From contig NW_019217794.1 of the NCBI RefSeq assembly GCF_002571385.2, positions 1,314,116 through 1,378,115 of the forward strand: 64,000 nucleotides of DNA, written 5' to 3'. The notes under the pieces are model-generated. The model searched no databases. It saw only the letters and a program-made list of their open reading frames with translations, and was not told the DNA's origin. The position numbers were made by a program, and so were the translations under genes. The stretch's first letter is position 1. Each line of letters starts with the position of its first letter. Source of the DNA: Stylophora pistillata (taxonomy: Eukaryota). Positions 1-64,000 of the stretch are shown here, one piece after another.

Positions 1-113
1 TGACATTGACCTTGACATTGACCTTGACATTGACCTTGACATTGACCTTGACATTGACCTTGACATTGACCTTGACATTGACCTTGACATTGACCTTGAC
101 ATTGACATTGACC
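1..113. repeat. Tandem repeat (TGACATTGACCT)n
   Basis: About nine direct 12-bp units visible; the TLTLTL ORF is a by-product. Confidence 0.95.
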
Positions 114-315
114 AATCATTCTGACCAATCAGAATGTTCGGTTCGTTTCTTTCTTTGTACTGAATTAACTCTCTTCTGCACTGAATTAACTGAAAACTGC
201 ATACATCTTAACCAATCAGAACTGAGAATTTTTTCATGTATATTATTAGTGTTAAAACATCAGAGACAGTGAAAAAATCTCACAATTAAATACTTCTATA
301 CATGTTTATTTGAAG

Positions 316-425
316 GGCCAAACTGGCAACTATCCACCTAACACTACCAGAACGTGGGATCTTGGCTTTCTTGCAGAGGACCGTTATTTTAGACTAGAAT
401 TTCGGAGGTTCAAACTTGGACAAGG
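316..425 (+). pseudogene. Degenerate copy of the gene D first CUB exon
   Basis: Matches the reverse complement of 59003-59147 and keeps the GG|gtaag donor, but has deletions. The following Asp-rich exon has no counterpart in this arm. Confidence 0.75.
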
Positions 426-660
426 GTAAGCTTTGTGTGCGTTTAATTTGTGTAAGTTTTTATTTTTATTGTTTTTTTAAAATTTTCTTTACTGTACTAT
501 TTTTTTGTTAATCTATATCAAATCAGAAGCCTTTTCCTAACTTTTAGTCTACCATTTTCATTGTATCTACACATATCACTGACGCCATGGGAAAACCCCA
601 TGTGCGGGGACTTGATGGCTCGATAGAGTGTTAGAGTGTAAGCGTGTGGGGTTCTGTTCA

Positions 661-783
661 ACTAAGCAATCCCCTTGCCCCCCTCTATTCTCGCCCCTTG
701 CATTGATGAGGGTGCCAGATACTAAGCAATCCCCTTTCCCCCCTCTATTCTCGCCCCTTGCATTGATGAGGGTGCCAGATACT
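661..783. repeat. Near-exact 60-bp tandem duplication
   Basis: 661-720 and 721-780 are almost identical. Confidence 0.9.
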
Positions 784-2326
784 TGCCCCAAAGGTTAACT
801 CTATTCCGTTGTATCAATTTTCAGAACGTTTCAAGGGAGACGATCGTTGATGATTCCAGCTAAAGCCTTTTTTCTTACCCTTTTCAGATAATTTGTAAAG
901 TGGTCTAACCTTTTTACGCTGATAGACAGCAAGTCTATCCTGGCTGTAACTCACGCTGAGATTTCCCTTTATATGTACTAAGCTTTCTTTGATTGTTTGG
1001 AAGAATGAACAGATGATATTTGAGGATGACCTAGCTTGCTTACAAACTTTTCTCTCTTCTAAGAAATGATACCCACTCGCCATTAATGACGATGCTTTGT
1101 TTTGTTTTACTCCCCTTTAAAATGATTGTAAGACAGGTATTGACGGATACGATAAATAGTGATTTGCAAAAGTAAAGGGTTCATTGATGTAAAGTAAAAC
1201 TTGAATGGGGAGGAGATGGAAATAGCGGGTGGGGTGGGGGGGATTGAAATCGATCCTACTTGAGTCTTTGAGCCATTGACATTACCACAAAATTCTTGTG
1301 TGTGATGAATAATTACTTTTAATCACCATTTATCCTATTGAAGGCTTAAAATTGAAATAAACTGAGGGCATTGCCGACGACAGCTTTAACTTAATTTTAA
1401 CAGTATTGGTAGCCAAATCCAAATTAAGTTTCCAAAACCTAGAATGACTTACATAATAATAACAAGATAATGAATACTATAATGTTACCTTGAGAATATC
1501 AAAATGCATACTTTGAAACACCTCTTAGCTTATTTGTCTTCTATTTCTTCGGCTGTGCCCTTTACTGGTTATTTCTTCCACAAGGGTAAGTTGTTTATTG
1601 AAGAGATGTCTTTGAAGTCAAGAGTACGACACATACAGAAAAATCAAGCTGAATTACAGATTACATCTGCGACAGTATGCGAGAAATGACCTCTCAGAAA
1701 TAGTCGATGTCTTCTAAACTAGTGTGGATCGCCCTTGTCAATCTTGGGAACACACGAAGTTGTCGTTTGTTTACATATTGATTTCTCATCAACAACGATA
1801 TGAATTCCCCTTTTATTAATCATTTAAGTTTCAAGTCAATGTACGTTGCATCTCTAATATGCCTTTTTTTCCACTTTACTCCATTCAAGAGGGGGCGTTT
1901 CTAATTTCCCATTGAAAACTTTGACAATAAATCCCGCACGTGCGTTGTGTCAACCTCATGCAAAAAATGGATCAATTTTTTCTCATTATTTCAACGTACA
2001 CTTTTCAAACTGCAACAATGTAAAAATCTTGACTGTCATCAACATTAATAATTAAAGAGAAATGCGTCTCATAAAAGCGTGCGGAAGAACAACCGGACTT
2101 TAGGGCAGAGTAATAAACATCGAATGAAATGTTATCGCGTGATTTTTCAAAAGCGTTCATTCTATAGGCATCAGTCATCACTTTCCTTTTCCTGGGCCTG
2201 AAACGAAAACGTATTGGCCAAGTTTACGTTTGTGGAGCAAATAATGTGATGTTACACTTTCTATGATTGGTGAAAGCCAATCCTTTAACAAAATGATTGG
2301 CTCCTTTAAAATATATATACATAATA

Positions 2327-2416
2327 TATAAAGATGAGTTTCTGGGGTCGGACTAGTTCAAAAACATTTAATTAAATGTTTTTGAACTAGTCCGACTCCA
2401 GAAACTCACCTTTATA
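2327..2416. repeat. 90-bp loopless palindrome
   Basis: Arms are self-complementary around 2371/2372 with two mismatches; absent from the mirror arm. Confidence 0.9.
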
Positions 2417-2419
2417 AAA

Positions 2420-2960
2420 TATTAAATAAATAATGGACTTATATAGCGTCATATCCGACTGCTATGTGGCGCTTTATAATACTGAGTTAAAAAGATAATG
2501 ACTACAATTGATTAAAGACAAAATAATGAAACGAAAGCTTTTTTAAAAAGGTAAGTCTTTAGAAATTTCTTAAAAGCTGCCAAAGAAAAACCAGGCTGTC
2601 TCATATGAATGGGCAGAGCATTCCACAACCGTGGGGCAGCCCCCGCGAAAGCTCTGTTACCATAAGACTTTTGAATAGACCTTGGGACAACCAGAAGAAA
2701 CTGTTTGGATGACCTGAGACTACGACTGGGGATATACGGTGTTAGCAAATCACTAAGATAAGAAGAGGCTAAATTATTCAGAGATTTAAAAACCAACAAC
2801 AAGATCTTAAAAGCAATGCGATGCTCTACTGGTAACCAATGGAGCTCCGAAAGTAATGATGAAGTATGACCAAATTTAGGACAACGCTTAACAAGACGAG
2901 CGGCACAGTTCTGTACAGACTGTGGCCTCTGAGTCTGGAATTTTTGTAGCCCGTATAAAA
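2420..2960 (-). mobile_element. 5'-truncated LINE (L2/CR1 group), ORF2 C-terminus and 3' tail
   Basis: ORF 2512-3024 has VQNCAARLV, LHWLPV, YLSDLL, RSLRSS, APRLWNALP and FKKFLKTYLF, typical of the post-RT region. Absent from the mirror arm. Confidence 0.85.
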
Positions 2961-4057
2961 GGGCATCTTTATTCACCGCTCTGGTCTTACCATCGAGCAC
3001 TTTTATTGCAGATGAAGCCTTCATTTTCAGTTACCACTGGTAGTCATACATGATATATATGTACATAATTGTCTAGGGTTTGAGAGAAAAAGTGAAAAGC
3101 TTTTCAAGTCACCGTGAGCTGATGGCAAGTGTCCGACCAGCTTTTCGATTCATGGTCATGGGTTGGCTGATCACGCTAATTAATCTATAAAAAATTTATT
3201 TACCATTCGTCGAAGGAATGAAATTTGTCCACTATTCATTGATGAGCTTTTCTTTAATGAAAATATTCCAATGATCTTTATAAAAAATTGCGGAAGAGCA
3301 ACATGCCATAATACGAACGCGCTTAAAATAGATTGGTCATAAAGCTAGATGGCTCAGTAGACTTTTCTTAGGTAGTGTCCAAAGATTAANNNNNNNNNNN
3401 NNNNNNNNNNNNNNNNNNNNNNNNNNNNNNNNNNNNNNNNNNNNNNNNNNNNNNNNNNNNNNNNNNNNNNNNNNNNNNNNNNNNNNNNNNNNNNNNNNNN
3501 NNNNNNNNNNNNNNNNNNNNNNNNNNNNNNNNNNNNNNNNNNNNNNNNNNNNNNNNNNNNNNNNNNNNNNNNNNNNNNNNNNNNNNNNNNNNNNNNNNNN
3601 NNNNNNNNNNNNNNNNNNNNNNNNNNNNNNNNNNNNNNNNNNNNNNNNNNNNNNNNNNNNNNNNNNNNNNNNNNNNNNNNNNNNNNNNNNNNNNNNNNNN
3701 NNNNNNNNNNNNNNNNNNNNNNNNNNNNNNNNNNNNNNNNNNNNNNNNNNNNNNNNNNNNNNNNNNNNNNNNNNNNNNNNNNNNNNNNNNNNNNNNNNNN
3801 NNNNNNNNNNNNNNNNNNNNNNNNNNNNNNNNNNNNNNNNNNNNNNNNNNNNNNNNNNNNNNNNGGAGGGAGGTGGAATTGGGTGAAAAGCAATCTCTCC
3901 AAGTGAGAAACTAAAACAAAATATTTGCCAGTGCTAATATTTTTACCCCTTTTCCGATGAAAAAACTCTTTCAGCCATTTTTTTAAGATCTACCATTTTG
4001 CGCATAAACTTCTTCCCCCTTAATCCTCGAGAACATCATGAAAAAGAAGCTAGTTAC

Positions 4058-7000
4058 CTTGTGCAACTCGGTAAGTGGCATCAAATCCTTTAAAAGTGAT
4101 AATCTTGTCGGACTTGAAATTAATCGATATCTGTTCGCCATTTCCCAGGATGTATACTCGAGGCAGGAATGGAAAACCATGGTATTTTGTCATTCCGAAT
4201 CCATAACGGAATTTTTTCATCCAATCGTCGTCGTCATCATCGTCGTCATCGTCATCATCGTCATCGTCATCATCACAATCGTCATCCAAGAAATCGTCGT
4301 GTCTCCCTGTAAACCACGAATAAGCCCCGTATATGCCACTCAAACTACGTATCTCCCGAAAGCCACGGAGAATCTTGACGTGATCAAAACTACACAAAAG
4401 GGGAAAAAAAGCTTTACTAACAGTTATGAAACCAAGTTACATTACATACACAACGAAAGTATGAAATTCACATATCTGAAGTGCATTTATAGAAACGTAT
4501 TTGCACGATTCTCACAGTAAAGAGTACTATTCAAGAAATAGTGAAAATCGGACCTGAAAAAATTCAGGCCTGTAGCTCAATTGGTTGTACTAGTATCGCA
4601 GAGATCAGTGGTTCGAATCCCATACGGGCCTGAATTTTTTCAGGTCTGATTTTCATTATTACTTATATAGTGCTCTTTACTGCGAAGACCGTGCAAATAC
4701 GTTGCATTGCATAGTATATTATTTTCTTTTGTGCTTTTGAAATCAAGATAAAAGAGGAAAACTGACAATCGCGCCCATAAACTTGTGGAAGCTGGATACG
4801 AAATATCTGGAAAATTTTCAGTTAAACGTCTGGTTTAGCCAAGTTACTTTAAAACAGAACCATACGTATAAGATATAATTCAAAAGAAAAGGGAGATACG
4901 AGGATAGCGTTTTTTGCGTGCCCTTCCCAAGGTAAGTAAAGTTTACCTCTTTTATGAAAGTATTGAAATGATTAAGGTTTTCAAGATTTCTTTGTTTTGT
5001 ATGGTCTTAATAGTTCTATCATAGTTTGAGCAGTTCTCAATGTGACCCTAGGCTTTTATTTCCGAACCTCGAGCTGACACAGAAGCGTTTTGGGAAATAA
5101 TAAGGGCCACGTCATTTCACATGATTTGATGATTTCCATTTCCTCCTTTCACTACAACTTGATGAAGAACAATCAACTTACCACCGTTCTGTTTCAAAGG
5201 CGCGGAAATTCAAAACCAAAGTTGATCCAAGAGGAACAGTGATAGTCCATTTACATTCAACATTGTTCGGATAATTTGCTGGAAAACCGGGAGAAGTAAG
5301 GTTCCCGGATGGTGAAGCCAGAGGACCGCCACATAGGGCTAATAGAAAGAATAGATTGTTAAGGCAAGGAGATTTAGGAGATGGATTGTCAAGAGGTAAT
5401 AATTAAACCTCTACAACATAAGAATCAGATTACGTATTTGTCATACAATTCTTAAAACATTTCCTGAGCCGTTGACAAGGACAATTTGCCTAACAATCAA
5501 AAGCTTCTCTTCATCTTAATGTGTGATACAGGGGTATTATTTCTATTATTATCATCAACAAATGTCGTGATCAGTATTAAAATTACCAGCAGATATCAAC
5601 TTAGGATTGCTGTATCTTTATTGTTTTGGATGATCTCTTGATTGTATTGATGTATCATCACAGTTATTACCTTTCCCCATGGTGTAATGGGCAAAGAATC
5701 CTCTCCTTGTCACCCATGGATCGGATTTGAACACAATCCTCACGGGTTCCCCATTACCGTGAACGGAGACAACTTTTGCTTTTCTGTCTGCTCTCAGAGG
5801 CTCGGCAAACATGTAATTTCTCTTTCCATTCTTGTCATAGTTATCATCATCATCATCGTCATCATCATCGTCATCACACTCGTCGTCGTCGTTCTCATCA
5901 TTTCTATCCTTGAAATATTTGTTGTCATCAGATTCCCCTCCTTGAGTCAGACGACGGATCAGCCTTCTTCCCTGATAGACTTTCACCAAATCATAGCTGC
6001 AATAAATAAGAAATTATAATACTGAGGAGAACAATAATAATAACGATGGTGATGATATTGATAATGATGACGATGATGATAATTTTAATAACAATGGTAG
6101 CGATATTCATAACGCGAACAAATATGATATTGTTGGGATAACTATGAGAATAATAGTGGTTATGATGTTGATAATAACGATTATGATAATCAGAGCAATA
6201 ATAACGATAGTGGTATTCATAATCAGAACCAAAATGGTATTGTAAGGATAACTATGATCATAATAAGAATGGTGATGATATTGATAATGATGACGATGTT
6301 GATTTATAGTAATATTAATTGTAGTCATGTTAACAATGAGAACAAAAACTTATATTAGTTGTCGAGAGATTTTAAGTTATTTGGTTGTTTTCCACTTCCC
6401 TTGACATTGAATACTGTAAATCGCATCGACTCTAGTTGATTTTGTGGTTCGTGATTTTCTAGAGGAAGTTTTCGCAATTGAATGAGCAATCCAAAAGCAT
6501 TTCAAAACATCACGGGTGACAATGAATGCAAGAGCAGGCAATGTATAATTTTTTTAAATTACATCTTTTAAGTAACAAATCCACTTTCTGAAGCCGCTTT
6601 AAAAGCACTTTTCAACCGTTGAAAAAAATGCCTGTATATTTCACCTTTAAATCTATCATTTCATACCATATATGTGTCGAGAAAGGTTATGGTTTATACA
6701 CTAAGACTTCTTAATTACGTAAAAGAGCTTCAAATTTCAAAGGAGCACAATATTGGAATCCCTTCTGACGCTTTGCAAACTCGGTGTTAATGCAGAGAGG
6801 AAAAAGGAAGGCAGATAAAGAAAAGAAGGCATAAAAAGAAAAACTGAGGTCATAACCAAAACAGGTTTTGACTCACCAAGGCTCTGTTTCGAAGAAGAGA
6901 AAGTCAATCCTGAATTGTGAGCCCGAAGGTACCGTTACGGTCCACACACAATACGCGTTGCTGGGGTAGTTACCAGGGTAATTAGGAGATGCTAAGTTCC

Positions 7001-9179
7001 CGGATGGGCCGACTAAAGCACCACCGCACTGCCCTGGGGCCACTGAAAGAGTTCAAAGAAGAATTGAACGTTAATAAAAGGTAAAACATATTTATCTATT
7101 TAACGACAAAGCTACAAATTTCAAATATTCTTATTCTGTTTGATTACTCCTAATAAATGATTAATTTTTGATCAAGTTAGCCGGTTCCATCTTCATGCAG
7201 AAGACACAGGACACGTCACAATAAAACACAGTCTCATTGACCTATTATTTTCATCGTTTTCCTCTTTTGTCTTTTAATTCCCTTCTGTTTTAGGTCAACG
7301 GTCTTCTGCACCAAGTCATGAGCGAGTTAGCTTTGGTCGCGCACTTGCATGCTCCTCAGACATGAAAGGGATTTGTCAATGGTTAGCAAAGGAATGTAGA
7401 GGTATACACCAATTAACAGGGCCTCTGGCTTGAATCCATGTTAGGTCTATGCGCTTCTTTGAAAACCTCGCAGCTTATGTTAAGCTTTTATTCATCACTA
7501 GTAGAGAATGATTATTATGAAAAGCCGTTAACTGTATGGCTATTTTTAAAGTAAAATGCTTAGCGACATTTAAGCGATTCATAAAATAATTCCTCAGCTT
7601 CACCTGGTCGAGGAGGCGGTCTTGTGGTTGGACCAGGAAAAGGTAATGACTGTGTCACTATGATGTGCGCCAGCACAAACTACGGAAAAATAACAAGAGA
7701 AAATGATTACTGCTTCTCTACACTGTTTGCTAGGAGAAATATAATAAGTTACATTGTCTATTGTAATTATATGACTTTGTGTAAGCGTTTGTTTAGATAG
7801 TGTAACACCGCATTATTTCGCTCAGTATGACAATGTAAAATGTAAATAATATTCATTAGCCAAATATCGCTCTCTCATTTTATGATTTTTTTTTTTATGT
7901 GTTTCTATAAAAGTAAAACTGTTCTACTGGAAATCAATCCATTTTGTTTTCTTGGCGTTGTACATGATTTGTAACAATTTATTCAACTTTTCAATTTACA
8001 TAAGTAGATTGGCCAATCATCTTTGAATGTTATAGCATTTACTACAGTCAAACTGGGGAGCTAATATAGTGTTCTGATAGGTTTAAATAAGTCAGTCATT
8101 CTACTAAAAGTTTCAAACGATCAACCGTTCTCAAGCTGAGCTTAGTAGAGGAATATATCAATTAAAATGCCTAGAAAAGTTAACTCTAGTATCAGTAAGA
8201 ATTGAAGCTATTCAGAGAGACACGTCTTGAACTCGTAAGATTACAATGCTTGAAATTGAATAAACCTTAGACAAAAAAGCAAAGCTAAACAAAATCCAAA
8301 CTAAAACAAAAACTAAAGGGAATATCAAAGTAGCCTTTCTGCATAGAACCATCATTCGTTGTGCACTTTGGTGGAAAATGCATTTTGTAATTGTATCGGC
8401 AATTTCCTTTGAGGCTTGAAAATCGAGAATGTGATACTGAAGTAAGCATATACAAGCCATATTGCAATCGCTCGAATAAGTACCTGAAGTAATTGATAGA
8501 TAGCATAATTATGTGTTTTGTTACGGCAGTAATTTGCTCGCTCAGTAGAAACTTTTTTCTGGTTAATTATTATTATTTCTTTGATGGTAACAGGACAAAA
8601 ACTGAAATTGAGAGCTTCATGAAGGAAACGACATTGACTCTTGGCTCCTATGGCCTATAGCATAATAGATTTTCGCTATTGCATAAATAGCGCTATCTAC
8701 TGCGAGGATCGTGCATCATACGTATCTAATACCGCAGTTCAAAATACAAGAACTTCTTATATTCATTGTATCTCATTTATCACTTTCACGGGTTTATTAC
8801 GAATCAACTTAACGGCCTGCTCCCAGTTGGCTTGTTAGCTCAATTGGTAGAGCGCTGCACTAGTATCGCAGAGGTCAGTGGCTCGAGTCCCGTACAGGCC
8901 TGATTTTTTTCGGGTCTGATTTTCGCTATTGCATAAATAGCGCTATCTACTGCGAGGATCGTGCATCATACGTATAATAGCATTGGTAAGTCATCCTAAC
9001 TACTAGCCGGTTTACCTCTAGAGTAATGCTTCCTCTACCTTATCCATGACCTAGAGCTAATTGACCACTGAATTTACGGAAAATGCTTAAGATCAACACT
9101 TCCAAAGTCTCTTGAAAACAATCGGAAGAAAATGATATATTTTAAGGCTTACCGTCAATGCAGTTACAGGAACCTTCAT
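4058..9179 (-). CDS. Gene A: secreted two-CUB protein with Asp-rich loop insertions (terminal exon unresolved)
   Basis: Exons 9179-9153, 7679-7604, 7042-6877, 5996-5671, 5338-5182 and 4389-4058 have GT-AG borders and join in frame. Signal-like N-terminus MKVPVTALTFVLAHIIVTQS. CUB motifs CGG..SPNYPGNYP..CVW..F..E.C.D..FKSD...RGF.A.Y. Confidence 0.85.
4497..4701. mobile_element. tRNA-like repeat flanked by ~75-bp inverted repeats
   Basis: 4497-4573 is complementary to 4627-4701. The core has A-box (TAGCTCAATTGG) and B-box (GGTTCGAATCC) motifs. Absent from the mirror arm. Confidence 0.7.
6010..6335. repeat. Degenerate (GAT/AAT)n low-complexity tract in gene A intron 3
   Basis: Trinucleotide-periodic AT-rich tract visible directly. 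Confidence 0.8.
8668..8974 (+). mobile_element. tRNA-like repeat with ~57-bp direct terminal repeats and ATAATAG target duplication
   Basis: 8668-8724 equals 8918-8974. tRNA-like core TAGCTCAATTGGTAGAGC...GCTCGAGTCC. The empty site is seen at ~47658-47675. Confidence 0.8.
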
Positions 9180-9245
9180 CTTCGCTTGACAGCTTGCTAC
9201 GGTTCCTTCTTTACTCATTTCTCCGAAATGCTTGAGTTAACTGCG

Positions 9246-9252
9246 TTTTATA
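9246..9252 (-). promoter_or_regulatory. TATA box of gene A
   Basis: TATAAAA about 70 nt upstream of the ATG, conserved at 47387-47393. Confidence 0.6.
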
Positions 9253-12200
9253 TGCCCCACAGATCAATGATATGGTTCTCCAACTGGACAGAAATATGCG
9301 GTGTTTTCCTCCACTTAAAAATTCAAGTGCCGGTGTGGCCTTTGCGGATTCACCGTTCCGCTACAAATTAAAGATAGCTGTATTAATCCTTAAACTCTAA
9401 CCATGATTTAAAGGCAGACAGTGTGGCTACGTGGAGAAATGAGTTCATGGCCATTTGAACAACTTTATTGCTTTCTGTAATGTATCGAACCTTTTAAAAC
9501 TGTTGAAGTTCAGTTGGGGTTAGGGGGGAACCACTTTTGTTTACAAAGCCAATATTAATTGCCAAGTACTCGGAATGATTTGATCAACCGCAAACTTGAG
9601 GAATATCCTCTAGCTAAGCCCAATAACGTAAACGATGTCGGCATACAGTCTGTGATGTTTCCTGCAAAACCTAAACTATTTCGTAGTTAACTATATAGTT
9701 GAAGGGTGCAATGGATAGCTTGAATTGTTGTTAAAGAACTGTCGATCCATTTAACGGTTGAATATATTTAGCTGTCAAAGTGCAAAAACAAATGTACCTC
9801 TTTTGTTGTTTAATTAATGACATCATTCCCCTTAGACTGATGACGCAAACCTGGTTTTTTCATTATTTTTTTTATTCCTGTTCTCCGGCTGAGAAGCGAG
9901 TGTCTTTAAAGTGTTAAAAAATTAGATGAATCGAAAAGAGAATGGCCAATATCTTATGCTGCAGACGTAATGGGTAGACGTTGGTTAAAAGCAATATAAA
10001 TGATAAAACCTTTAAAAAAAGGATTATTTAACAAACAAACAAAGAGCGGAAGAAAATGGTTTGATGCGCCGGCTCCTCCTTAAGCCCCAAAAAACTAAGA
10101 TAACGTGTATCTTTAAATTTTGTTTACATTTGGAAATTTACGACAAAGGTCGGAAACATGATGCAAGCTATTCCTCAAATCAGTATGGCTCGAAGAGACA
10201 AATATCCAAGGATTTTATTGGCATCCTTTGGGACAGGTTATATTTTCAGACGCTATTTTTGGTCTTATCACGAATATCACCGGGGGACAATCGGTTTTTA
10301 CCTTATCGCAGCAGGAAAAGTATACGATACAGCTTCTGCATCGTAATTCTTGTTTTGAAAGAGTGTAAACAAAAGCATACCCAGTGCATGGTAATGGGAA
10401 AGGAAGTCCTTAAAATAAGAAACTGAAGAAGTGATAAACCACGAAAAATGTTGTTCCCCGGCATCCAGTCAAACGAGAGTTTTGTCGAGTGCATTTCAAG
10501 GGCAAAAATATTGGCACCGATTTATCGAACAGTGCCTCATTTGAAGATAATTCACGGGAAAAAATTAATCCTAAATAGTCAAACAAGATCCTCGTGGAGG
10601 TTTCAAATAAGTGAAGGTCTATTTGACTGTAGAATTCTGAGAAATTAATAGCCCAGCGCTGTTCTGTTCATTTTTCGGAAAGAAAAAATGATTTATCTAT
10701 TAATCAAACAGCTGTCTACGTGATTCATCTGATTAACGAATGATATTATGGTGAATTGATGAATAAATATTAATAAATATTGTGGATAAATATTAATAAA
10801 CGTGATTTAAGCTGTTAACTAGACTTTAAACTATCAGGAATAGTAAGAAAAGCCAATAATTATGGGTGATTAGATGGAAATATATTTGTGTCAGCTTGTA
10901 AGACGTCGTTCCAGTTTTTTTTTTTTAATCTTTTCTTAAGACTAATATTCTGGTCTTCTTCATCTGCAAGTCGTAATGAATCATTTTAAAAGATACTGAT
11001 TTTCCCGAAAGAGATTATTTCTGTAATGATGATAAATTGGAAGTTAAGAATTCAAACGAAGAAAAGTACGTCATCTATCTTGTGTTCCATTTTTAGAAGA
11101 TCTTACTACGTTGAGTCGTGACAGAGTTAATGAAATCCGATAGCCTATTAAGCTCTTGTCCAAAATCTAGCCAAGACAAGTTAAGATTAAACTATCATTA
11201 ATGATATGAAATATCTGCCGGATCACAGAAGATAGAACTGTCTATTGCTAAATTTCAGTTCATAAAGTAAAACCTATCAGTTACTTTCAGATGCATAGTC
11301 AAATTATGTTATGACAATCAGAAAAAATAGCCTTGCTAGAACTTTTGCAGACCGAAGCAGTCGAAATACCATAGCAGATCCAGTAGCTAAGAGGATATTG
11401 CAATCAGCAGGCCTCGAACTTTAATTCATTGTAATGAAACGTCACTTTCCTTTCACTCTGACCACATTTTAAGTCCAGATTGTTTAAACTGATTTATATT
11501 GGTTGATCATATCACCTAAAATATGAAGCAACTACGCACATTTGAAACTGAATATTTCATTATTGATGTATGAGCCCTGTATGGAAACTTTTATCTTTCT
11601 CTTCAAAATGGTGTGCTTTCAAACTCTTGATGAAATCAGTCGACAGAAAGGCTAGACAACCGTTGACTGTTTCTAGTTAAGGAGGTTAAAGGGGGCTTTG
11701 AATGGAGAAACACTATTTACTGTCTACAATGATGCAAATGCCTTCTAAGAGCAATACATAGAATTTCCGCAACTTCTGCAGGCCAAAAATAATATATATT
11801 TGTTATTTATCGTAAGAGTGACAGGAGAATAGGTCGACCAGGAGTTGTTCTTGGTACAAGAAGATGGGAAAAAAAAGAAAAGTAACAACAAAAAAGCGAT
11901 TAAAATAACAAACAAACCGAGAAGCAAATTCTTCAAATGAACAGTTTAACAGATATCTGAATTTTTATCTCCGACGCTTGCTCTACCCATTAGTTCAATG
12001 AATATTTTGCACATTTTGTTTATCGATCTTAAGGTCATTTACCGGACTTTATTGTGGTGTGAAAGCGCTTTTCAAGACAGCCGAGGAATTCTCAGATTTA
12101 AAAAGAACTATTCAGAAAGTCGAAGAAAGAAAACTGTTTGTTTATAAGGCGTGTTATTAATATCAACCGGGTCCAACCCGGGGTGATTCATTTTCATTGT

Positions 12201-13303
12201 TTGCTTTCTCTCGTCTGAACCTCAAACCCAAACAATCGACCTAAATATAATTGATGATTGTCAAGTCTCGATGGATTGTTGTGGAACGTTTATATTTAAA
12301 AGTAGAACTATACCAGCAATTTCGCCAAAATATTGATGTAAACTGTTGAAATGTTCAATTGAAAGTGTTATCATGACATTAAGATCATTATTAGAATTGA
12401 TTATAATTTTGGAGTCGGACAAAAAATAATTCAGCTCGTGAAATCCTTTCGATACTTTTCTAAATTAGGAGGCTCCAACTCGGAAGTCCTAATAGGTTGT
12501 TTTAGTGAAGTGGAAGAGTACCGAAAAAGCCAATGGCCCTCACTACGCATTAAGTGTATATTTGTTGTGAGGAATTGTGACGCGCTATAGATCTGAGAGA
12601 TCCTCTCAAATGCTTCCTAATTATCCTGGTTCGGTGGCAGCTTGGATGTTTTATTTATATATACTTCTCGGTAAAGTTCGAATAAACTGCAATATTTCTA
12701 TAATTAGAGCTTGTTTGTCCCTTCGATTTGTCAAATGTCTCCTCCAAAAAAATTCATAAAGAGGTTAGTAGTTAAATTAAATTTTGTGATTCAGTGATAA
12801 GTTTCAGCATATCCGAACAATTTAAAGCAATCTGGTATAATCTAGCAAAGAAATATAACATCCCCTCTCAAAAGAATGTTTTTTTCCCCTCTCCATTATG
12901 TAAATTAAATTCAATAGCCTTTGGTCTTGTTTCCTTCCATAGCAATATTCATCACTCGAAGCTTCAAGAGCCACAGAGATTTTTATGTAAATTATTTTAC
13001 GCGACAAAATGGGGCAAAGCCCCTTTTCAGTATTGATGCCGGTGATGTGTTTACCGAGTAAAATATTATTGACGCCGATAAAAACCTACTGAGGGAAAAA
13101 GGTTCAATTAGAAGTAATACTAAGGACTAGGATTGATGGCGATTAACTTGGTATAGCTGCAAAAATTTGCAAGAGTCCCACTATATCATCAAATTTTCTG
13201 ATCGGCTGATAGACTATATATATCGTGTTTATAAATCAAGTATCAAACCTGGCCATCTTCAGAAGACCTAAGGTGTGTAGCAAGACAACTTTACGGACGA
13301 CGG

Positions 13304-15692
13304 ATGATGAAGTCTTTCCTCCTCGCCTTGACGGTAAGCTACAAAAAGTTAATCGCACTTTGGAAGAAAAAAAAGTCTTGACTCTTACTAGGGCGGCACA
13401 GTACATTGTACACACAAAAGCGTACCTTTTCTTCAAACGCCATGCTAGATTTTACCCGATACCTAACAACAATTTAATGAAAACTGTTGAATTTTTGTAG
13501 GCAGTGATAACACTCACATGGACCGTAGAATCGGCGCCATATCCTAATTTGATGGATACAGAAATAAACTATTTCCTTAGACACCAGGAACAAGGTATGA
13601 AATCACAGATGGAATTAAACCAATGTAATAACACAAGGTTCCTCGAGGTTATGTTTTCCTATGTATTAGGTCATTGGAATCTTTAACACGCAACATCTTG
13701 TCAACATATCTCCCTTCAAATTGTTTTATTTCAAATCAAGATAACCTAGTTGTCTCCTTGTTAACTCTACCTATTTTTTTTTTGACTGCTTGTCGGCTTA
13801 TGTTTTGAAATTGGGTTGCATATGAATCATGTCTGAGTGTTATTGTAATTTGGCAGTGACAGCCCACAGTTTTGAGCAAAGGAATTTTTTGATCAAAATA
13901 AAACCGAAAACATAGTTAATGTCAGAAGAGGTAGCGAAAGTTTGTGAAGTTTTTAAGTTTCTTCTTCCCGGAGTACCCTTCTTTTTGCATTCTAAAATTC
14001 ACTCCTTTATTGAACTCGTTTTCCAGCTCCCGTGGCTCCCGCTGGTTTGAGATGTTACATATGCTCCGCGAATTGTTCCACGACTCAGACTCCAGGTAAC
14101 GGCTGCAGATCCGGCCGTAGCTGTTACACCATGCAGGCTTTTGATACCGCCCTAAACACCTCTGTGGTAAGAAAGGGATGCATTCCACAATTCTTCTGCG
14201 CTCAGAATCGGGCATGCACGTTTTTGAACCAAACTCGAAATGGTGCATTGGGATCGTGTTCCATCAATTGCTGCAGTACTCCATTATGTAATGGTCCACC
14301 TCTTCCGACGACTCAACCCATAACAACCACAGCACCACCAACCACGACCGTGCCTCCAACTACGACCACTGCACCTCCAACGACAGTTCCGACAACTGTG
14401 CCGACCACAGCACCAACTACAGCCCCAATTATACCCGGTAATTAAGAAGCTAACCACATCGGTTGAGACGATTTATTTTTTTTCTGATAACTCAGTAATT
14501 TTGGTAGAGAATTTTTCGGCGGTCACATTAGCTTGATACTAGTAACGTTCCAAGTTGTAAAGAGAGAGGGTGAATTTTTTTGCCGAAATAGCAGAGGTAT
14601 TAAAAATTTTCAGAGAAATATTGGTAGGAGTTCGATAATATGGGTACAATATAACAATCATAACGGTCAAAAACGTCACACAAATCGAATTGGTTCTCTC
14701 TGAGTGCATGATAAACAAACTGTCATTTATATATTTTCTTATATTGCAGGACAATATTTCCAAGACGTTGAAGATTCTATATTTTTGTTTTTCAGGGGTA
14801 TGCGGTGGTCCACTTACTCCTCCATCTGGACAGTTTTCATCGCCATTTTTTCCACTCAGTTATCCAAACAATGCTCACTGCGTTTGGACTATTATGGTTC
14901 CACGCGGGTCTGTTTTAAAGATTGATTTTCTCGCATTCGACACTGAAGAATGGTGGGTGAATAAATGTTACTTGTTCCCTTGCTTGATACGCAATGTATT
15001 TCGCCCTTATGATCTATCATCGTTGGAATTTTTTTGTGTACCAACTGAACATATCCCAAATTCTTCACGGCTATGGCTTAAATGGATAGAAGCACAGAAT
15101 TCGCGCGAAGGAATACAAGAATTTCAAGATTTAGTAGTTCATGGCGTAGAATTTATATACTTAAGCTGTTAAATTCGCTGGCAACAACCTTAAAAATGTT
15201 GGCGATTGAGTTTGGAATCCCCCAGAAATAATTAAGGGTCCATTCATTATTGATCATTGGTGGGAAGAAGTTAAAGGGGAATCACATGGTTTTTAATGGG
15301 GAATGGAAGGGGAAACCAGTCGTCGTCAACAATGTTTAAAGGGGGGACTTCAGAAAAGTGACTGCAAATTAACTGCCAATGTCGGGGATCATGTAAATTC
15401 ATCGAGACCTCAACCAAATTTCGATCCCCGTCCCCTTGGGCGATAATTGATACCGGTCCCTTGGTGAACAGAGATAACTGAGTGTCTTTGGAGCTCTAAA
15501 ACCATGTTTATTATCCAACTGTGCTTCGTAGAGTTTAAATAACGTCCAAAACGAGTACAAATATCTCCCAGTATTTGTACTCCAGAGAATCGTAAATAGA
15601 TATCCGCGAAATGTTCCCGCACTGAAAGAAAAATTTGGCGTGTTGGATAATAAAGTCTTAAAGGTTTTTTTGTTTGTATTTTGCCTTACGGA

Positions 15693-15728
<36 letters not shown>

Positions 15729-18700
15729 GAAATACTACACAACAAAAAGTTTAATAAGATATATGTATTTCCTGGTTTCTAAAAAGACCAGTTCAAACAG
15801 TTGCATCACGTACATTATATAGTCTATTTTTTGCTTCTTTTTTACAGCTTTGATTCCCTTCATATATATGTGGGAAGAAGGTTGGTTAGACGTCTCTCTG
15901 GGGATGATGCTGACGATGACGACGATGATAAATTTGAAAAATGTGACAAGGATGACAAGGATGATGGTGATGATGGGGAAGGTATCTTTGGCTGGTACTT
16001 CAACCGAGATGAAGACATGGATGATAATTCTGTCACTATTCAAGGAACAGGAGAGATGATAAGACTCGTTTTTGTGTCCGACTACAGTATTACCAAGAGA
16101 GGATTCTTTGCTAGATATAATGTATTGAGAGGTAAGTTGATGTGGTGTAAATAAAGTAAAAACCTTGTAGATATGTTGTGCGTTAATAGTGCGCATCGAC
16201 CGATATTTGAGGAAATTAACGTCGAATTCTGGGATACAGATAACACAGATAAAAAACATTTTGAGGAGCTCTCCTTAACGAGCAGTTATTGATTAGCACC
16301 AACTGAGGAGTTGGGTACGATATTGTACGGTTCATTATGCTTCGCAGTTTTGACTTGAGCGATATTTCACATCAGACAGATACAACTTAAATATTGTGTC
16401 ATGTTTAGCCGGAAAGTAAAAGTACTCCTCTATGTTTTTATCGAATTATATTGGGATCATGATCCTTTCGGTTCAACTAAGATCTGATATGGAAAGGCCA
16501 TCTGTATTGTTTGATCGAATTGTGTACCTGCCGTAAATAAATATACTGTCAGACGAGAATTGAACATGTCCATGATCAACACATGCCATTGACTGAAACG
16601 CAAGCGCTATAACATCATGTCTTTATGAAATACAAAATAAATTTTAAACCTGTCTCGAAACTCTCTGTTTGAACCCAAGTTCGATATCTGTTATCATTTA
16701 TAACTATCAGCGTGGCTACTGATTGCTGATCATTTCGAAAAACTTAAAAATGTCGTATTTTCTTTCGCACTAGCACTTTGTGGGGGCCCACTGGCGTTGC
16801 CATCCGGAACCTTCAGATCCCCAGGTTATCCTGGCAAGTACCCGGATGACGTCAAGTGCATCTGGACAATCAGAGTTCCACCAGGATCTACACTAGAATT
16901 GGATTTTCGCTTCTTTCAAACTGAAAAATGGTAAAGAATATTGCACTAGCCTTTTCAGAGTGCTTTCCGGTTTAATGTCGTGGGACCGAGAAAGAAAAAA
17001 AAGGAAAATATCCCAAAAAAACATTTAACAAGGTGCCAGTGAGTCATTATAAAGCCGCCGCCCAGTGAGTCATTATAAAACCGCCGCCCATTAGCCTAAT
17101 GGATAGTGCGCTGGACTGCTGTGCGGGGGGTCGAGGGTTCGAGCCCCGGCCGGACCAACACTCAAGGTCTTAAAATAATTGAGAAGAATTTGCTACCTTT
17201 CTATTACATCTGAAAATGGTTAGATATTCTAGTCTTCTCGGATAGGGACGAATAAATGGAGGTCCCGTCTCCTGCAGGGTTAGGGGTAGGAGACGTTAAT
17301 TTCCCACGCACGAGATTACTGTGTGATGGATGTCCTCCCCGGGGTGGGATGGTGGGTACAAAGGCGTTAGGTGTCAATTGGGACGAAAGTCCTGTTCCTT
17401 TCCCCTGCCACTCCCGTGGCGAATGGATTAAACCTAAACCTAAACCTGTACGCAAGAACGGTAAACGCGAGGAACAAAAACAGGTTTGGTTTTAGTTTTG
17501 CATTTGATATTTTGAGAGAATGGCGCCAGTTAATTGAATGAACCACAAAGCGAAGTTCATATAGCCGCACAATCTTGGAGTATTATGAATTTCAATTGAA
17601 AACTAGCAAGTTGACTGTTAGCGATAACTGGCTNNNNNNNNNNNNNNNNNNNNNNNNNNNNNNNNNNNNNNNNNNNNNNNNNNNNNNNNNNNNNNNNNNN
17701 NNNNNNNNNNNNNNNNNNNNNNNNNNNNNNNNNNNNNNNNNNNNNNNNNNNNNNNNNNNNNNNNNNNNNNNNNNNNNNNNNNNNNNNNNNNNNNNNNNNN
17801 NNNNNNNNNNNNNNNNNNNNNNNNNNNNNNNNNNNNNNNNNNNNNNNNNNNNNNNNNNNNNNNNNNNNNNNNNNNNNNNNNNNNNNNNNNNNNNNNNNNN
17901 NNNNNNNNNNNNNNNNNNNNNNNNNNNNNNNNNNNNNNNNNNNNNNNNNNNNNNNNNNNNNNNNNNNNNNNNNNNNNNNNNNNNNNNNNNNNNNNNNNNN
18001 NNNNNNNNNNNNNNNNNNNNNNNNNNNNNNNNNNNNNNNNNNNNNNNNNNNNNNNNNNNNNNNNNNNNNNNNNNNNNNNNNNNNNNNNNNNNNNNNNNNN
18101 NNNNNNNNNNNNNNNNNNNNNNNNNNNNNNNNNNNNNNNNNNNNNNNNNNNNNNNNNNNNNNNNNNNNNNNNNNNNNNNNNNNNNNNNNNNNNNNNNNNN
18201 NNNNNNNNNNNNNNNNNNNNNNNNNNNNNNNNNNNNNNNNNNNNNNNNNNNNNNNNNNNNNNNNNNNNNNNNNNNNNNNNNNNNNNNNNNNNNNNNNNNN
18301 NNNNNNNNNNNNNNNNNNNNNNAAATTCACAGTGATGATTACCTCAAAATTTTGCAAGGGGGTCGTAAAGTACGAACACTAAGCGGTGTTTACAGATACA
18401 GCTTGTTTGGATGGGGGAATGATGATGACGACGATTGCGATGGTGATGACCTGGATGGTGATGGTGACAAGGATGGCGAAGATGGCGAATGGGGGGAAGA
18501 TGATGAATATGACAGTGAAGAAAGTCCCAGAAAAAGGTTCTACCCATCGGTACACAGGTTTCCCTCTCCAGCAGGGAATCGTTTTGGTTTTCCAACGAGA
18601 GCCCCGATTGGCGCCCCATATGTTACGGGAGTCCTTATTCCAGGAACGGGAGAGCTGGTATCGATTATTTTCAAAGCTGATGACGACGATGTCACTGAAA

Positions 18701-19267
18701 AGGGTTTTCAAGCAGTCTACCGTGTTAGACCAGGTGTGTTGATGATCATCAGGTTTTTTACTTGGAAATGACTTATTCTGTTTGTACATATGACGCTAGT
18801 TGAGCGACATTGCTAATCAAAGACGCTTGTCATTGAGTTCTCTGTTGTGTAGTGATAGAGTATGGGTGAAGTTCATCCTTTCGGAGACGAACTAAGATTC
18901 TATCCTACCTTCCATGTTACTCCACCAAAATTAAAAATTTCGTGCAATTTGGATGAATTATTAATTTTACATTTGATTTCATCTTTCATAAATTGGACTT
19001 TATTATTCCTTTCCTTTCTTTGATCCTTTAAAAGTTATCTGCAGTAAGTAATAATTCAAGTTCGACTTCCTTCATTTAATTGAAGATGTTAGACAAGACA
19101 TGAATATTCTTCGTTGTGCAGTTTCCTATTTGAGAAACCCACCAACCAGAGAACGATTTCTTGGAGCATAAAAGTCTATAAAATTTATTTAAATTTGAAA
19201 ATATTAATTGCATAAATTAAATTTTATCTGTTCTTTATCTGTTACAGGGGCAGCATTTCATGGATGA
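13304..19267 (+). CDS. Gene B: secreted Ly6/uPAR domain, Thr/Pro stalk and two Asp-loop CUB domains
   Basis: Exons 13304-13333, 13501-13594, 14027-14437, 14796-14952, 15848-16131, 16774-16930, 18333-18733 and 19248-19267 join in frame. Signal-like MMKSFLLALTAVITLTWTVES; three-finger pattern LRCYIC...CCSTPLCN; ends GAAFHG-stop. Confidence 0.88.
17081..17447 (+). mobile_element. tRNA-derived SINE with (TAAACC)n tail
   Basis: A/B boxes; body shared with the copies at 29548, 52176, 54505 and 55639. Empty site at ~38185-38210. Confidence 0.85.
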
Positions 19268-20147
19268 TCCGATCAAATAGAGTAAACAGAATTTGAATGC
19301 TGCTTGTCTGGACACGACTCTATAAATTCCTTTTCGTTTTTCTAAGTTGTTTTAATTATTCGTATTTTTGCTGAATTTTCCTTGAAATAAGGTACTAGGA
19401 CTCATTTAATTTTTTCACTTGCAGGGAAAAGACTACATTAAGATTGAGACCGCTTCATGTACATCATATTACCTAGATCTACTTCCATGTATTTCTTGCC
19501 AATTAAAAGTTGTACAGTTGTTTAGTCTGTCACCTTGAGATCTTTGAGAACGTCGATATCAAGTATTATGTGAAAATGATACCATTTAAAGCGAAGTTGG
19601 GGATGAAAATACATTCCCCTTAAACAAAGAATCTCACTTTGCAAATTAAGGATTAAAACAATTGGACTTTACAGAGAAAATGTCAGTTTTGTACTTTTAT
19701 TCACGGATTAAAGCGCATCAGTATCCCCTTTCAATACTAAACAATATAGAACTATCACCATCGGCCGTTTTCCATTGTGGGTTCATATGACTGCATACCT
19801 AGAACAGACTACACAATTTTAATTTTAAATCAAATCCCAACACGCGTTGAATCACTAAATATCTGAATATTTTTATATTCAGTCGGTATTCTGTCGAGGC
19901 ATAAAAGTATTTGCTTAAATTAAGGATAGTCCACCTATGCGCAGTGGTGGTGAACGAATTTCATCCAGTTGAGGTTGTCTGTAAACTAAACCGTAACAAT
20001 TAACGCGACCCTTTCTCCGGTCAATATAACATTAAGTGATCAAGCAATCTCTGTTCCTATGAAGAGCTTTATCGCTTGCGGAAGCTGGAGCTTGCTGTTA
20101 ATTTGAAGAAACCCAGAAAGTTTGAAAAGGAACCTAATTAAATTGTT

Positions 20148-20174
20148 CTGAAGAACATCCTGCTTGTCCTAATG
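20148..20174 (+). pseudogene. Orphan copy of gene C exon 1 with ATG>CTG
   Basis: CTG AAG AAC ATC CTG CTT GTC CTA ATG|gtaagg versus ATG AAG AGC ATT CTA CTT GCC CTA ATG|gtaagg at 36229-36203; no downstream exons in this arm. Confidence 0.72.
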
Positions 20175-21544
20175 GTAAGGTTCTTATCGCTTGGGACGCG
20201 CTAAAAAAAAGGATTTTGATTTTTTTATTCTTTTCTGCTTTTCTATGTATACTTGAGCTTGTCAGTACGTATAATATTCATTCTTATCTGGGTGAAATGG
20301 TTTTTAACCTAGGACATATAATTGCAGTCGAGAAACGAAATAGGGCTAAACACCACATTTACTTTTTTTTCTCATGGTTTTCACTCTTCCCTTATTTTCT
20401 ACTTCCTTAATTTAGAGTTATGAGTTGGAAAAAAATGCCATGACATCTCGAATCGTAAATGCATAATTGGAAGCAAATTGACTATATTCGGGTTGCGATT
20501 TCAATCAGTTCATTTGTTCATTGTTGTGTTATGGATAAAACGAAGTTAAAAACTGAAAATAACCAATAACCCCATTATACACGTTTGCACGCCCAGTCCG
20601 TACATCTTTTTAATATATATGGCTTCTGTCGCTACTCCTAAATGTCGCCTAACTTGTGACATCGAAAACATGACGGTTCCAAATGGAGGAACGGTTACTA
20701 AGTACCACGAGTAGTCACCACGCAAATTCTCTCCTAGAGATTTTATGGCTTTTTAACATACATGAAATGATATTTACAGTGAGTAGTTTGAGCCGAGGAG
20801 CAACTTTTGACCATGTAGTCCCAGGCGTGCATTTATAAAGAAAACGTACTGATGATATGACCTACGCATGAGTAGCCTATTGGTTATTCTTTAAGAGAGC
20901 GGGTCTTAGAAGTGCTAAGATTCCTGTTTGTCATTCTTAAGTTTTACGTTGTTTGTCACGAAAGGAGTGTTTCGTTTTATGTCATATCAATATTATTGTT
21001 TTTTTTGTGCGTAAAAAGGGCATTTTGTTAAAAATTTTTGTCACTTTGGCATGATTACGCAAAAAATTGACTGTCTACAGTAGTATTCCGCGAGTACATT
21101 GCATGTAAATGACAGGTTTGTTACCACGGAGGGACAATATCAACTCGCAAGGTGCTTAAAGAGTTAGGTCTGCACCCTCCCTGAGTACTGTTTTCACCAG
21201 CTGTCTTCTTTTCGCTTTCACCATTCTCGTTTGTTCGATAGCATTGAAATAAATATAGTCTTTCTTCTAATTTGTTTTCCTCTGTGTAGTAGCGAACTTG
21301 CTTAACTGATGTGCAACGAACGTGTGGCAAACTTCGACCATAGCCGACTCTTTATGTAACGAAACTGGCTTAAATTCATTATACTGCCCTTTTTACGCTG
21401 ATGAAACCGACTTCGAATTGAATGATTCACTAGCTTTACTATTCTACACATTCAGACAGTATCAGTCTACTGAAAAATTCGCCGAGCGGCGCAATGTTGC
21501 CTCACCGATCTAACGTTTAGCGGTGGCGATATCTTTCCGCCGCA

Positions 21545-21643
21545 AACGATATATCGCTAAGCTGCAACGATATTTCGCTTAGTATAAACGAGATATCGTT
21601 AGGCGACAGCAATGTATCGCTGAGCTAAAACGATATATCGCTG
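21545..21643. repeat. About five ~21-bp units with palindromic CGATATATCG core
   Basis: AACGATATATCGCT-like motif recurs at ~21-bp spacing. Confidence 0.7.
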
Positions 21644-22868
21644 TAACAAAATTAAAATAAAGAAAAAAAGAAAACAGCAATACTATTGTTTGTTTTCATC
21701 ATGAGGGCGAAACAAGAGAAACGAAACAAAATCACTCAGCCTCTGTAACGTTTTCATAGTATTGTTTACCAGAAGTTGCGTTAGCGGAAGTTCTCGGACA
21801 TTGTAAACATGCAAAGGATCATGGATAGTTGTGTGGACCATGCTTTCCGGGTGTCAAGACGGCTAAATAAAGTATAGTTTCTTTTTATAGTTAAATCTGG
21901 TTTATTACACGGCCATCCGGGCGGCATCGTTATAGCCTCGTTTTCAACTCGCAATTCCACGCTAAATACCTCGCTTCGTTAACTAATCAGAATGCGAGAT
22001 TTTACTCAGTTATGCAATTCTAACTGTAATTAGGGACAGGGAATGCGACGCGATTGTGAATATGCCTCCAGATATGAAATGAATCCTACTGGTTAATGGT
22101 TCATAATATAAAACGGGTATATTATGCCATGAAACAACTAATACAGCAAAGGGGAGGGCTAATTATCTAGCTTTGGTCAAGTTCACTAATATTGTTAAAA
22201 CTTAGCCAAGAACCCATCTGCGCCCCTTAAAAAGCTAGCGCTTGAAAACTTAATTTCCTCATTTGTTTCTCACAAATATTCGAATAACTTGACCACCGAA
22301 AACGGAACGTTTTAAGAAGGCCTCTTACGAATGTATCAATTTGTACTGAGCTGAATCAGTAACCAACATCAAGGAGTAACATCTACAGCTGATTATGAGG
22401 CAACTTTCTCACGGTCTTGGATTTTAGACATTAACTGCATGTAATAACCTCTATGTCTTAAATTTGTTAGTCGCATTTATGTTCTGTTTCGGTTAATATT
22501 GATTTTAGGCTCTTTGTCATTTTTTTCACGCAAACTAAATAGATATAGTGCAAATAGATTTAATTCATTTGGGAAAACATTTCAACTTATATTAAGACAT
22601 TTTGCAAGAAAAAAGAGATCTGTTTTTACTGATCTATCGATGGCAATGACTTTCTTAAAGTTTTGTAAAATGGAAATGAAAATCTCACAAGTAACTTTAT
22701 TTAAAGTGCGTAAATTGTATTAAAATTTTGTTAAATCTATTAGTCTAAAGTGATTATTTATTTAAGTTTTAGAACGTTTTTGTACTAGTTTTTATATACA
22801 AACATCAGAGTTCAGTTGCTCCACGCTAACTAATGATCATCATGCGCGCAAGCCTCCATTTAATTACA

Positions 22869-23912
22869 TCAGTTACCACATAAGATATACCTAACTGTCT
22901 CAGTATATTTTCCGTTGAATATCCTCCACGACGGGTAATACACATCGGTAACAAACGCCAAGGGAATAATAATACGCTGCAATAGAAACCCTGCCTTGTT
23001 TGCCAAACAACCTTTGCAAGCGATGGTCACGCATTTACTGTTTACCACGGAAGAATTGAAATCGCTAGTGGTATATAGTTCTTGGCGAGCTTTTGTAAAT
23101 GTTTTTTAGCAGTCGATACGTTTCTTGCTCTTTCGAAAACAGCTTTTTCTCGTATTTGGTTTAACTGATTTGATTTAGCTGGGGCTGTTCTGATGCTGTT
23201 TGCTCTGTTCTTAAGTTTTCGGTAGGTTAGCCAGCTCACCAAGATAAACAGCAACCACGAACAAGCGCAACATACATTGAGATAGACGATGTAGTAAATC
23301 TTTTCGTCGATTCCTGAGAAAGACAAACACGTGACAGGAGGAGAAATGGGACACATAGTAGAGTGGTCACAAAAGGTCGCTTGATTGGTAGCTTTTACTC
23401 GATGAAATCGAGGGTGCACGTTCGACTGGTGCCTCTCAATGTTGATACCTAACTGGATTGCTAACTTAGAAGCAATCAAAGAATCTGTTAACAGAGAAAC
23501 GCAGCTAGGAAAATCAAAGGAATCTGACTGGTACTTCACACCTTGAAAAATCTCAGTGACGCCAACAGACGGAAGAAGAACTGTACCGACCAAAAAGGAA
23601 AGCTCGAGACCAGTATCTTCGATGCTATGGAACGGCTTTCGAATTACATTTAAAGGATTCTTCACAACTGCAATGATCATGATTAAACTTCCCACGGATG
23701 CCACTGAGGCCAAAACAAAACAAGTGAGATCGTGCCATTAAAAAGCAAAACCGTGGCATGGAATCCCATGGCGAAGTGTTTTTGTTTGACTTTGAGAGGC
23801 CGGATGCGATGTTCATTACCAAAATAGCATCTGCTATAAGTTATGACAGTTTCAAAACGCAGTATTTGATGAAAATATGAATACATTATATATATTTGAA
23901 TAACACATCCAT
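22869..23912 (-). pseudogene. Intronless rhodopsin-like GPCR pseudogene
   Basis: Serial hydrophobic segments, INIERH at the DRY position, LTYRKLKNR and ILPW; frameshift near 23715 and disruption near 23042. Confidence 0.65.
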
Positions 23913-25499
23913 TGCAAAGGTCTTTACCTTGGTTTTAGTTGGGAGGCTCACAGTTAATCCAATGAAAAATTACTTGGATAATAAAATTCAATTGTCTGTA
24001 TCCTTGGAGCTTCGGTAAATTAAAATAACCGTTGAGGTCACTTTACCATTTTCTGGGTGAATACTGAATGTTTATATATTAAGAGTAAATAAGTCAATCT
24101 GTAAAGCATAAGAAAGATATTCCATCCACTCCAACTCTGTATAGAATAGTGACTTAAATTGACCGAAATCCGTTCGTGAGATTATAACTTTGCGTATCGA
24201 CTCCATCGCAGTTCAGTAGGTTCTATAAGAAAGTACAACTTGTGCTATAAATCGCCCCAAGAGCCCATCCATTTTGAGTCTCCAAATTAACTACATCACA
24301 GCGTTTCATAATACACATTTGGCAGCTGCGACAGCCGTTTGAATAGTGCCTGTGAGCCTGCCATACTGGTTTAAAGTTAAAAATAGATAGCAAAGAAAAC
24401 AAACTTTGTTAGCTTACAGGGCCGTGCGTGCGTTTGCGGTTTCATTTGTTTTAGGATATATACTATGAAGTTTGTTATCTGATCCTGAGGAAGGATTTCA
24501 CCATCAGTAATTCTTTTAACTGTTATGACTTATTCAGTAATGGTGTTACCATAACAATTAGTGAAAACTAAAATATCAGACAAGTCAGCCTTCAGTGACA
24601 GCCATTTTTTTTTTTTTTCAATTGTAATAATATACACCCTAAATGACGGTCTATTTTATCAACAATTAGTTGTAAACTCTTTGGAATAAGTTACTGAATT
24701 TTATCGCAAACCATTCTGGAATAAGTCTTTCCATAAATGCACAGACATAATATTAGACTTCATTTTACACTTATCTAGATCTCCTCTATTTTTTCTTATG
24801 GTGAATGCTATTATGTTGCTATTCTAGTGAAAATCATGCAAGCCAGTCTCTCATCTAAGATCTATTTTCTATTGAGTGTTCATGAGGAGCCTCTTACTAG
24901 TCACGCAACTATGAAGAAGATAAAGAAGCTAACTAAATTAAATTCAAAAATAAATGTTTCAAGGGCCCTCTCTTGACGATTAAAAAAAAAATTACATGTT
25001 CTTTTAAAAGTAGAATTAATGGATTATTTAATAATTGTAACGAGCCAATCTCTTTCACGGAATTGATGAAAAAAATTCTCTCCCACCATCAGTTTTGACA
25101 CAATATTTAAATTGAAATTTTCCCTGGTTTGCTCTCTGGCTGTCAATTCATAAATCAAGTAGAGGCCATTGAATTAGAGCAGACAAATGCCCTCCTTTTT
25201 AAATGGATTTGCGCTACTAATGTTGACAATTGAGCCTGTTTGGGTTTTTTGAAAACTAAAAACGCCAAAAATTTATATTTTCAGTTTCTAACTTATATTA
25301 CAGAGAAATGAAGCTGATGCTCTTTGGTTGGCATCTTTATTACTAATATTAATAAGAATCTCGCTAAGGAAAAAGAAATAAATACCGAAAAAAGGGATCA
25401 TCAAGAAAGAAAGAACAGAAATCTCCAAGGAAGGAAGTGTAAAATATAACCATAATAAGTACTGGAACGAGTTTTTTAAATATTTCTGTGCAAGTTTAT

Positions 25500-26830
25500 T
25501 GACGATCATTTAAGATCAGCAGAACCATTGATTCTGCGTTAAATTTTTCGAAAAAGGCCTTTAACTGAGTTGTAATATCTTTCCAAGTGTGAGAGTTATG
25601 GGTCCAACAACATATGGTAGAAACAGTAACGGTAGAGAAAATCTCTGCCATATAAACCTTAATTGTTTGTTGAATAAACGTGGTTGGCGGTCCCTTTAGC
25701 GAGTGTAAAAACAAACCACGGAAAAATACATAAAAGCAACGGTATCATGACCGAAACTACGACGGTCAAATACCTTCTGGCTGTGCGTGCGCTTCGTTTC
25801 CTGTGGAATTCCAATTGTTCTATTGACGGAGGAATCTCACTACTCACAATGCGGTTTCTATTTTTCAGTTTCCAGTAAGTGACGAAAGTCGAAGCCAGAA
25901 TAAGCGAAAACGGCTCGGTAAAGAAGAGATGAATATGAACGTTGAAGTAGACATTTTTGTCTATCTTCGTAAAAGATCTAGCGACAAAACGCAACGAGAA
26001 TAACACTGCAGTCAATAAAGCGATAAAAGTCCTATTTTTTTTAGTTATTCGGCGATGCAAATGCGGAGAGTTAAAAGCAGCACCGCGCTCGATTAAAATA
26101 ATCAAGGCCATTTGTACTTTCGATTGCGCGAAAACGAGGAACGCTGAGAATAAGACGCTCGGAAATAAATGTTTTTTCTTGCTGATGTCAAGGCCATGTA
26201 AAATTTCAGCGACTCCAAAATATTGCATAAACAGTGTAGCATTCATAATGTTGGCGTAGAAAAGACCTTTGTGAATTTGTGGGCAGGGGATANAGAATAA
26301 GCGAAAACGGCTCGGTAAAGAAGAGATGAATATGAACGTTGAAGTAGACAGTTTTGTCTATCTTCGTAAAAGATATAGCGACAAAAAGCAACGAGAATAA
26401 CACTGTAGTCAATAAAGCGATAAAATTCCTATTTTTTTTAGTTATTCGGCGATGCAAATGCGGAGAGTTAAAAGCAGCACCGCGCTCGATTAAAATAATC
26501 AAGGCCATTTGTACTTTCGATTGCGCGAAAACGAGGAACGCTGAGAAGACGCTCGGAAATAGATGTTTTTTTTTGCAGATGTCAAGGCCATGTAAAATTT
26601 CAGCGACTCCAAAATATTGCAAAAACAGTGTAGCATTCATAATGTTGGCGTAGAAAAGACCTTTGTGAATTTGTGGGCAGGGGATATCTGATGGTTGCAA
26701 AGAAAATAAAAACGTTTTCAGAGCAGATAAATGTGGCAAGAAAAATCGATAAGAATCCATCACTGATAAGAATAATTCCCTTCTGGTCATCTAAGCTGTC
26801 TTCTTCGTCTTTCAGTTTCTTAGTTAGGTT
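25500..26830 (-). pseudogene. Second rhodopsin-like GPCR pseudogene, with an internal duplicated block
   Basis: ILIERG..SPHLHRR, TYWKLKNR and CIFPW parallel the 23-kb copy. Frame breaks at both ends. 25895-26292 is repeated at 26294-26688 across a single N. Confidence 0.6.
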
Positions 26831-28265
26831 GATCATCTTGCAAAGCTGTTCAAATCAAAGAAGCAACAACATTCAAATGACCATGATCTCTATTTCAGCA
26901 TTCGGTTTTCTCCCGTGTAACTTTGCAAACTCATTTCTAAACTTTTACCGTCTCTTTTCTACACTTAGCCAATGCGAACGAGCTTATAATAGATGGGAGT
27001 AAATTCGTGGGTTTATCGGAAAAATAAATAAACACAACGAAAGACATTTATAGGCTGAATTACGAGCGCATTTTGATTGGTTCATACTTATGATCTTATG
27101 GGGAACAGACGCATAGATGACGTCATTTTTTTTTTGCCTCCTAATAAAATAAAACAGATGAAAATCATGTTGGCGCGGGTCTGTTCAGTAACAGACCACA
27201 GATGACGTCAAAATGTGTTAAGAACATTTTTGGCACACGCAGCATCCGCCACAGTTTAACGTCATTTGTGGTCTGTGATCTTTTATCTGTTAGAAGTTCG
27301 AATTCACATGGAAAATGGCCGGCATTGTGTAAGGGCAAAACGAAACCGCTGACGGTCGCCCAATCATCCTCGATGCGTATTGAAATTATGGGAATGCTCT
27401 TTCAACTAAACTTATCGAAAGACATTAACTACTCACAACAGCATTGAGTACACTGGGGTACTGTACGGAAACAACGAGCTTTTTAGCAAGCTGTTTAATA
27501 CGATTATTTTAAAATCACAGTTTTTCAGGTAAGGCATTTATGGAAATTTTTGTGAAGGTCTTCAAAAAGGTATTTCGCATTTTTCATAGAGAATATCACA
27601 TAATATTGATATCAACTAATTTAAATTCTAATCTATTGCTCATAGGAAGTAATTTTTCCTTCTTCTTGGTTGGAAATCGAAGGATAATTAGAAAAAATTA
27701 GACCTCAATAGGCCAAAGGGAGAGAATAAAAAATTGTAACATTTTTATGCAGGGACAATTGAGCCACATGCAGACGTGCGGAGAAAAATTATGGAAAACA
27801 TTCCAATCAGATAAATGATACCTTTGAGAAATCCTCTACAGCCTCAAAAATCTTTATTTGCATTTTTTTTAAGCTGGAGTAAAATCATTCAGTGAATATG
27901 GAGGAAACCTAAAGTACAATAAAAATCAAAACTTGATAAGACCATCGGCAAACTTCCATGGGGGACACTTTTCTGAAGATCCGACAACTCAACGGCCAGA
28001 ATGAGCTATGAGAAATTTTAAGAAAATGGTTTCATCAGTATTTCGAGTTTAATCAAAACTATAAAAAATTCTCGGACGTGATTGGTTTTGTTTTTAATCT
28101 CGTAATTAGCAAATTGGATTCCGCACTTCGCTGTCCGATTTTGCTAATCTTACCTATGGTCGATCATAAACCTAAGTGGACTCTATCCCTCTTATCATCA
28201 TTAAGAATAAGTTTTATTAACATTAATGATAAACATGTAAAAAATTTTACCAATTTTAGTTTTTA

Positions 28266-28580
28266 TTACACGACTCGGGCAGTCAGAGGGCCAATAACTA
28301 AAATCAACCAATCAAAATGCTCTATTGCCGGTCCAATATTCTCTCAGTATTGGACCGGGCACTGTCCCGAATGGTCCCGAATGATACCGCACTTGTGTCC
28401 CTTTGAACTTCAGTCGTATAATAAATCTCTTATTAACCAAGCTTGCTCGGGACCGTACTGGAAGAATATCGGCCCTCGGTCTTTTTTGTACGGACCTCGC
28501 TGCGCTCGGTCCGTACTGTCAAGACCTCGGGCCGATATTCTCCCAGTACGGCCCTCGCGCTTGGTTAATAAGATATATTT
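28266..28580. mobile_element. Interspersed non-autonomous repeat with nested hairpin
   Basis: CTTATTAACCAAGC...GCTTGGTTAATAAG inverted repeat (28429-28572); second copy in opposite orientation at 51908-52172. Confidence 0.75.
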
Positions 28581-29547
28581 ATTGACTGACGTAGTATGGA
28601 GCGATACCAATAACTAATACAATAACTATCCTCTTAACTTAGCTACGGAGCGAAATTAATACCTGTACAATAACTATCCTTTTAACCTACAGCCCTCTAT
28701 AAATACTATAACTTCAAACTCAGTGTACTACTGCACAACTCACGGTTCTCTTTAAAGATCCTTGTCGCTTATCAATATTCACAACACTTTTCCAGGGCAG
28801 CCTTNNNNNNNNNNNNNNNNNNNNNNNNNNNNNNNNNNNNNNNNNNNNNNNNNNNNNNNNNNNNNNNNNNNNNNNNNNNNNNNNNNNNNNNNNNNNNNNN
28901 NNNNNNNNNNNNNNNNNNNNNNNNNNNNNNNNNNNNNNNNNNNNNNNNNNNNNNNNNNNNNNNNNNNNNNNNNNNNNNNNNNNNNNNNNNNNNNNNNNNN
29001 NNNNNNNNNNNNNNNNNNNNNNNNNNNNNNNNNNNNNNNNNNNNNNNNNNNNNNNNNNNNNNNNNNNNNNNNNNNNNNNNNNNNNNNNNNNNNNNNNNNN
29101 NNNNNNNNNNNNNNNNNNNNNNNNNNNNNNNNNNNNNNNNNNNNNNNNNNNNNNNNNNNNNNNNNNNNNNNNNNNNNNNNNNNNNNNNNNNNNNNNNNNN
29201 NNNNNNNNNNNNNNNNNNNNNNNNNNNNNNNNNNNNNNNNNNNNNNNNNNNNNNNNNNNNNNNNNNNNNNNNNNNNNNNNNNNNNNNNNNNNNNNNNNNN
29301 NNNNNNNNNNNNNNNNNNNNNNNNNNNNNNNNNNNNNNNNNNNNNNNNNNNNNNNNNNNNNNNNNNNNNNNNNNNNNNNNNNNNNNNNNNNNNNNNNNNN
29401 NNNNNNNNNNNNNNNNNNNNNNNNNNNNNNNNNNNNNNNNNNNNNNNNNNNNNNNNNNNNNNNNNNNNNNNNNNNNNNNNNNNNNNNNNNNNNNNNNNNN
29501 NNNNNNNNNNNNNNNNNNNNNNNNNNNNNNNNNNNNNNNNNNNNNNN

Positions 29548-29790
29548 TGAGGAGAATTTGCTACCTTTCTATAATATCAAGAAATGGATAGATATTCTAG
29601 TCTTCTCGGATAAGGACGAATAAACCGTAGGCCCCGTCTCCTGCAGGGTTAGGGGTAGGAGACGTTAATTTCCCACGCACGAGATTACTGTGTGGTGGAT
29701 GTCCTCCCCTGGGGTGGGATGGGAGGGAAGGTGAGATCGTTACATGGACTGAAGCGGCTGCCAGAGGCGCCTGATAATGCTGACGTCCGA
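29548..29790 (+). mobile_element. tRNA-SINE body (head lost in N gap) with a distinct 3' tail
   Basis: Matches 17180-17350 and 52278-52450. Confidence 0.8.
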
Positions 29791-30044
29791 TCTCAACCTT
29801 ATCATTGTAACTAGACACGTTTGTTGTTTAGAGTGCATGAGACTTTCTTTCTTTCTTCTTTCTGCACCGGTATTGTAGAGGTCATGGGTTCGAATCCCAT
29901 ACAGGCCTGATTTTAACTACTGCTTAAGCAGTGTTCGTTACTGCGTTATCGAGTTAAGATTCCTAAATTGTATTGTGTAGTTAGTTAGAATGTCACCAGA
30001 AATCAAATTGGAATTGATTATTTAAATTACATGTTTTCTATTAC

Positions 30045-33000
30045 CTTTTGAAACAAAATACGTCGTGTAAAAGCCCTTGCCAGTATTCCGTCGATCCGCT
30101 TTGAATATAATCGATATCTTCTCGCCCGTTCCCCGAACAGTCACCCGGTCAACAAACGAGAATCGTTGATGGCCTTTAATCTGGGACCCTTTGCGATTTC
30201 TTACCCGAGACCCATAGCGGTTCCTTGCTCGTCGGACACGGTTATATCTACCATACTTTCTCTTTGAAAAACTAACAGCATCATCAAGATTTTCGTGAAG
30301 GATATTTCTGTCATCATCATTTATATCATCGTTATAGTCGTCATCGTCTTCATCATCGTCATCATCATCGTCGTCACCATTATCATCATCGTCATCACAA
30401 TCGTCATCATTCTGAAACACAGATCTTCTATCATTTCCGCCTCTATACCTGCCATAGCGGCCGTACCGACCAGTCAGTCGACGAATCAAGCGACGACCTC
30501 GGTATATTTTCACGTAATCATCACTGAAAAAAAACATCAAACGTGAATGCAAAGATGAGCGTAATCAGAAGAAGAAATACATGCCCTCAACTGGTATGCA
30601 ATTATCATAAAAACTAACTAAATAAATAGTAATATAAACAATTAAAACTTACCAGCGTTCAGTTTCGAAAGTTCGAAAATCCAGTCTCAGCACTGCTCCA
30701 CGTGGGACATGTAGGGTCCATTTGCACTGGACGTCGTTTGGATAGCTTGCAGGGTAATTAGGAGATTTGAAGTTACCCGAGGAGCCAGGTAAGGTTCCTC
30801 CGCAGCTGCGTGCTAAAATGAATAGAGATTTTTAACGTTCAGCGATGAGGTTTCTATAGATTGCTTTGATGAGGTAAAATACCTCAGAGGACGGTTGGAT
30901 TCGTTCTCCAGGGCCACTTGTTCGACGGCCGAGTAGCCCTAATCCAAGGTTGAATTTCAATCCAGGTTTCCTCATTCCTTTGTTCAAAAGCCTGTTTGGG
31001 ATGATTTCCTCTATTCTCTTTAGAGCATCCAAAAACCAAATTATAAACAAAAATGATTTTGCTGAAAATTCTCTGATAGATTTTAGATCTGAAATCAAAT
31101 TTCACTCTAACCCACGGTTATCTTATCTTAGCTTTAAAAATCCCTGCGCGGATTCCGTTCCCATTTATAACATAGATATTAAAATTACCAATAACATCAG
31201 TCTTACAGGTCATGGGTCGAAGGTTAGAGAACACAGAGAAGCTTGGAAAAACTCCTTCCGCGATAAATGACTTGAGGAAGAAAGTTTACCTTTCGGAACA
31301 CGATAAGACCAAATAAGAGGGAACACAGGGAGTAAGAGATCTATCAGGGTGTTTTTGTCAGCTCAGAAGTTCAGATAGTTGTTGGTTCTTATGGAGACGT
31401 AATATTGTGCTGTTCAACAGAATAATTTTTTTATAGAATTGTAGAGTGAGTGAGTAACCTAGCATCACGTTGTATTGGGCAAAGAACCCTCTCTTCGTAA
31501 CGCTGCGGTCAGATTTAAAAATAACGCGTATTATCTTGCCAGTTCCTTTAATGGAAATCGTTTTATCTCTTTTTCGAAGACTTCCAGTCAAACGACGAAG
31601 CAGTCGTCGGTCCAAGTATATTTTGACATAATCATATCTACAGAATTAAAAAGAATGGAAAAATCGGACAGGTTAATAACTTGCGCTCATGTTTGGCACG
31701 TTTTGGGGGCACTGTTTGAAAAAAGTAAAGTAAAAAAAAGAAGCAATGTAGGTGCCACCTAGCTCAAAATATGCTCTTCATTACCCTCAAGAAATGATCA
31801 TATTTTCATAAAAGGTGCCAATGCCGAAGCCAAGGTCATTTATAGTCACTCAGAACACTGCCTAACCCTTTTATTCTGTATTGGAGTCACCCTCGACTAG
31901 AAGAAGAACCTTTGTTGATTTATACCCCTCAGGGTAGCCCCTTCAGATACAAAAAGCTGTTTGTGATCAATGGGAGCCTATTTACTAAAAAACTGAAAAA
32001 ATTCTGACTAACCTTCGCTCTGTATAAAAGTTAACGAATTTTATCTTTAACGTTGATCCTTGTGGTACAGACATGATCCAGGTGCAGTCAGCGTTGTTAG
32101 GGTACTTACTGGGATAATTTGGAGATGAAAGGGTCCCAGATGAAGCAGAGAGCGAACCACCGCATTTGCCTGTGTATTAAAACGTATAAATGTAGGGCAT
32201 CAATTTACAACCAAACTGCGAAATTGCAAGCGAACTACTAAAAGAGAGAAAAACGAACCTGAAGCTGAAGAAAGGAGAAATGAACGATCGAAATTAGAGA
32301 AATTTGCAATCTCATTTCATTTTTCGTTTATATGTATGTGAATCAACTCTTAAAGTATTATATCTTGATAAGTAAAATAAAACTCGTTGTTTTGACATAT
32401 AATATTTTTAAATATGTCAAGCAAGGATACTTGATAGGTTAAAAAAGTGAAAATTAAAAGCCTGCGTCTTTTAAAATTGGACTATTTATAAAACTGAACC
32501 AAAGAAATATCAAAAGCGGAGTTGAAAGAATTGAATTCTGACCCAATTGAGTGCGTCGCTTCAAATATCCCCAAATCTCCTTCCTAAATGTCCTATCTTG
32601 ATTAATACTATTTGAATGCATAAGATGTTTCCATTCATTCTACAACTATAGCAGATGAAATTTCTGCTTGAACTTGACGAATTTACCTGATGGAGTCACA
32701 GGAATTGTCACAGCAGTTGAGGGTTGTTCTGTGGTTGTCGGCAGAGGTGGAGTCGTTGATGAAGCACTTTGCTGAGCATTGCACCCTTGCGTATGACAGC
32801 ATTCAAACAAGCAGGACTCAATGGAGCCATTACGAGATAAGTTAAGGAAATCGCATCCGCGATTTTGAGCACAAAGAATGCTTGGAAGACATCCTTTAGC
32901 AAAGATGTAGCTGTTCTGAGCAGTGTCAAATGCTTGTAGGTTGTAGCAGCGAAAACCCGTTTCGCAAAGTTGGAGAGTTTGTGCAGCCGTGCAGTTCTCC

Positions 33001-36000
33001 AAAGAAACGGGTTCTAAACAAACGTGACATCTAAGACGAGTAGGAGCTGAAAGATAAATAGAATTTGAATCTAAAAAAAAAAAACCGAGCTTACTCGAGC
33101 AACAAACGACAAAAAGTGAACATTTGCTGTCTGCCTACCAATAAAAACGATAAGTGCGTCAAAAAAGTCATGTGTCAATTGACGGCGAGAATACTTTCTT
33201 TGCTTTGCTTGAGGCTGGGATAAAGTTTCTCTCTTTTCTTTAGATCTGCTGAGTCAAGGACCCAAAGAAAAGTATGTTCTAAATATAACCATTAGTATTT
33301 GTTTTGGATGGATGGTAAAGCATGCTCAATTCCGAATTATTTGAGCTTCAATGGACCAGAGAGGAGCAATGAGCTTCTTTATCGATTATCATGATCAGAA
33401 AACAGGGAACTTCATACCCAAGAATACACGAATTTGTCGTACTATCTACCTTGCTCTTGACTTTGCACGAAGGTTTTCGGCTCAAGGTCGTCGATTTCGC
33501 TCATCCAGTTAGGATTAGAAGTGTACACTGCGTCACCTTCCGCTAAATATGATGTCATCAGCATCTACCAAAACGCATCATCTCAAGTTAGTAATAAATT
33601 AGTAATAAAAGTGATAAATAGCTGGGTAAAATAAGAAAATGGAAGCATAAAAATTTAAGTAACGCACGAGAGCCCTCGTCTGGTGATCACTTCTGTTAAT
33701 TTTGTCGAAACATCAGTCACTGACGTTCCTTCCCTCTCAAGAGCCCTCTCCCCTGGGTGATCAGACCACATGGTCAAAAGTTGTTCCTCGGCTCAAACTA
33801 CTCACTGTAAATATTAGTTCTTGTATCATTTAACACGCCATAAAATCTCCAGAAGATAATTTTCTTGGTGACCGCTCATGGTACATACATACATATATAC
33901 ATACATACATATACTTTATTTAACCTCGAATTTAGAGTAGCTAAAGATAAGCTAGTATCTTCGAGTTACAAATATAATTCTAAATACTGCTAAAATGTAA
34001 AATGTAAAATGTAAAATTGTAACATTCTAAAATTTAGCTATGAAAAAGAGTCATACTGTAAAATCTTGCGCTTGAAATCAGGAAAGTCAGACGTTCTAAA
34101 AGAATCCGGAAGAGAGTTCCATTGTTTTGAAGCCATATATGAAAAGGAGTGTAGACCATAAGTAGTCGTTTTCGTAAACGGTAGAGACAAAATATAATTT
34201 CCGCTTAGACTATAGGATACAGACCGGAAACTAAACATATTCCTTAGATAGCCTGGATAGCAGGTAAAAAACAAGCTCTTGTACAATATAATTAAGAAAG
34301 TCTGAAGGCGTCTTTTATAAAGAGATTTAATAACCGTTCCTCCGTTTGGAACATTCATGTGTCGTCTCGATCTCGCGTGTGATTTGTTTAGTTATTTCAT
34401 CCAAATAATTCTCTGACCATCCCTTTAAATAAAGGCGGTCTAAATTGTTTTATCAAGAATACGAGTTGTTCTTGCGAATAACAACGATCTTCTTTTCTTC
34501 GAAACTCCTTCAGATGCCACGAGTCAGGCGACGTTTGGGAACAGCGACAGAGGCCATATTAATCAAAATGATGTATAGACTGGACGGGCAAACGTGTGTA
34601 ATGGGGTTATTGGTTATTTTCAGTTTTTAACCTCGTGCTATCCATAACACAACACTTTTCTTATTTGGTACAGTCAAAAACGAACTGATTTAAATCGCAG
34701 CCGGAATAGAGTGAATTTGCATCCAATTCAACATTGCTTAATGAGTCAAGTCGGAGATTACACTTTTATTTTACCATACGAGATGTCATGGCACTTTTTT
34801 CGAACTCATAATTTTAACTTAAGGAAGTAGAAAATAAGGGAGGGGTGAAAATCACGAGAACCAAAAAAGCTAATTTCGTGACATTAAAGTCGTATTTGGG
34901 AAACATTTCAGGGGGTCCATGACTTCAGATCTTTTCATTGATATGCAAACCGAGAGTAGCATGTAGCTTCCACTAAGAACAATGCTACGCAGTGAAATGA
35001 AATTTCCATCATAATATGGGCATACATTGGGACTATTGATCTTGCCACTAAGTTACTCACATCTAAGTGAATATCTTCTATTAGCCACACTGTATGGTGA
35101 CTTGGGCGCGAAAGATATGGATACAAATGTCCCTACAAAACTATCAAAATCTTACAACTGTATCGGCACACAGTCAATTGAACAAGGCGAATTATTGTTC
35201 TCTGCCATAAAGCAGAATAGTGAGTTTTTATGATTCGCTTTCTTAACGTCGTTCGCTGGAGTTTTTGAAATTTCCTTGATTTCATCAAATTATTTTTGAC
35301 TAAATCTATCCATGTATCATAAGATGAGTGCAGTGAGTTATATTTAAAACTGGTCACAATAGTTTTGTCGTTTGAGGGAATATGGTTGTTGACATTCAAT
35401 TATAGAAAAAGGAAGGTAACCGTTTAGCGCAATATCATGGAATAAACAACTTATATAGGCATTATGAAACATAAATGTGCTCAGCACGAGTGAATGCTTT
35501 CGCAATTTCCCAATTAAAGAAGTAATATAAATACCTTTTTTCCCTTTTTTTCTACCTATTTCTAGAGAGGCTATCGATAGAATTTAGTTTTGTAACCGCT
35601 TAGTGAGGGCAAATGAATACAATTTACCACAGACTATTAGATGTACCAACATCTGTTACTGTGATGAATTCGAAAAACTCAATTATATGTCGATATATGA
35701 GTAATGGGATAATTTGGTTTAATCAATGGAAGATAACTTAAATTGGCCACCATAAAGAGTTTGTAAAGGTGTCGTCTGGAGTGTCAGCCCTTCCTCAGAG
35801 AGAATCCCATTTGAAATCCCACTTGCTCTTACAAAGGGCCAACGCTCCAAATGTCAGCTTTAAAAAATCATTACGGTGGCTACTTCTCATCATCAACTCG
35901 GCTGGTAAAACCCAATCATCTTGTGAAACCTTCCCCGGTGTAGCTCCACAGTTTCTTCAGAAACGCGTAACCCTTTCTTCCATCTATGGGTAACGGGAAC

Positions 36001-36229
36001 TGTTTGTAGAGGGTGGTAATTTCTACTGAAATATATTGTTTAGCCCTTTTTCGTTTCTCGGCTGCAGTTATGTCCTAGGTTAACTATTTTACCCAGATAT
36101 GAATGAATATTACACGTACTGACAAGCTCAAACATACACAGAAAAGAAAATGATAAAAAATCAAAAGTTTTTGGATTTTGTCCCAAGCGATGAGAACCTT
36201 ACCATTAGGGCAAGTAGAATGCTCTTCAT
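30045..36229 (-). CDS. Gene C: secreted Ly6/uPAR domain, stalk, basic CUB and Asp/Arg-loop CUB (terminal exon unresolved)
   Basis: Exons 36229-36203, 33564-33450, 33046-32687, 32169-32013, 31637-31459, 30812-30653 and 30523-30045 join in frame. N-terminus MKSILLALMMLMTSYLAEG; exon 2 ends in QEQ like gene B; LRCHVC...CCHTQGCN. Confidence 0.82.
33884..34325 (-). mobile_element. LINE 3' fragment with (GTAT)n tail in gene C intron 1
   Basis: ORF with YPGYLRNMF...TTYGLHSFSYMASKQWNSLP...FKRKI; microsatellite tail; empty site at ~20695-20705. Confidence 0.8.
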
Positions 36230-37109
36230 AACAAATTGAGAAGGTTCCTTTTCAAACTTTCTCGGTTTCTTCAAATTAACAGCAAGCTCCAGCCTCCGTC
36301 AATGATAAATTTCTTTGTACTAACTTACTTACGTTAACAGAGATTGCATGATCACTTAATGTTATATTGACCGGAGAAAGGGTCACGTTAATTTTTGCGG
36401 TTTGGTTTAGACAAGCTCAACTGGATGAAATTCGTTCATCACCACTGCGCATAGGTGGACTATCCTTAATTTAAGCAAATACTTTTATGTCTCGACGGAA
36501 TACCGACTGAATACAAAAAGATTCAGATTATTAGTGATTCAAAGCGTGTTGGGATTTGATTTAAAATTAAAATTAAAATGTGTTATCTGTCCTATTATGA
36601 AAAACAGCTGATGGTGATATTTCTATATTGTTTAGTATTGAAAGGGGATACTGATGTGCTCTAATCCATGAATAGAACTACAAACCTGACATTTTCTCTG
36701 TAAAATCCAATTGTTTTAATCCTGAATTTGCAGAGTGAGATTCTTTGTTTTACGGGAATGTATTTACTTCCCCAACTTAGCTTTAAATGGTATCATTTTC
36801 ACATGATATTTGATATCGACGTTCTCAAAGATCTCAATGTGACAAACTAGACTTTTGAACAACCTTTAATTGGCAAGAAATACATGGAACTAGATCCGGT
36901 TAATATGATGTAGATGAAGTAGTCTCAATCTTAATATAGGCTTTTCACAGTAAGTGACAACATGAGTCGTGGTACTTTCTTTCATGTAAACTGATTGAGC
37001 AAAAATACGAATAATTATAAAAAACTAGAGTTTTGAGAGGATGAAACGAATTTCTAGAGTTGCGTCCAGACAAGCAGCATTCTGATTCTGCTTACTCCGT
37101 TTCCTCGGA

Positions 37110-40100
37110 TTATCCGTGAAATGCTGCCCCTGCAATAGATGGATAAGAGCTAAAATTTAATTCCAGCAATTAATATTTTCAAATCTAAATAAATTATAAA
37201 GATGTTTAAGCTCCAAGACATCGTTCNTAAATGAAGGAAATCGAACTTGAATTATTGCTTACTGCAGACAACTAATCATTTATCTAAATAGCACGAAGTT
37301 TTAATTTTAGGAGGAGTAACATGGAAGGTAGGATAGAATCTTAGTTCGTCTCCGAAGGAATCGACTTCTCCCATACTCTACCACTAGGCAACAAAGAACT
37401 CAAATGACAAACGTCTTTGATTAACAATGTCGTTGAACTGGCGTCATATGCACAAAACAGAATAAGTCAATTCCAAACATAGTAAACAAATTGATGAACA
37501 TCAACACACCTGGTCTAACACGGTAGATTGCCTCAAAACCCTTTTCAGTGACATCGTCGTCATCAGCTTTGAAAATAATCGACACCAGCTCTCCCGTTCC
37601 TGGAATAAGGACTCCCGTAACATATGGGGCGCCAATCGGGGCTCTCTTTGGAAAACCAAAACGATTCCCTGCTGGAGAGGGAAACCTGTGTATCGATGGG
37701 TAGAACCTTTTTCTGGGACGTTCTTCACTGTCATATTCATCATCTTCCCCCCATTCGCCATCTTCGCCATCCTTGTCACCATCACCATCCAGGTCATCAC
37801 CATCGCAATCGTCGTCATCATCATTCCCCCATCCAAACAAGCTGTATCTGTAAACACCGCTTAGTGTTCGTACTTTACGACCCCCTTGCAAAATTTTGAG
37901 GTAATCATCACTGTGAATCGAAAAAAAGAAAAAAAAAAAAAAACGAAAAAAATAAGCTTTGAGTATTGTAGCATGGTTGTTCTAGATTTTCCAATTCTCT
38001 GAACTAAGCCAGTTATCGCTAACAGTCAACTTGCTAGTTTTCAATTGATAGTCATAGTACTCCAAGATTGTGCGGTTACATGAACTTCGCTTTGTGGTTC
38101 ATACAGTTAACTGGCGCCATTCTCTCAACAGATCAAATGCAAAACTAAAACCAAACCTGTCTTTGTCACTCGCGTTTACCGTTCTTGCCTTTATAATGAC
38201 TCACTGGCACCTTGTTAAAGTTTTTTGGGATATTTTCCTTTGTTTTCTTTTTCGATCCCACGACATTAAACCGGAAAGCACTCTAAAAAGGCTAGTGCAA
38301 TATTATTTACCATTTCTCAGTTTGAAAGAAGCGAAAATCCAATTCTAGTGTAGATCCTGGTGGAACTCTGATTGTCCATATGCACTTGACGTCATCCGGG
38401 TATTTGCCAGGGTAACCAGGGGATCTGAAGGTTCCGGATGGCAACACCAGTGGGCCTCCACAAAGTGCTAATGCGAAAGAAAATACAAAATGTTGAAACA
38501 ATTAATTTGAATATATGAAAATCATATATGCGTGCTGTCTCACGAAATGTATGAAAGAGATCCTCGCAGCATTAAACCCTACTTACCAAGTATTGGAAGT
38601 AAGGTCGATACGGGATTTGACCCCGTGACCACTGCGATACCGGTGCAGTGCTCTACCTGCAACTGAGCTAACAAGCCAACTGGGAGCTGGTCATTATATT
38701 GGTCCGTATTAAAGCCGTCGAAATGATAAAATGTCGAATTTTTTCTAAATAATCAGCGATCAGTGTCTACGCTGATAGTTATAAATGATAATAGATATCA
38801 ATTTTAAGTTCAAACGAAGAGTTTAGAGACAGGTTTGAAATTCATTGTGTAATTCATAAAGACATGATGTTATAGTGCTTGCGTTTCAGACAATAGCATG
38901 TGATGATCATGGACATGTTCAAGTCTCGTCTGACTGTACATATATTAATTTACAGCAGGTACATCATTGGATCAAACAATACAGATGGCCTTTCCATATC
39001 AAACCTTCGTCGAACCGAAAGGATCATGATCCCCAAATAATTTGATAAAAACAAAGAGGAGTACTTTTACTTTCCCGCTAAACATGACATAATATTTGTG
39101 TTGTATCTGTCTGCTGTGAAATATTGCTGAATTCAAAACTGCGAAGCCTAATGAACCGTACAATATTGTACCCAACTCCTCAGTTGGTGCTAATCAATAA
39201 CTGCTCAATAAGGAGAGCTCGTCAAAATGTTTTTTTATCTGTGATGGTAACCCATAATTCGACGTTAATTTCCTCAAATATCGATCAATGTGCACCTTTA
39301 AAACCTATCATATATCTACAAAGGTTTTTACTTTATTTACGCCACATCAACTTACCTTTCAATACAATGTATCTGGCAAAGAATCCTCTCTTGGTAATAC
39401 TGTAGTCGGACACAAAAACGAGTCTTATCATCTCTCCTGTTCCTTGAATAGTAACAGATTTATCATCCATGTCTTCATCTCGGTTGAAGTACCAGCCAAA
39501 GATACCTTCCCCGTCATCACCATCATCCTTGTCATCCTTGTCACATTTGTCAAATTCATCATCGTCATCATCGTCCGCATCATCCCCAGAGAGACGTCTA
39601 ACCAACCTTCTTCCCACATATATATGAAGGGAATCAAAGCTGTAAAAAAGAAGAAAAGAAAACATTCCATTTACGCGGTGTAACTGTCTGAAGTGGCTTA
39701 TTAGATACCATGAAATGCATATATCTTATTAAACGTTTTGTTGTGTAGAATCGCTGAATATTTTTACGAGTTGTGCTGTATTTTGACGAGCCCGTAGGGC
39801 AAGTCAAAATACAAACAACGAGTAAAAATACTCAGCGATACTACACAACAAAACCTTAATAAAATATTTATTATCGCGCACGCAAAATTGTTCTTTCAGT
39901 GTGGGAACACTTCGCGGATATTTCTTTACGGTTCTCTGGAGTACAAATACCGCGAGATATTTGTACTCGTTTTGGACGTTATTTGTACTCTATACGACGC
40001 ACAGTTGGATGATAAACATGGTTATAGAGTTTTCATCCCCCCCCCCTTTACTTCCAGTTAATTTGCAATCAATTTCCTCAAGTCCTCCCTTTAAACTCTG

Positions 40101-43100
40101 TTGACGACGACTGGTTCCCCCCTCTATTCCCCCCAAAGAAAACATGTGATTCCCCTTAAATTTCCTCCTTTATGGTGAATAATGAATGGTCTTTTATCTA
40201 CCTCTGGTGGATTCCATATTCAATCGCCAACATCTCTAAGGTTGTTACCAGCGAATTTAATGGCTTAAGTACATAATTCTACACCATGAACTACTAAATC
40301 TTGAGATTCTTGTATTCCTTCTAGTGAATTCCATGCTTCTATCCATTTACGCCATAGCCATTAAGAATTTAGGATATGGTGAGAAGGTACACGAAAAAAT
40401 TCAAACCACGATGAATAAGGGCGAAATAAGTTGCCTATGGAGCAATGGAACAAGGAAAATTTATTCACCCACCATTCTTCAGTGTCGAATGCGAGAAAAT
40501 CAATCTTTAAAACAGACCCGCGTGGAACCATAATGGTCCAGACACAGTGAGCATTGTTTGGTTAACTGAGTGGAAAAAATGGGGACGAAAACTGTCCAGA
40601 TGGAGGAGTAAGTGGACCACCGCATACCCCTGAAAAACAAAGATACAGAATCTTCAACATCTTGGAAATATTGTCGTGCAATATAAGATAATATATGAAT
40701 GACAGTTTGCTGATCATGCGCTCAGTTTGATGATGAGAGAGCCAATTCGATTTGTGTGACGTTTTTGACCATTACAATCATTTTATCGTACTCATATTAT
40801 CGAGCTCCTACCAATATTTCTCTGAAAAGTTTTAATGCCGCTGCCATTTCGGTAACAATATCCGCCCTTTCCCTTTACGACTTGGAACGTTACTGGAATC
40901 AAGTTAATGTGACCGCCGAAAAATTCTCTTCCAAAATTATTGAATTATCAGAAAAAAAGTCGTCTTAACCGATGTCATTAGGTTCATAATTACCGGGAAT
41001 AATTGGGGCTGTAGTTGGTGCTGTGGTCGGCACAGTTGTCGGAACTGTCGTTGGAGGTGCAGTGGTCGTAGTTGGAGGCACGGTCGTGGTTGGTGGTGCT
41101 GTGGCTGTCGTCGGAAGAGGTGGACCATTACATAATTGAGTACTGCAGCAATTGATGGAACACGATCCCAATGCACCGTTTCGAGTTTGGTTCAAAAACG
41201 TGCATGCCCGATTCTGAGCGCAGAAGAATTGTGGAATGCATCCCTTTCTTACCACAGGGGTGTTCAGGGCGGTATCAAAAGCCTGTATGGTGTAACAGCT
41301 ACGGCCGGATCTGCAGCCGTTACCTGGAGTCTGAGTCGTGGAACAGTTCGCGGAGCATATGTAACATCTCAAGCCCGCGGGAGCTGGAAAATGTGTTAAA
41401 TAAATGAGTGAGTTTTACAATACAAAAGAAGGATACTCCGGTAAGAAGAAACTTAAAAAGTTTGTCACACTGCCTTTTCCGACATTACCTATCTTTTCGG
41501 TTTTATTTTGATAAAAAAATTGCTTTGCTCAAAACTGTGGGCTGTCACTACCAAATTACAATAACACTCAGACATGATTCATATGCAACCCAATTTCAAA
41601 ATATTAACCGGCAAGCAGTCAAAAAAATAGGTAAAGTTAACAAGCAGAGGACTAGGTTACCTTGATTTGAAATAAAACACTCTCAAATACTTGGTAGAAA
41701 TTTGAAAGGAGACATGTTGACGAGATGTTGGGTGTTAAAGATTCCAGTGACCTAATACATCGAAAAACATAACCTCAAGGAAACTTGTGTCATTATACTA
41801 GTTTAATTCCATTTGTGATTTCATACCTTGTTCCTGGTGTTTAAGAAAATAATCTATTTCTGCATCCATCAAATTAGGATATGGCGCCGATTCTACGGTC
41901 CATGTGAGTGTTATCACTGCCTATATAAATTTAACAGTATTTGATGAAATTGTTGTTAGTTATGGGGTAAAATATAGAGGAAATGTCATTGCCAAATTAC
42001 AATAACACTCTGAGGAAAAGTTATGCTGTTGTGTGTATAATGTAATGTACCACCTGAGTTAGAGTCAGGGTTGTTTGGGTAAAATTTCTCTTCCAAAATA
42101 CATTTTAATAATTTGGTATTTCAATTCTTAAGCAATAAATATAACCAATTATAAAAAAGGCTTAAACATAAGGAGGATATATTTTTAAATGCAATGTCTG
42201 CATAAAGGAAATACCAGCTCATGAAAACGATATTTATGCCGACATGTAAGACTATAAACCTTACAGGTTTGCAGACAAAGAGAAGCTTAAACCACAGACA
42301 TAAAAGCTTAATTTACATTGATACTTATTGGTAATCAATATAAAGCGGGTTAAGGATTTCTTTCCAGCAGATGTCCTTATATTTATCGATATGGGTACGT
42401 CAAAATTAATAAGGCAAGAAGAAAAACAACTAAAAGTTAGCAAAACTTTCCTCGTTACCAATCAAAACATTTCTCGATAGTTTAGGACAGATAAGTTATT
42501 GTTGTCACCCTTAAATTAAGTTCCCAATCTTTGGTTTTCACTTGAGATACTTCTGTTGAGCTCATTATGAGCGAATGAAGTTTCATGGCGCTGGATGCGT
42601 GAAAAAAAGCTGTATCATCTTGTTCAGCTGTTTATAGCCTCGAAATGACAAATTCCTCATATTATCCTAATAGATTTCATATATTGTGATCGGGAAAAAA
42701 ATTATGAGAAATTTAAATTGTGATGAGACTGAAAAAGATGAAAACACAGTAGATACTGGTCTTCAATAATTTTGTTGGCTGCATGTTAGTGGCTTTGAGG
42801 ACGTGTTTGGTAAACAAATAATCAACGAACTGAATGTTAAGAGACCAGCTTCAGTTAAGAGTGTCTCGTAAGGAAAAAAGGATTTTCATAAAATTCTCCT
42901 CTCCAATCGCAAACGTAAAAAAAAAAGAAAAGAAAGACAAAAACAAATGGTCACATCTAAAGTGAAACAGGTAAAATGCAGCACAAACAGTCGATAGAAA
43001 CTGTGCATAGCCATGTGATTTGTTTAAAAAATGTAGAATAGGTTAATACGATTGTTGGAGCGTGCAACGGAAGTTTTCATACAAGCAATCTCCCCACAAG

Positions 43101-43154
43101 TGTGATTAACTTTTTGTGGCTTACCGTCAAGGCGAGGAGGAAAGACTTCATCAT
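37110..43154 (-). CDS. Gene B': inverted paralog of gene B
   Basis: Exons 43154-43125, 41920-41827, 41383-40994, 40629-40473, 39639-39356, 38467-38311, 37910-37510 and 37129-37110; frames and splice sites intact. Confidence 0.88.
38500..38735 (-). mobile_element. tRNA-like repeat related to the 8668-8974 element
   Basis: Reverse complement reads GCTCCCAGTTGGCTTGTTAGCTCAGTTG..AGAGCACTGCACCGGTATCGCAG; absent from the mirror arm. Confidence 0.7.
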
Positions 43155-46100
43155 CTGTCGACCGTAAAGTTGTCTTGCTACACACCTTAGGTCTTCTGGA
43201 GATGGCCAAGTTTGATACTTGATTTATAATCACGATATATATAGTCTCTATCAGCCAATCAGAAAATTTGAGGATATTGTAGGACTCTTGCAAATTTTTG
43301 TAGCAATACCGAATTAATCGCCATCAATCCTGCCCTCTAGTATCACTTTTAATTGAACCTTTTTTCGTAAGTCGGTTTTTATCGGCGTCAATAATATTTT
43401 ACTCGACAAGCGACATTCTTAAACGCATCACCAGCATTAATACTAAAATGGGGCTTTGCCCCTTTTTGCCGCGTAAAATTATTTACATAAAAATATCTGT
43501 GGCTCTCGAAGCTTCGAGTGATGAATATTGCTATGGAAGGAAACAAGACCAAAGGCTATTGAATGTAACTTACATAACTGAGAGGAAAAATTAAACATTC
43601 TTTTGAGAGGTGATCTTATAATTCTTTTGTAGTCTATACCAGATTGCTTTAAATTGTTTGGATATCACTGAATCACTAAATTTAATCACTTACCACTATA
43701 TGAAATTTTCTTGGAGTAGACATTTAATAAATCGTAGGGGATAAACAAGCTTTAATTATAGAAATATTGCAGTTTATTCAAATTTGACTGAGAAGTGTAT
43801 AAAATATCTCAACTGCCACCGAACCAGTATAATTAGAAAGCATTTGAGAGGATCTCTCGGATCTATAGCGCGTCACAATTCCTCACAACCAATATACACT
43901 TAATGCGTTGTGAGGACCATTGGAGTTTTCGGCACTCTTCCACTTAACAAAAACAGCCCTCTTAGGACTTCCGAGCTGGCATCTCCTCGTTTAGAAAGAT
44001 ATGGAAAGGATTTCACGAGCTGAATTAATTTTTTTCCCACTCCAAAAGTATAATTAATTCTAATAATGATCTCAAAGTCATAATCACACTTTCAATTGAG
44101 CATTTCAACAGTTTATATCAATGTTTTGGCGAAATTGCTGGTACAATTCTACTTTTAGATATAAACATTCCACAACAATCCATCGAGACTTAACAATCAT
44201 CAATTATATTTAGGTCGATTGTTTGGGTTTAAGGTTCAGACAAGAGAAAGCAAACATTGAAAATGATTCACCCCATGTTGGACCTGGCTGGAATTAATAA
44301 CATACTGTATGAAAAAACAGTTCTCTGTGTTCGACTTTCTGAAAAGTTATTTTTAAATCTGAGAATTCCTCGGGCGTCTTTGAAAGCGCTATCACAAAAA
44401 AATAAATTCTGGTGAAGGAGCTTAACATCGATAAGCAAAATGAGCAAAATATTCATTGAACTAATAGACAGAGCAAGCGTCGAAGGTCAAAATTCAGATA
44501 TCTTCCTTAATTGTTTATTTATAAAATTCGCTTTTCGATTTGTTTTTTATTTTAATCGCTTTTTGTTTTGTTTTTATTTTTTCCACATTCTTGTGCCAAG
44601 GGCAACTTAAGGCCGGCCTTTCTCCTCTCACTCTGACGGTAAATGAAACAAATAAAACCAATAATGGAACTTAGAAAAACAAAACAATGAAAATCTCCGC
44701 AGTTTCCTACACCAAGCTAAACTCAAGCATGTGGTTTTGCAATGGAAGCATGCTTTGACGTAATTAAGACATAAGAGTTTGCTCGATTCATTATTTCGAA
44801 GCATGCCTAATTAATTTCTTAACTTTAAGAAACTCTTGTCATTGATTGAAATATAAAAATGTTTCCTTAACTTTTTTTTTTGCCCGAAGAAGTTGCGGAA
44901 ATTCTATGTATTGCTAATAGAAGGCATTTGCATCATTGTGGACGATAAATAGTGCTTCTCCATGCAAAGCCCCCTTTTACCTCCTTAACTTTAAACTTAA
45001 TGGCTGTCTAGCCTTTCCGTCGACTGATTTCATCAAGAGTTTGAAAGCACACTATTTTGTAGAGAAAGTTAAAAGTTTCCATGTAGGGCTTATATTTCAA
45101 TAATTAAATATTCAGTTTCAAATGTGCGTAATTGCTTCATATTTTAGCTGATATGATTAACCAAGATAAATTATTTTAAACAATCTGGACTTAAAATGTG
45201 GTCAGAGTGAAAGGAAAGAGCCGTTTCATTACAATAAAGTTCGAATCTTGCGGATTGCAGTATCTTCATAGCTATTGGATCTGCTATGGTCAAAATGTTC
45301 ATTTCTTCCATTTGGACTGCTTCGCTCCGCAAAAGTTCTAACAAGGCTATTTTTTCTGATTGTCATAACATAATTTGACTATGCATCTGAAAGTAACTCA
45401 TATGCTTTACTTTATGAGCTGAAACTTAGCTATAGAAAGTTCTATCTTCTGCGATCCGACAGATATTTCATATCATTAATGATAGTTTAAACTTGTCTTG
45501 GCTAGATTTTGGACAGGAGCTTAATAGGTAATCGAGTTTCATTAACTCTGACACGACTCAACATAGTAAGCTCTTCTAAAAATGGAACACAAGATAAATG
45601 ACGTACTTTTCTTCATTTGAATTCTTAAATTCCAAGTTATCACTAGAGGAATAATCTCTTAGGGGGAAATCACAAGTATCTTTCAAAATGATTCATTACG
45701 ACTTGCAGATGAAGAAGGCCAGAATATTAGTCTTAAAAAAGATAAAAAAAAAAAAACCGGAACGACGTCTTACAAGCTGACACAAATATAATTCCATCTA
45801 ACCATCCTTAATTATTTGCTTTTTTACTATTCCTGATAATTTGAAGTCTAGTCAACAGCTTAAATAAAGTTTATCAATATGTATCCGTAATATTTATTAA
45901 TATTCATTCATCAATTCATTATGATATTATTTATTAATCAGATGAATCACGTAGACAGCGGTTTTATTGAATAGATGAATCTTGTTTCCTTTCCCCGAAT
46001 TGAAGAATTCGTCACTTTCTGGAAAATGAACACAACAGCGCTAGGCTATTGATTTCTCAGAATTCTGAAGTCCAACAGACCTTCACTTATTTGAAACTTC

Positions 46101-47386
46101 CACGAGGTTCTTGTTTTATTTTTTTCCGTGAATTTCTTCAAATAAGGGCTTGTTCGATTAATCGGTGCCAATATTCTTTTCCTTGACATACCCTCGATAA
46201 AACTCTCGTCTGACTGGATGCCAAGGTACAAAATTATTCGTGGTTTGAATTTCTTTACTTTCTGTCCCACCACCATGCACTGGGTATGCTTTAGTTTACA
46301 CTTTTTACAAAACAGGAATTACGATGTATAAGTTGTATCATATATTTTTCCTGCTGCGATAAGGTAAAAACCGATTGTCCCCCGGTGATATTCGTGATAA
46401 GACCAAAAATAGCGTCTGAAAATATAACCTGTCCCAAAGGATGCCAATAAAATCCTTGGATATTTGTCTCTTCGAGCCATACTGGTGTGAGGAATAGCTT
46501 GCATCATGTTTCCGACCTTTCTCGTGAATTTCTAATTGTAAACAAAATTGAAAGATACACGTTATCTTAGTTTTTTGGGGCTTAAGGAGGAGCCGGCGCA
46601 TCAAACCATTTTCTTCCGCTCTATGTTTGTTGTTAAATAATCCTCTTTTTTTTAAAGGTTTTATCATTTATCTTGCCTTTAATTAACGTCTACCTATTGT
46701 GTACAGCAAAAGATATTGGTCCCTCTCTTATCGATTCATCTAAATTTTTAAAACCCTAAATACACTCACTTCTCAACGAGAGCAGGAATAAAAAAAAGTG
46801 TAGAAACGAGGCTTGCGTCATCAGTTTAAAGGGGATGATGTCATTAATTAAACGACGCAAGAGGTACATATCTTTTTGCATTTTGACAGCTAAATATACC
46901 CAACCATTTAATGGATGACAGTCCTTTAACAACAATTTAAGCTATCCATTCCACTCTTCTACCATATAGTTAACTAAACATCACAGACTATATGTCGACA
47001 TCGTTTACGTTAATGGGCTTAGCTAGAGGATATTCCTCAAGTTTGCGGTTGATCAAATCATTCCGAGTACTTGGCAACTAGTATTAGCTTTATAAACAAA
47101 AGTGGTTTCCCCCTGACCATAACTGAACTTTAACAGTTTTAAAAGGTTAGATACATTACAGAAAGCAATAAAGTTGTTCAAATGGCCATGAACTGATTTC
47201 TTCCAGGTAGCCATACTGTCTGTCTTTAAATCATAGTTACAGTTTAAGGATTAATACAGCTATCTTTATTTTGTAGCGGAACAGTGAACCCGCCAAGGCC
47301 CACACCGGCACTTGAATTTTTAAGTGGAGAAAAAACACCGCATATTTCTGTCCCGCTGGAGAACCATATCATTGATCTGTGGGGCA

Positions 47387-47393
47387 TATAAAA
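47387..47393 (+). promoter_or_regulatory. TATA box of gene A'
   Basis: TATAAAA upstream of ATG 47455, conserved with gene A. Confidence 0.6.
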
Positions 47394-47454
47394 CGCAGTT
47401 AACTGAAGCATTTCGGAGAGTAAAGAAGGAACCGTAGCAAGTTGTCAAGCGAAC

Positions 47455-50400
47455 ATGAAGGCTCTTGTAACTGCATTGGCGGTAAGCCTTAAAATATATC
47501 ATTTTCTTGCAAGTGAACTTTAGAACTTGGAAGTGTCGATCTTATGCATTTTCCGTAAATTCCCAAATTCAGTGGTCAATTAGCTCTAGGTCATGGATAA
47601 GGCAGAGGAAGCATTACTCTAGAGGTAAACCGGCTAGTAGTTAGGATGACTTACCAATGCTATTATGCTATAGGCCATAGGAACCAAGAGTCAATGTCGT
47701 CTCCTTCATTAAGCTCTCATTTCAATTTTTGTTCTGTTACCATCAGAGAAATAGTAATAATTAACCAGAGAAAAGTTTTCTGCTGAGCGAGCAAATTACT
47801 GACGTAACAAAAACCACATATGCTATCTATCAGTTACTTCAGGTATTTATTCGAGCGATTGCAATATGGCTTCAATATGCCAACCTCAGAGCGTCACATT
47901 CTTGATTTTCAAGCCTCGAAGGGAATTGATGTTGTAATTACGATTACAAAATGCTTCTTCGACGAAACCGCGCAACGAATGATGGTTCAATGCAGAAAGG
48001 CGACTTTGATATTCCCTTTAGTTTTTGTTTTAGTTTAGATTTTGTTTTGCTTTGCTTTTTTTGTCTAAGGTTTGTTCAATTTCAAGCATTATAATCTTAG
48101 GAGCTCAGGACTTGTCTCTCTGAAGAGATTGATTCTTACTTAGATACTAGAGCTAACTTTTTTAGGCATTTTAAAGAAAACATTCCTCTACTAAGCTCAG
48201 CGTGAGAACGGTTGATCGTTTGAAACTTTTTAGAACAATGACTGACTTATTTAATTATATCAGAATTATATTAGCTCCCCAGTTTGACTGTAGTAAACAC
48301 TATAAGATTCAAAGATGTTTGGCTAATCTATATAAATTCAAAAGTTGAGTAAATTGTTACAAATGTACAACGCTAAGAAAACAAAACGGACAGGTTTCCA
48401 GTAGAACCATTTTACTTTCATAGAATCACATGAAAAAAAAAAATCATAAAATGAAAGAGCAATATTTGGCTAATTATATGTAGCCGATGTGTGTGAGATA
48501 ATGAATATTATTTATATTTTGCATTGTCATACTGAGCGAAATAATGCGTTGTTGCACTATCTAAACAAACGCTAAAGTTGCACATATAATTAAGAGTATC
48601 TCGCTTTTAAAGAAAGGCAGCTTATGATCTTGCCTAAGAACTTACTTCACACAGGGACTAAAAGGCGCCGTTGATTGTTTGGTTTCTCTAGCGTATAGTT
48701 AACAACGTTCGCTTTCAAAATACCCTTGAGCCTCCATCCATTTGAAAAAAACTTTCTTATATTTTAATCTATAGAGTGACTGATCAATCCCTTTCATTAT
48801 TCGTCGATTCGACCGTTCCTTACACCTTTTTTGGTTCGTGACTCCAGCAAACGATAATTTACTCTGCATGGGGAAATTGATGTGGTAGAACAAGAACATG
48901 AAGTTGAAACGACTTGAATCGATCTGAATGTCGGAATATTTACAAGAAATAGCCGCGCTTTCTCTTAAATGCCAAACAGAAATTCTGTTATCATTTAACA
49001 CTGTTTCTTCTGAGTCAGTGAACCGAAATTGCTTTTGAAAGCAATAGCCTCCAGATAGCTCAGACACAACAAGGATAGCTTTCAAAAATGGAAATCATAC
49101 GGTATTGATTACATATCATAATGAAACAAAAGAACAAGACAGTTGATGAAATCCATACCCAATAGGCGTTGATGCGATGTACGTGCCCTGAACATCAACT
49201 GCTTTGAAAACTTCTTCCGTGCAAACACTTCTGATTTGGTTTGTTAATCACTTATTTGAACCTTTGCGCGAAAAAGAGTGGATTCAACACGTTGCTATAT
49301 ACTCAGTGACTGTATTGGATTTCAATACAAACACTTCTTACAGCCACGCACAAAATAACAAATCCGAAACAAACAGGCACGTAAAGGAACCAACCATCGT
49401 CTTTCCATGATGATTGACACAAGTGATAACTGAGATATTAGAACATTGAATAAAGGCTGATATTTTCTAAAGAAACTGTTTGGGGCTGCGTCGGTAGGGG
49501 TAACGAAATAATTTGATTATATCAACAAAGTTGTAATGGTGAATTGGACACCGTTACGATTATAAAAGCTGAAGTTTCAAGCGTTAGCTCTTCGTCGGAG
49601 CGAATAGAGGAATTGTGGGTTGTGTGTGCTTTTAAAGGCAAATAAAGGAGCTACGTGATTGGTGAGAACATGGCAACGAGAAAAACACGAATAAATTAGT
49701 GGAATGAAAAGCGTTCGTTGATACCTGTGGGATTTAGACTGCCCGTTTGAAAGATGAGCTTTTGCTCAAGATTTTTCCGGCTTTTCGTGCTACCTAAGTG
49801 TAAGGAAAGACCGCAGATTGCCATGTGCTGCTTAGAATGGCCAGGTAAATTAAAATGTCTAGCAACCGGTTTCGATGNNNNNNNNNNNNNNNNNNNNNNN
49901 NNNNNNNNNNNNNNNNNNNNNNNNNNNNNNNNNNNNNNNNNNNNNNNNNNNNNNNNNNNNNNNNNNNNNNNNNNNNNNNNNNNNNNNNNNNNNNNNNNTC
50001 TTGAGCAAAAGCTCATCTTTCAAACGGGCAGTCTAAATCCCACAGGTATCAACGAACGCTTTTCATTCCACTAATTTATTCGTGGTAATGTAACTTATTA
50101 TATTGCCACTGGCAAACAGTGTGGAGAAACAGTAAACATTTTCTTTTGTTATTTTTCCGTAGTTTGTGCTGGCGTACATCATAGTGACACAGTCATTACC
50201 TTTTCCTGGTCCAACCACTAAAGCGCCTCCTCAACCAGGTGAAGCTGAGGAATGATTTTATGAATCGCGTATAGGTCGCTAAGCATTTTACTTTAAAAAT
50301 AGCCATACAGTTAACGGCTTTTCATAATAATCCTTCTCTACTAGTGATAAATAGAAGCTTAACATTAGCTGCGAAGTTTTCAAAGAAGCGCATAGACCTA

Positions 50401-53400
50401 AAATCCATTCAAGCCAGAGGCCCTGTTAATTGGTGTAGACCTCTACATTCCTATGCTAACCATTGACAAATCCCTTTCATGGCTGAGAAGCATACGAATG
50501 CGGGACCAAAGCTAACTCGCTCATGACTTAGTGTAGATGACACAGTTGGCGTAAAACAAAAGGGCATTAAAAGACAAAAGAGCAAAACAATGAAAATAAT
50601 AGGTCAACGAGGCTCTGTTTTATTGTGATGTGTCCTCTGTCTTCTGCATGAAGATGGAACCGGCTAACTTAATCAAAACTGATCATTTATTAGGAGTAAT
50701 CAAACAGAATCAGAAAACTTGAAATTTTTAGCTTTGTGGTTCAATAGATAAATATGTTTTACCTTTTATTAACGTTCAATTATTGTTTTAACTCTTTCAG
50801 TGGCACCAGGGCAATGTGGTGGTGCTTTAGTCGGCCCATCCGGGAACTTAGCATCTCCTAATTACCCTGGAAACTACCCCAGCAATGCGTATTGTGTGTG
50901 GACCGTAACAGTACCTCCGGGCTCACAATTCAGGATTGACTTTCTCTTCATCGAAACAGAACCTTGGTGAGTCAAAACCTGTTTTGGTTATGGTCTATGT
51001 TTTTATTTTTGCGCCTTCTTTTCTTTATCAGCCTTCTTTTTTCGTCTCTGCATTAACACCGAGTTTGCAAAGCGTGAGAAGGGATTCCAGTATGATGCTC
51101 CGTTTAAATTTGAAGCTATTTTATGCAATTCAGAAGTTTTAGTGTATAAACCATATCATTTCCCGACGCAGATATGGTGTGAGATGATAGATTTAAAAGT
51201 GAATTATACAGGCATTTTTTCAACGGTTGAAAAGTGCTATCAGTAATCTGCAGACAGAACTTAGAAAGTGGCTTCAGAAAGTGTATTTGTTACTTAAAAC
51301 CGTAATTAAAAAATTAAACATTGCTTGCTCTTGCAATCATTGTCACCCGTGATGTTTTGAAATACTTTTGAATTGCTCATTCAATTGCGAAAACTTCCTC
51401 CAGAAAATCACGATCCGCAAAATAAACCAGAGTTGATGCGCTAAAAAGTACCCAATGTCAAGGGAAGTGGAAAACAACCAAATAACTTAAAATCTCTCGA
51501 CAACTAATATAAGTTTTTGTTCTCATTGTTAACATGACTACAATTAATATTACTATAAATCAACATCGTCATCATTATCAATATCATCACCATTCTTATT
51601 ATGATCATAGTTATCCTTACAATACCATTTTGGTTCTGATTATGAATACCACTATCGTTATTATTGCTCTGATTATCATAATCGTTATTATCAACATCAT
51701 AACCACTATTATTCTCATAGTTATCCCAACAATATCATATTTGTTCGCGTTATGAATATCGCTACCATTGTTATTAAAATTATCATCATCGTCATCATTA
51801 TCAATATCATCACCANNNNNNNNNNNNNNNNNNNNNNNNNNNNNNNNNNNNNNNNNNNNNNNNNNNNNNNNNNNNNNNNNNNNNNNNNNNNNNNNNNNNN
51901 NNNNNNNCTTATTAACCAAGCGTGAGGGCCGTACTGGGAGAATATCAGCCCGAGGTCTTGACAGTATGGACCGAGCACAGCGAGCTCCATACAGAAAAGA
52001 CCGAGGGCCAATATTCTTCCAGTACGGTCCCGAGCAAGCTTGGTTAATAAGAGAATTATTGTACGACTGAAGTTCAAAGGGACACAAGTGCGGTATCATT
52101 CGGAACCATTCGGGACAGTGCCCAGTCCAATACTGAGAAAATATTGACCAGCAATAGAGCATTTTGATTAGTTAACCGCCTCCCGGTTAGCTCAATTGGA
52201 TAGAGCGCTGGACTGTTGTGCGGGAGGTCGAGGGTTCGAGCCCCGGCCGGACCAACACTCAGGGTCTTAAAAATAATTGAGAAGAATTTGCTACCTTTCT
52301 ATAACATCAAGAAATGGTTAGATATTCTAGTCTTCTCGGATAGGGACGAATAAATGGAGGTCCCGTCTCCTGCAGGGTTGGGGTAGGAGACGTTAATTTC
52401 CCACACACGAGATTACTGTGTGATGGATGTCCTCCCCTGGGGTGGGATGGGTGGGATATAGGGCGCACTTAATAAGGAGCCTCGCTCTGTTGTGCGACCC
52501 TCACCACACTCTGGTGAAAGTGAGTAAATTAAATTAAATTAAATATCATAACCATTATCATTATCATCATGATAGTTATCCCAACAATACCATATTTGTT
52601 CTAATTATGAATATCGTTACCATTTTTATTAAATTGTCATCATCGTCGTCATTATCAATATCATCACCATCGTTATTATTATTGTTCTCCTCAGTATTAT
52701 AATTTCTTATTTATTGCAGCTATGATTTGGTGAAAGTCTATCAGGGAAGAAGGCTGATCCGTCGTCTGACTCACGGAGGGGAATCTAATGACAAAAAATA
52801 TTTCAAGAATAAAAATGATGAGAACGACGACGACGAGTGTGATGACGATGATGAGGACCAAAAGGATGATAATGATGACGATGAAAAAAATGGAAAGAGA
52901 AAATACACGTTTGCCGAGCCTCTGAGAGCAGACAGTAAAGCAAAAGTTGTCTCCGTTCATGGTAATGGGGAACCCGTGAGGATTGTGTTCAAATCCGATC
53001 CATGGGTGACAAGGAGAGGATTCTTTGCCCATTACACCATGGGGAAAGGTAATAACTGTGATGATACATTAATACAATCAAGAGATAATCCAATACAATA
53101 AAGATACAGCAATCCTAAATTGATATCTGCTGGTAATTTTAAAACTGATCACGACATTTGTTGATAATACGTGAGAAATAACACTCCTGTATCACACATT
53201 ATGATGACGAGAAGCCTTTGATTGTTAAGCAAATTCTCCTCGTCTACAGCTCAGGAAATGTATTGAGAACTGTATGAAAAATATGTAATTTGACTTTTTT
53301 ATGTTGTAGAGGTTTAATTATTACCTCTTGACAATCCATCTCCTAAATCTCCTTGACTTAACAATCTATTCTCTCTTTTAGCCCTATGTGCTGGTCCTCT

Positions 53401-54414
53401 GGCTTCACCATCCGGGAACTTTACTTCGCCAGGTTTTCCAGCAAATTATCCGAACAATGTTGAATGTAAATGGACTATCACTGTTCCTCTTGGATCAACT
53501 TTGGTTTTCAATTTCCGCGCCTTTGAAACAGAACGGTGGTAAGTTCACTGTTCTTCAGCAAGTTGTAGTGATAGGAGGAAATGGAAATCATCAAATCATG
53601 TGAAGTGACATGGCCTTTAATATGTCCCAAAACGTATGCTTTTGTATCAGCTCGAGGTTTGGAAATAAAAGCCTTGTGTCACATTGAGAACTGCTCAAAC
53701 TATGATAGAACTATTAAGACCATATAAAGAAAAAAATCCTGAAAACATCCTGAAAACCTTAATCGTTTCAATACTTCCATAAAAGAGATAAACTTTACTT
53801 ACCTCGGGAATAACACGGAAATAATCTATCCTCGTATCTCTCTTTTCTTTTGAAATATATCTTATACGCAGGGTTCTGTTTCAGAGTAACTTGGCTAAAC
53901 AGGACGCTTAATTCAAGTTTTCTAGATATTTTGTATCCAGCTTCTACACGTTTATGAGCGAGATCGTAGATTTTCCTCTTTTATATAAATTTCAAAAGCA
54001 CAAAAGAGAATAACGTACAAAGTTGTGAAACAAAGTAATGCAACTTTGTTTCACAACTGTTAGTAAAAGCTTTTTTTCCCTTTTTTTTTTGTAGTTTTGA
54101 TCACGTCAAGATTCTCCGTGGCTTTCGGGAGATACGTAGTTTGAGTGGCATATACGGGGCTTATTCGTGGTTCACAGGGAGACACGACGATTTCTTAGAT
54201 GACGATTGTGATGATGACGACGATGATGATGACGATGACGACGACGATTGGATGAAAAAATTTCGTCATGGATTCGGGATGACAAAAATTCATGGTTTTC
54301 CATTCCTGCCTCGAGTATTCATCCTGGGAAATGGTGAACACATATCGACTAATTTCAAGTCCGACAAGATTATCACCTTTAAAGGATTTGATGCCACTTA
54401 CAAAGTTGTACGAG
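47455..54414 (+). CDS. Gene A': inverted paralog of gene A (terminal exon unresolved)
   Basis: Exons 47455-47481, 50163-50238, 50801-50966, 52720-53048, 53382-53538 and 54095-54414 join in frame; N-terminus MKALVTALAFVLAYIIVTQS. Confidence 0.85.
49450..50085 (-). mobile_element. Penelope-like element 3' remnant (GIY-YIG C-terminus, inverted terminal copy, degenerate hammerhead)
   Basis: Peptide SKPVARHFNLPGHS...RKNLEQKLIFQTGSLNPTGINERFSF. 49687-49770 is mirrored at 49999-50083. Hammerhead-like motif at ~49568-49601. Confidence 0.8.
51908..52172. mobile_element. Second copy of the 28266-28580 hairpin repeat
   Basis: Reverse-complement match to 28305-28572. Confidence 0.75.
52176..52544 (+). 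mobile_element. tRNA-derived SINE with (TAAAT)n tail
   Basis: TAGCTCAATTGG A box, GGTTCGAGCC B box, shared body. Confidence 0.85.
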
Positions 54415-54504
54415 GTAACTTGCTTTTTGTTCATGATATTCTCTAGGTGAGAAGAAACTCTTACACAAAATGGCAGATCTGAAAAAATGGCTGAAATAAC
54501 TTAG

Positions 54505-54758
54505 TTTATTTTTCAATTTATTAGATTCGCCGACAGGCAGGGACACCGCGACAGCTTGCGCCAATTACTGCGGGTCCAGTAAACCCACCCATCCCACCCC
54601 AGGGGAGGACATCCACCACACAGTAATCTCGTGCGTGGGAAATTAACGTCTCCTACTCCTACCCCTGTAAGAGACGGGCCTACGGTTTTATTCGTCCTTA
54701 TCCAGAAAGACTAGAATATCTTTCTATTTCTTGATGTTATAGGAAGGTAGCAAATTCC

Positions 54759-54793
<35 letters not shown>

Positions 54794-54863
54794 CCGGGGC
54801 TTGAACCCTCGACCTCTAGCACAACAGTCCGGCGCTCTACCAATTGAGCTAACCAGGAGGCGG
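54505..54863 (-). mobile_element. tRNA-derived SINE
   Basis: Reverse complement of the same head and body; absent from the mirror arm near 3965. Confidence 0.85.
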
Positions 54864-55638
54864 AGGCTTATGGAGGGAAGGAGGGTGGTGAGCTTCGATT
54901 TCCGGTACTTTTTTTATTCATCATAAAAGGGTTAAAAAAAAAAGATTGGCAAATATCTTATTTTAGCTTCTCATATGGAAAGATTGTTATTCACTCAATT
55001 TTCTTTTCTTGTCCCTATATTCATGTGTTAATCTTTGGACATTACCTGAGAAAAGTCTACGGAGTCATTTAGCTTTATAGCCAATCTTTTATAAGTGTGT
55101 TCGTATTATGGCATGTCGCTCTTCCAGCAAATTTTTTTCAAGGTCATTGATATACTCATTCATAAAGAAAAGCTTATCAATGAGTATTGAACAATTTTCA
55201 TTGCTTCAAGACGCACGGTAAACAACTTTTTTACTGATTAATTAGCGTGATCATCCAAACCATGGCCATGAATCGAAAAGCTGGTCCGTCACTCGCCATC
55301 AACTCGTGACTTAAAGAGCTTTTCAGTTTTTCTCTCAAATCCCAGACAATCAGAATATGTATATATTTCTAAAGGAGCCGATCCTTTTGTTAAAGAATTG
55401 GCTCTAATCAATCACAGAAAGCGTAACATCACATTGTTTATTCCACAAACGTAAACTTGGCTAATACGTTTTCTTTTCAGGTCCAGTAAAAGGAAAGTGA
55501 TGAGTGATGACTACAGAATGAACNNNNNNNNNNNNNNNNNNNNNNNNNNNNNNNNNNNNNNNNNNNNNNNNNNNNNNNNNNNNNNNNNNNNNNNNNNNNN
55601 NNNNNNNNNNNNNNNNNNNNNNNNNNNNNNNNNNNNNN

Positions 55639-55808
55639 AAACCCACCCATCCCACCCCAGGGGAGGACATCCACCACACAGTAATCTCGTGCGTGGGAAA
55701 TTAATCCTACCCCTACCCCTGTAAGAGACGGGCCTACGGTTTTATTCGTCCTTATCCAGGAAGACTAGAATATCTTTCTATTTCTTGATGTTATAGAAAG
55801 GTAGCAAA

Positions 55809-55839
<31 letters not shown>

Positions 55840-55917
55840 CGGTCCGGCCGGGGCTTGAACCCTCGACCTCCCGCACAACAGTCCGGCGCTCTAACAATTG
55901 AGCTAACCAGGAGGCGG
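55639..55917 (-). mobile_element. tRNA-derived SINE inside a probably redundant assembled block
   Basis: 55639-56576 repeats 54581-55523 across an N gap. Confidence 0.7.
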
Positions 55918-58316
55918 AGGCTTATGGAGGGAAGGAGGGTGGTGAGCTTCGATTTCCGGTACTTCTTTTTTTCATCATAAAAGGGGTGAAAAAAAAGACT
56001 GGCAAATATTTTATTTTAGCTTCTCATATGGAAAGATTGTTTTTCACCCAATTTTCTTTTTTTGTCCCTATATTCATGTGTTAATCTTTGGACATTACCT
56101 GAGAAAAGTCTACTGAGTCATTTAGCTTTATAGCCAATCTTTTATAAGTGTGTTCGTATTAAGGCATGTTGCTCTTCCAGCAAATTTTTTTAAAGGTCAT
56201 TGATATACTCATTTATAAAGAAAAGCTTATCAATGAGTATTGAACAATTTTCATCGCTTCAAGACGCACGGTAAATAACTTTTTTATTGATTAATTAGCG
56301 TGATCATCCAAACCATGGCCATGAATCGAAAGGCTGGTCCGTCACTCGCCATCAACTCGTGACTTAAAGAGCTTTTCAGTTTTTCTCTCAAATCCCAGAC
56401 AATTAGAATATGTATATATTTTTAAAGGAGCCGATCCTTTTGTTAAAGAATTGGCTCTAATCAATCACAGAAAGCGTAACATCACATTGTTTATTCCACA
56501 AACGTAAACTTGGCTAATACGTTTTCTTTTCAGGTCCAGTAAAAGGAAAGTGATGAGTGATGACTACAGAATGAACGCTTTTGAAAAATCACGCGATAAC
56601 ATTTCCTTCGATGTTTACCTCTCTGCCCTTGATGTCCTTTATCACACGCTGTTATTAGACACGTTTCTCTTTAATTATTCCTGATGATAACTGCCAAGAT
56701 TTTCCATTGTTGTAGTTTGAAAAATGTACGTTGAAATGATGAGAAGAAAAAATTTTATCCATTTTTTTGCATGTGGGGTTCACAAAACGCACGTGCGGGA
56801 TTTATTGTCACAGTTTTCAATCTGAAAATAGAAGCTCCTCCTCTTGTTAAGATTAGTGTGGAAAAAATGGCATATTAGAGATGTATCCTGCTGTGATTTG
56901 AAACTCAAATGAGGTTGATAAGAAGGCAATACATAACGCTGCGGATGAGAAATCATTATGTAAATCAACGACATCCTTGATGAATCGTGTGTTGCCAAGA
57001 TTGACAAGGGCGATTCACACTGGATTAGAAGCCATCGACTATTTCTGAGAGGAAATTTCTCACATATTGCCAGATACAAACTTGCAATCTGTAATTCAGC
57101 CTGGTTTTTCTGCATGTATCATATTCTTGAGTTCGAAGACATCTCTTCAACGATCAAATAGCCCTGTATGAGGAGATACAGTGAACAGTGAAAGCCGCAG
57201 CCGAAGAAATAAGAACAAACGAGTTAAGAGGGCATGCGAGGCGTTTCATGGTATGGATTCTGATATTCTCAAAGTAAAATTACAGTACCCATTATCTTGC
57301 TATTTTTATGTAATTTATTCTAGGATTTGGAAATTTAAATTTGACTACCAAAACTATCAAAATTTAGTTAAATCTGTCGGCGACAATGCTCTCAATTTAT
57401 TCTATTTTTGAGCCTTCAATGGGACAAATGGTAATGTAATTATTAATCACACACAATAATTTTGCAGTGATATCACTGGCTGAAAGCCTCAGGGAGAATA
57501 TGGACTTTAACCCCACAGCCCCCCTCTCCCCTCTTAAAGTGTTCAAAACTTTTACATGTACCATGTTTCATTTCGCATCAATGAACCAGTTACTTTTGCA
57601 AATCACATTCTGTTTATTCTTCTAGAGAATCATACAAAGGTTAATACATGTATAAGCAAATCTCAGCACGAGTTACAGTACCACTTGCCGTCCACCAGAA
57701 TGAAAAGGTTAGACCTCGTTACAAATTATCAGAAAAAGGTAAGGAAAAAACTCTAGCTGGAATCATCAACGATCGTCTCCCCTGTAGCGTTCTGAAAATT
57801 GATACAACGGATTAGAGTTAGTAAATACCTGATAAGCGTAGCTTGGTTCCACAAGATCAAAATTGTTGTCGCGTACTTTTTATATACTGAGAGGTTCAGG
57901 AGCCGAGGATTCGAGTTATTATCATCATTTTCTTTTATGATCAAGTAAGTATTGTCGAGGTAAGGGGCGAGAATGGAGGGGGTAGTTTTGTTGAATAGAA
58001 CCTTACGGGCTTAAACTCCATCGAGCCACCCAGCTCCCGCTTCCATGGTTTTCCCATGGTTTTCAGTGATATGTGTAGATACAGTGAAAGTGGTAGACTA
58101 AAAGTTAAGCAAAGGCTAAGATTAGAAATGAATACCATGTGTATCACTCAAAGGTCTATCAATTCATCGATAAATTAAACGAAATAAACCTAGAACTCTC
58201 ACGTTTGGATCGGTCATTGAACAAGGTGCTGCTACTTACAGCACATGATTCTACACGGAATGTTTTTTTCGGCGAAAGGGTTTAAAACTGGTCGTTTACG
58301 AAAAAATACCACTCAC

Positions 58317-60088
58317 TTCTATTCTGGACCCTGATTTCAAATCCTTTCTCCTGGCCATCATTGCCATCGGAAGTAAACGTGGCAATTATGGGTTCATTGC
58401 TTTGCGATCCACAAATGAATTCATATCTGTATTTCGTTTTTCTTCCCCTTGGATAGATGGATGAGAAATACTCGTCATAGATTTCTTCCAAGTCATTTGA
58501 GTCGTTATTTTCAAATCCAAACGGAAAAAAACCATGAAGAGAATTGGGTCCAGCAACTTCATCATCATCATCATCATCATCATCATCGTCGTCGTCGTCG
58601 TCGTCACCGCCCCTCAACTTACAACCATATCTGGACCTCTTAAGTTCAGAATCACTAGTTATGCTCAAAAGTTCTTGCCCCCCTTGCTCGAAAGTTAAGG
58701 TATCCCTGCAAAAGAATGATAATTTATAAATAAACTAACGTTTTTATAAAACCCTGTTTAGTACTCGACTTATGTAAGTTTTTCAAACAAAATTTTTCAT
58801 TATGGACAACATATTTTTCATCTCCACTGCGTCAACAGAAAAACAGTCATTAGAACTAAAAATACGAATGGTTGATTATTGTTTCATGAAACACCAGCCA
58901 TCGGTCAACGGGCGTAAATTCATACTGTTGGTTGTGATAAAAAAGTTTAAAAAAGTAGTAATTACAATAATAAAAGTGTACACAAACGCACAAAAAGCTT
59001 ACCCTTGTCCAAGTTCGAATGACTCCTTAATTTCAAATTTTAGTCTAAGATAACGGTCTTCTGCGAGAGAACCAAGATCCCACGTTCTGGTAGTACTAGG
59101 TGGATAGCTGCCAGGGAAACCAGGCGATCTAAGTTTTACAGTTTTGCCTGTAAATAAACATATATAGAAGTATTAAATTGTAAGATTTTTCCATTGTCCA
59201 TGATGTTTTAACACAAATGCTAATCAGTGGCTCCAAAACTGAAAAGGTGACATCATCAATCTATGCAAATGACTCAAGGTAAATGAGTTAACTGACCCCC
59301 CGGTGACGATGTTTCCATTGATTATTCTAGAAATAGCGCTTTCAAGGACATTTTGAAAGCATAAGAAAGTCAAATACATTATATAATCTCACCATCTGCG
59401 CAAATTTGTATGTTGCCGTGTAGATCCTCGTGTTATCTAGGTATACTTTAAAGTAAATTTTCAGAAAACAGACACTTTTTTTGTGAAGTTACTCTCTCTA
59501 TTTGGTTTCTCTTATGGAAATTAATATCTCATTTCTAAAAGTAAAGTAAACCGCGCGTTTGCCTGCTGATATACGTCCTGCGTTACGTAAAAGCTTAACT
59601 TAGAAATTTTAATCACCTGGGTTAATTGTGATCATTGTCGGTGCGGGTGTCGTAGGTGCTGCGGTGGTCGTCGGTGCTTCGGTGGTCGTTGGTGCCTCGG
59701 TGGTCGTTGGTGCCTCGGTGGTCGTTGGTGCCTCTGTGGTGGTTGGTGCCTCTGTGGTGGTTGGTTCCTCGGTAGTGGTCGGCCCTTCGGTGACTGTCGT
59801 CGGCGCAACTTCGGCATTGCATAAGGTGGTATTGCAACATTCCAACGAACAAGACGTTAGGTTTCCTCCAGCGGATTCGTTACGCGAATTGCATAAGGAG
59901 TCGCTACTGCAAAGTAAATCCGGTAAACAGAACTTAAGAAGGCCTGGCTGATTGGCATTATCAACTGTCCGTATAGTCATACAGGCAAATTCTGCTTTAC
60001 AGTCGTCCACCTTTTCATTGGAACAATCATCTACGCAAGTGGTGCACATTAATTCGGACTCAATTTCTGTTATGCATATCAACAGCAC
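58317..60088 (-). CDS. Gene D: Ly6/uPAR domain, (TTTEAP)n stalk and one divergent Asp-loop CUB (first and last exons unresolved)
   Basis: Exons 60088-59617, 59147-59003 and 58705-58317 join in frame; LMCTTC...CCNTTLCN; RSPGFPGSYPP...FTSDGNDGQEKGFEI. Confidence 0.8.
59640..59785 (-). repeat. Coding 18-bp tandem repeat (PTTTEA)n
   Basis: GGTGCCTCGGTGGTCGTT-type units on the plus strand. Confidence 0.9.
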
Positions 60089-63000
60089 CTAGGGAGAAGA
60101 AATTAATTATCTGTTAGTCCCCTAGTTAAGGATATACTGTTTATATTCTGGATCTCCTTTGTGTGACTGAAAATGGTGCCTAACTAAATAGCAGAAGGAA
60201 AAGAAATTTATATGCCCTTAAAAGAAAATCCTAACAATTTCTTCATATTGTACTGTACTCTAGTGCGACCTAGCTTCCTTGGAACACGCCCGAACTTAAA
60301 TAGATTTCCTTAATGAACAACACAAGGTGCACTGGCAGCGCACATGTCGGTGTGAGATGTAAGTCATTTGCATAAATCGCTTGAAGAAAATGTTTAGGCT
60401 GTACGTTTAGCGTCCTCGGCAATTTGATAGTTCGGTACAGGTAGTTTGGCAGTTTTGGATTTTTTCTTTGAGCATGTTTCAGATTTCGTCGAGATCGTAG
60501 TGCTGATTTGTGTAAATTTTTCAAATGATGATGTTAGAAAGTCAAAACATCTTCACACTTCAGGTTGGCTTTCAACTAAAGTGTCGCCGCACAAAACATC
60601 TGCGGGGCGTGCACCAACTACAAAAGCTTGCAAGATATGTAAGGCATTTCCATGAGAATAATCGGCTATACGATAAAGAACCTGGGGCAGTTGGAAATAT
60701 GATAGAGGAGTGAATAAAGGACCCATAAAGGTTTCTTTTATACGAGCATCTTGCATTTTAATCTGTTCAGACTGTCAGATGGTAACTCTTTATCCAGGTA
60801 ATGGACAAACGCATCAAGATAGAGTTTTGATCTGTTGTCTAGATTTATCTTTACGTTAAGATGATGAAAACAGATATTCCTAACACTACAACATATACAC
60901 CTTAGGTTCACAAAGGTGAATTGGCTTTTAGGGAAATGTTGCAAAACTAATATCAATTGATTATATGAAGTTGTACATTCCTGAGCAAGCGTATCGTCAC
61001 ATTTGATACAGCTGGAAAAAAAATTTTGGCAAAATTGCTAGATGTGTTTAGCTTGACATCACTAGTGCTCATTAATGTTTCAGAAATGTCAGAGTAATGC
61101 ATCCGAAATTATTACCGAAGAGCTGCAACTTGGTTTGGGTATGTTTTCGTTTCCCCACTTTTAGAATTCTTGGCATGTTAGTTGGTTTATTTGCAGAAAG
61201 TATCTGCTATGAACTTGAGAGAAATCAGTCGCTGCAAGGATTTTCAATTAGCTAACAACTATACAAGACCCACCGTTAGATAAAGCAGAGAATCTTTCAT
61301 CTTTAACAGCTTGAATCAATCGACTGCTATAGTTCCCTTTCAAGAATGATAGTAGAAGTGTACGTCTCTTTACATACTTTGAGTCAAATATTGGTTATGA
61401 CGGTCACATTATATAGCTAATAGCGAGTGCCTTCTTAGAGACACCGCGTCTGAATACCCGTATTGACTCTGTCTGCAGTAATATAGCTTTGATTGTCACT
61501 TCCGTTTATTGATATCAGGAGAAAAAACAAAACGATCACGTTTCGTTTTGTGTACTTAACAATTGTCATGTTTTATTTCAGTCGTTTATAACAAGCAACT
61601 GCACTGAGCTTTTTAGACAAGGCCAAGGAGACAGGCAAAAGAATGCAGTAATATATCTGAAGCACTTTGATAAAGAAGTTATATTGTGCTACGGATTCTT
61701 CATTTTTGTATTTCATTCCTGATATTTTGAACTGAAAAGAAATTATTCTAGTTCTCGGCAAAACAGCCCAACAAACAAACCGCTTTCTTGTTTGCTATTC
61801 TAGATATATTTAACACCTCTAATATTTGGGTTTTTTGTGTGGGTGAAAATGAATCATGAATAAATATTAATATGACTTACTCAAATTTCCCAAAATTTAC
61901 TCAAAATTCACGTTAATTTCACTTCGTTGTATATTTCCATCATACGAGGATATAAAAGGAATACATTTGCACAATTGATAGATAAAGAGAGAAAGAACAG
62001 AAGATAGATTAACTTAGTCACATTAATCAATTAAAAACCACTAAAGCATTTGGTGCCGACACCCTATAACCGCTTGGCAATCGAAGGTTTTTTCCTGCTG
62101 GAACGGTTTGCTGTGATTCACTTTTTCATATACTGGTCTCACGGTTAAAACATATCCGTTTTTTATTTGCCTATATAAGCCTAAAATAATTAATCTATAT
62201 CAAACAATCAACATAACGGAATTGAAGGAAAAAAAGTTTTATCAAGATAATTGATCTTTAAAGAGGATAATATGAAGCTTTATTTTGCCAAGTAACGATC
62301 AAATAAATATTGAAGAGTGTACGCTCCAAGTTTAAAAAAAAAAAGGGAGTTTTAACCGGACTTTGATGGAAAAGAAGAATTTTGATCACTTACCGTTGCT
62401 TTTCTTTCTTTTCTTTCTTTCCTTTCCTTAACTTGTGCTTGGAATTTTGAGGAGAAAACAAAGACGTTTGGGAAAGCAGCTCATTCAATATTTTTCAAAA
62501 AAGCGGTTCATAGCAGATACACACATTTTTTTTTTTCTAATTGAAAAAAGTTGTTTCTATGAGGTAAGCACAGAGCGATTACAAGAGCCAGGCGTCAATG
62601 AAAATCTCTTAAAAAAAGTCTTAGAATTTATAGTTACGATATTTTTGCTTAACGTACGCTAAGAATGTATTCGAGAGCCAGAGTGTGGTAGCAATGTTTA
62701 TGTTGTTCGTGATATACGTGTCTGTGAAAATGGGAATAAATCCGATTAATCCCACAAGCTAATATCTACATTTGCTTTTTCTTAATTCAAAACCATAGAG
62801 CTCCACTGGCATTGTATCATTAGAATATCTGTGTGGAAATTATCTTTAAATGATGACAATTATCTTCATGGTTTTTTTTAGGGTAAAGTGTTTGATTTAT
62901 TACGCTTCTATCCCGTCAAACTAGAATACTATGATATTTATCTATTTTCTTACAATCTGTTCATAGTTTATGTCCACAAAGTCTAGATTCTTCTAGGTTG

Positions 63001-63459
63001 AAAGCAAAGGAAGAAGCCTATATTGATTGTTATGCACACTCCATGCATCATATTGTTGATACATGCCGATCGCACCAAACAAGATATGGAGTAGCAACTA
63101 CTGTAAGCCACTAATGAGCGTTTGATATTTTTTCGTAGAAAAGCATTGATTCAACCTAATTCATTTCCTTTTTTTCGATGATACTACTTTAAAATCACGC
63201 ATTCAATGTTATTCTTGACCCTTACCTGTTAACTGAATCAATCGCAGAGACCACTTGAATACACATTTCTCCTGTTCCAAAGAGATATTTAGACAAAGCG
63301 GCTCCATGCGAATTCATATCTAAAAGGCTCAGATGTATACCTATAATTTCATTGACCATAATAATAATTATAATAAATGATATTTTAAGAGGAGGCTTCC
63401 AATCACCCGAAGGTGGTTTTCAGGAGGGTCCTCTAAAAATAAAAATAAAAATAATAATA

Positions 63460-63702
63460 ATAAAGGCTGATAGTTTCTAAAGACACTGTTTGGGGCTGTG
63501 TCGGTGGAGGTAACGAAATAATTTGGATATATCAACAAAGTTGAAATGGTAATTTGGCCACCGTAACGATTACAAAAGCTGACGTTTCGAGCGTTAGCCC
63601 TTCGTCGGAGCGAATGACGAAGGACTAATGCTCAAAACGTCAGCTTTTGTAATTGTTACGGTGGCCAATTTACCATTTTAACTTTGTTGATATATCCAAA
63701 TT
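63460..63702. mobile_element. Penelope-like terminal remnant forming a ~180-bp palindrome
   Basis: 63460-63615 matches 49450-49605; 63520-63606 is complementary to 63616-63702. Confidence 0.75.
63578..63611 (-). ncRNA. Minimal type I hammerhead ribozyme-like motif (variant core)
   Basis: Minus strand GCT CCGACGA A GGGC TAAC GCTC GAAA CGTC AGC has helix I, helix II and the catalytic boxes, with CCGACGA instead of CUGANGA. Confidence 0.55.
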
Positions 63703-64000
63703 AAAAAAAAAAAGATGACACCAGGGACAATTAGGACAATAAACTGCGTCTTTAGTTTAAAGCACCAACATTAGCAGCAACGTACGCGGCATTGTCCGCC
63801 GAGCAACGTTTATTTCAGCTTCAAAGCTGGATATATTAGATGACTCAAATGCACGGCCGTTGATACTCTATAATGGCAATAAACACGGCCGCGGTTTCAA
63901 TACAAGAAATATTTTAAGTTATAATCATTGAATTGGAGCTATCAAGTCAGAGGCACGAAGGAACCAGTAGTTCCTACGTCGAAATTTCATATTTCTTTCT

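What the first reader, a model, noticed from the sequence alone, without database searches (positions are those of the whole stretch)
4058..60088. Cluster of six secreted acidic-loop CUB genes: a candidate biomineralisation module
Seen: six spliced models with 11 CUB domains. Ten carry a long Asp-rich insert at the same site, between the strand ending RRL(S/T)G (divergent in D) and the G(T/N)GE...F.(S/A)D...GF strands. Established: CUB domains are compact extracellular beta-sandwiches, and Asp-rich secreted proteins are typical of coral skeletal matrix. From memory, the layout resembles the CUB-domain and threonine-rich skeletal matrix proteins reported for Acropora millepora; this needs a search to confirm. 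Inference: a folded scaffold that displays poly-Asp Ca2+/mineral-binding loops, diversified by local duplication. The split domains would likely be under-annotated.
Basis: partly seen in the sequence, partly recalled or inferred. Interest (0 to 1): 0.92.

Follow-up and report, generated by a model that had tools for sequence, protein, structure and literature searches.

The report
Coral skeletal CUB proteins with Asp-rich loops
The window holds a real cluster of stony-coral (Stylophora pistillata) genes for secreted CUB-domain proteins with long aspartate-rich loops. The family is already published as a coral skeleton matrix component, so the finding is correct but not new.

Summary
There are six gene models with 11 CUB domains. 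Each domain is split by a phase-2 intron, and ten carry a 43-108 residue Asp-rich insert at the same loop.

The window is Stylophora pistillata scaffold LSMT01000011.1. [quoted passage not shown] Gene B' is XP_022799127.1 ("tolloid-like protein 2").

The genes belong to the scleractinian "CUB domain-containing protein / threonine-rich protein" skeletal matrix family, found in Acropora skeletons in 2013 and 2016. A 2026 preprint already names XP_022799127.1 as an overlooked acidic two-beta-sandwich skeletal protein, alongside Desmophyllum SAARP12.

AlphaFold2 plus Foldseek give confident tandem CUB folds, with the insert as a disordered loop.

- A/A' and B/B' are the arms of a ~19.5-kb inverted duplication (dS 0.08-0.13, dN/dS 0.17-0.31).
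- B' has an in-frame stop.
- The insert has an acidic part followed by a basic part.
- In the nine A/B/C-type inserts the single Cys sits where canonical CUB Cys4 lies, which would tether the loop beside the conserved Glu-Asp-Asp Ca2+ triad.
- The type C protein is basic overall.
- Short terminal exons of A and C lie beyond assembly gaps.

All gaps are intronic or intergenic. The mineral-binding mechanism remains an inference. Interest is modest.

The parts
796..20352 (.). Left arm of the inverted duplication (holds genes A and B)
   Evidence: Self-blastn gives collinear reverse matches to 57820-36037 at 80-95% identity.
36037..57820 (.). Right arm of the inverted duplication (holds genes B' and A')
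   Evidence: Exon dS is 0.08-0.13 and dN/dS 0.17-0.31 against the left arm.
2178..9179 (-). Gene A (type A: signal peptide, short Pro/Thr linker, two CUBs with inserts, 5-aa tail). Its last intron spans gap 3390-3864.
   Evidence: Exons at 9153-9179, 7604-7679, 6877-7042, 5671-5996, 5182-5338, 4058-4389 and 2178-2197. The orthologue P0174 (Pocillopora XP_027053451.1) is 88-98% identical over its four CUB-half exons.
5771..5941 (-). Asp-rich insert of CUB A_a (57 aa)
   Evidence: 42% D+E, net charge -14, one Cys.
4158..4334 (-). Asp-rich insert of CUB A_b (59 aa, D-run of 17)
13304..19267 (+). Gene B (type B: signal peptide, Ly6/uPAR, Thr/Pro linker, two CUBs with inserts, tail AAFHG). The intron inside CUB-b spans gap 17634-18322.
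   Evidence: Exons at 13304-13333, 13501-13594, 14027-14437, 14796-14952, 15848-16131, 16774-16930, 18333-18733 and 19248-19267. The GenBank model there is 517 aa and ends at 19267. The orthologue is P0236.
14027..14437 (+). Ly6/uPAR three-finger domain plus Thr/Pro-rich linker exon of B
   Evidence: Pfam UPAR_LY6 scores 25.7 bits against a cutoff of 24.8.
15903..16031 (+). Asp-rich insert of CUB B_a (43 aa)
   Evidence: 51% D+E.
18388..18630 (+). Asp-rich then basic insert of CUB B_b (81 aa)
   Evidence: The exon starts 10 nt after the gap and has an intact AG acceptor.
27989..33543 (-). Gene C (type C: Ly6/uPAR, Thr/Pro linker, CUB without insert, CUB with the longest insert, tail AHSGR). 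Its last intron spans gap 28805-29547. The signal-peptide exon was not found.
   Evidence: Exons at 33451-33543 (tentative), 32687-33046, 32013-32169, 31459-31637, 30653-30812, 30045-30523 and 27989-28005. It corresponds to XP_022799866.1 (P0172): 98-99% identical over the Ly6 and first N-half exons, 82-85% in gapped tblastn spans over the rest.
31459..31637 (-). C-half of the only CUB without an insert (C_a). It lacks both Cys3 and Cys4.
   Evidence: Pfam CUB E 2.5e-6 over profile 54-110. The split codon AG|A encodes Arg.
30145..30468 (-). Insert of CUB C_b (108 aa: acidic block, then an Arg-rich block)
   Evidence: 29 Asp and 19 Arg. pLDDT is below 50 across P0172 residues 319-419.
37110..43154 (-). 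Gene B' (inverted copy of B) with an in-frame TAA at 40562-40564 in the N-half of its first CUB
   Evidence: Exons at 43125-43154, 41827-41920, 40994-41383, 40473-40629, 39356-39639, 38311-38467, 37510-37910 and 37110-37129. RefSeq XP_022799127.1 (P0179) starts at the Met after the stop and is exact on three exons.
39456..39584 (-). Asp-rich insert of CUB B'_a (43 aa)
37613..37855 (-). Insert of CUB B'_b (81 aa)
47455..55500 (+). Gene A' (inverted copy of A). Intron 1 spans gap 49878-49998 and the intron inside CUB-a spans gap 51816-51907. Its stop codon lies 24 nt before gap 55524-55638.
   Evidence: Exons at 47455-47481, 50163-50238, 50801-50966, 52720-53048, 53382-53538, 54095-54414 and 55481-55500. 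The GenBank model of 394 aa starts at 47455.
52775..52948 (+). Asp-rich insert of CUB A'_a (58 aa)
   Evidence: Most A/A' amino-acid changes fall here (dN/dS 1.84 for this exon).
54150..54314 (+). Asp-rich insert of CUB A'_b (55 aa, D-run of 13 against 17 in A_b)
58317..60088 (-). Gene D (divergent: Ly6-like domain, APTTTE x7 linker, one degenerate CUB with insert). First and last exons were not found, and the 5' end of the Ly6 exon is uncertain.
   Evidence: Exons at 59617-60088, 59003-59147 and 58317-58705. The N-half matches the family profile at 94% HHalign probability. The 18-bp repeat x6.9 is.
58420..58653 (-). Insert of D's CUB (78 aa, D-run of 15), bracketed by two Cys

Best explanation
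The locus is a paralogous cluster of scleractinian skeletal organic matrix protein genes in Stylophora pistillata. They belong to the family known as 'CUB domain-containing protein', 'threonine-rich protein' and, in a 2026 preprint, SAARP12-like.

**Architecture**
- Each product is a small secreted protein. A signal peptide was shown for A, A', B and B'. None has a membrane or GPI tail; the C-terminal tails are only 5-6 residues.
- The protein has one or two Ca2+-type CUB beta-sandwiches. In types B, C and D these follow an N-terminal Ly6/uPAR three-finger domain and a mucin-like Thr/Pro linker.
- In ten of the eleven CUBs, the loop that normally carries Cys4 has expanded into a 43-108 residue disordered segment. 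It starts with a poly-Asp block and usually ends with a Lys/Arg/aromatic block.

**Inferred mechanism**
- Cys3 lies two residues before the Asp of the C-x-D motif, one of the canonical Glu-Asp-Asp Ca2+ ligands. The only Cys of each A/B/C-type insert sits inside the poly-Asp block.
- I infer that the Cys3-Cys4 disulfide staples the acidic loop next to the domain's Ca2+ site.
- The folded CUB would then serve as an anchor, for Ca2+ and possibly for a basic partner. It would present a flexible, high-capacity, low-affinity Asp array that binds Ca2+, amorphous precursor or aragonite surfaces in the calcifying space, so the protein becomes occluded in the skeleton.

**Shown versus inferred**
- Shown here: gene structure, domain identity, fold, disorder of the loop, family membership, duplication history.
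- Taken from the literature: presence in the skeleton and expression of orthologues in calicoblasts.
- Inferred only: the disulfide tether, Ca2+ or mineral binding by the loop, and any effect on crystal growth.
For: **Identity of the locus**
- The window is 100% identical to GCA_002571385.2 LSMT01000011.1.
- P0172 (XP_022799866.1) and P0179 (XP_022799127.1) match gene C and gene B' exons at 98-100% on the best-matching exons.

**CUB identity**
- Pfam CUB scores 140, 118 and 119 bits on P0172, P0236 and P0174.
- Nine N-half exons match at E 1e-11 to 1e-13.
- phmmer against PDB finds cubilin, PCPE-1, neuropilin and MASP.

**Fold**
- AlphaFold2 gives the CUB cores pLDDT 74-91 and the inserts below 50, in both P0172 and P0236.
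- Foldseek against PDB puts tandem-CUB PCPE-1, neuropilin, cubilin and MASP at E 1e-17 to 1e-13.

**Conserved residues**
- The Glu of x-T-E, the Asp of C-x-D, the Asp of F-x-S/A-D and the single Cys in the insert are invariant or nearly so across 22 coral sequences. They are also present in the window domains.
- The one domain without an insert also lacks Cys3 and Cys4, in S. pistillata, Oculina and Orbicella alike.

**Family and distribution**
- A profile search of 1.84 billion representatives returned only 238 hits. Thirty-three of the best 150 were fetched because one stretch of the protein matched most of the profile; nearly all of them carry an Asp-rich block before the last CUB strands.
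- Every named family member is scleractinian: Stylophora, Pocillopora, Acropora, Montipora, Orbicella, Oculina, Desmophyllum.

**Transcript support**
- Logan contigs of 1.9-2.9 kb encode 502-508 aa orthologues with the same junctions.

**Skeleton and calicoblast evidence from papers**
-.

**Selection**
- Purifying selection acts on both duplicate pairs.
Against: - No experiment or computation here shows Ca2+ or mineral binding by the loops.
- Presence in a skeletal proteome can reflect passive occlusion.
- The type C protein is basic overall (pI 9.3-9.5). Its loop carries 19 Arg, so 'acidic protein' does not describe the whole cluster.
- The peptides behind XP_022799127.1 could come from B rather than B', which has a stop codon. 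I could not tie XP_022799089.1 (Peled 2020) to a gene in this window.
- Signal peptides for C and D were not found.
- The disulfide tether is inferred from alignment only; model coordinates could not be inspected.
- Unnamed ENA and Logan homologues could not be assigned to taxa, so restriction to Scleractinia is likely but not proven.
Confidence: 0.7

Rival explanations
1. The proteins are matrix organisers, not mineral binders. Ca2+-type CUB domains normally use their Glu-Asp-Asp/Ca2+ site to clamp a Lys or Arg of a protein partner, as PCPE-1 does with procollagen, MASP with collagen-like stalks, and cubilin with intrinsic factor. Here the CUBs would dock collagens or other matrix proteins. 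The acidic/basic loop would act as a solubility tag, a spacer, or an intramolecular pseudo-ligand whose basic block occupies the site. The protein would end up in the skeleton only because the matrix is entombed.
For: - The closest structures are tandem-CUB PCPE-1 and other ligand-binding CUBs.
- The triad is conserved.
- Each acidic block is followed by a basic block.
- Type C is basic overall.
- Cross-linking work places a 'CUB domain-containing tolloid-like protein' in a protein network within S. pistillata matrix (PMC8086859).
Against: - D-runs of up to 17 residues are retained across Complexa and Robusta. They are typical of proteins that bind Ca2+ or carbonate mineral.
- The insert-free CUB shows that the fold does not need the loop, so the loop is an added function.
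- No partner is known.
Confidence: 0.2
2. The cluster encodes signalling or recognition factors. The N-terminal Ly6/uPAR three-finger domain, which also resembles activin-receptor and BAMBI ectodomains, binds a ligand such as a BMP/activin-type factor or a receptor on calicoblasts. The CUB part would be accessory.
For: - Pfam UPAR_LY6 scores just above its cutoff for B and B'. Activin_recp and BAMBI match weakly in B, B', C and D.
- The three-finger domain is modelled with pLDDT 62-85.
Against: - Type A genes lack the domain altogether, yet keep the loops.
- The Pfam matches are marginal.
- Nothing here links the domain to a ligand.
- This reading does not explain the Asp loops or the presence in skeleton.
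Confidence: 0.05
3. Part of the picture is an assembly artefact. The two 'arms' would be mis-joined haplotypes or redundant scaffolding around gaps, so the real genome would have three or four genes, not six. The stop codon in B' would be a sequencing error.
For: - There are six gaps of 92-743 N plus two single N.
- Near-identical tandem duplicates flank two of these: 25897-26292 versus 26294-26686, and 54581-55523 versus 55639-56576.
- Dispersed-repeat copies abut several gaps.
Against: - The arms differ by 5-20% in DNA and by dS 0.08-0.13 in exons. They also differ by repeat insertions and by indels in the D-runs. That is far more than expected between alleles.
- Orientation and order are consistent over ~19.5 kb.
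- Pocillopora and Acropora also carry A-type and B-type genes on one contig, although this does not test the inverted copy.
Confidence: 0.05

Closest known systems
Acropora skeletal organic matrix proteins 'CUB domain-containing protein' and 'threonine-rich protein' (Ramos-Silva 2013, PMC3748352; A. digitifera CUB dcp-1 and -2, Takeuchi 2016, PMC4890752)
   Same: - They are homologous. Cluster P0175 matches the window's Ly6 exons of B, B', C and D at 42-46% and CUB C-half exons at 41-54%.
- They have the same order of parts: signal peptide, Cys-rich N-domain, Thr-rich linker, CUBs.
- RefSeq names genes of this window after them.
   Different: - The papers describe a single CUB and 'no other known domains'. 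Here the architecture is a Ly6/uPAR domain plus two CUBs whose second halves are hidden by the insert.
- The S. pistillata cluster also has Ly6-less type A genes, an insert-free CUB (type C) and a degenerate member (D).
[quoted passage not shown]
   Same: - XP_022799127.1 is the RefSeq product of gene B' in this window.
- The preprint already reports two beta-sandwiches, a putative Ca2+ site on each, disordered D/E-rich segments and a skeletal origin.
   Different: - In the section I read, the preprint does not place the acidic segment inside the CUB fold at the Cys4 loop.
- It does not mention the Ly6 domain, because the RefSeq model is truncated by the stop codon.
- It does not describe the gene cluster or the inverted duplication.
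- It says no tandem arrangement exists in the PDB. Foldseek here finds tandem-CUB PCPE-1, neuropilin and cubilin.
Coral acid-rich proteins CARP4/SAARP1, CARP5/SAARP2 and acidic SOMP
   Same: They are secreted, skeleton-occluded, have poly-Asp stretches next to a beta-sandwich core, and are proposed to bind Ca2+.
   Different: - No sequence relationship appeared in any search here.
- In the CUB family the acidic stretch is a loop inside a domain, closed by the fold and probably by a disulfide. It is not a terminal or inter-domain region.
- Whole-protein D+E is 11-22%, below the 35% used for 'highly acidic' proteins.
Ca2+-binding CUB domains of PCPE-1, MASP/C1r/C1s, cubilin, neuropilin and TSG-6
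   Same: The same fold, with the Glu, Asp, Asp positions and the aromatic residue of the P-x-Y-P motif conserved.
   Different: None of these has a long low-complexity insert at the Cys4 loop. They bind protein ligands, and none is linked to mineral.

Membership tests
CUB domain (Pfam PF00431) | Profile match above the gathering score | tested here: met
   - Nine N-half exons score 43-52 bits against a cutoff of 21.4.
- The insert-free C-half scores 28.2 bits.
- Whole RefSeq proteins P0172, P0236 and P0174 score 118-140 bits.
- Insert-bearing C-halves alone reach only E ~0.1.
- D's N-half fails Pfam but matches the family profile.
CUB domain (Pfam PF00431) | Beta-sandwich fold | tested here: met
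   AlphaFold2 cores have pLDDT 74-91. Foldseek hits PCPE-1, neuropilin, cubilin, MASP and C1r CUB2, with TMt 0.76 for a single domain. This was tested on database orthologues and RefSeq products, not on joined window exons.
CUB domain (Pfam PF00431) | Four conserved cysteines (Cys1-Cys2, Cys3-Cys4) | tested here: inconclusive
   - All four are present in nine domains, with Cys4 embedded in the insert.
- C_a lacks Cys3 and Cys4.
- D lacks Cys1 to Cys3.
- Disulfide pairing was not determined.
Ca2+-binding CUB subtype | Glu / Asp / Asp ligands at the F-x-x-E, C-x-D and F-x-S-D positions | tested here: met
   The residues are invariant or nearly so in alignments A2, A3 and A4 and in the window exons. 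This holds at sequence level only; Ca2+ binding itself is not testable with these tools.
Scleractinian CUB-dcp / threonine-rich SOMP family | Sequence homology to the Acropora SOMPs | tested here: met
   [quoted passage not shown] It aligns to the window's Ly6 exons of B, B', C and D and to its CUB-half exons.
Scleractinian CUB-dcp / threonine-rich SOMP family | Thr-rich linker after the N-terminal Cys-rich domain | tested here: met
   Present in B, B', C and D. A and A' have only a short Pro/Thr stretch and no Ly6 domain.
Scleractinian CUB-dcp / threonine-rich SOMP family | Protein recovered from cleaned skeleton | not testable with these tools
   Literature only. XP_022799127.1 is cited as an S. 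pistillata skeletal protein. [quoted passage not shown]
Scleractinian CUB-dcp / threonine-rich SOMP family | Expression in calicoblasts | not tested
   Reported for orthologues under the same names in a stony-coral single-cell study (PMC12019164). Not checked for these S. pistillata loci.
Ly6/uPAR three-finger domain (PF00021) | Profile match and a Cys pattern ending CC-x4-CN | tested here: met
   - B scores 25.7 bits and B' 25.2 bits against a cutoff of 24.8.
- C and D match only the related Activin_recp and BAMBI models, below cutoff.
- CC-x4-CN is present in all four.
- The domain is modelled with pLDDT 62-85.
Tolloid / BMP-1 metalloproteinases (RefSeq name of B') | Astacin protease domain | tested here: not met
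   P0179 carries only PF00431, and no protease domain appears in any exon or orthologue. The name is a best-hit artefact of the CUB domains.
DMBT1 (GenBank name of the fused B'+C model) | SRCR domains | tested here: not met
   No SRCR match in P0228's record or in any orthologue.
CARP/SAARP highly acidic proteins | More than 35% Asp+Glu over the protein, and homology to CARP4/SAARP1 | tested here: not met
   Whole-protein D+E is 10-22%. No CARP or SAARP-named protein appeared in the homologue searches whose hits carry names. Only the inserts reach 27-53% D+E.

The most novel reading that the evidence does not exclude
The insert may be a distinct, scleractinian-specific device and not merely an acidic tail.
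- It would be a disulfide-stapled acid-then-base loop grafted onto the Cys4 loop, beside the Ca2+ site of a ligand-binding CUB.
- In type B proteins it may be cut by a proprotein convertase at the conserved dibasic motif where the acidic block ends. Cutting would free a poly-Asp arm that stays tethered through Cys3-Cys4.
- This would turn an ordinary protein-recognition domain into a mineral or precursor handle. The paired acidic and basic blocks could drive coacervate-like condensation of Ca2+-rich phases.
Probability: 0.25. Interest if true: 0.6.

Novelty: already known. Interest (0 to 1): 0.33.

Why it matters
Coral skeleton formation depends on secreted matrix proteins, and Asp-rich ones are the main candidates for controlling CaCO3 nucleation. 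This cluster shows how one such set arose. An ordinary Ca2+-type CUB domain acquired a long charged loop, and the genes multiplied locally, including a recent inverted duplication.

The family and its place in the skeleton are already published, so the value here is a cleaner anatomy:
- a correct domain map (three-finger domain plus split CUBs);
- the exact insertion site and its likely disulfide tether;
- a natural insert-free control domain in gene C;
- a warning that RefSeq names (tolloid-like 2, DMBT1-like) and the truncated B' model mislead proteomic and comparative work.

Tried and rejected
- **Pfam on insert-bearing C-half exons alone.** It gave only E ~0.1 CUB hits plus spurious low-complexity hits, so I relied on N-halves, whole database proteins and fold.
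- **Finding the S. pistillata full-length gene B protein and XP_022799089.1.** Homologue searches with P0236 and P0179 did not return them. An exact look-up of P0172 was not on record.
- **Searching for signal-peptide exons of C and D and for D's terminal exon.** Motif searches found nothing convincing. The candidate 'MPRTLLLMLVL' at 63760-63792 ends in a stop with no donor site.
- **Testing the ~280-bp dispersed repeat as a tRNA-derived SINE.** ARAGORN found no tRNA.
- **Allelic or haplotig origin of the arms.** Rejected on divergence.
- **Tolloid and DMBT1 identities.** Rejected because the defining domains are absent.
- **Left out by rule.** Exons were searched one by one by reference, and natural database proteins (P0172, P0179, P0236, P0174) stood in for the spliced products. 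D therefore could not be folded. No gap letters were looked up or filled; L002 is the same record with the same N runs.

Full report
**Source and layout**

The window is 37% G+C. It has six N runs of 92-743 N (3390-3864, 17634-18322, 28805-29547, 49878-49998, 51816-51907, 55524-55638) and two single N. It is 100% identical, N runs included, to Stylophora pistillata GCA_002571385.2, scaffold LSMT01000011.1 (1,552,712 bp), at about 1.32-1.38 Mb.

A self-comparison shows a large inverted duplication. Positions 796-20352 match 57820-36037 in reverse, collinearly, at 80-95% identity, around a unique centre of about 15.7 kb.
- A (-) and B (+) lie on the left arm.
- C (-) lies in the centre.
- B' (-) and A' (+) lie on the right arm.
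- D (-) lies just outside the right arm.

**The observation**

Ten stop-free segments encode the second half of a CUB domain, broken by an Asp-rich stretch. The first halves sit in separate upstream exons.

- Of the ten N-halves scanned, nine match Pfam CUB at E 1e-11 to 1e-13 over profile positions 1-50. B'_a was not scanned because of its stop. It equals B_a at all 50 compared codons.
- D's N-half fails Pfam but matches a profile of the other nine at 94% probability, E 8.5e-8.
- The eleventh CUB, the first of gene C, has an ordinary C-half (E 2.5e-6, profile 54-110) with no insert.
- All 22 half-domain exons have AG/GT boundaries. The outer boundaries are phase 1 and the inner intron is phase 2. 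In nine domains the split codon TG|Y makes CUB Cys3; it is AG|A (Arg) in C_a and GG|G (Gly) in D.
- The inserts are 43-108 residues long, 27-53% Asp+Glu, with net charge -8 to -18 and D-runs up to 17. As delimited, each holds one Cys.
- They are not uniformly acidic. An acidic block is usually followed by a Lys/Arg/aromatic block, most strongly in C_b, which has 29 Asp and 19 Arg.
- The Asp tracts are mixed GAT/GAC codons, not pure microsatellites. They differ in length between duplicates: 17 Asp in A_b against 13 in A'_b.

**Gaps**

No gap interrupts an exon.

| Gap | Position relative to genes | Evidence on continuity |
|---|---|---|
| 17634-18322 | Inside the intron of CUB-b of B; the next exon starts 10 nt after it with an intact acceptor | Both flanks align in order to the uninterrupted 403-nt intron of B'. 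About 88 nt of B' have no counterpart |
| 51816-51907 | In the matching intron of A'_a, next to a 110-bp tandem repeat and a dispersed-repeat copy | Collinear with the A arm |
| 49878-49998 | In intron 1 of A' | Not separately assessed |
| 55524-55638 | 24 nt after the A' stop codon | Flanked by a 96.5% tandem duplicate that repeats the terminal micro-exon |
| 28805-29547 | In the last intron of C | No paralogue to check against; continuity unproven |
| 3390-3864 | In the last intron of A | Continuity unproven |

The terminal micro-exons of C and A are at 27989-28005 and 2178-2197. The CUB domains are unaffected by these two gaps. Frames depend on splice phase, not on gap length. I looked up no gap letters.

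**Full gene models**

I found small exons with orthologues as guides, working exon by exon.

- Exon 1 encodes MKVPVTALT in A, MKALVTALA in A' and M(M)KSFLLALT in B and B'. Exon 2 completes a plausible signal peptide.
- B, B', C and D have one exon that encodes a Ly6/uPAR three-finger domain plus a Thr/Pro-rich linker. Pfam UPAR_LY6 is just above its cutoff for B and B'. C and D hit only related clan models. The CC-x4-CN ending is present in all four.
- D's linker is an 18-bp repeat x6.9, encoding APTTTE.
- Genes A, A', B, B' and C end in a 5-6 residue micro-exon, so none of them has a membrane or GPI anchor. D's terminal exon was not found.
- Signal-peptide exons for C and D were not found either.

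**B' and selection on the duplicates**

B' carries TAA where B has TAT (Tyr) in the first CUB, at 40562-40564. RefSeq's XP_022799127.1 starts at the next Met and so lacks the signal peptide, the Ly6 domain and half a CUB. GenBank's PFX33522.1 fuses B' with C.

Summed over exons without joining them, dN/dS is 0.31 for A/A' (dS 0.13) and 0.17 for B/B' (dS 0.08). Both copies have therefore been under constraint, and they are too different to be alleles. The A_a C-half has dN/dS 1.84, with changes concentrated in the insert.

**Relatives**

A profile of the ten C-half exons, searched against 1.84 billion representatives, found only 238 proteins at E<=1e-3.
- I fetched 33 of the best 150, chosen because one stretch of the protein matched most of the profile. 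Nearly all of them carry an Asp-rich block before the last CUB strands.
- Most of the remaining listed hits are long multi-CUB proteins that match only the last strands.

Every named homologue is scleractinian:
- Stylophora: XP_022799866.1, which is gene C, and XP_022799127.1/135.1, which is gene B'.
- Pocillopora: XP_027053451.1 is type A, 88-98% identical to the four CUB-half exons of A. XP_027053432.1 is type B.
- Also Acropora, Montipora, Orbicella, Oculina and Desmophyllum.

Other points on relatives:
- The Acropora type B cluster carries the RefSeq names 'CUB domain-containing protein-like' and 'threonine-rich protein-like'.
- Orthologous transcript-sized contigs of 1.9-2.9 kb, encoding 502-508 aa, show the same exon junctions.
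- The alignment of 22 coral proteins separates types A, B and C. Both complex and robust corals are represented in the aligned set.
- Unnamed ENA and Logan members could not be placed taxonomically.

**Fold**

Instead I folded the RefSeq product of gene C (P0172) and the Pocillopora type B orthologue (P0236), using the family alignment.

| Protein | Region | Residues | pLDDT |
|---|---|---|---|
| P0172 | Three-finger domain | 13-103 | 68-85 |
| P0172 | Linker | 104-130 | disordered |
| P0172 | CUB1 | 131-242 | 74-90 |
| P0172 | CUB2 | 247-318 plus 420-458 | 78-91 |
| P0172 | Insert | 319-419 | below 50 |
| P0236 | Both CUB cores | - | 74-90 |
| P0236 | Both inserts | 248-288 and 399-463 | disordered |

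Foldseek against the PDB puts tandem-CUB PCPE-1, neuropilin a1a2, cubilin and MASP/C1r/C1s first, at E 1e-17 to 1e-13. Sequence search of the PDB agrees. The refuting outcome 'no CUB fold once the insert is removed' did not occur.

**Mechanism**

The following rests on established knowledge of Ca2+-binding CUB domains. The Glu of F-x-x-E, the Asp of C-x-D and the Asp of F-x-S-D coordinate Ca2+ and form a site that clamps a basic residue of a ligand.

- All three residues are kept in the window's domains and in the family.
- The canonical fourth Cys lies in the loop after the D-G strand. In the nine A/B/C-type domains it sits inside the poly-Asp block.
- Cys3 is two residues from the Asp ligand.
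- The one insert-free domain has lost both Cys3 and Cys4, in three genera.

I therefore infer a Cys3-Cys4 staple that holds the acidic loop next to the Ca2+ site. D is different: it lacks Cys1 to Cys3, and two Cys bracket its insert.

That the loop binds Ca2+, precursor phases or aragonite is plausible from its composition and from the family's presence in skeleton. It is not shown here.

**What is already published**

- Ramos-Silva 2013 and Takeuchi 2016 found the Acropora proteins in skeleton. They described one CUB, a Thr-rich stretch 'absent in other animal genomes' and no other domains.
- Conci 2019 found the Thr-rich protein only in some scleractinian families.
[quoted passage not shown] I could not map it to a gene here.
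- Mummadisetti 2021 reports a CUB-containing 'tolloid-like' protein in the matrix network.
- The 2026 preprint 10.64898/2026.03.24.713908 names Desmophyllum SAARP12. It states that S. pistillata XP_022799127.1 has the same two-beta-sandwich topology with Ca2+ sites and disordered D/E regions.
- A single-cell study places 'threonine-rich protein' and 'CUB domain-containing protein' in early calicoblasts.

**Verdict**

The observation and most of the interpretation hold, but the finding is already known in substance. New detail from this work:
- the true domain map and the precise insertion site, with its likely tether;
- the acid-then-base design of the loop;
- the basic overall charge of type C (pI 9.3-9.5 against 4.3-4.9 for types A and B);
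- the inverted duplication and the stop in B';
- the misleading database names.

Noticed in passing
796-20352 versus 36037-57820: A ~19.5-kb inverted duplication with a ~15.7-kb unique spacer holding gene C. The arms are 80-95% identical and differ by repeat insertions.
   Followed up: yes
40562-40564 (-): An in-frame TAA in gene B' where gene B has TAT (Tyr, 14861-14863). RefSeq's 'tolloid-like protein 2' model starts at the next Met. The rest of B' is still under purifying selection.
   Followed up: partly
17079-17357, 28306-28572, 29548-29728, 52174-52456, 54583-54863, 55641-55917: Copies of a ~280-bp dispersed repeat at 86-94% identity, most of them touching an assembly gap. ARAGORN finds no tRNA in them.
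   Followed up: partly
25897-26292 versus 26294-26686; 54581-55523 versus 55639-56576: Two near-identical tandem duplicates (97% and 96.5%) that flank a single N and a 115-N gap. The second repeats the terminal micro-exon of A'. They look like assembly redundancy but could be real.
   Followed up: no
Second-CUB loops: 18388-18630 (+) and 37613-37855 (-); orthologues P0236, P0268, P0180, P0009, P0151, P0247: A conserved dibasic or R-x-K/R-R motif sits exactly where the acidic block ends: PRKR-F here, RSKR-F, RVKR-M, KRRRR-F and RLRR-K in orthologues. It is a possible proprotein-convertase site inside the loop.
   Followed up: partly
Terminal micro-exons 2178-2197 (-), 55481-55500 (+), 19248-19267 (+), 37110-37129 (-), 27989-28005 (-): The family's C-terminal tails end in Gly-Lys, Gly-Arg or Gly (PGKGK, PVKGK, AAFHG, AHSGR; orthologues end GHMYGK, GGLFGK, GHYGR). 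This resembles a C-terminal amidation signal.
   Followed up: no
Gene C, 27989-33543 (-); P0172, P0005, P0171: Type C proteins are basic overall (pI 9.3-9.5) despite the D-run, because the loop also carries a long Arg-rich block. Types A and B have pI 4.3-4.9.
   Followed up: partly
23045-23737 (-): A 231-aa open frame with hydrophobic stretches in the unique centre. It has no Pfam match.
   Followed up: partly
10218-10409 (-) and 46295-46447 (+): A short Cys-rich open frame kept in both arms between the A-type and B-type genes. It has no significant Pfam match.
   Followed up: partly
1-112; 6036-6288 and 51569-51815; 59649-59773: Tandem repeats: a 12-bp unit x9.3 at the window start; a 110-bp AT-rich unit in the intron before the A_a and A'_a C-half exons (the A' copy ends at gap 51816); and an 18-bp unit x6.9 that encodes APTTTE in D's linker.
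   Followed up: no
L001 (ENA ERZ25067557, contig of 1.66 Mb), gene at 6001-6627: A more distant family member (P0091) with a much longer Asp/Asn/Glu/Tyr-rich then Arg/Trp-rich insert, flanked by reverse-transcriptase ORFs. The organism is unknown. In the cluster look-ups, relatives of three different member types (P0294, P0169, P0170) list the same longest-contig length, 1,102,051 bp.
   Followed up: partly

What the first reader, a model, noticed from the sequence alone, without database searches (positions are those of the whole stretch)
30045..32169. A cysteine inside the poly-Asp tract co-varies with the TE-x-C cysteine: a disulfide-stapled acidic loop
Seen: in A, A', B, B' and C CUB2, the exon junction creates TE-x-C, and each acidic insert contains exactly one Cys (DDECDDD, DDDCDDD, FEKCDKD, DDDCDGD). 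CUB1 of gene C has TERR instead and lacks both the insert and its Cys. Established: the second CUB disulfide links the Cys before the YD motif to a later Cys. Inference: the partner Cys now sits inside the Asp tract and pins it to the domain surface, giving a constrained acidic surface rather than a floppy tail.
Basis: partly seen in the sequence, partly recalled or inferred. Interest (0 to 1): 0.78.

Follow-up and report, generated by a model that had tools for sequence, protein, structure and literature searches.

The report
Conserved cysteine tethers coral poly-Asp CUB loop
In a cluster of coral (Stylophora) skeleton-type acidic proteins, each calcium-binding CUB domain carries a poly-aspartate loop with one strictly conserved cysteine, which most likely forms the ordinary second CUB disulfide and ties the start of the acidic loop down next to the calcium site.

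Summary
The window holds five two-CUB genes (A, B, C, B', A'). In 9 of the 10 CUB domains a split codon (TG|T or TG|C) makes TE-x-C, and the acidic insert holds exactly one Cys. CUB1 of gene C has TERR (AG|A), no insert and only the first Cys pair. RNA contigs verify both junction codons of gene C.

Homologues come from 10 named coral species plus unnamed assemblies. Every CUB with the junction Cys has 1 or 3 Cys in the loop. Every CUB with Arg there has none. I found no exception.

The canonical Cys4 site maps 2-3 residues after L[ST]G, so the insert Cys lies 13-23 residues further along the same loop. In AlphaFold2 models, 2 of 3 insert Cys are small confidence islands inside disordered tracts. 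No coordinates were available, so the S-S distance was not measured.

The family is already partly described. [quoted passage not shown] It does not mention the disulfide.

Verdict: the Cys is real and conserved, and it is probably the retained second CUB disulfide with the loop expanded on both sides. "Constrained surface" is overstated, because 27-82 residues after the Cys stay predicted disordered.

The parts
32013..32164 (-). Gene C CUB1, N-terminal exon (from the Cys1 codon). It ends in AG of the split Arg codon (T-E-R-R).
   Evidence: Pfam CUB positions 1-50, E=1.4e-13. Splice donor AG|gttagt. An RNA contig ends at 32013 and continues with the start of the next exon.
31460..31637 (-). 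Gene C CUB1, C-terminal exon. No insert, no Cys. The whole domain is 110 aa.
   Evidence: Pfam CUB positions 56-110.
30653..30804 (-). Gene C CUB2, N-terminal exon. It ends in TG (30654-30653) of the split Cys3 codon.
   Evidence: Pfam CUB positions 1-49, E=1.1e-12. Donor TG|gtaagt. RNA joint 30653/30523.
30045..30523 (-). Gene C CUB2, C-terminal exon. The first base, T (30523), completes the Cys3 codon. Order along the exon: beta6-beta7 hairpin, a basic/aromatic stretch of 23 aa, the insert Cys, an Asp-rich run, a basic Arg/Lys-rich stretch, then strands beta8-beta10.
   Evidence: RNA contigs cover 30045-30523.
30397..30399 (-). Codon TGT of the insert Cys of gene C CUB2 (Cys339 of P0012), in the context NDDDCDDDD.
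   Evidence: AlphaFold2 pLDDT island at residues 338-340.
4059..7028 (-). Gene A. CUB1 exons 7028-6877 and 5996-5672, insert Cys codon 5878-5876. CUB2 exons 5333-5182 and 4389-4059, insert Cys codon 4277-4275.
14801..18732 (+). Gene B. CUB1 exons 14801-14952 and 15848-16130, insert Cys 15942-15944. CUB2 exons 16779-16930 and 18333-18732, insert Cys 18436-18438. The intron holds an N run, which was not filled.
37511..40624 (-). Gene B', an inverted paralogue of B and the source of XP_022799127.1 'tolloid-like protein 2'. CUB1 exons 40624-40473 (with an in-frame stop) and 39639-39357, insert Cys 39545-39543. CUB2 exons 38462-38311 and 37910-37511, insert Cys 37807-37805.
50815..54413 (+). Gene A', an inverted paralogue of A. 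CUB1 exons 50815-50966 and 52720-53047, insert Cys 52838-52840. CUB2 exons 53387-53538 and 54095-54413, insert Cys 54207-54209.

Best explanation
The genes encode coral acidic matrix-type proteins, evidently secreted. Their architecture is a three-finger-like module plus a Thr/Pro mucin linker in genes B and C, followed by two tandem CUB domains that carry the acidic residues of the Ca2+-binding CUB subset.

Each CUB keeps the first disulfide (Cys1-Cys2). In 9 of 10 domains it also keeps the second one. Cys3 is encoded across the phase-2 intron and sits between the two Ca2+-ligand positions: the Glu of T-E and the Asp two residues after the Cys.

The partner of Cys3 is the single Cys in the insert. 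I read this as the canonical Cys4, with the loop between strands beta7 and beta8 expanded on both sides. There are 13-23 residues, partly aromatic or basic, before it. An Asp-rich run and then a basic or aromatic stretch (27-82 residues) follow it.

The disulfide ties the start of the poly-Asp run to the rim of the Ca2+ site and splits the insert into a short and a long sub-loop. The long acidic sub-loop probably stays flexible and would bind Ca2+ or mineral.

Shown: the sequence pattern, the splicing, the conservation, the even Cys count, the CUB fold and a secretory-type N-terminus in orthologues. Inferred: the actual S-S bond, Ca2+ binding and a role in the skeleton.
For: Cys pattern and split codons in all 10 domains.

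Junctions seen in RNA. Spliced transcript assemblies of relatives (P0002, P0009, P0013) read TE-x-C.

The junction Cys aligns to Cys3 of cubilin CUBs.

Census of more than 40 domain instances from Stylophora, Pocillopora (2 species), Acropora (4 species), Desmophyllum, Oculina and Orbicella, plus unnamed assemblies. Cys3 present goes with 1 or 3 loop Cys. Arg at that position goes with 0 loop Cys and no insert. No exception was found.

The insert Cys is an invariant or near-invariant column in inserts that otherwise vary in length.

Tree of domain cores: the CUB1 and CUB2 clades each have 99/99 support. The Cys-less C-type CUB1 lies inside the CUB1 clade, which suggests a secondary joint loss.

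AlphaFold2 pLDDT islands sit at C339 (P0012) and C289 (P0007).

The fold matches tandem Ca2+-binding CUBs: PCPE-1, neuropilin, cubilin, MASP, TSG-6.

The acidic positions T-E, x-D and F-x-[SA]-D are present in all ten window CUBs.

Orthologues P0002, P0006, P0007 and P0010 start with hydrophobic signal-like N-termini, which fits an oxidising secretory route.

The preprint 10.64898/2026.03.24.713908 describes the same topology, with a Ca2+ site at each domain, for D. pertusum SAARP12 and S. pistillata XP_022799127.1, which is gene B'.
Against: There is no direct evidence of the bond. No coordinates were returned, so no S-S distance was measured, and there is no mass spectrometry.

The insert Cys is 13-23 residues downstream of the canonical Cys4 position. 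A lost Cys4 plus a newly gained Cys cannot be excluded.

One of the three insert Cys examined (C128 of P0007 CUB1) shows no pLDDT island. Such islands could also simply reflect a conserved alignment column.

The independent evolutionary events behind the co-variation are few. Absence of the insert and absence of its Cys are confounded in the C-type CUB1.

No outgroup outside stony corals was recovered, so the order of events is inferred by parsimony only.
Confidence: 0.74

Rival explanations
1. The insert Cys, and possibly Cys3 too, forms intermolecular disulfides. These would cross-link the acidic proteins into dimers or into the skeletal organic matrix network, rather than forming an intradomain staple.
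For: The insert Cys sits in a long, exposed region predicted to be disordered. C128 of P0007 has no confidence island. Matrix proteins are often cross-linked (general knowledge).
Against: Cys3 would then be left unpaired in every domain. The strictly even Cys count per domain is what intradomain pairing predicts, including the joint loss in the C-type CUB1 and the joint gain of two Cys in the 'D-type' CUB2. Confidence islands sit at 2 of 3 insert Cys.
Confidence: 0.12
2. The canonical Cys4 was lost and the insert Cys is a newly evolved residue kept for another reason. Examples are metal coordination within the Asp cluster, or pairing between the CUB1 and CUB2 inserts. On this reading the link to Cys3 is coincidental.
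For: The insert Cys is not at the canonical Cys4 position. The divergent gene at 58.3-60.1 kb lacks Cys3 yet keeps a Cys just before its Asp15 run and has a second Cys after it. So a Cys at the edge of the acidic run can exist without Cys3.
Against: In all two-CUB family members, Cys3 and an odd number of loop Cys go together within the same domain. Gene C has only one insert-bearing CUB yet keeps the pair, which rules out obligatory CUB1-CUB2 insert pairing. The divergent gene still has an even number of Cys.
Confidence: 0.09
3. The pattern is a by-product of recent gene duplication. On this reading the copies are simply too young to have diverged, and the pattern says nothing about constraint.
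For: A/A' and B/B' are paralogues within one inverted duplication. All five genes sit in one cluster.
Against: The duplicated arms are only 80-95% identical at the DNA level. The same Cys is kept in orthologues from both major stony-coral clades (Acropora versus Stylophora, Oculina and Orbicella), while insert length and sequence change freely.
Confidence: 0.03

Closest known systems
Canonical CUB domain (Pfam PF00431), Ca2+-binding subset (PCPE-1, cubilin, neuropilin a1/a2, MASP, C1r/C1s, TSG-6)
   Same: Pfam CUB hits and a beta-sandwich fold. Cys1-Cys2 are at canonical positions and Cys3 aligns to Cys3. The Glu, Asp and Asp acidic positions of the Ca2+ site are present. Established knowledge, as summarised in PMC6372009: the subset has three conserved acidic residues plus a Tyr.
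   Different: The loop after strand beta7, which normally carries Cys4 2-3 residues after the strand, is expanded to 41-106 residues (window copies). It has an Asp-rich core, and its only Cys lies 13-23 residues into the loop. The spacer between the Glu and Cys3 is also shorter (T-E-x-C) than in the solved CUBs it was aligned to, which need 3-4 extra residues there.
[quoted passage not shown]
   Same: XP_022799127.1 is P0001, the product of gene B' in this window. The preprint describes two beta-sandwiches joined by a short linker, a putative Ca2+ site on each and disordered D/E-rich segments. This matches the models made here.
   Different: The preprint does not call the domains CUB-with-insert. 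It removes the D/E segments as undefined and never mentions a disulfide or the conserved Cys (the word 'disulfide' occurs 0 times). Genes A, C and A' are not discussed there.
Intrinsically disordered coral acid-rich proteins (CARP4/SAARP1, AGARP, acidic SOMP)
   Same: Long Asp/Glu runs in secreted proteins associated with the aragonite skeleton. They are proposed to bind Ca2+.
   Different: Here the acidic run is not a free segment of the chain. It is an internal loop of a folded Ca2+-binding domain, with a conserved Cys at its edge.
Tolloid / BMP-1 / nas-39 astacin metalloproteases and DMBT1 (the automatic names of these proteins)
   Same: They share CUB domains only.
   Different: Pfam finds no astacin catalytic domain and no SRCR or ZP domain. 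The automatic names are misnomers based on CUB similarity.

Membership tests
CUB domain (PF00431) | Match to the Pfam CUB profile above the gathering score | tested here: met
   N-exons alone score 45-51 bits against a cut-off of 21.4. P0012 scores 140 bits, P0002 117 and P0007 119.
CUB domain (PF00431) | Beta-sandwich fold superposable on solved CUB domains | tested here: met
   Foldseek of the P0012 model: PCPE-1, neuropilin and cubilin at E=1e-16. Single CUBs: 6f1d TM 0.76, 2wno TM 0.78.
CUB domain (PF00431) | First disulfide pair, Cys1 (C-G-G) and Cys2 (C-x-W) | tested here: met
   Present in all 10 window CUBs. The pairing itself is inferred from established CUB structures.
CUB domain (PF00431) | Second disulfide pair, with Cys3 before the Y-D motif and Cys4 right after strand beta7 | tested here: inconclusive
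   Cys3 is present and aligned in 9 of 10 domains. No Cys occupies the canonical Cys4 position, 2-3 residues after L[ST]G. Instead, one Cys lies 13-23 residues further along the same loop. The bond was not measured.
Ca2+-binding CUB subset | Three conserved acidic Ca2+ ligands (Glu in loop 5, Asp after Cys3, Asp in the F-x-S-D strand end) plus a Tyr | tested here: inconclusive
   T-E, x-D and F-x-[SA]-D are present in all ten window CUBs. The Tyr position was not mapped residue by residue. C-type CUB2 of Oculina and Orbicella has Asn in place of the last Asp. Definition taken from PMC6372009.
Ca2+-binding CUB subset | Measured Ca2+ binding | not testable with these tools
   Needs ITC, a crystal structure or similar.
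Coral SAARP12 / 'tolloid-like protein 2' acidic two-beta-sandwich proteins | Sequence identity with, or close homology to, the named members | tested here: met
   P0001 = XP_022799127.1 is 96% identical to the gene B query exon and reads letter for letter as the gene B' domains. Desmophyllum homologues are P0008 and its neighbour in L009.
Coral SAARP12 / 'tolloid-like protein 2' acidic two-beta-sandwich proteins | Protein detected in the skeleton | not tested
   Literature only, for the D. pertusum protein, with a citation for the S. pistillata one. The accession of gene C, XP_022799866.1, appears in no paper of the library. [quoted passage not shown] I could not link it to this window.
Tolloid / astacin metalloproteases | Astacin catalytic domain | tested here: not met
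   Pfam finds only CUB-type families in P0012, P0002 and P0007.

The most novel reading that the evidence does not exclude
The Cys3-insert Cys bond places the start of each poly-Asp run directly over the canonical CUB Ca2+ site. A folded, Ca2+-loaded domain would then seed and orient a poly-Asp/Ca2+ cluster, giving a structured mineral-nucleating or mineral-docking module rather than a disordered polyanion.

Coral lineages would tune this module by rewiring the loop disulfides. Examples are three loop Cys in the 'D-type' CUB2, and a Cys pair bracketing the Asp15 run in the divergent gene at 58.3-60.1 kb that has lost Cys1-3. The module would be an innovation of stony corals, made by expanding one loop of an ordinary CUB domain.
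Probability: 0.2. Interest if true: 0.65.

Novelty: new variant of a known kind. Interest (0 to 1): 0.4.

Why it matters
Acidic biomineralization proteins are usually treated as disordered polyanions. Here the poly-Asp tracts are internal loops of folded Ca2+-binding-type CUB domains, and each carries one cysteine conserved across both major stony-coral clades.

If that cysteine forms the second CUB disulfide, the acidic run is anchored beside the Ca2+ site. This gives a concrete, testable model of how a folded scaffold presents poly-Asp to calcium or aragonite. It also names simple mutants (Cys to Ser) with which to test the model.

The result also corrects misleading automatic names (tolloid-like, nas-39-like, DMBT1-like). 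The gain is modest, because the disulfide itself is the ordinary CUB one and the family was described in outline in a 2026 preprint.

Tried and rejected
1. The exhaustive HMMER search with the family profile returned 15,876 hits. Its top 150 were almost all giant multi-CUB proteins of the cubilin/CSMD type, and only three family members appeared. It was useless for finding outgroups or exceptions.

2. The third word search, using the insert-free CUB1 of the Oculina orthologue, gave no new family member and no relative outside stony corals. The ESM Atlas look-up gave only generic CUB clusters. Absence outside stony corals is therefore not established.

3. The look-up of encoding contigs had no record for the two Acropora proteins.

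4. Measuring the S-S distance was not possible. Structure prediction returns no coordinates and no model file reaches the script machine. Only the pLDDT segment boundaries could be used as a proxy.

5. C-exons with inserts do not reach Pfam CUB significance on their own. This is because the insert splits the profile match, not because they are not CUB.

6. Haplotig or assembly artefact as the origin of the A/A' and B/B' copies: rejected, since the arms are only 80-95% identical.

7. Spliced models were never typed into a search tool. Exons were searched by reference, and the database proteins P0012 and P0001 (identical to the local joins) stood in for the joined sequences. Joins were made only inside scripts for counting and for the tree.

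8. The first word search used an open frame that runs through an N gap (read as X), together with the 'region' option, so that full-length proteins fell within the length window. The N stretch was not filled or looked up.

Full report
**What is in the window**

The window is eukaryotic, with GT-AG introns and about 36% GC. Protein matches place it in the stony coral Stylophora pistillata. [quoted passage not shown] P0001 (XP_022799127.1, "tolloid-like protein 2") is identical to gene B'.

A six-frame scan found ten CUB domains in five genes:

| Gene | Strand | Approx. position |
|---|---|---|
| A | - | 4.0-7.0 kb |
| B | + | 14.8-18.7 kb |
| C | - | 30.0-33.0 kb |
| B' | - | 37.5-40.6 kb |
| A' | + | 50.8-54.4 kb |

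Each CUB is built from two exons separated by a phase-2 intron. In the own-genome searches, exons of this insert-bearing kind matched only inside this cluster.

- In nine CUBs the N-exon ends ...T-E-x + TG|GT, and the C-exon starts with T or C after AG. The split codon is therefore Cys (T-E-x-C).
- Each of these nine domains has exactly four Cys: Cys1, Cys2, the junction Cys and one Cys in the acidic insert. The contexts are DDDECDDDD, LDDDCDDDD, KFEKCDKDD / EFDKCDKDD, DDDDCDGDD and NDDDCDDDD.
- CUB1 of gene C ends AG|GT and resumes with A, giving Arg (T-E-R-R). It is a canonical 110 aa long, has no insert and has only Cys1 and Cys2.

RNA supports the splicing. Contigs from three polyA RNA-seq runs carry the joint 30523/30653. 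One contig joins 32013 to the first letters of the 31637 exon. A loose end at 30045 encodes the short C-terminal tail A-H-S-G-R seen in P0012. Spliced transcript assemblies of relatives read the same way (P0002, P0009, P0013).

**What the proteins are**

- Pfam finds two CUB domains and nothing catalytic.
- The AlphaFold2 model of P0012 has two confident beta-sandwiches. Foldseek matches them to tandem Ca2+-binding CUBs: PCPE-1, neuropilin, cubilin, MASP and TSG-6.
- The three acidic positions of the Ca2+-binding CUB subset are present in all ten window CUBs: the Glu of T-E, the Asp two residues after Cys3 and the Asp of F-x-[SA]-D. The definition of the subset is taken from PMC6372009.
- Genes B and C have an upstream Cys-rich three-finger-like exon plus a Thr/Pro mucin linker. 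The Pfam UPAR_LY6 match is weak, E=0.0055 and below the cut-off.
- Orthologues begin with signal-like hydrophobic N-termini.

A July 2026 preprint (10.64898/2026.03.24.713908) reports D. pertusum skeletal "SAARP12". It names S. pistillata XP_022799127.1, our gene B', as having the same topology: two beta-sandwiches with a short linker, a putative Ca2+ site on each and disordered D/E segments. The word "disulfide" does not occur in it.

**Is the insert Cys the partner of Cys3?**

(a) Position. HMMER aligns the junction Cys with Cys3 of cubilin CUBs. The insert-free CUB1 of gene C places canonical Cys4 2-3 residues after L-T-G. The Pfam match of P0002 CUB2 stops at profile position 75 at L-S-G-V-Y, which fits that placement. 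The insert Cys lies 13-23 residues after L[ST]x, so the loop is expanded on both sides of it. Another 27-82 residues follow before the next strand.

(b) Conservation. In alignments across species, the insert Cys is an invariant or near-invariant column. The inserts themselves range from about 40 to more than 110 residues.

(c) Even Cys count. I counted Cys per domain in all family proteins and in genomic loci from Oculina, Desmophyllum and Orbicella.

| State at the Cys3 position | Cys in the loop | Insert |
|---|---|---|
| Cys | 1, or 3 in one lineage (P0005, P0009, P0013 CUB2) | present |
| Arg (C-type CUB1 of Stylophora, Oculina, Orbicella) | 0 | absent |

There is no exception in more than 40 domain instances. 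They come from 10 named species of both major stony-coral clades, plus unnamed assemblies.

(d) History. A maximum-likelihood tree of domain cores, with inserts removed, separates CUB1s from CUB2s at 99/99 support. The C-type CUB1 lies inside the CUB1 clade, whose other members all carry the insert plus the Cys. The simplest reading is one secondary loss of the insert, its Cys and Cys3 together. Relations within the CUB1 clade are not resolved and the root is only a midpoint.

(e) Structure proxy. In the P0012 model, the only residues with pLDDT>=50 between 319 and 347 are D338-C339-D340. In P0007 the island is C289-E290 in CUB2, but C128 in CUB1 shows none.

**Most likely mechanism**

I read the pair as the ordinary second CUB disulfide, retained while the Cys4 loop grew an Asp-rich insert on both sides. 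Cys3 lies between two Ca2+-ligand positions, so the bond anchors the beginning of the poly-Asp run at the rim of the Ca2+ site.

The insert thus becomes a short sub-loop and a long one. The long one is an acidic stretch followed by a basic or aromatic stretch, and it is predicted to be flexible. "Constrained acidic surface" therefore overstates the case: one point is fixed and the rest is not. Because the tract is an internal loop, it was never a tail.

My confidence in the intradomain bond is about 0.74. The rivals are:

- Intermolecular cross-linking (0.12).
- A newly gained Cys kept for another reason (0.09).
- A mere duplication artefact (0.03), which the cross-species conservation and the 80-95% arm identity contradict.

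**Novelty**

The domain, its disulfide and, since 2026, the protein family are known. What is new is the recognition of three things:

- The acidic tracts are expansions of the Cys4 loop of Ca2+-binding-type CUB domains.
- A single conserved Cys sits at their edge.
- The Cys count per domain is even in every domain examined.

This is a useful structural hypothesis for coral biomineralization, but not a new kind of system.

**Limits and procedure**

- No outgroup outside stony corals was recovered. The exhaustive search was swamped by multi-CUB giants and the word searches are exhausted.
- Spliced models were searched exon by exon, by reference, or through identical database proteins. The step of sending a joined sequence to a search tool was left out. 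Joins were made only inside scripts.
- N stretches were not filled.

Noticed in passing
window 1-20400 versus 36000-57500: There is a large inverted segmental duplication centred on gene C. The left arm (genes A and B) and the right arm (B' and A') align in reverse orientation at 80-95% nucleotide identity, introns and intergenic DNA included. That is too diverged for a haplotig, so A/A' and B/B' are true paralogues.
   Followed up: partly
window 40473-40624 (-): Gene B' CUB1 N-exon has an in-frame stop: P-L-S-stop-P-N-N where gene B has P-L-S-Y-P-N-N. The RefSeq model XP_022799127.1 starts at a Met downstream of it and lacks the first half of CUB1. B' may therefore be a truncated gene or a pseudogene, or the assembly may have an error.
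   Followed up: partly
window 58285-60088 (-): A sixth, divergent gene. It has a Cys-rich three-finger-like exon plus a long T-T-T-E-A-P mucin repeat (59612-60088), a degenerate CUB N-exon without Cys1 or Cys2 (59002-59172, no Pfam hit) and a C-exon (58285-58734). The Cys3 position is Gly (GG|G). An Asp15 run is bracketed by two Cys (Y-G-C before it, F-I-C-G-S after it). The Cys count is again even but the arrangement differs, so this may be a rewired loop disulfide. It is single-copy in the genome.
   Followed up: partly
P0005, P0009, P0013 (unnamed coral transcript and genome assemblies): A fourth paralogue type ('D-type') has three Cys in its CUB2 loop: two inside the Asp run and one just before strand beta8. 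Two Cys were gained together. The own-genome search recovered no distinct D-type copy in Stylophora.
   Followed up: partly
L008 24258.., L010 14127.. (Oculina, Orbicella C-type CUB2): The last acidic Ca2+-ligand position reads F-K-S-N instead of F-K-[SA]-D in these two species. The Ca2+ site of that domain may be altered there.
   Followed up: no
window 53387-53395 (+): A' CUB2 starts C-A-G where all other copies have C-G-G.
   Followed up: no
window 32646-33002 (-) and P0012 N-terminus: The RefSeq protein of gene C begins M-L-Y-H-P-S-K and has no signal peptide. The Oculina orthologue P0010 has about 45 more N-terminal residues, including a signal-like segment. The Stylophora model is probably 5'-truncated.
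   Followed up: no
window 31081-31113: A 33-base stretch in the intron between CUB1 and CUB2 of gene C is covered by very deep short RNA contigs (word depth 80-650) in three runs. It is probably a repeat or a fragment of an abundant RNA.
   Followed up: no
window 29860-29910 and 55780-55920: These are short stretches whose sequence resembles a tRNA-derived element (g-g-t-t-c-g-a-a-t-c-c-c type), lying next to N gaps.
   Followed up: no
database names of P0001, P0006, P0007, P0008, P0011, P0024: The automatic names (tolloid-like protein 2, zinc metalloproteinase nas-39-like, CUB and sushi domain-containing protein 1-like, zymogen binding, DMBT1-like) all derive from CUB similarity. In the family members scanned with Pfam here (P0012, P0002, P0007) no protease, sushi or SRCR domain was found.
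   Followed up: yes
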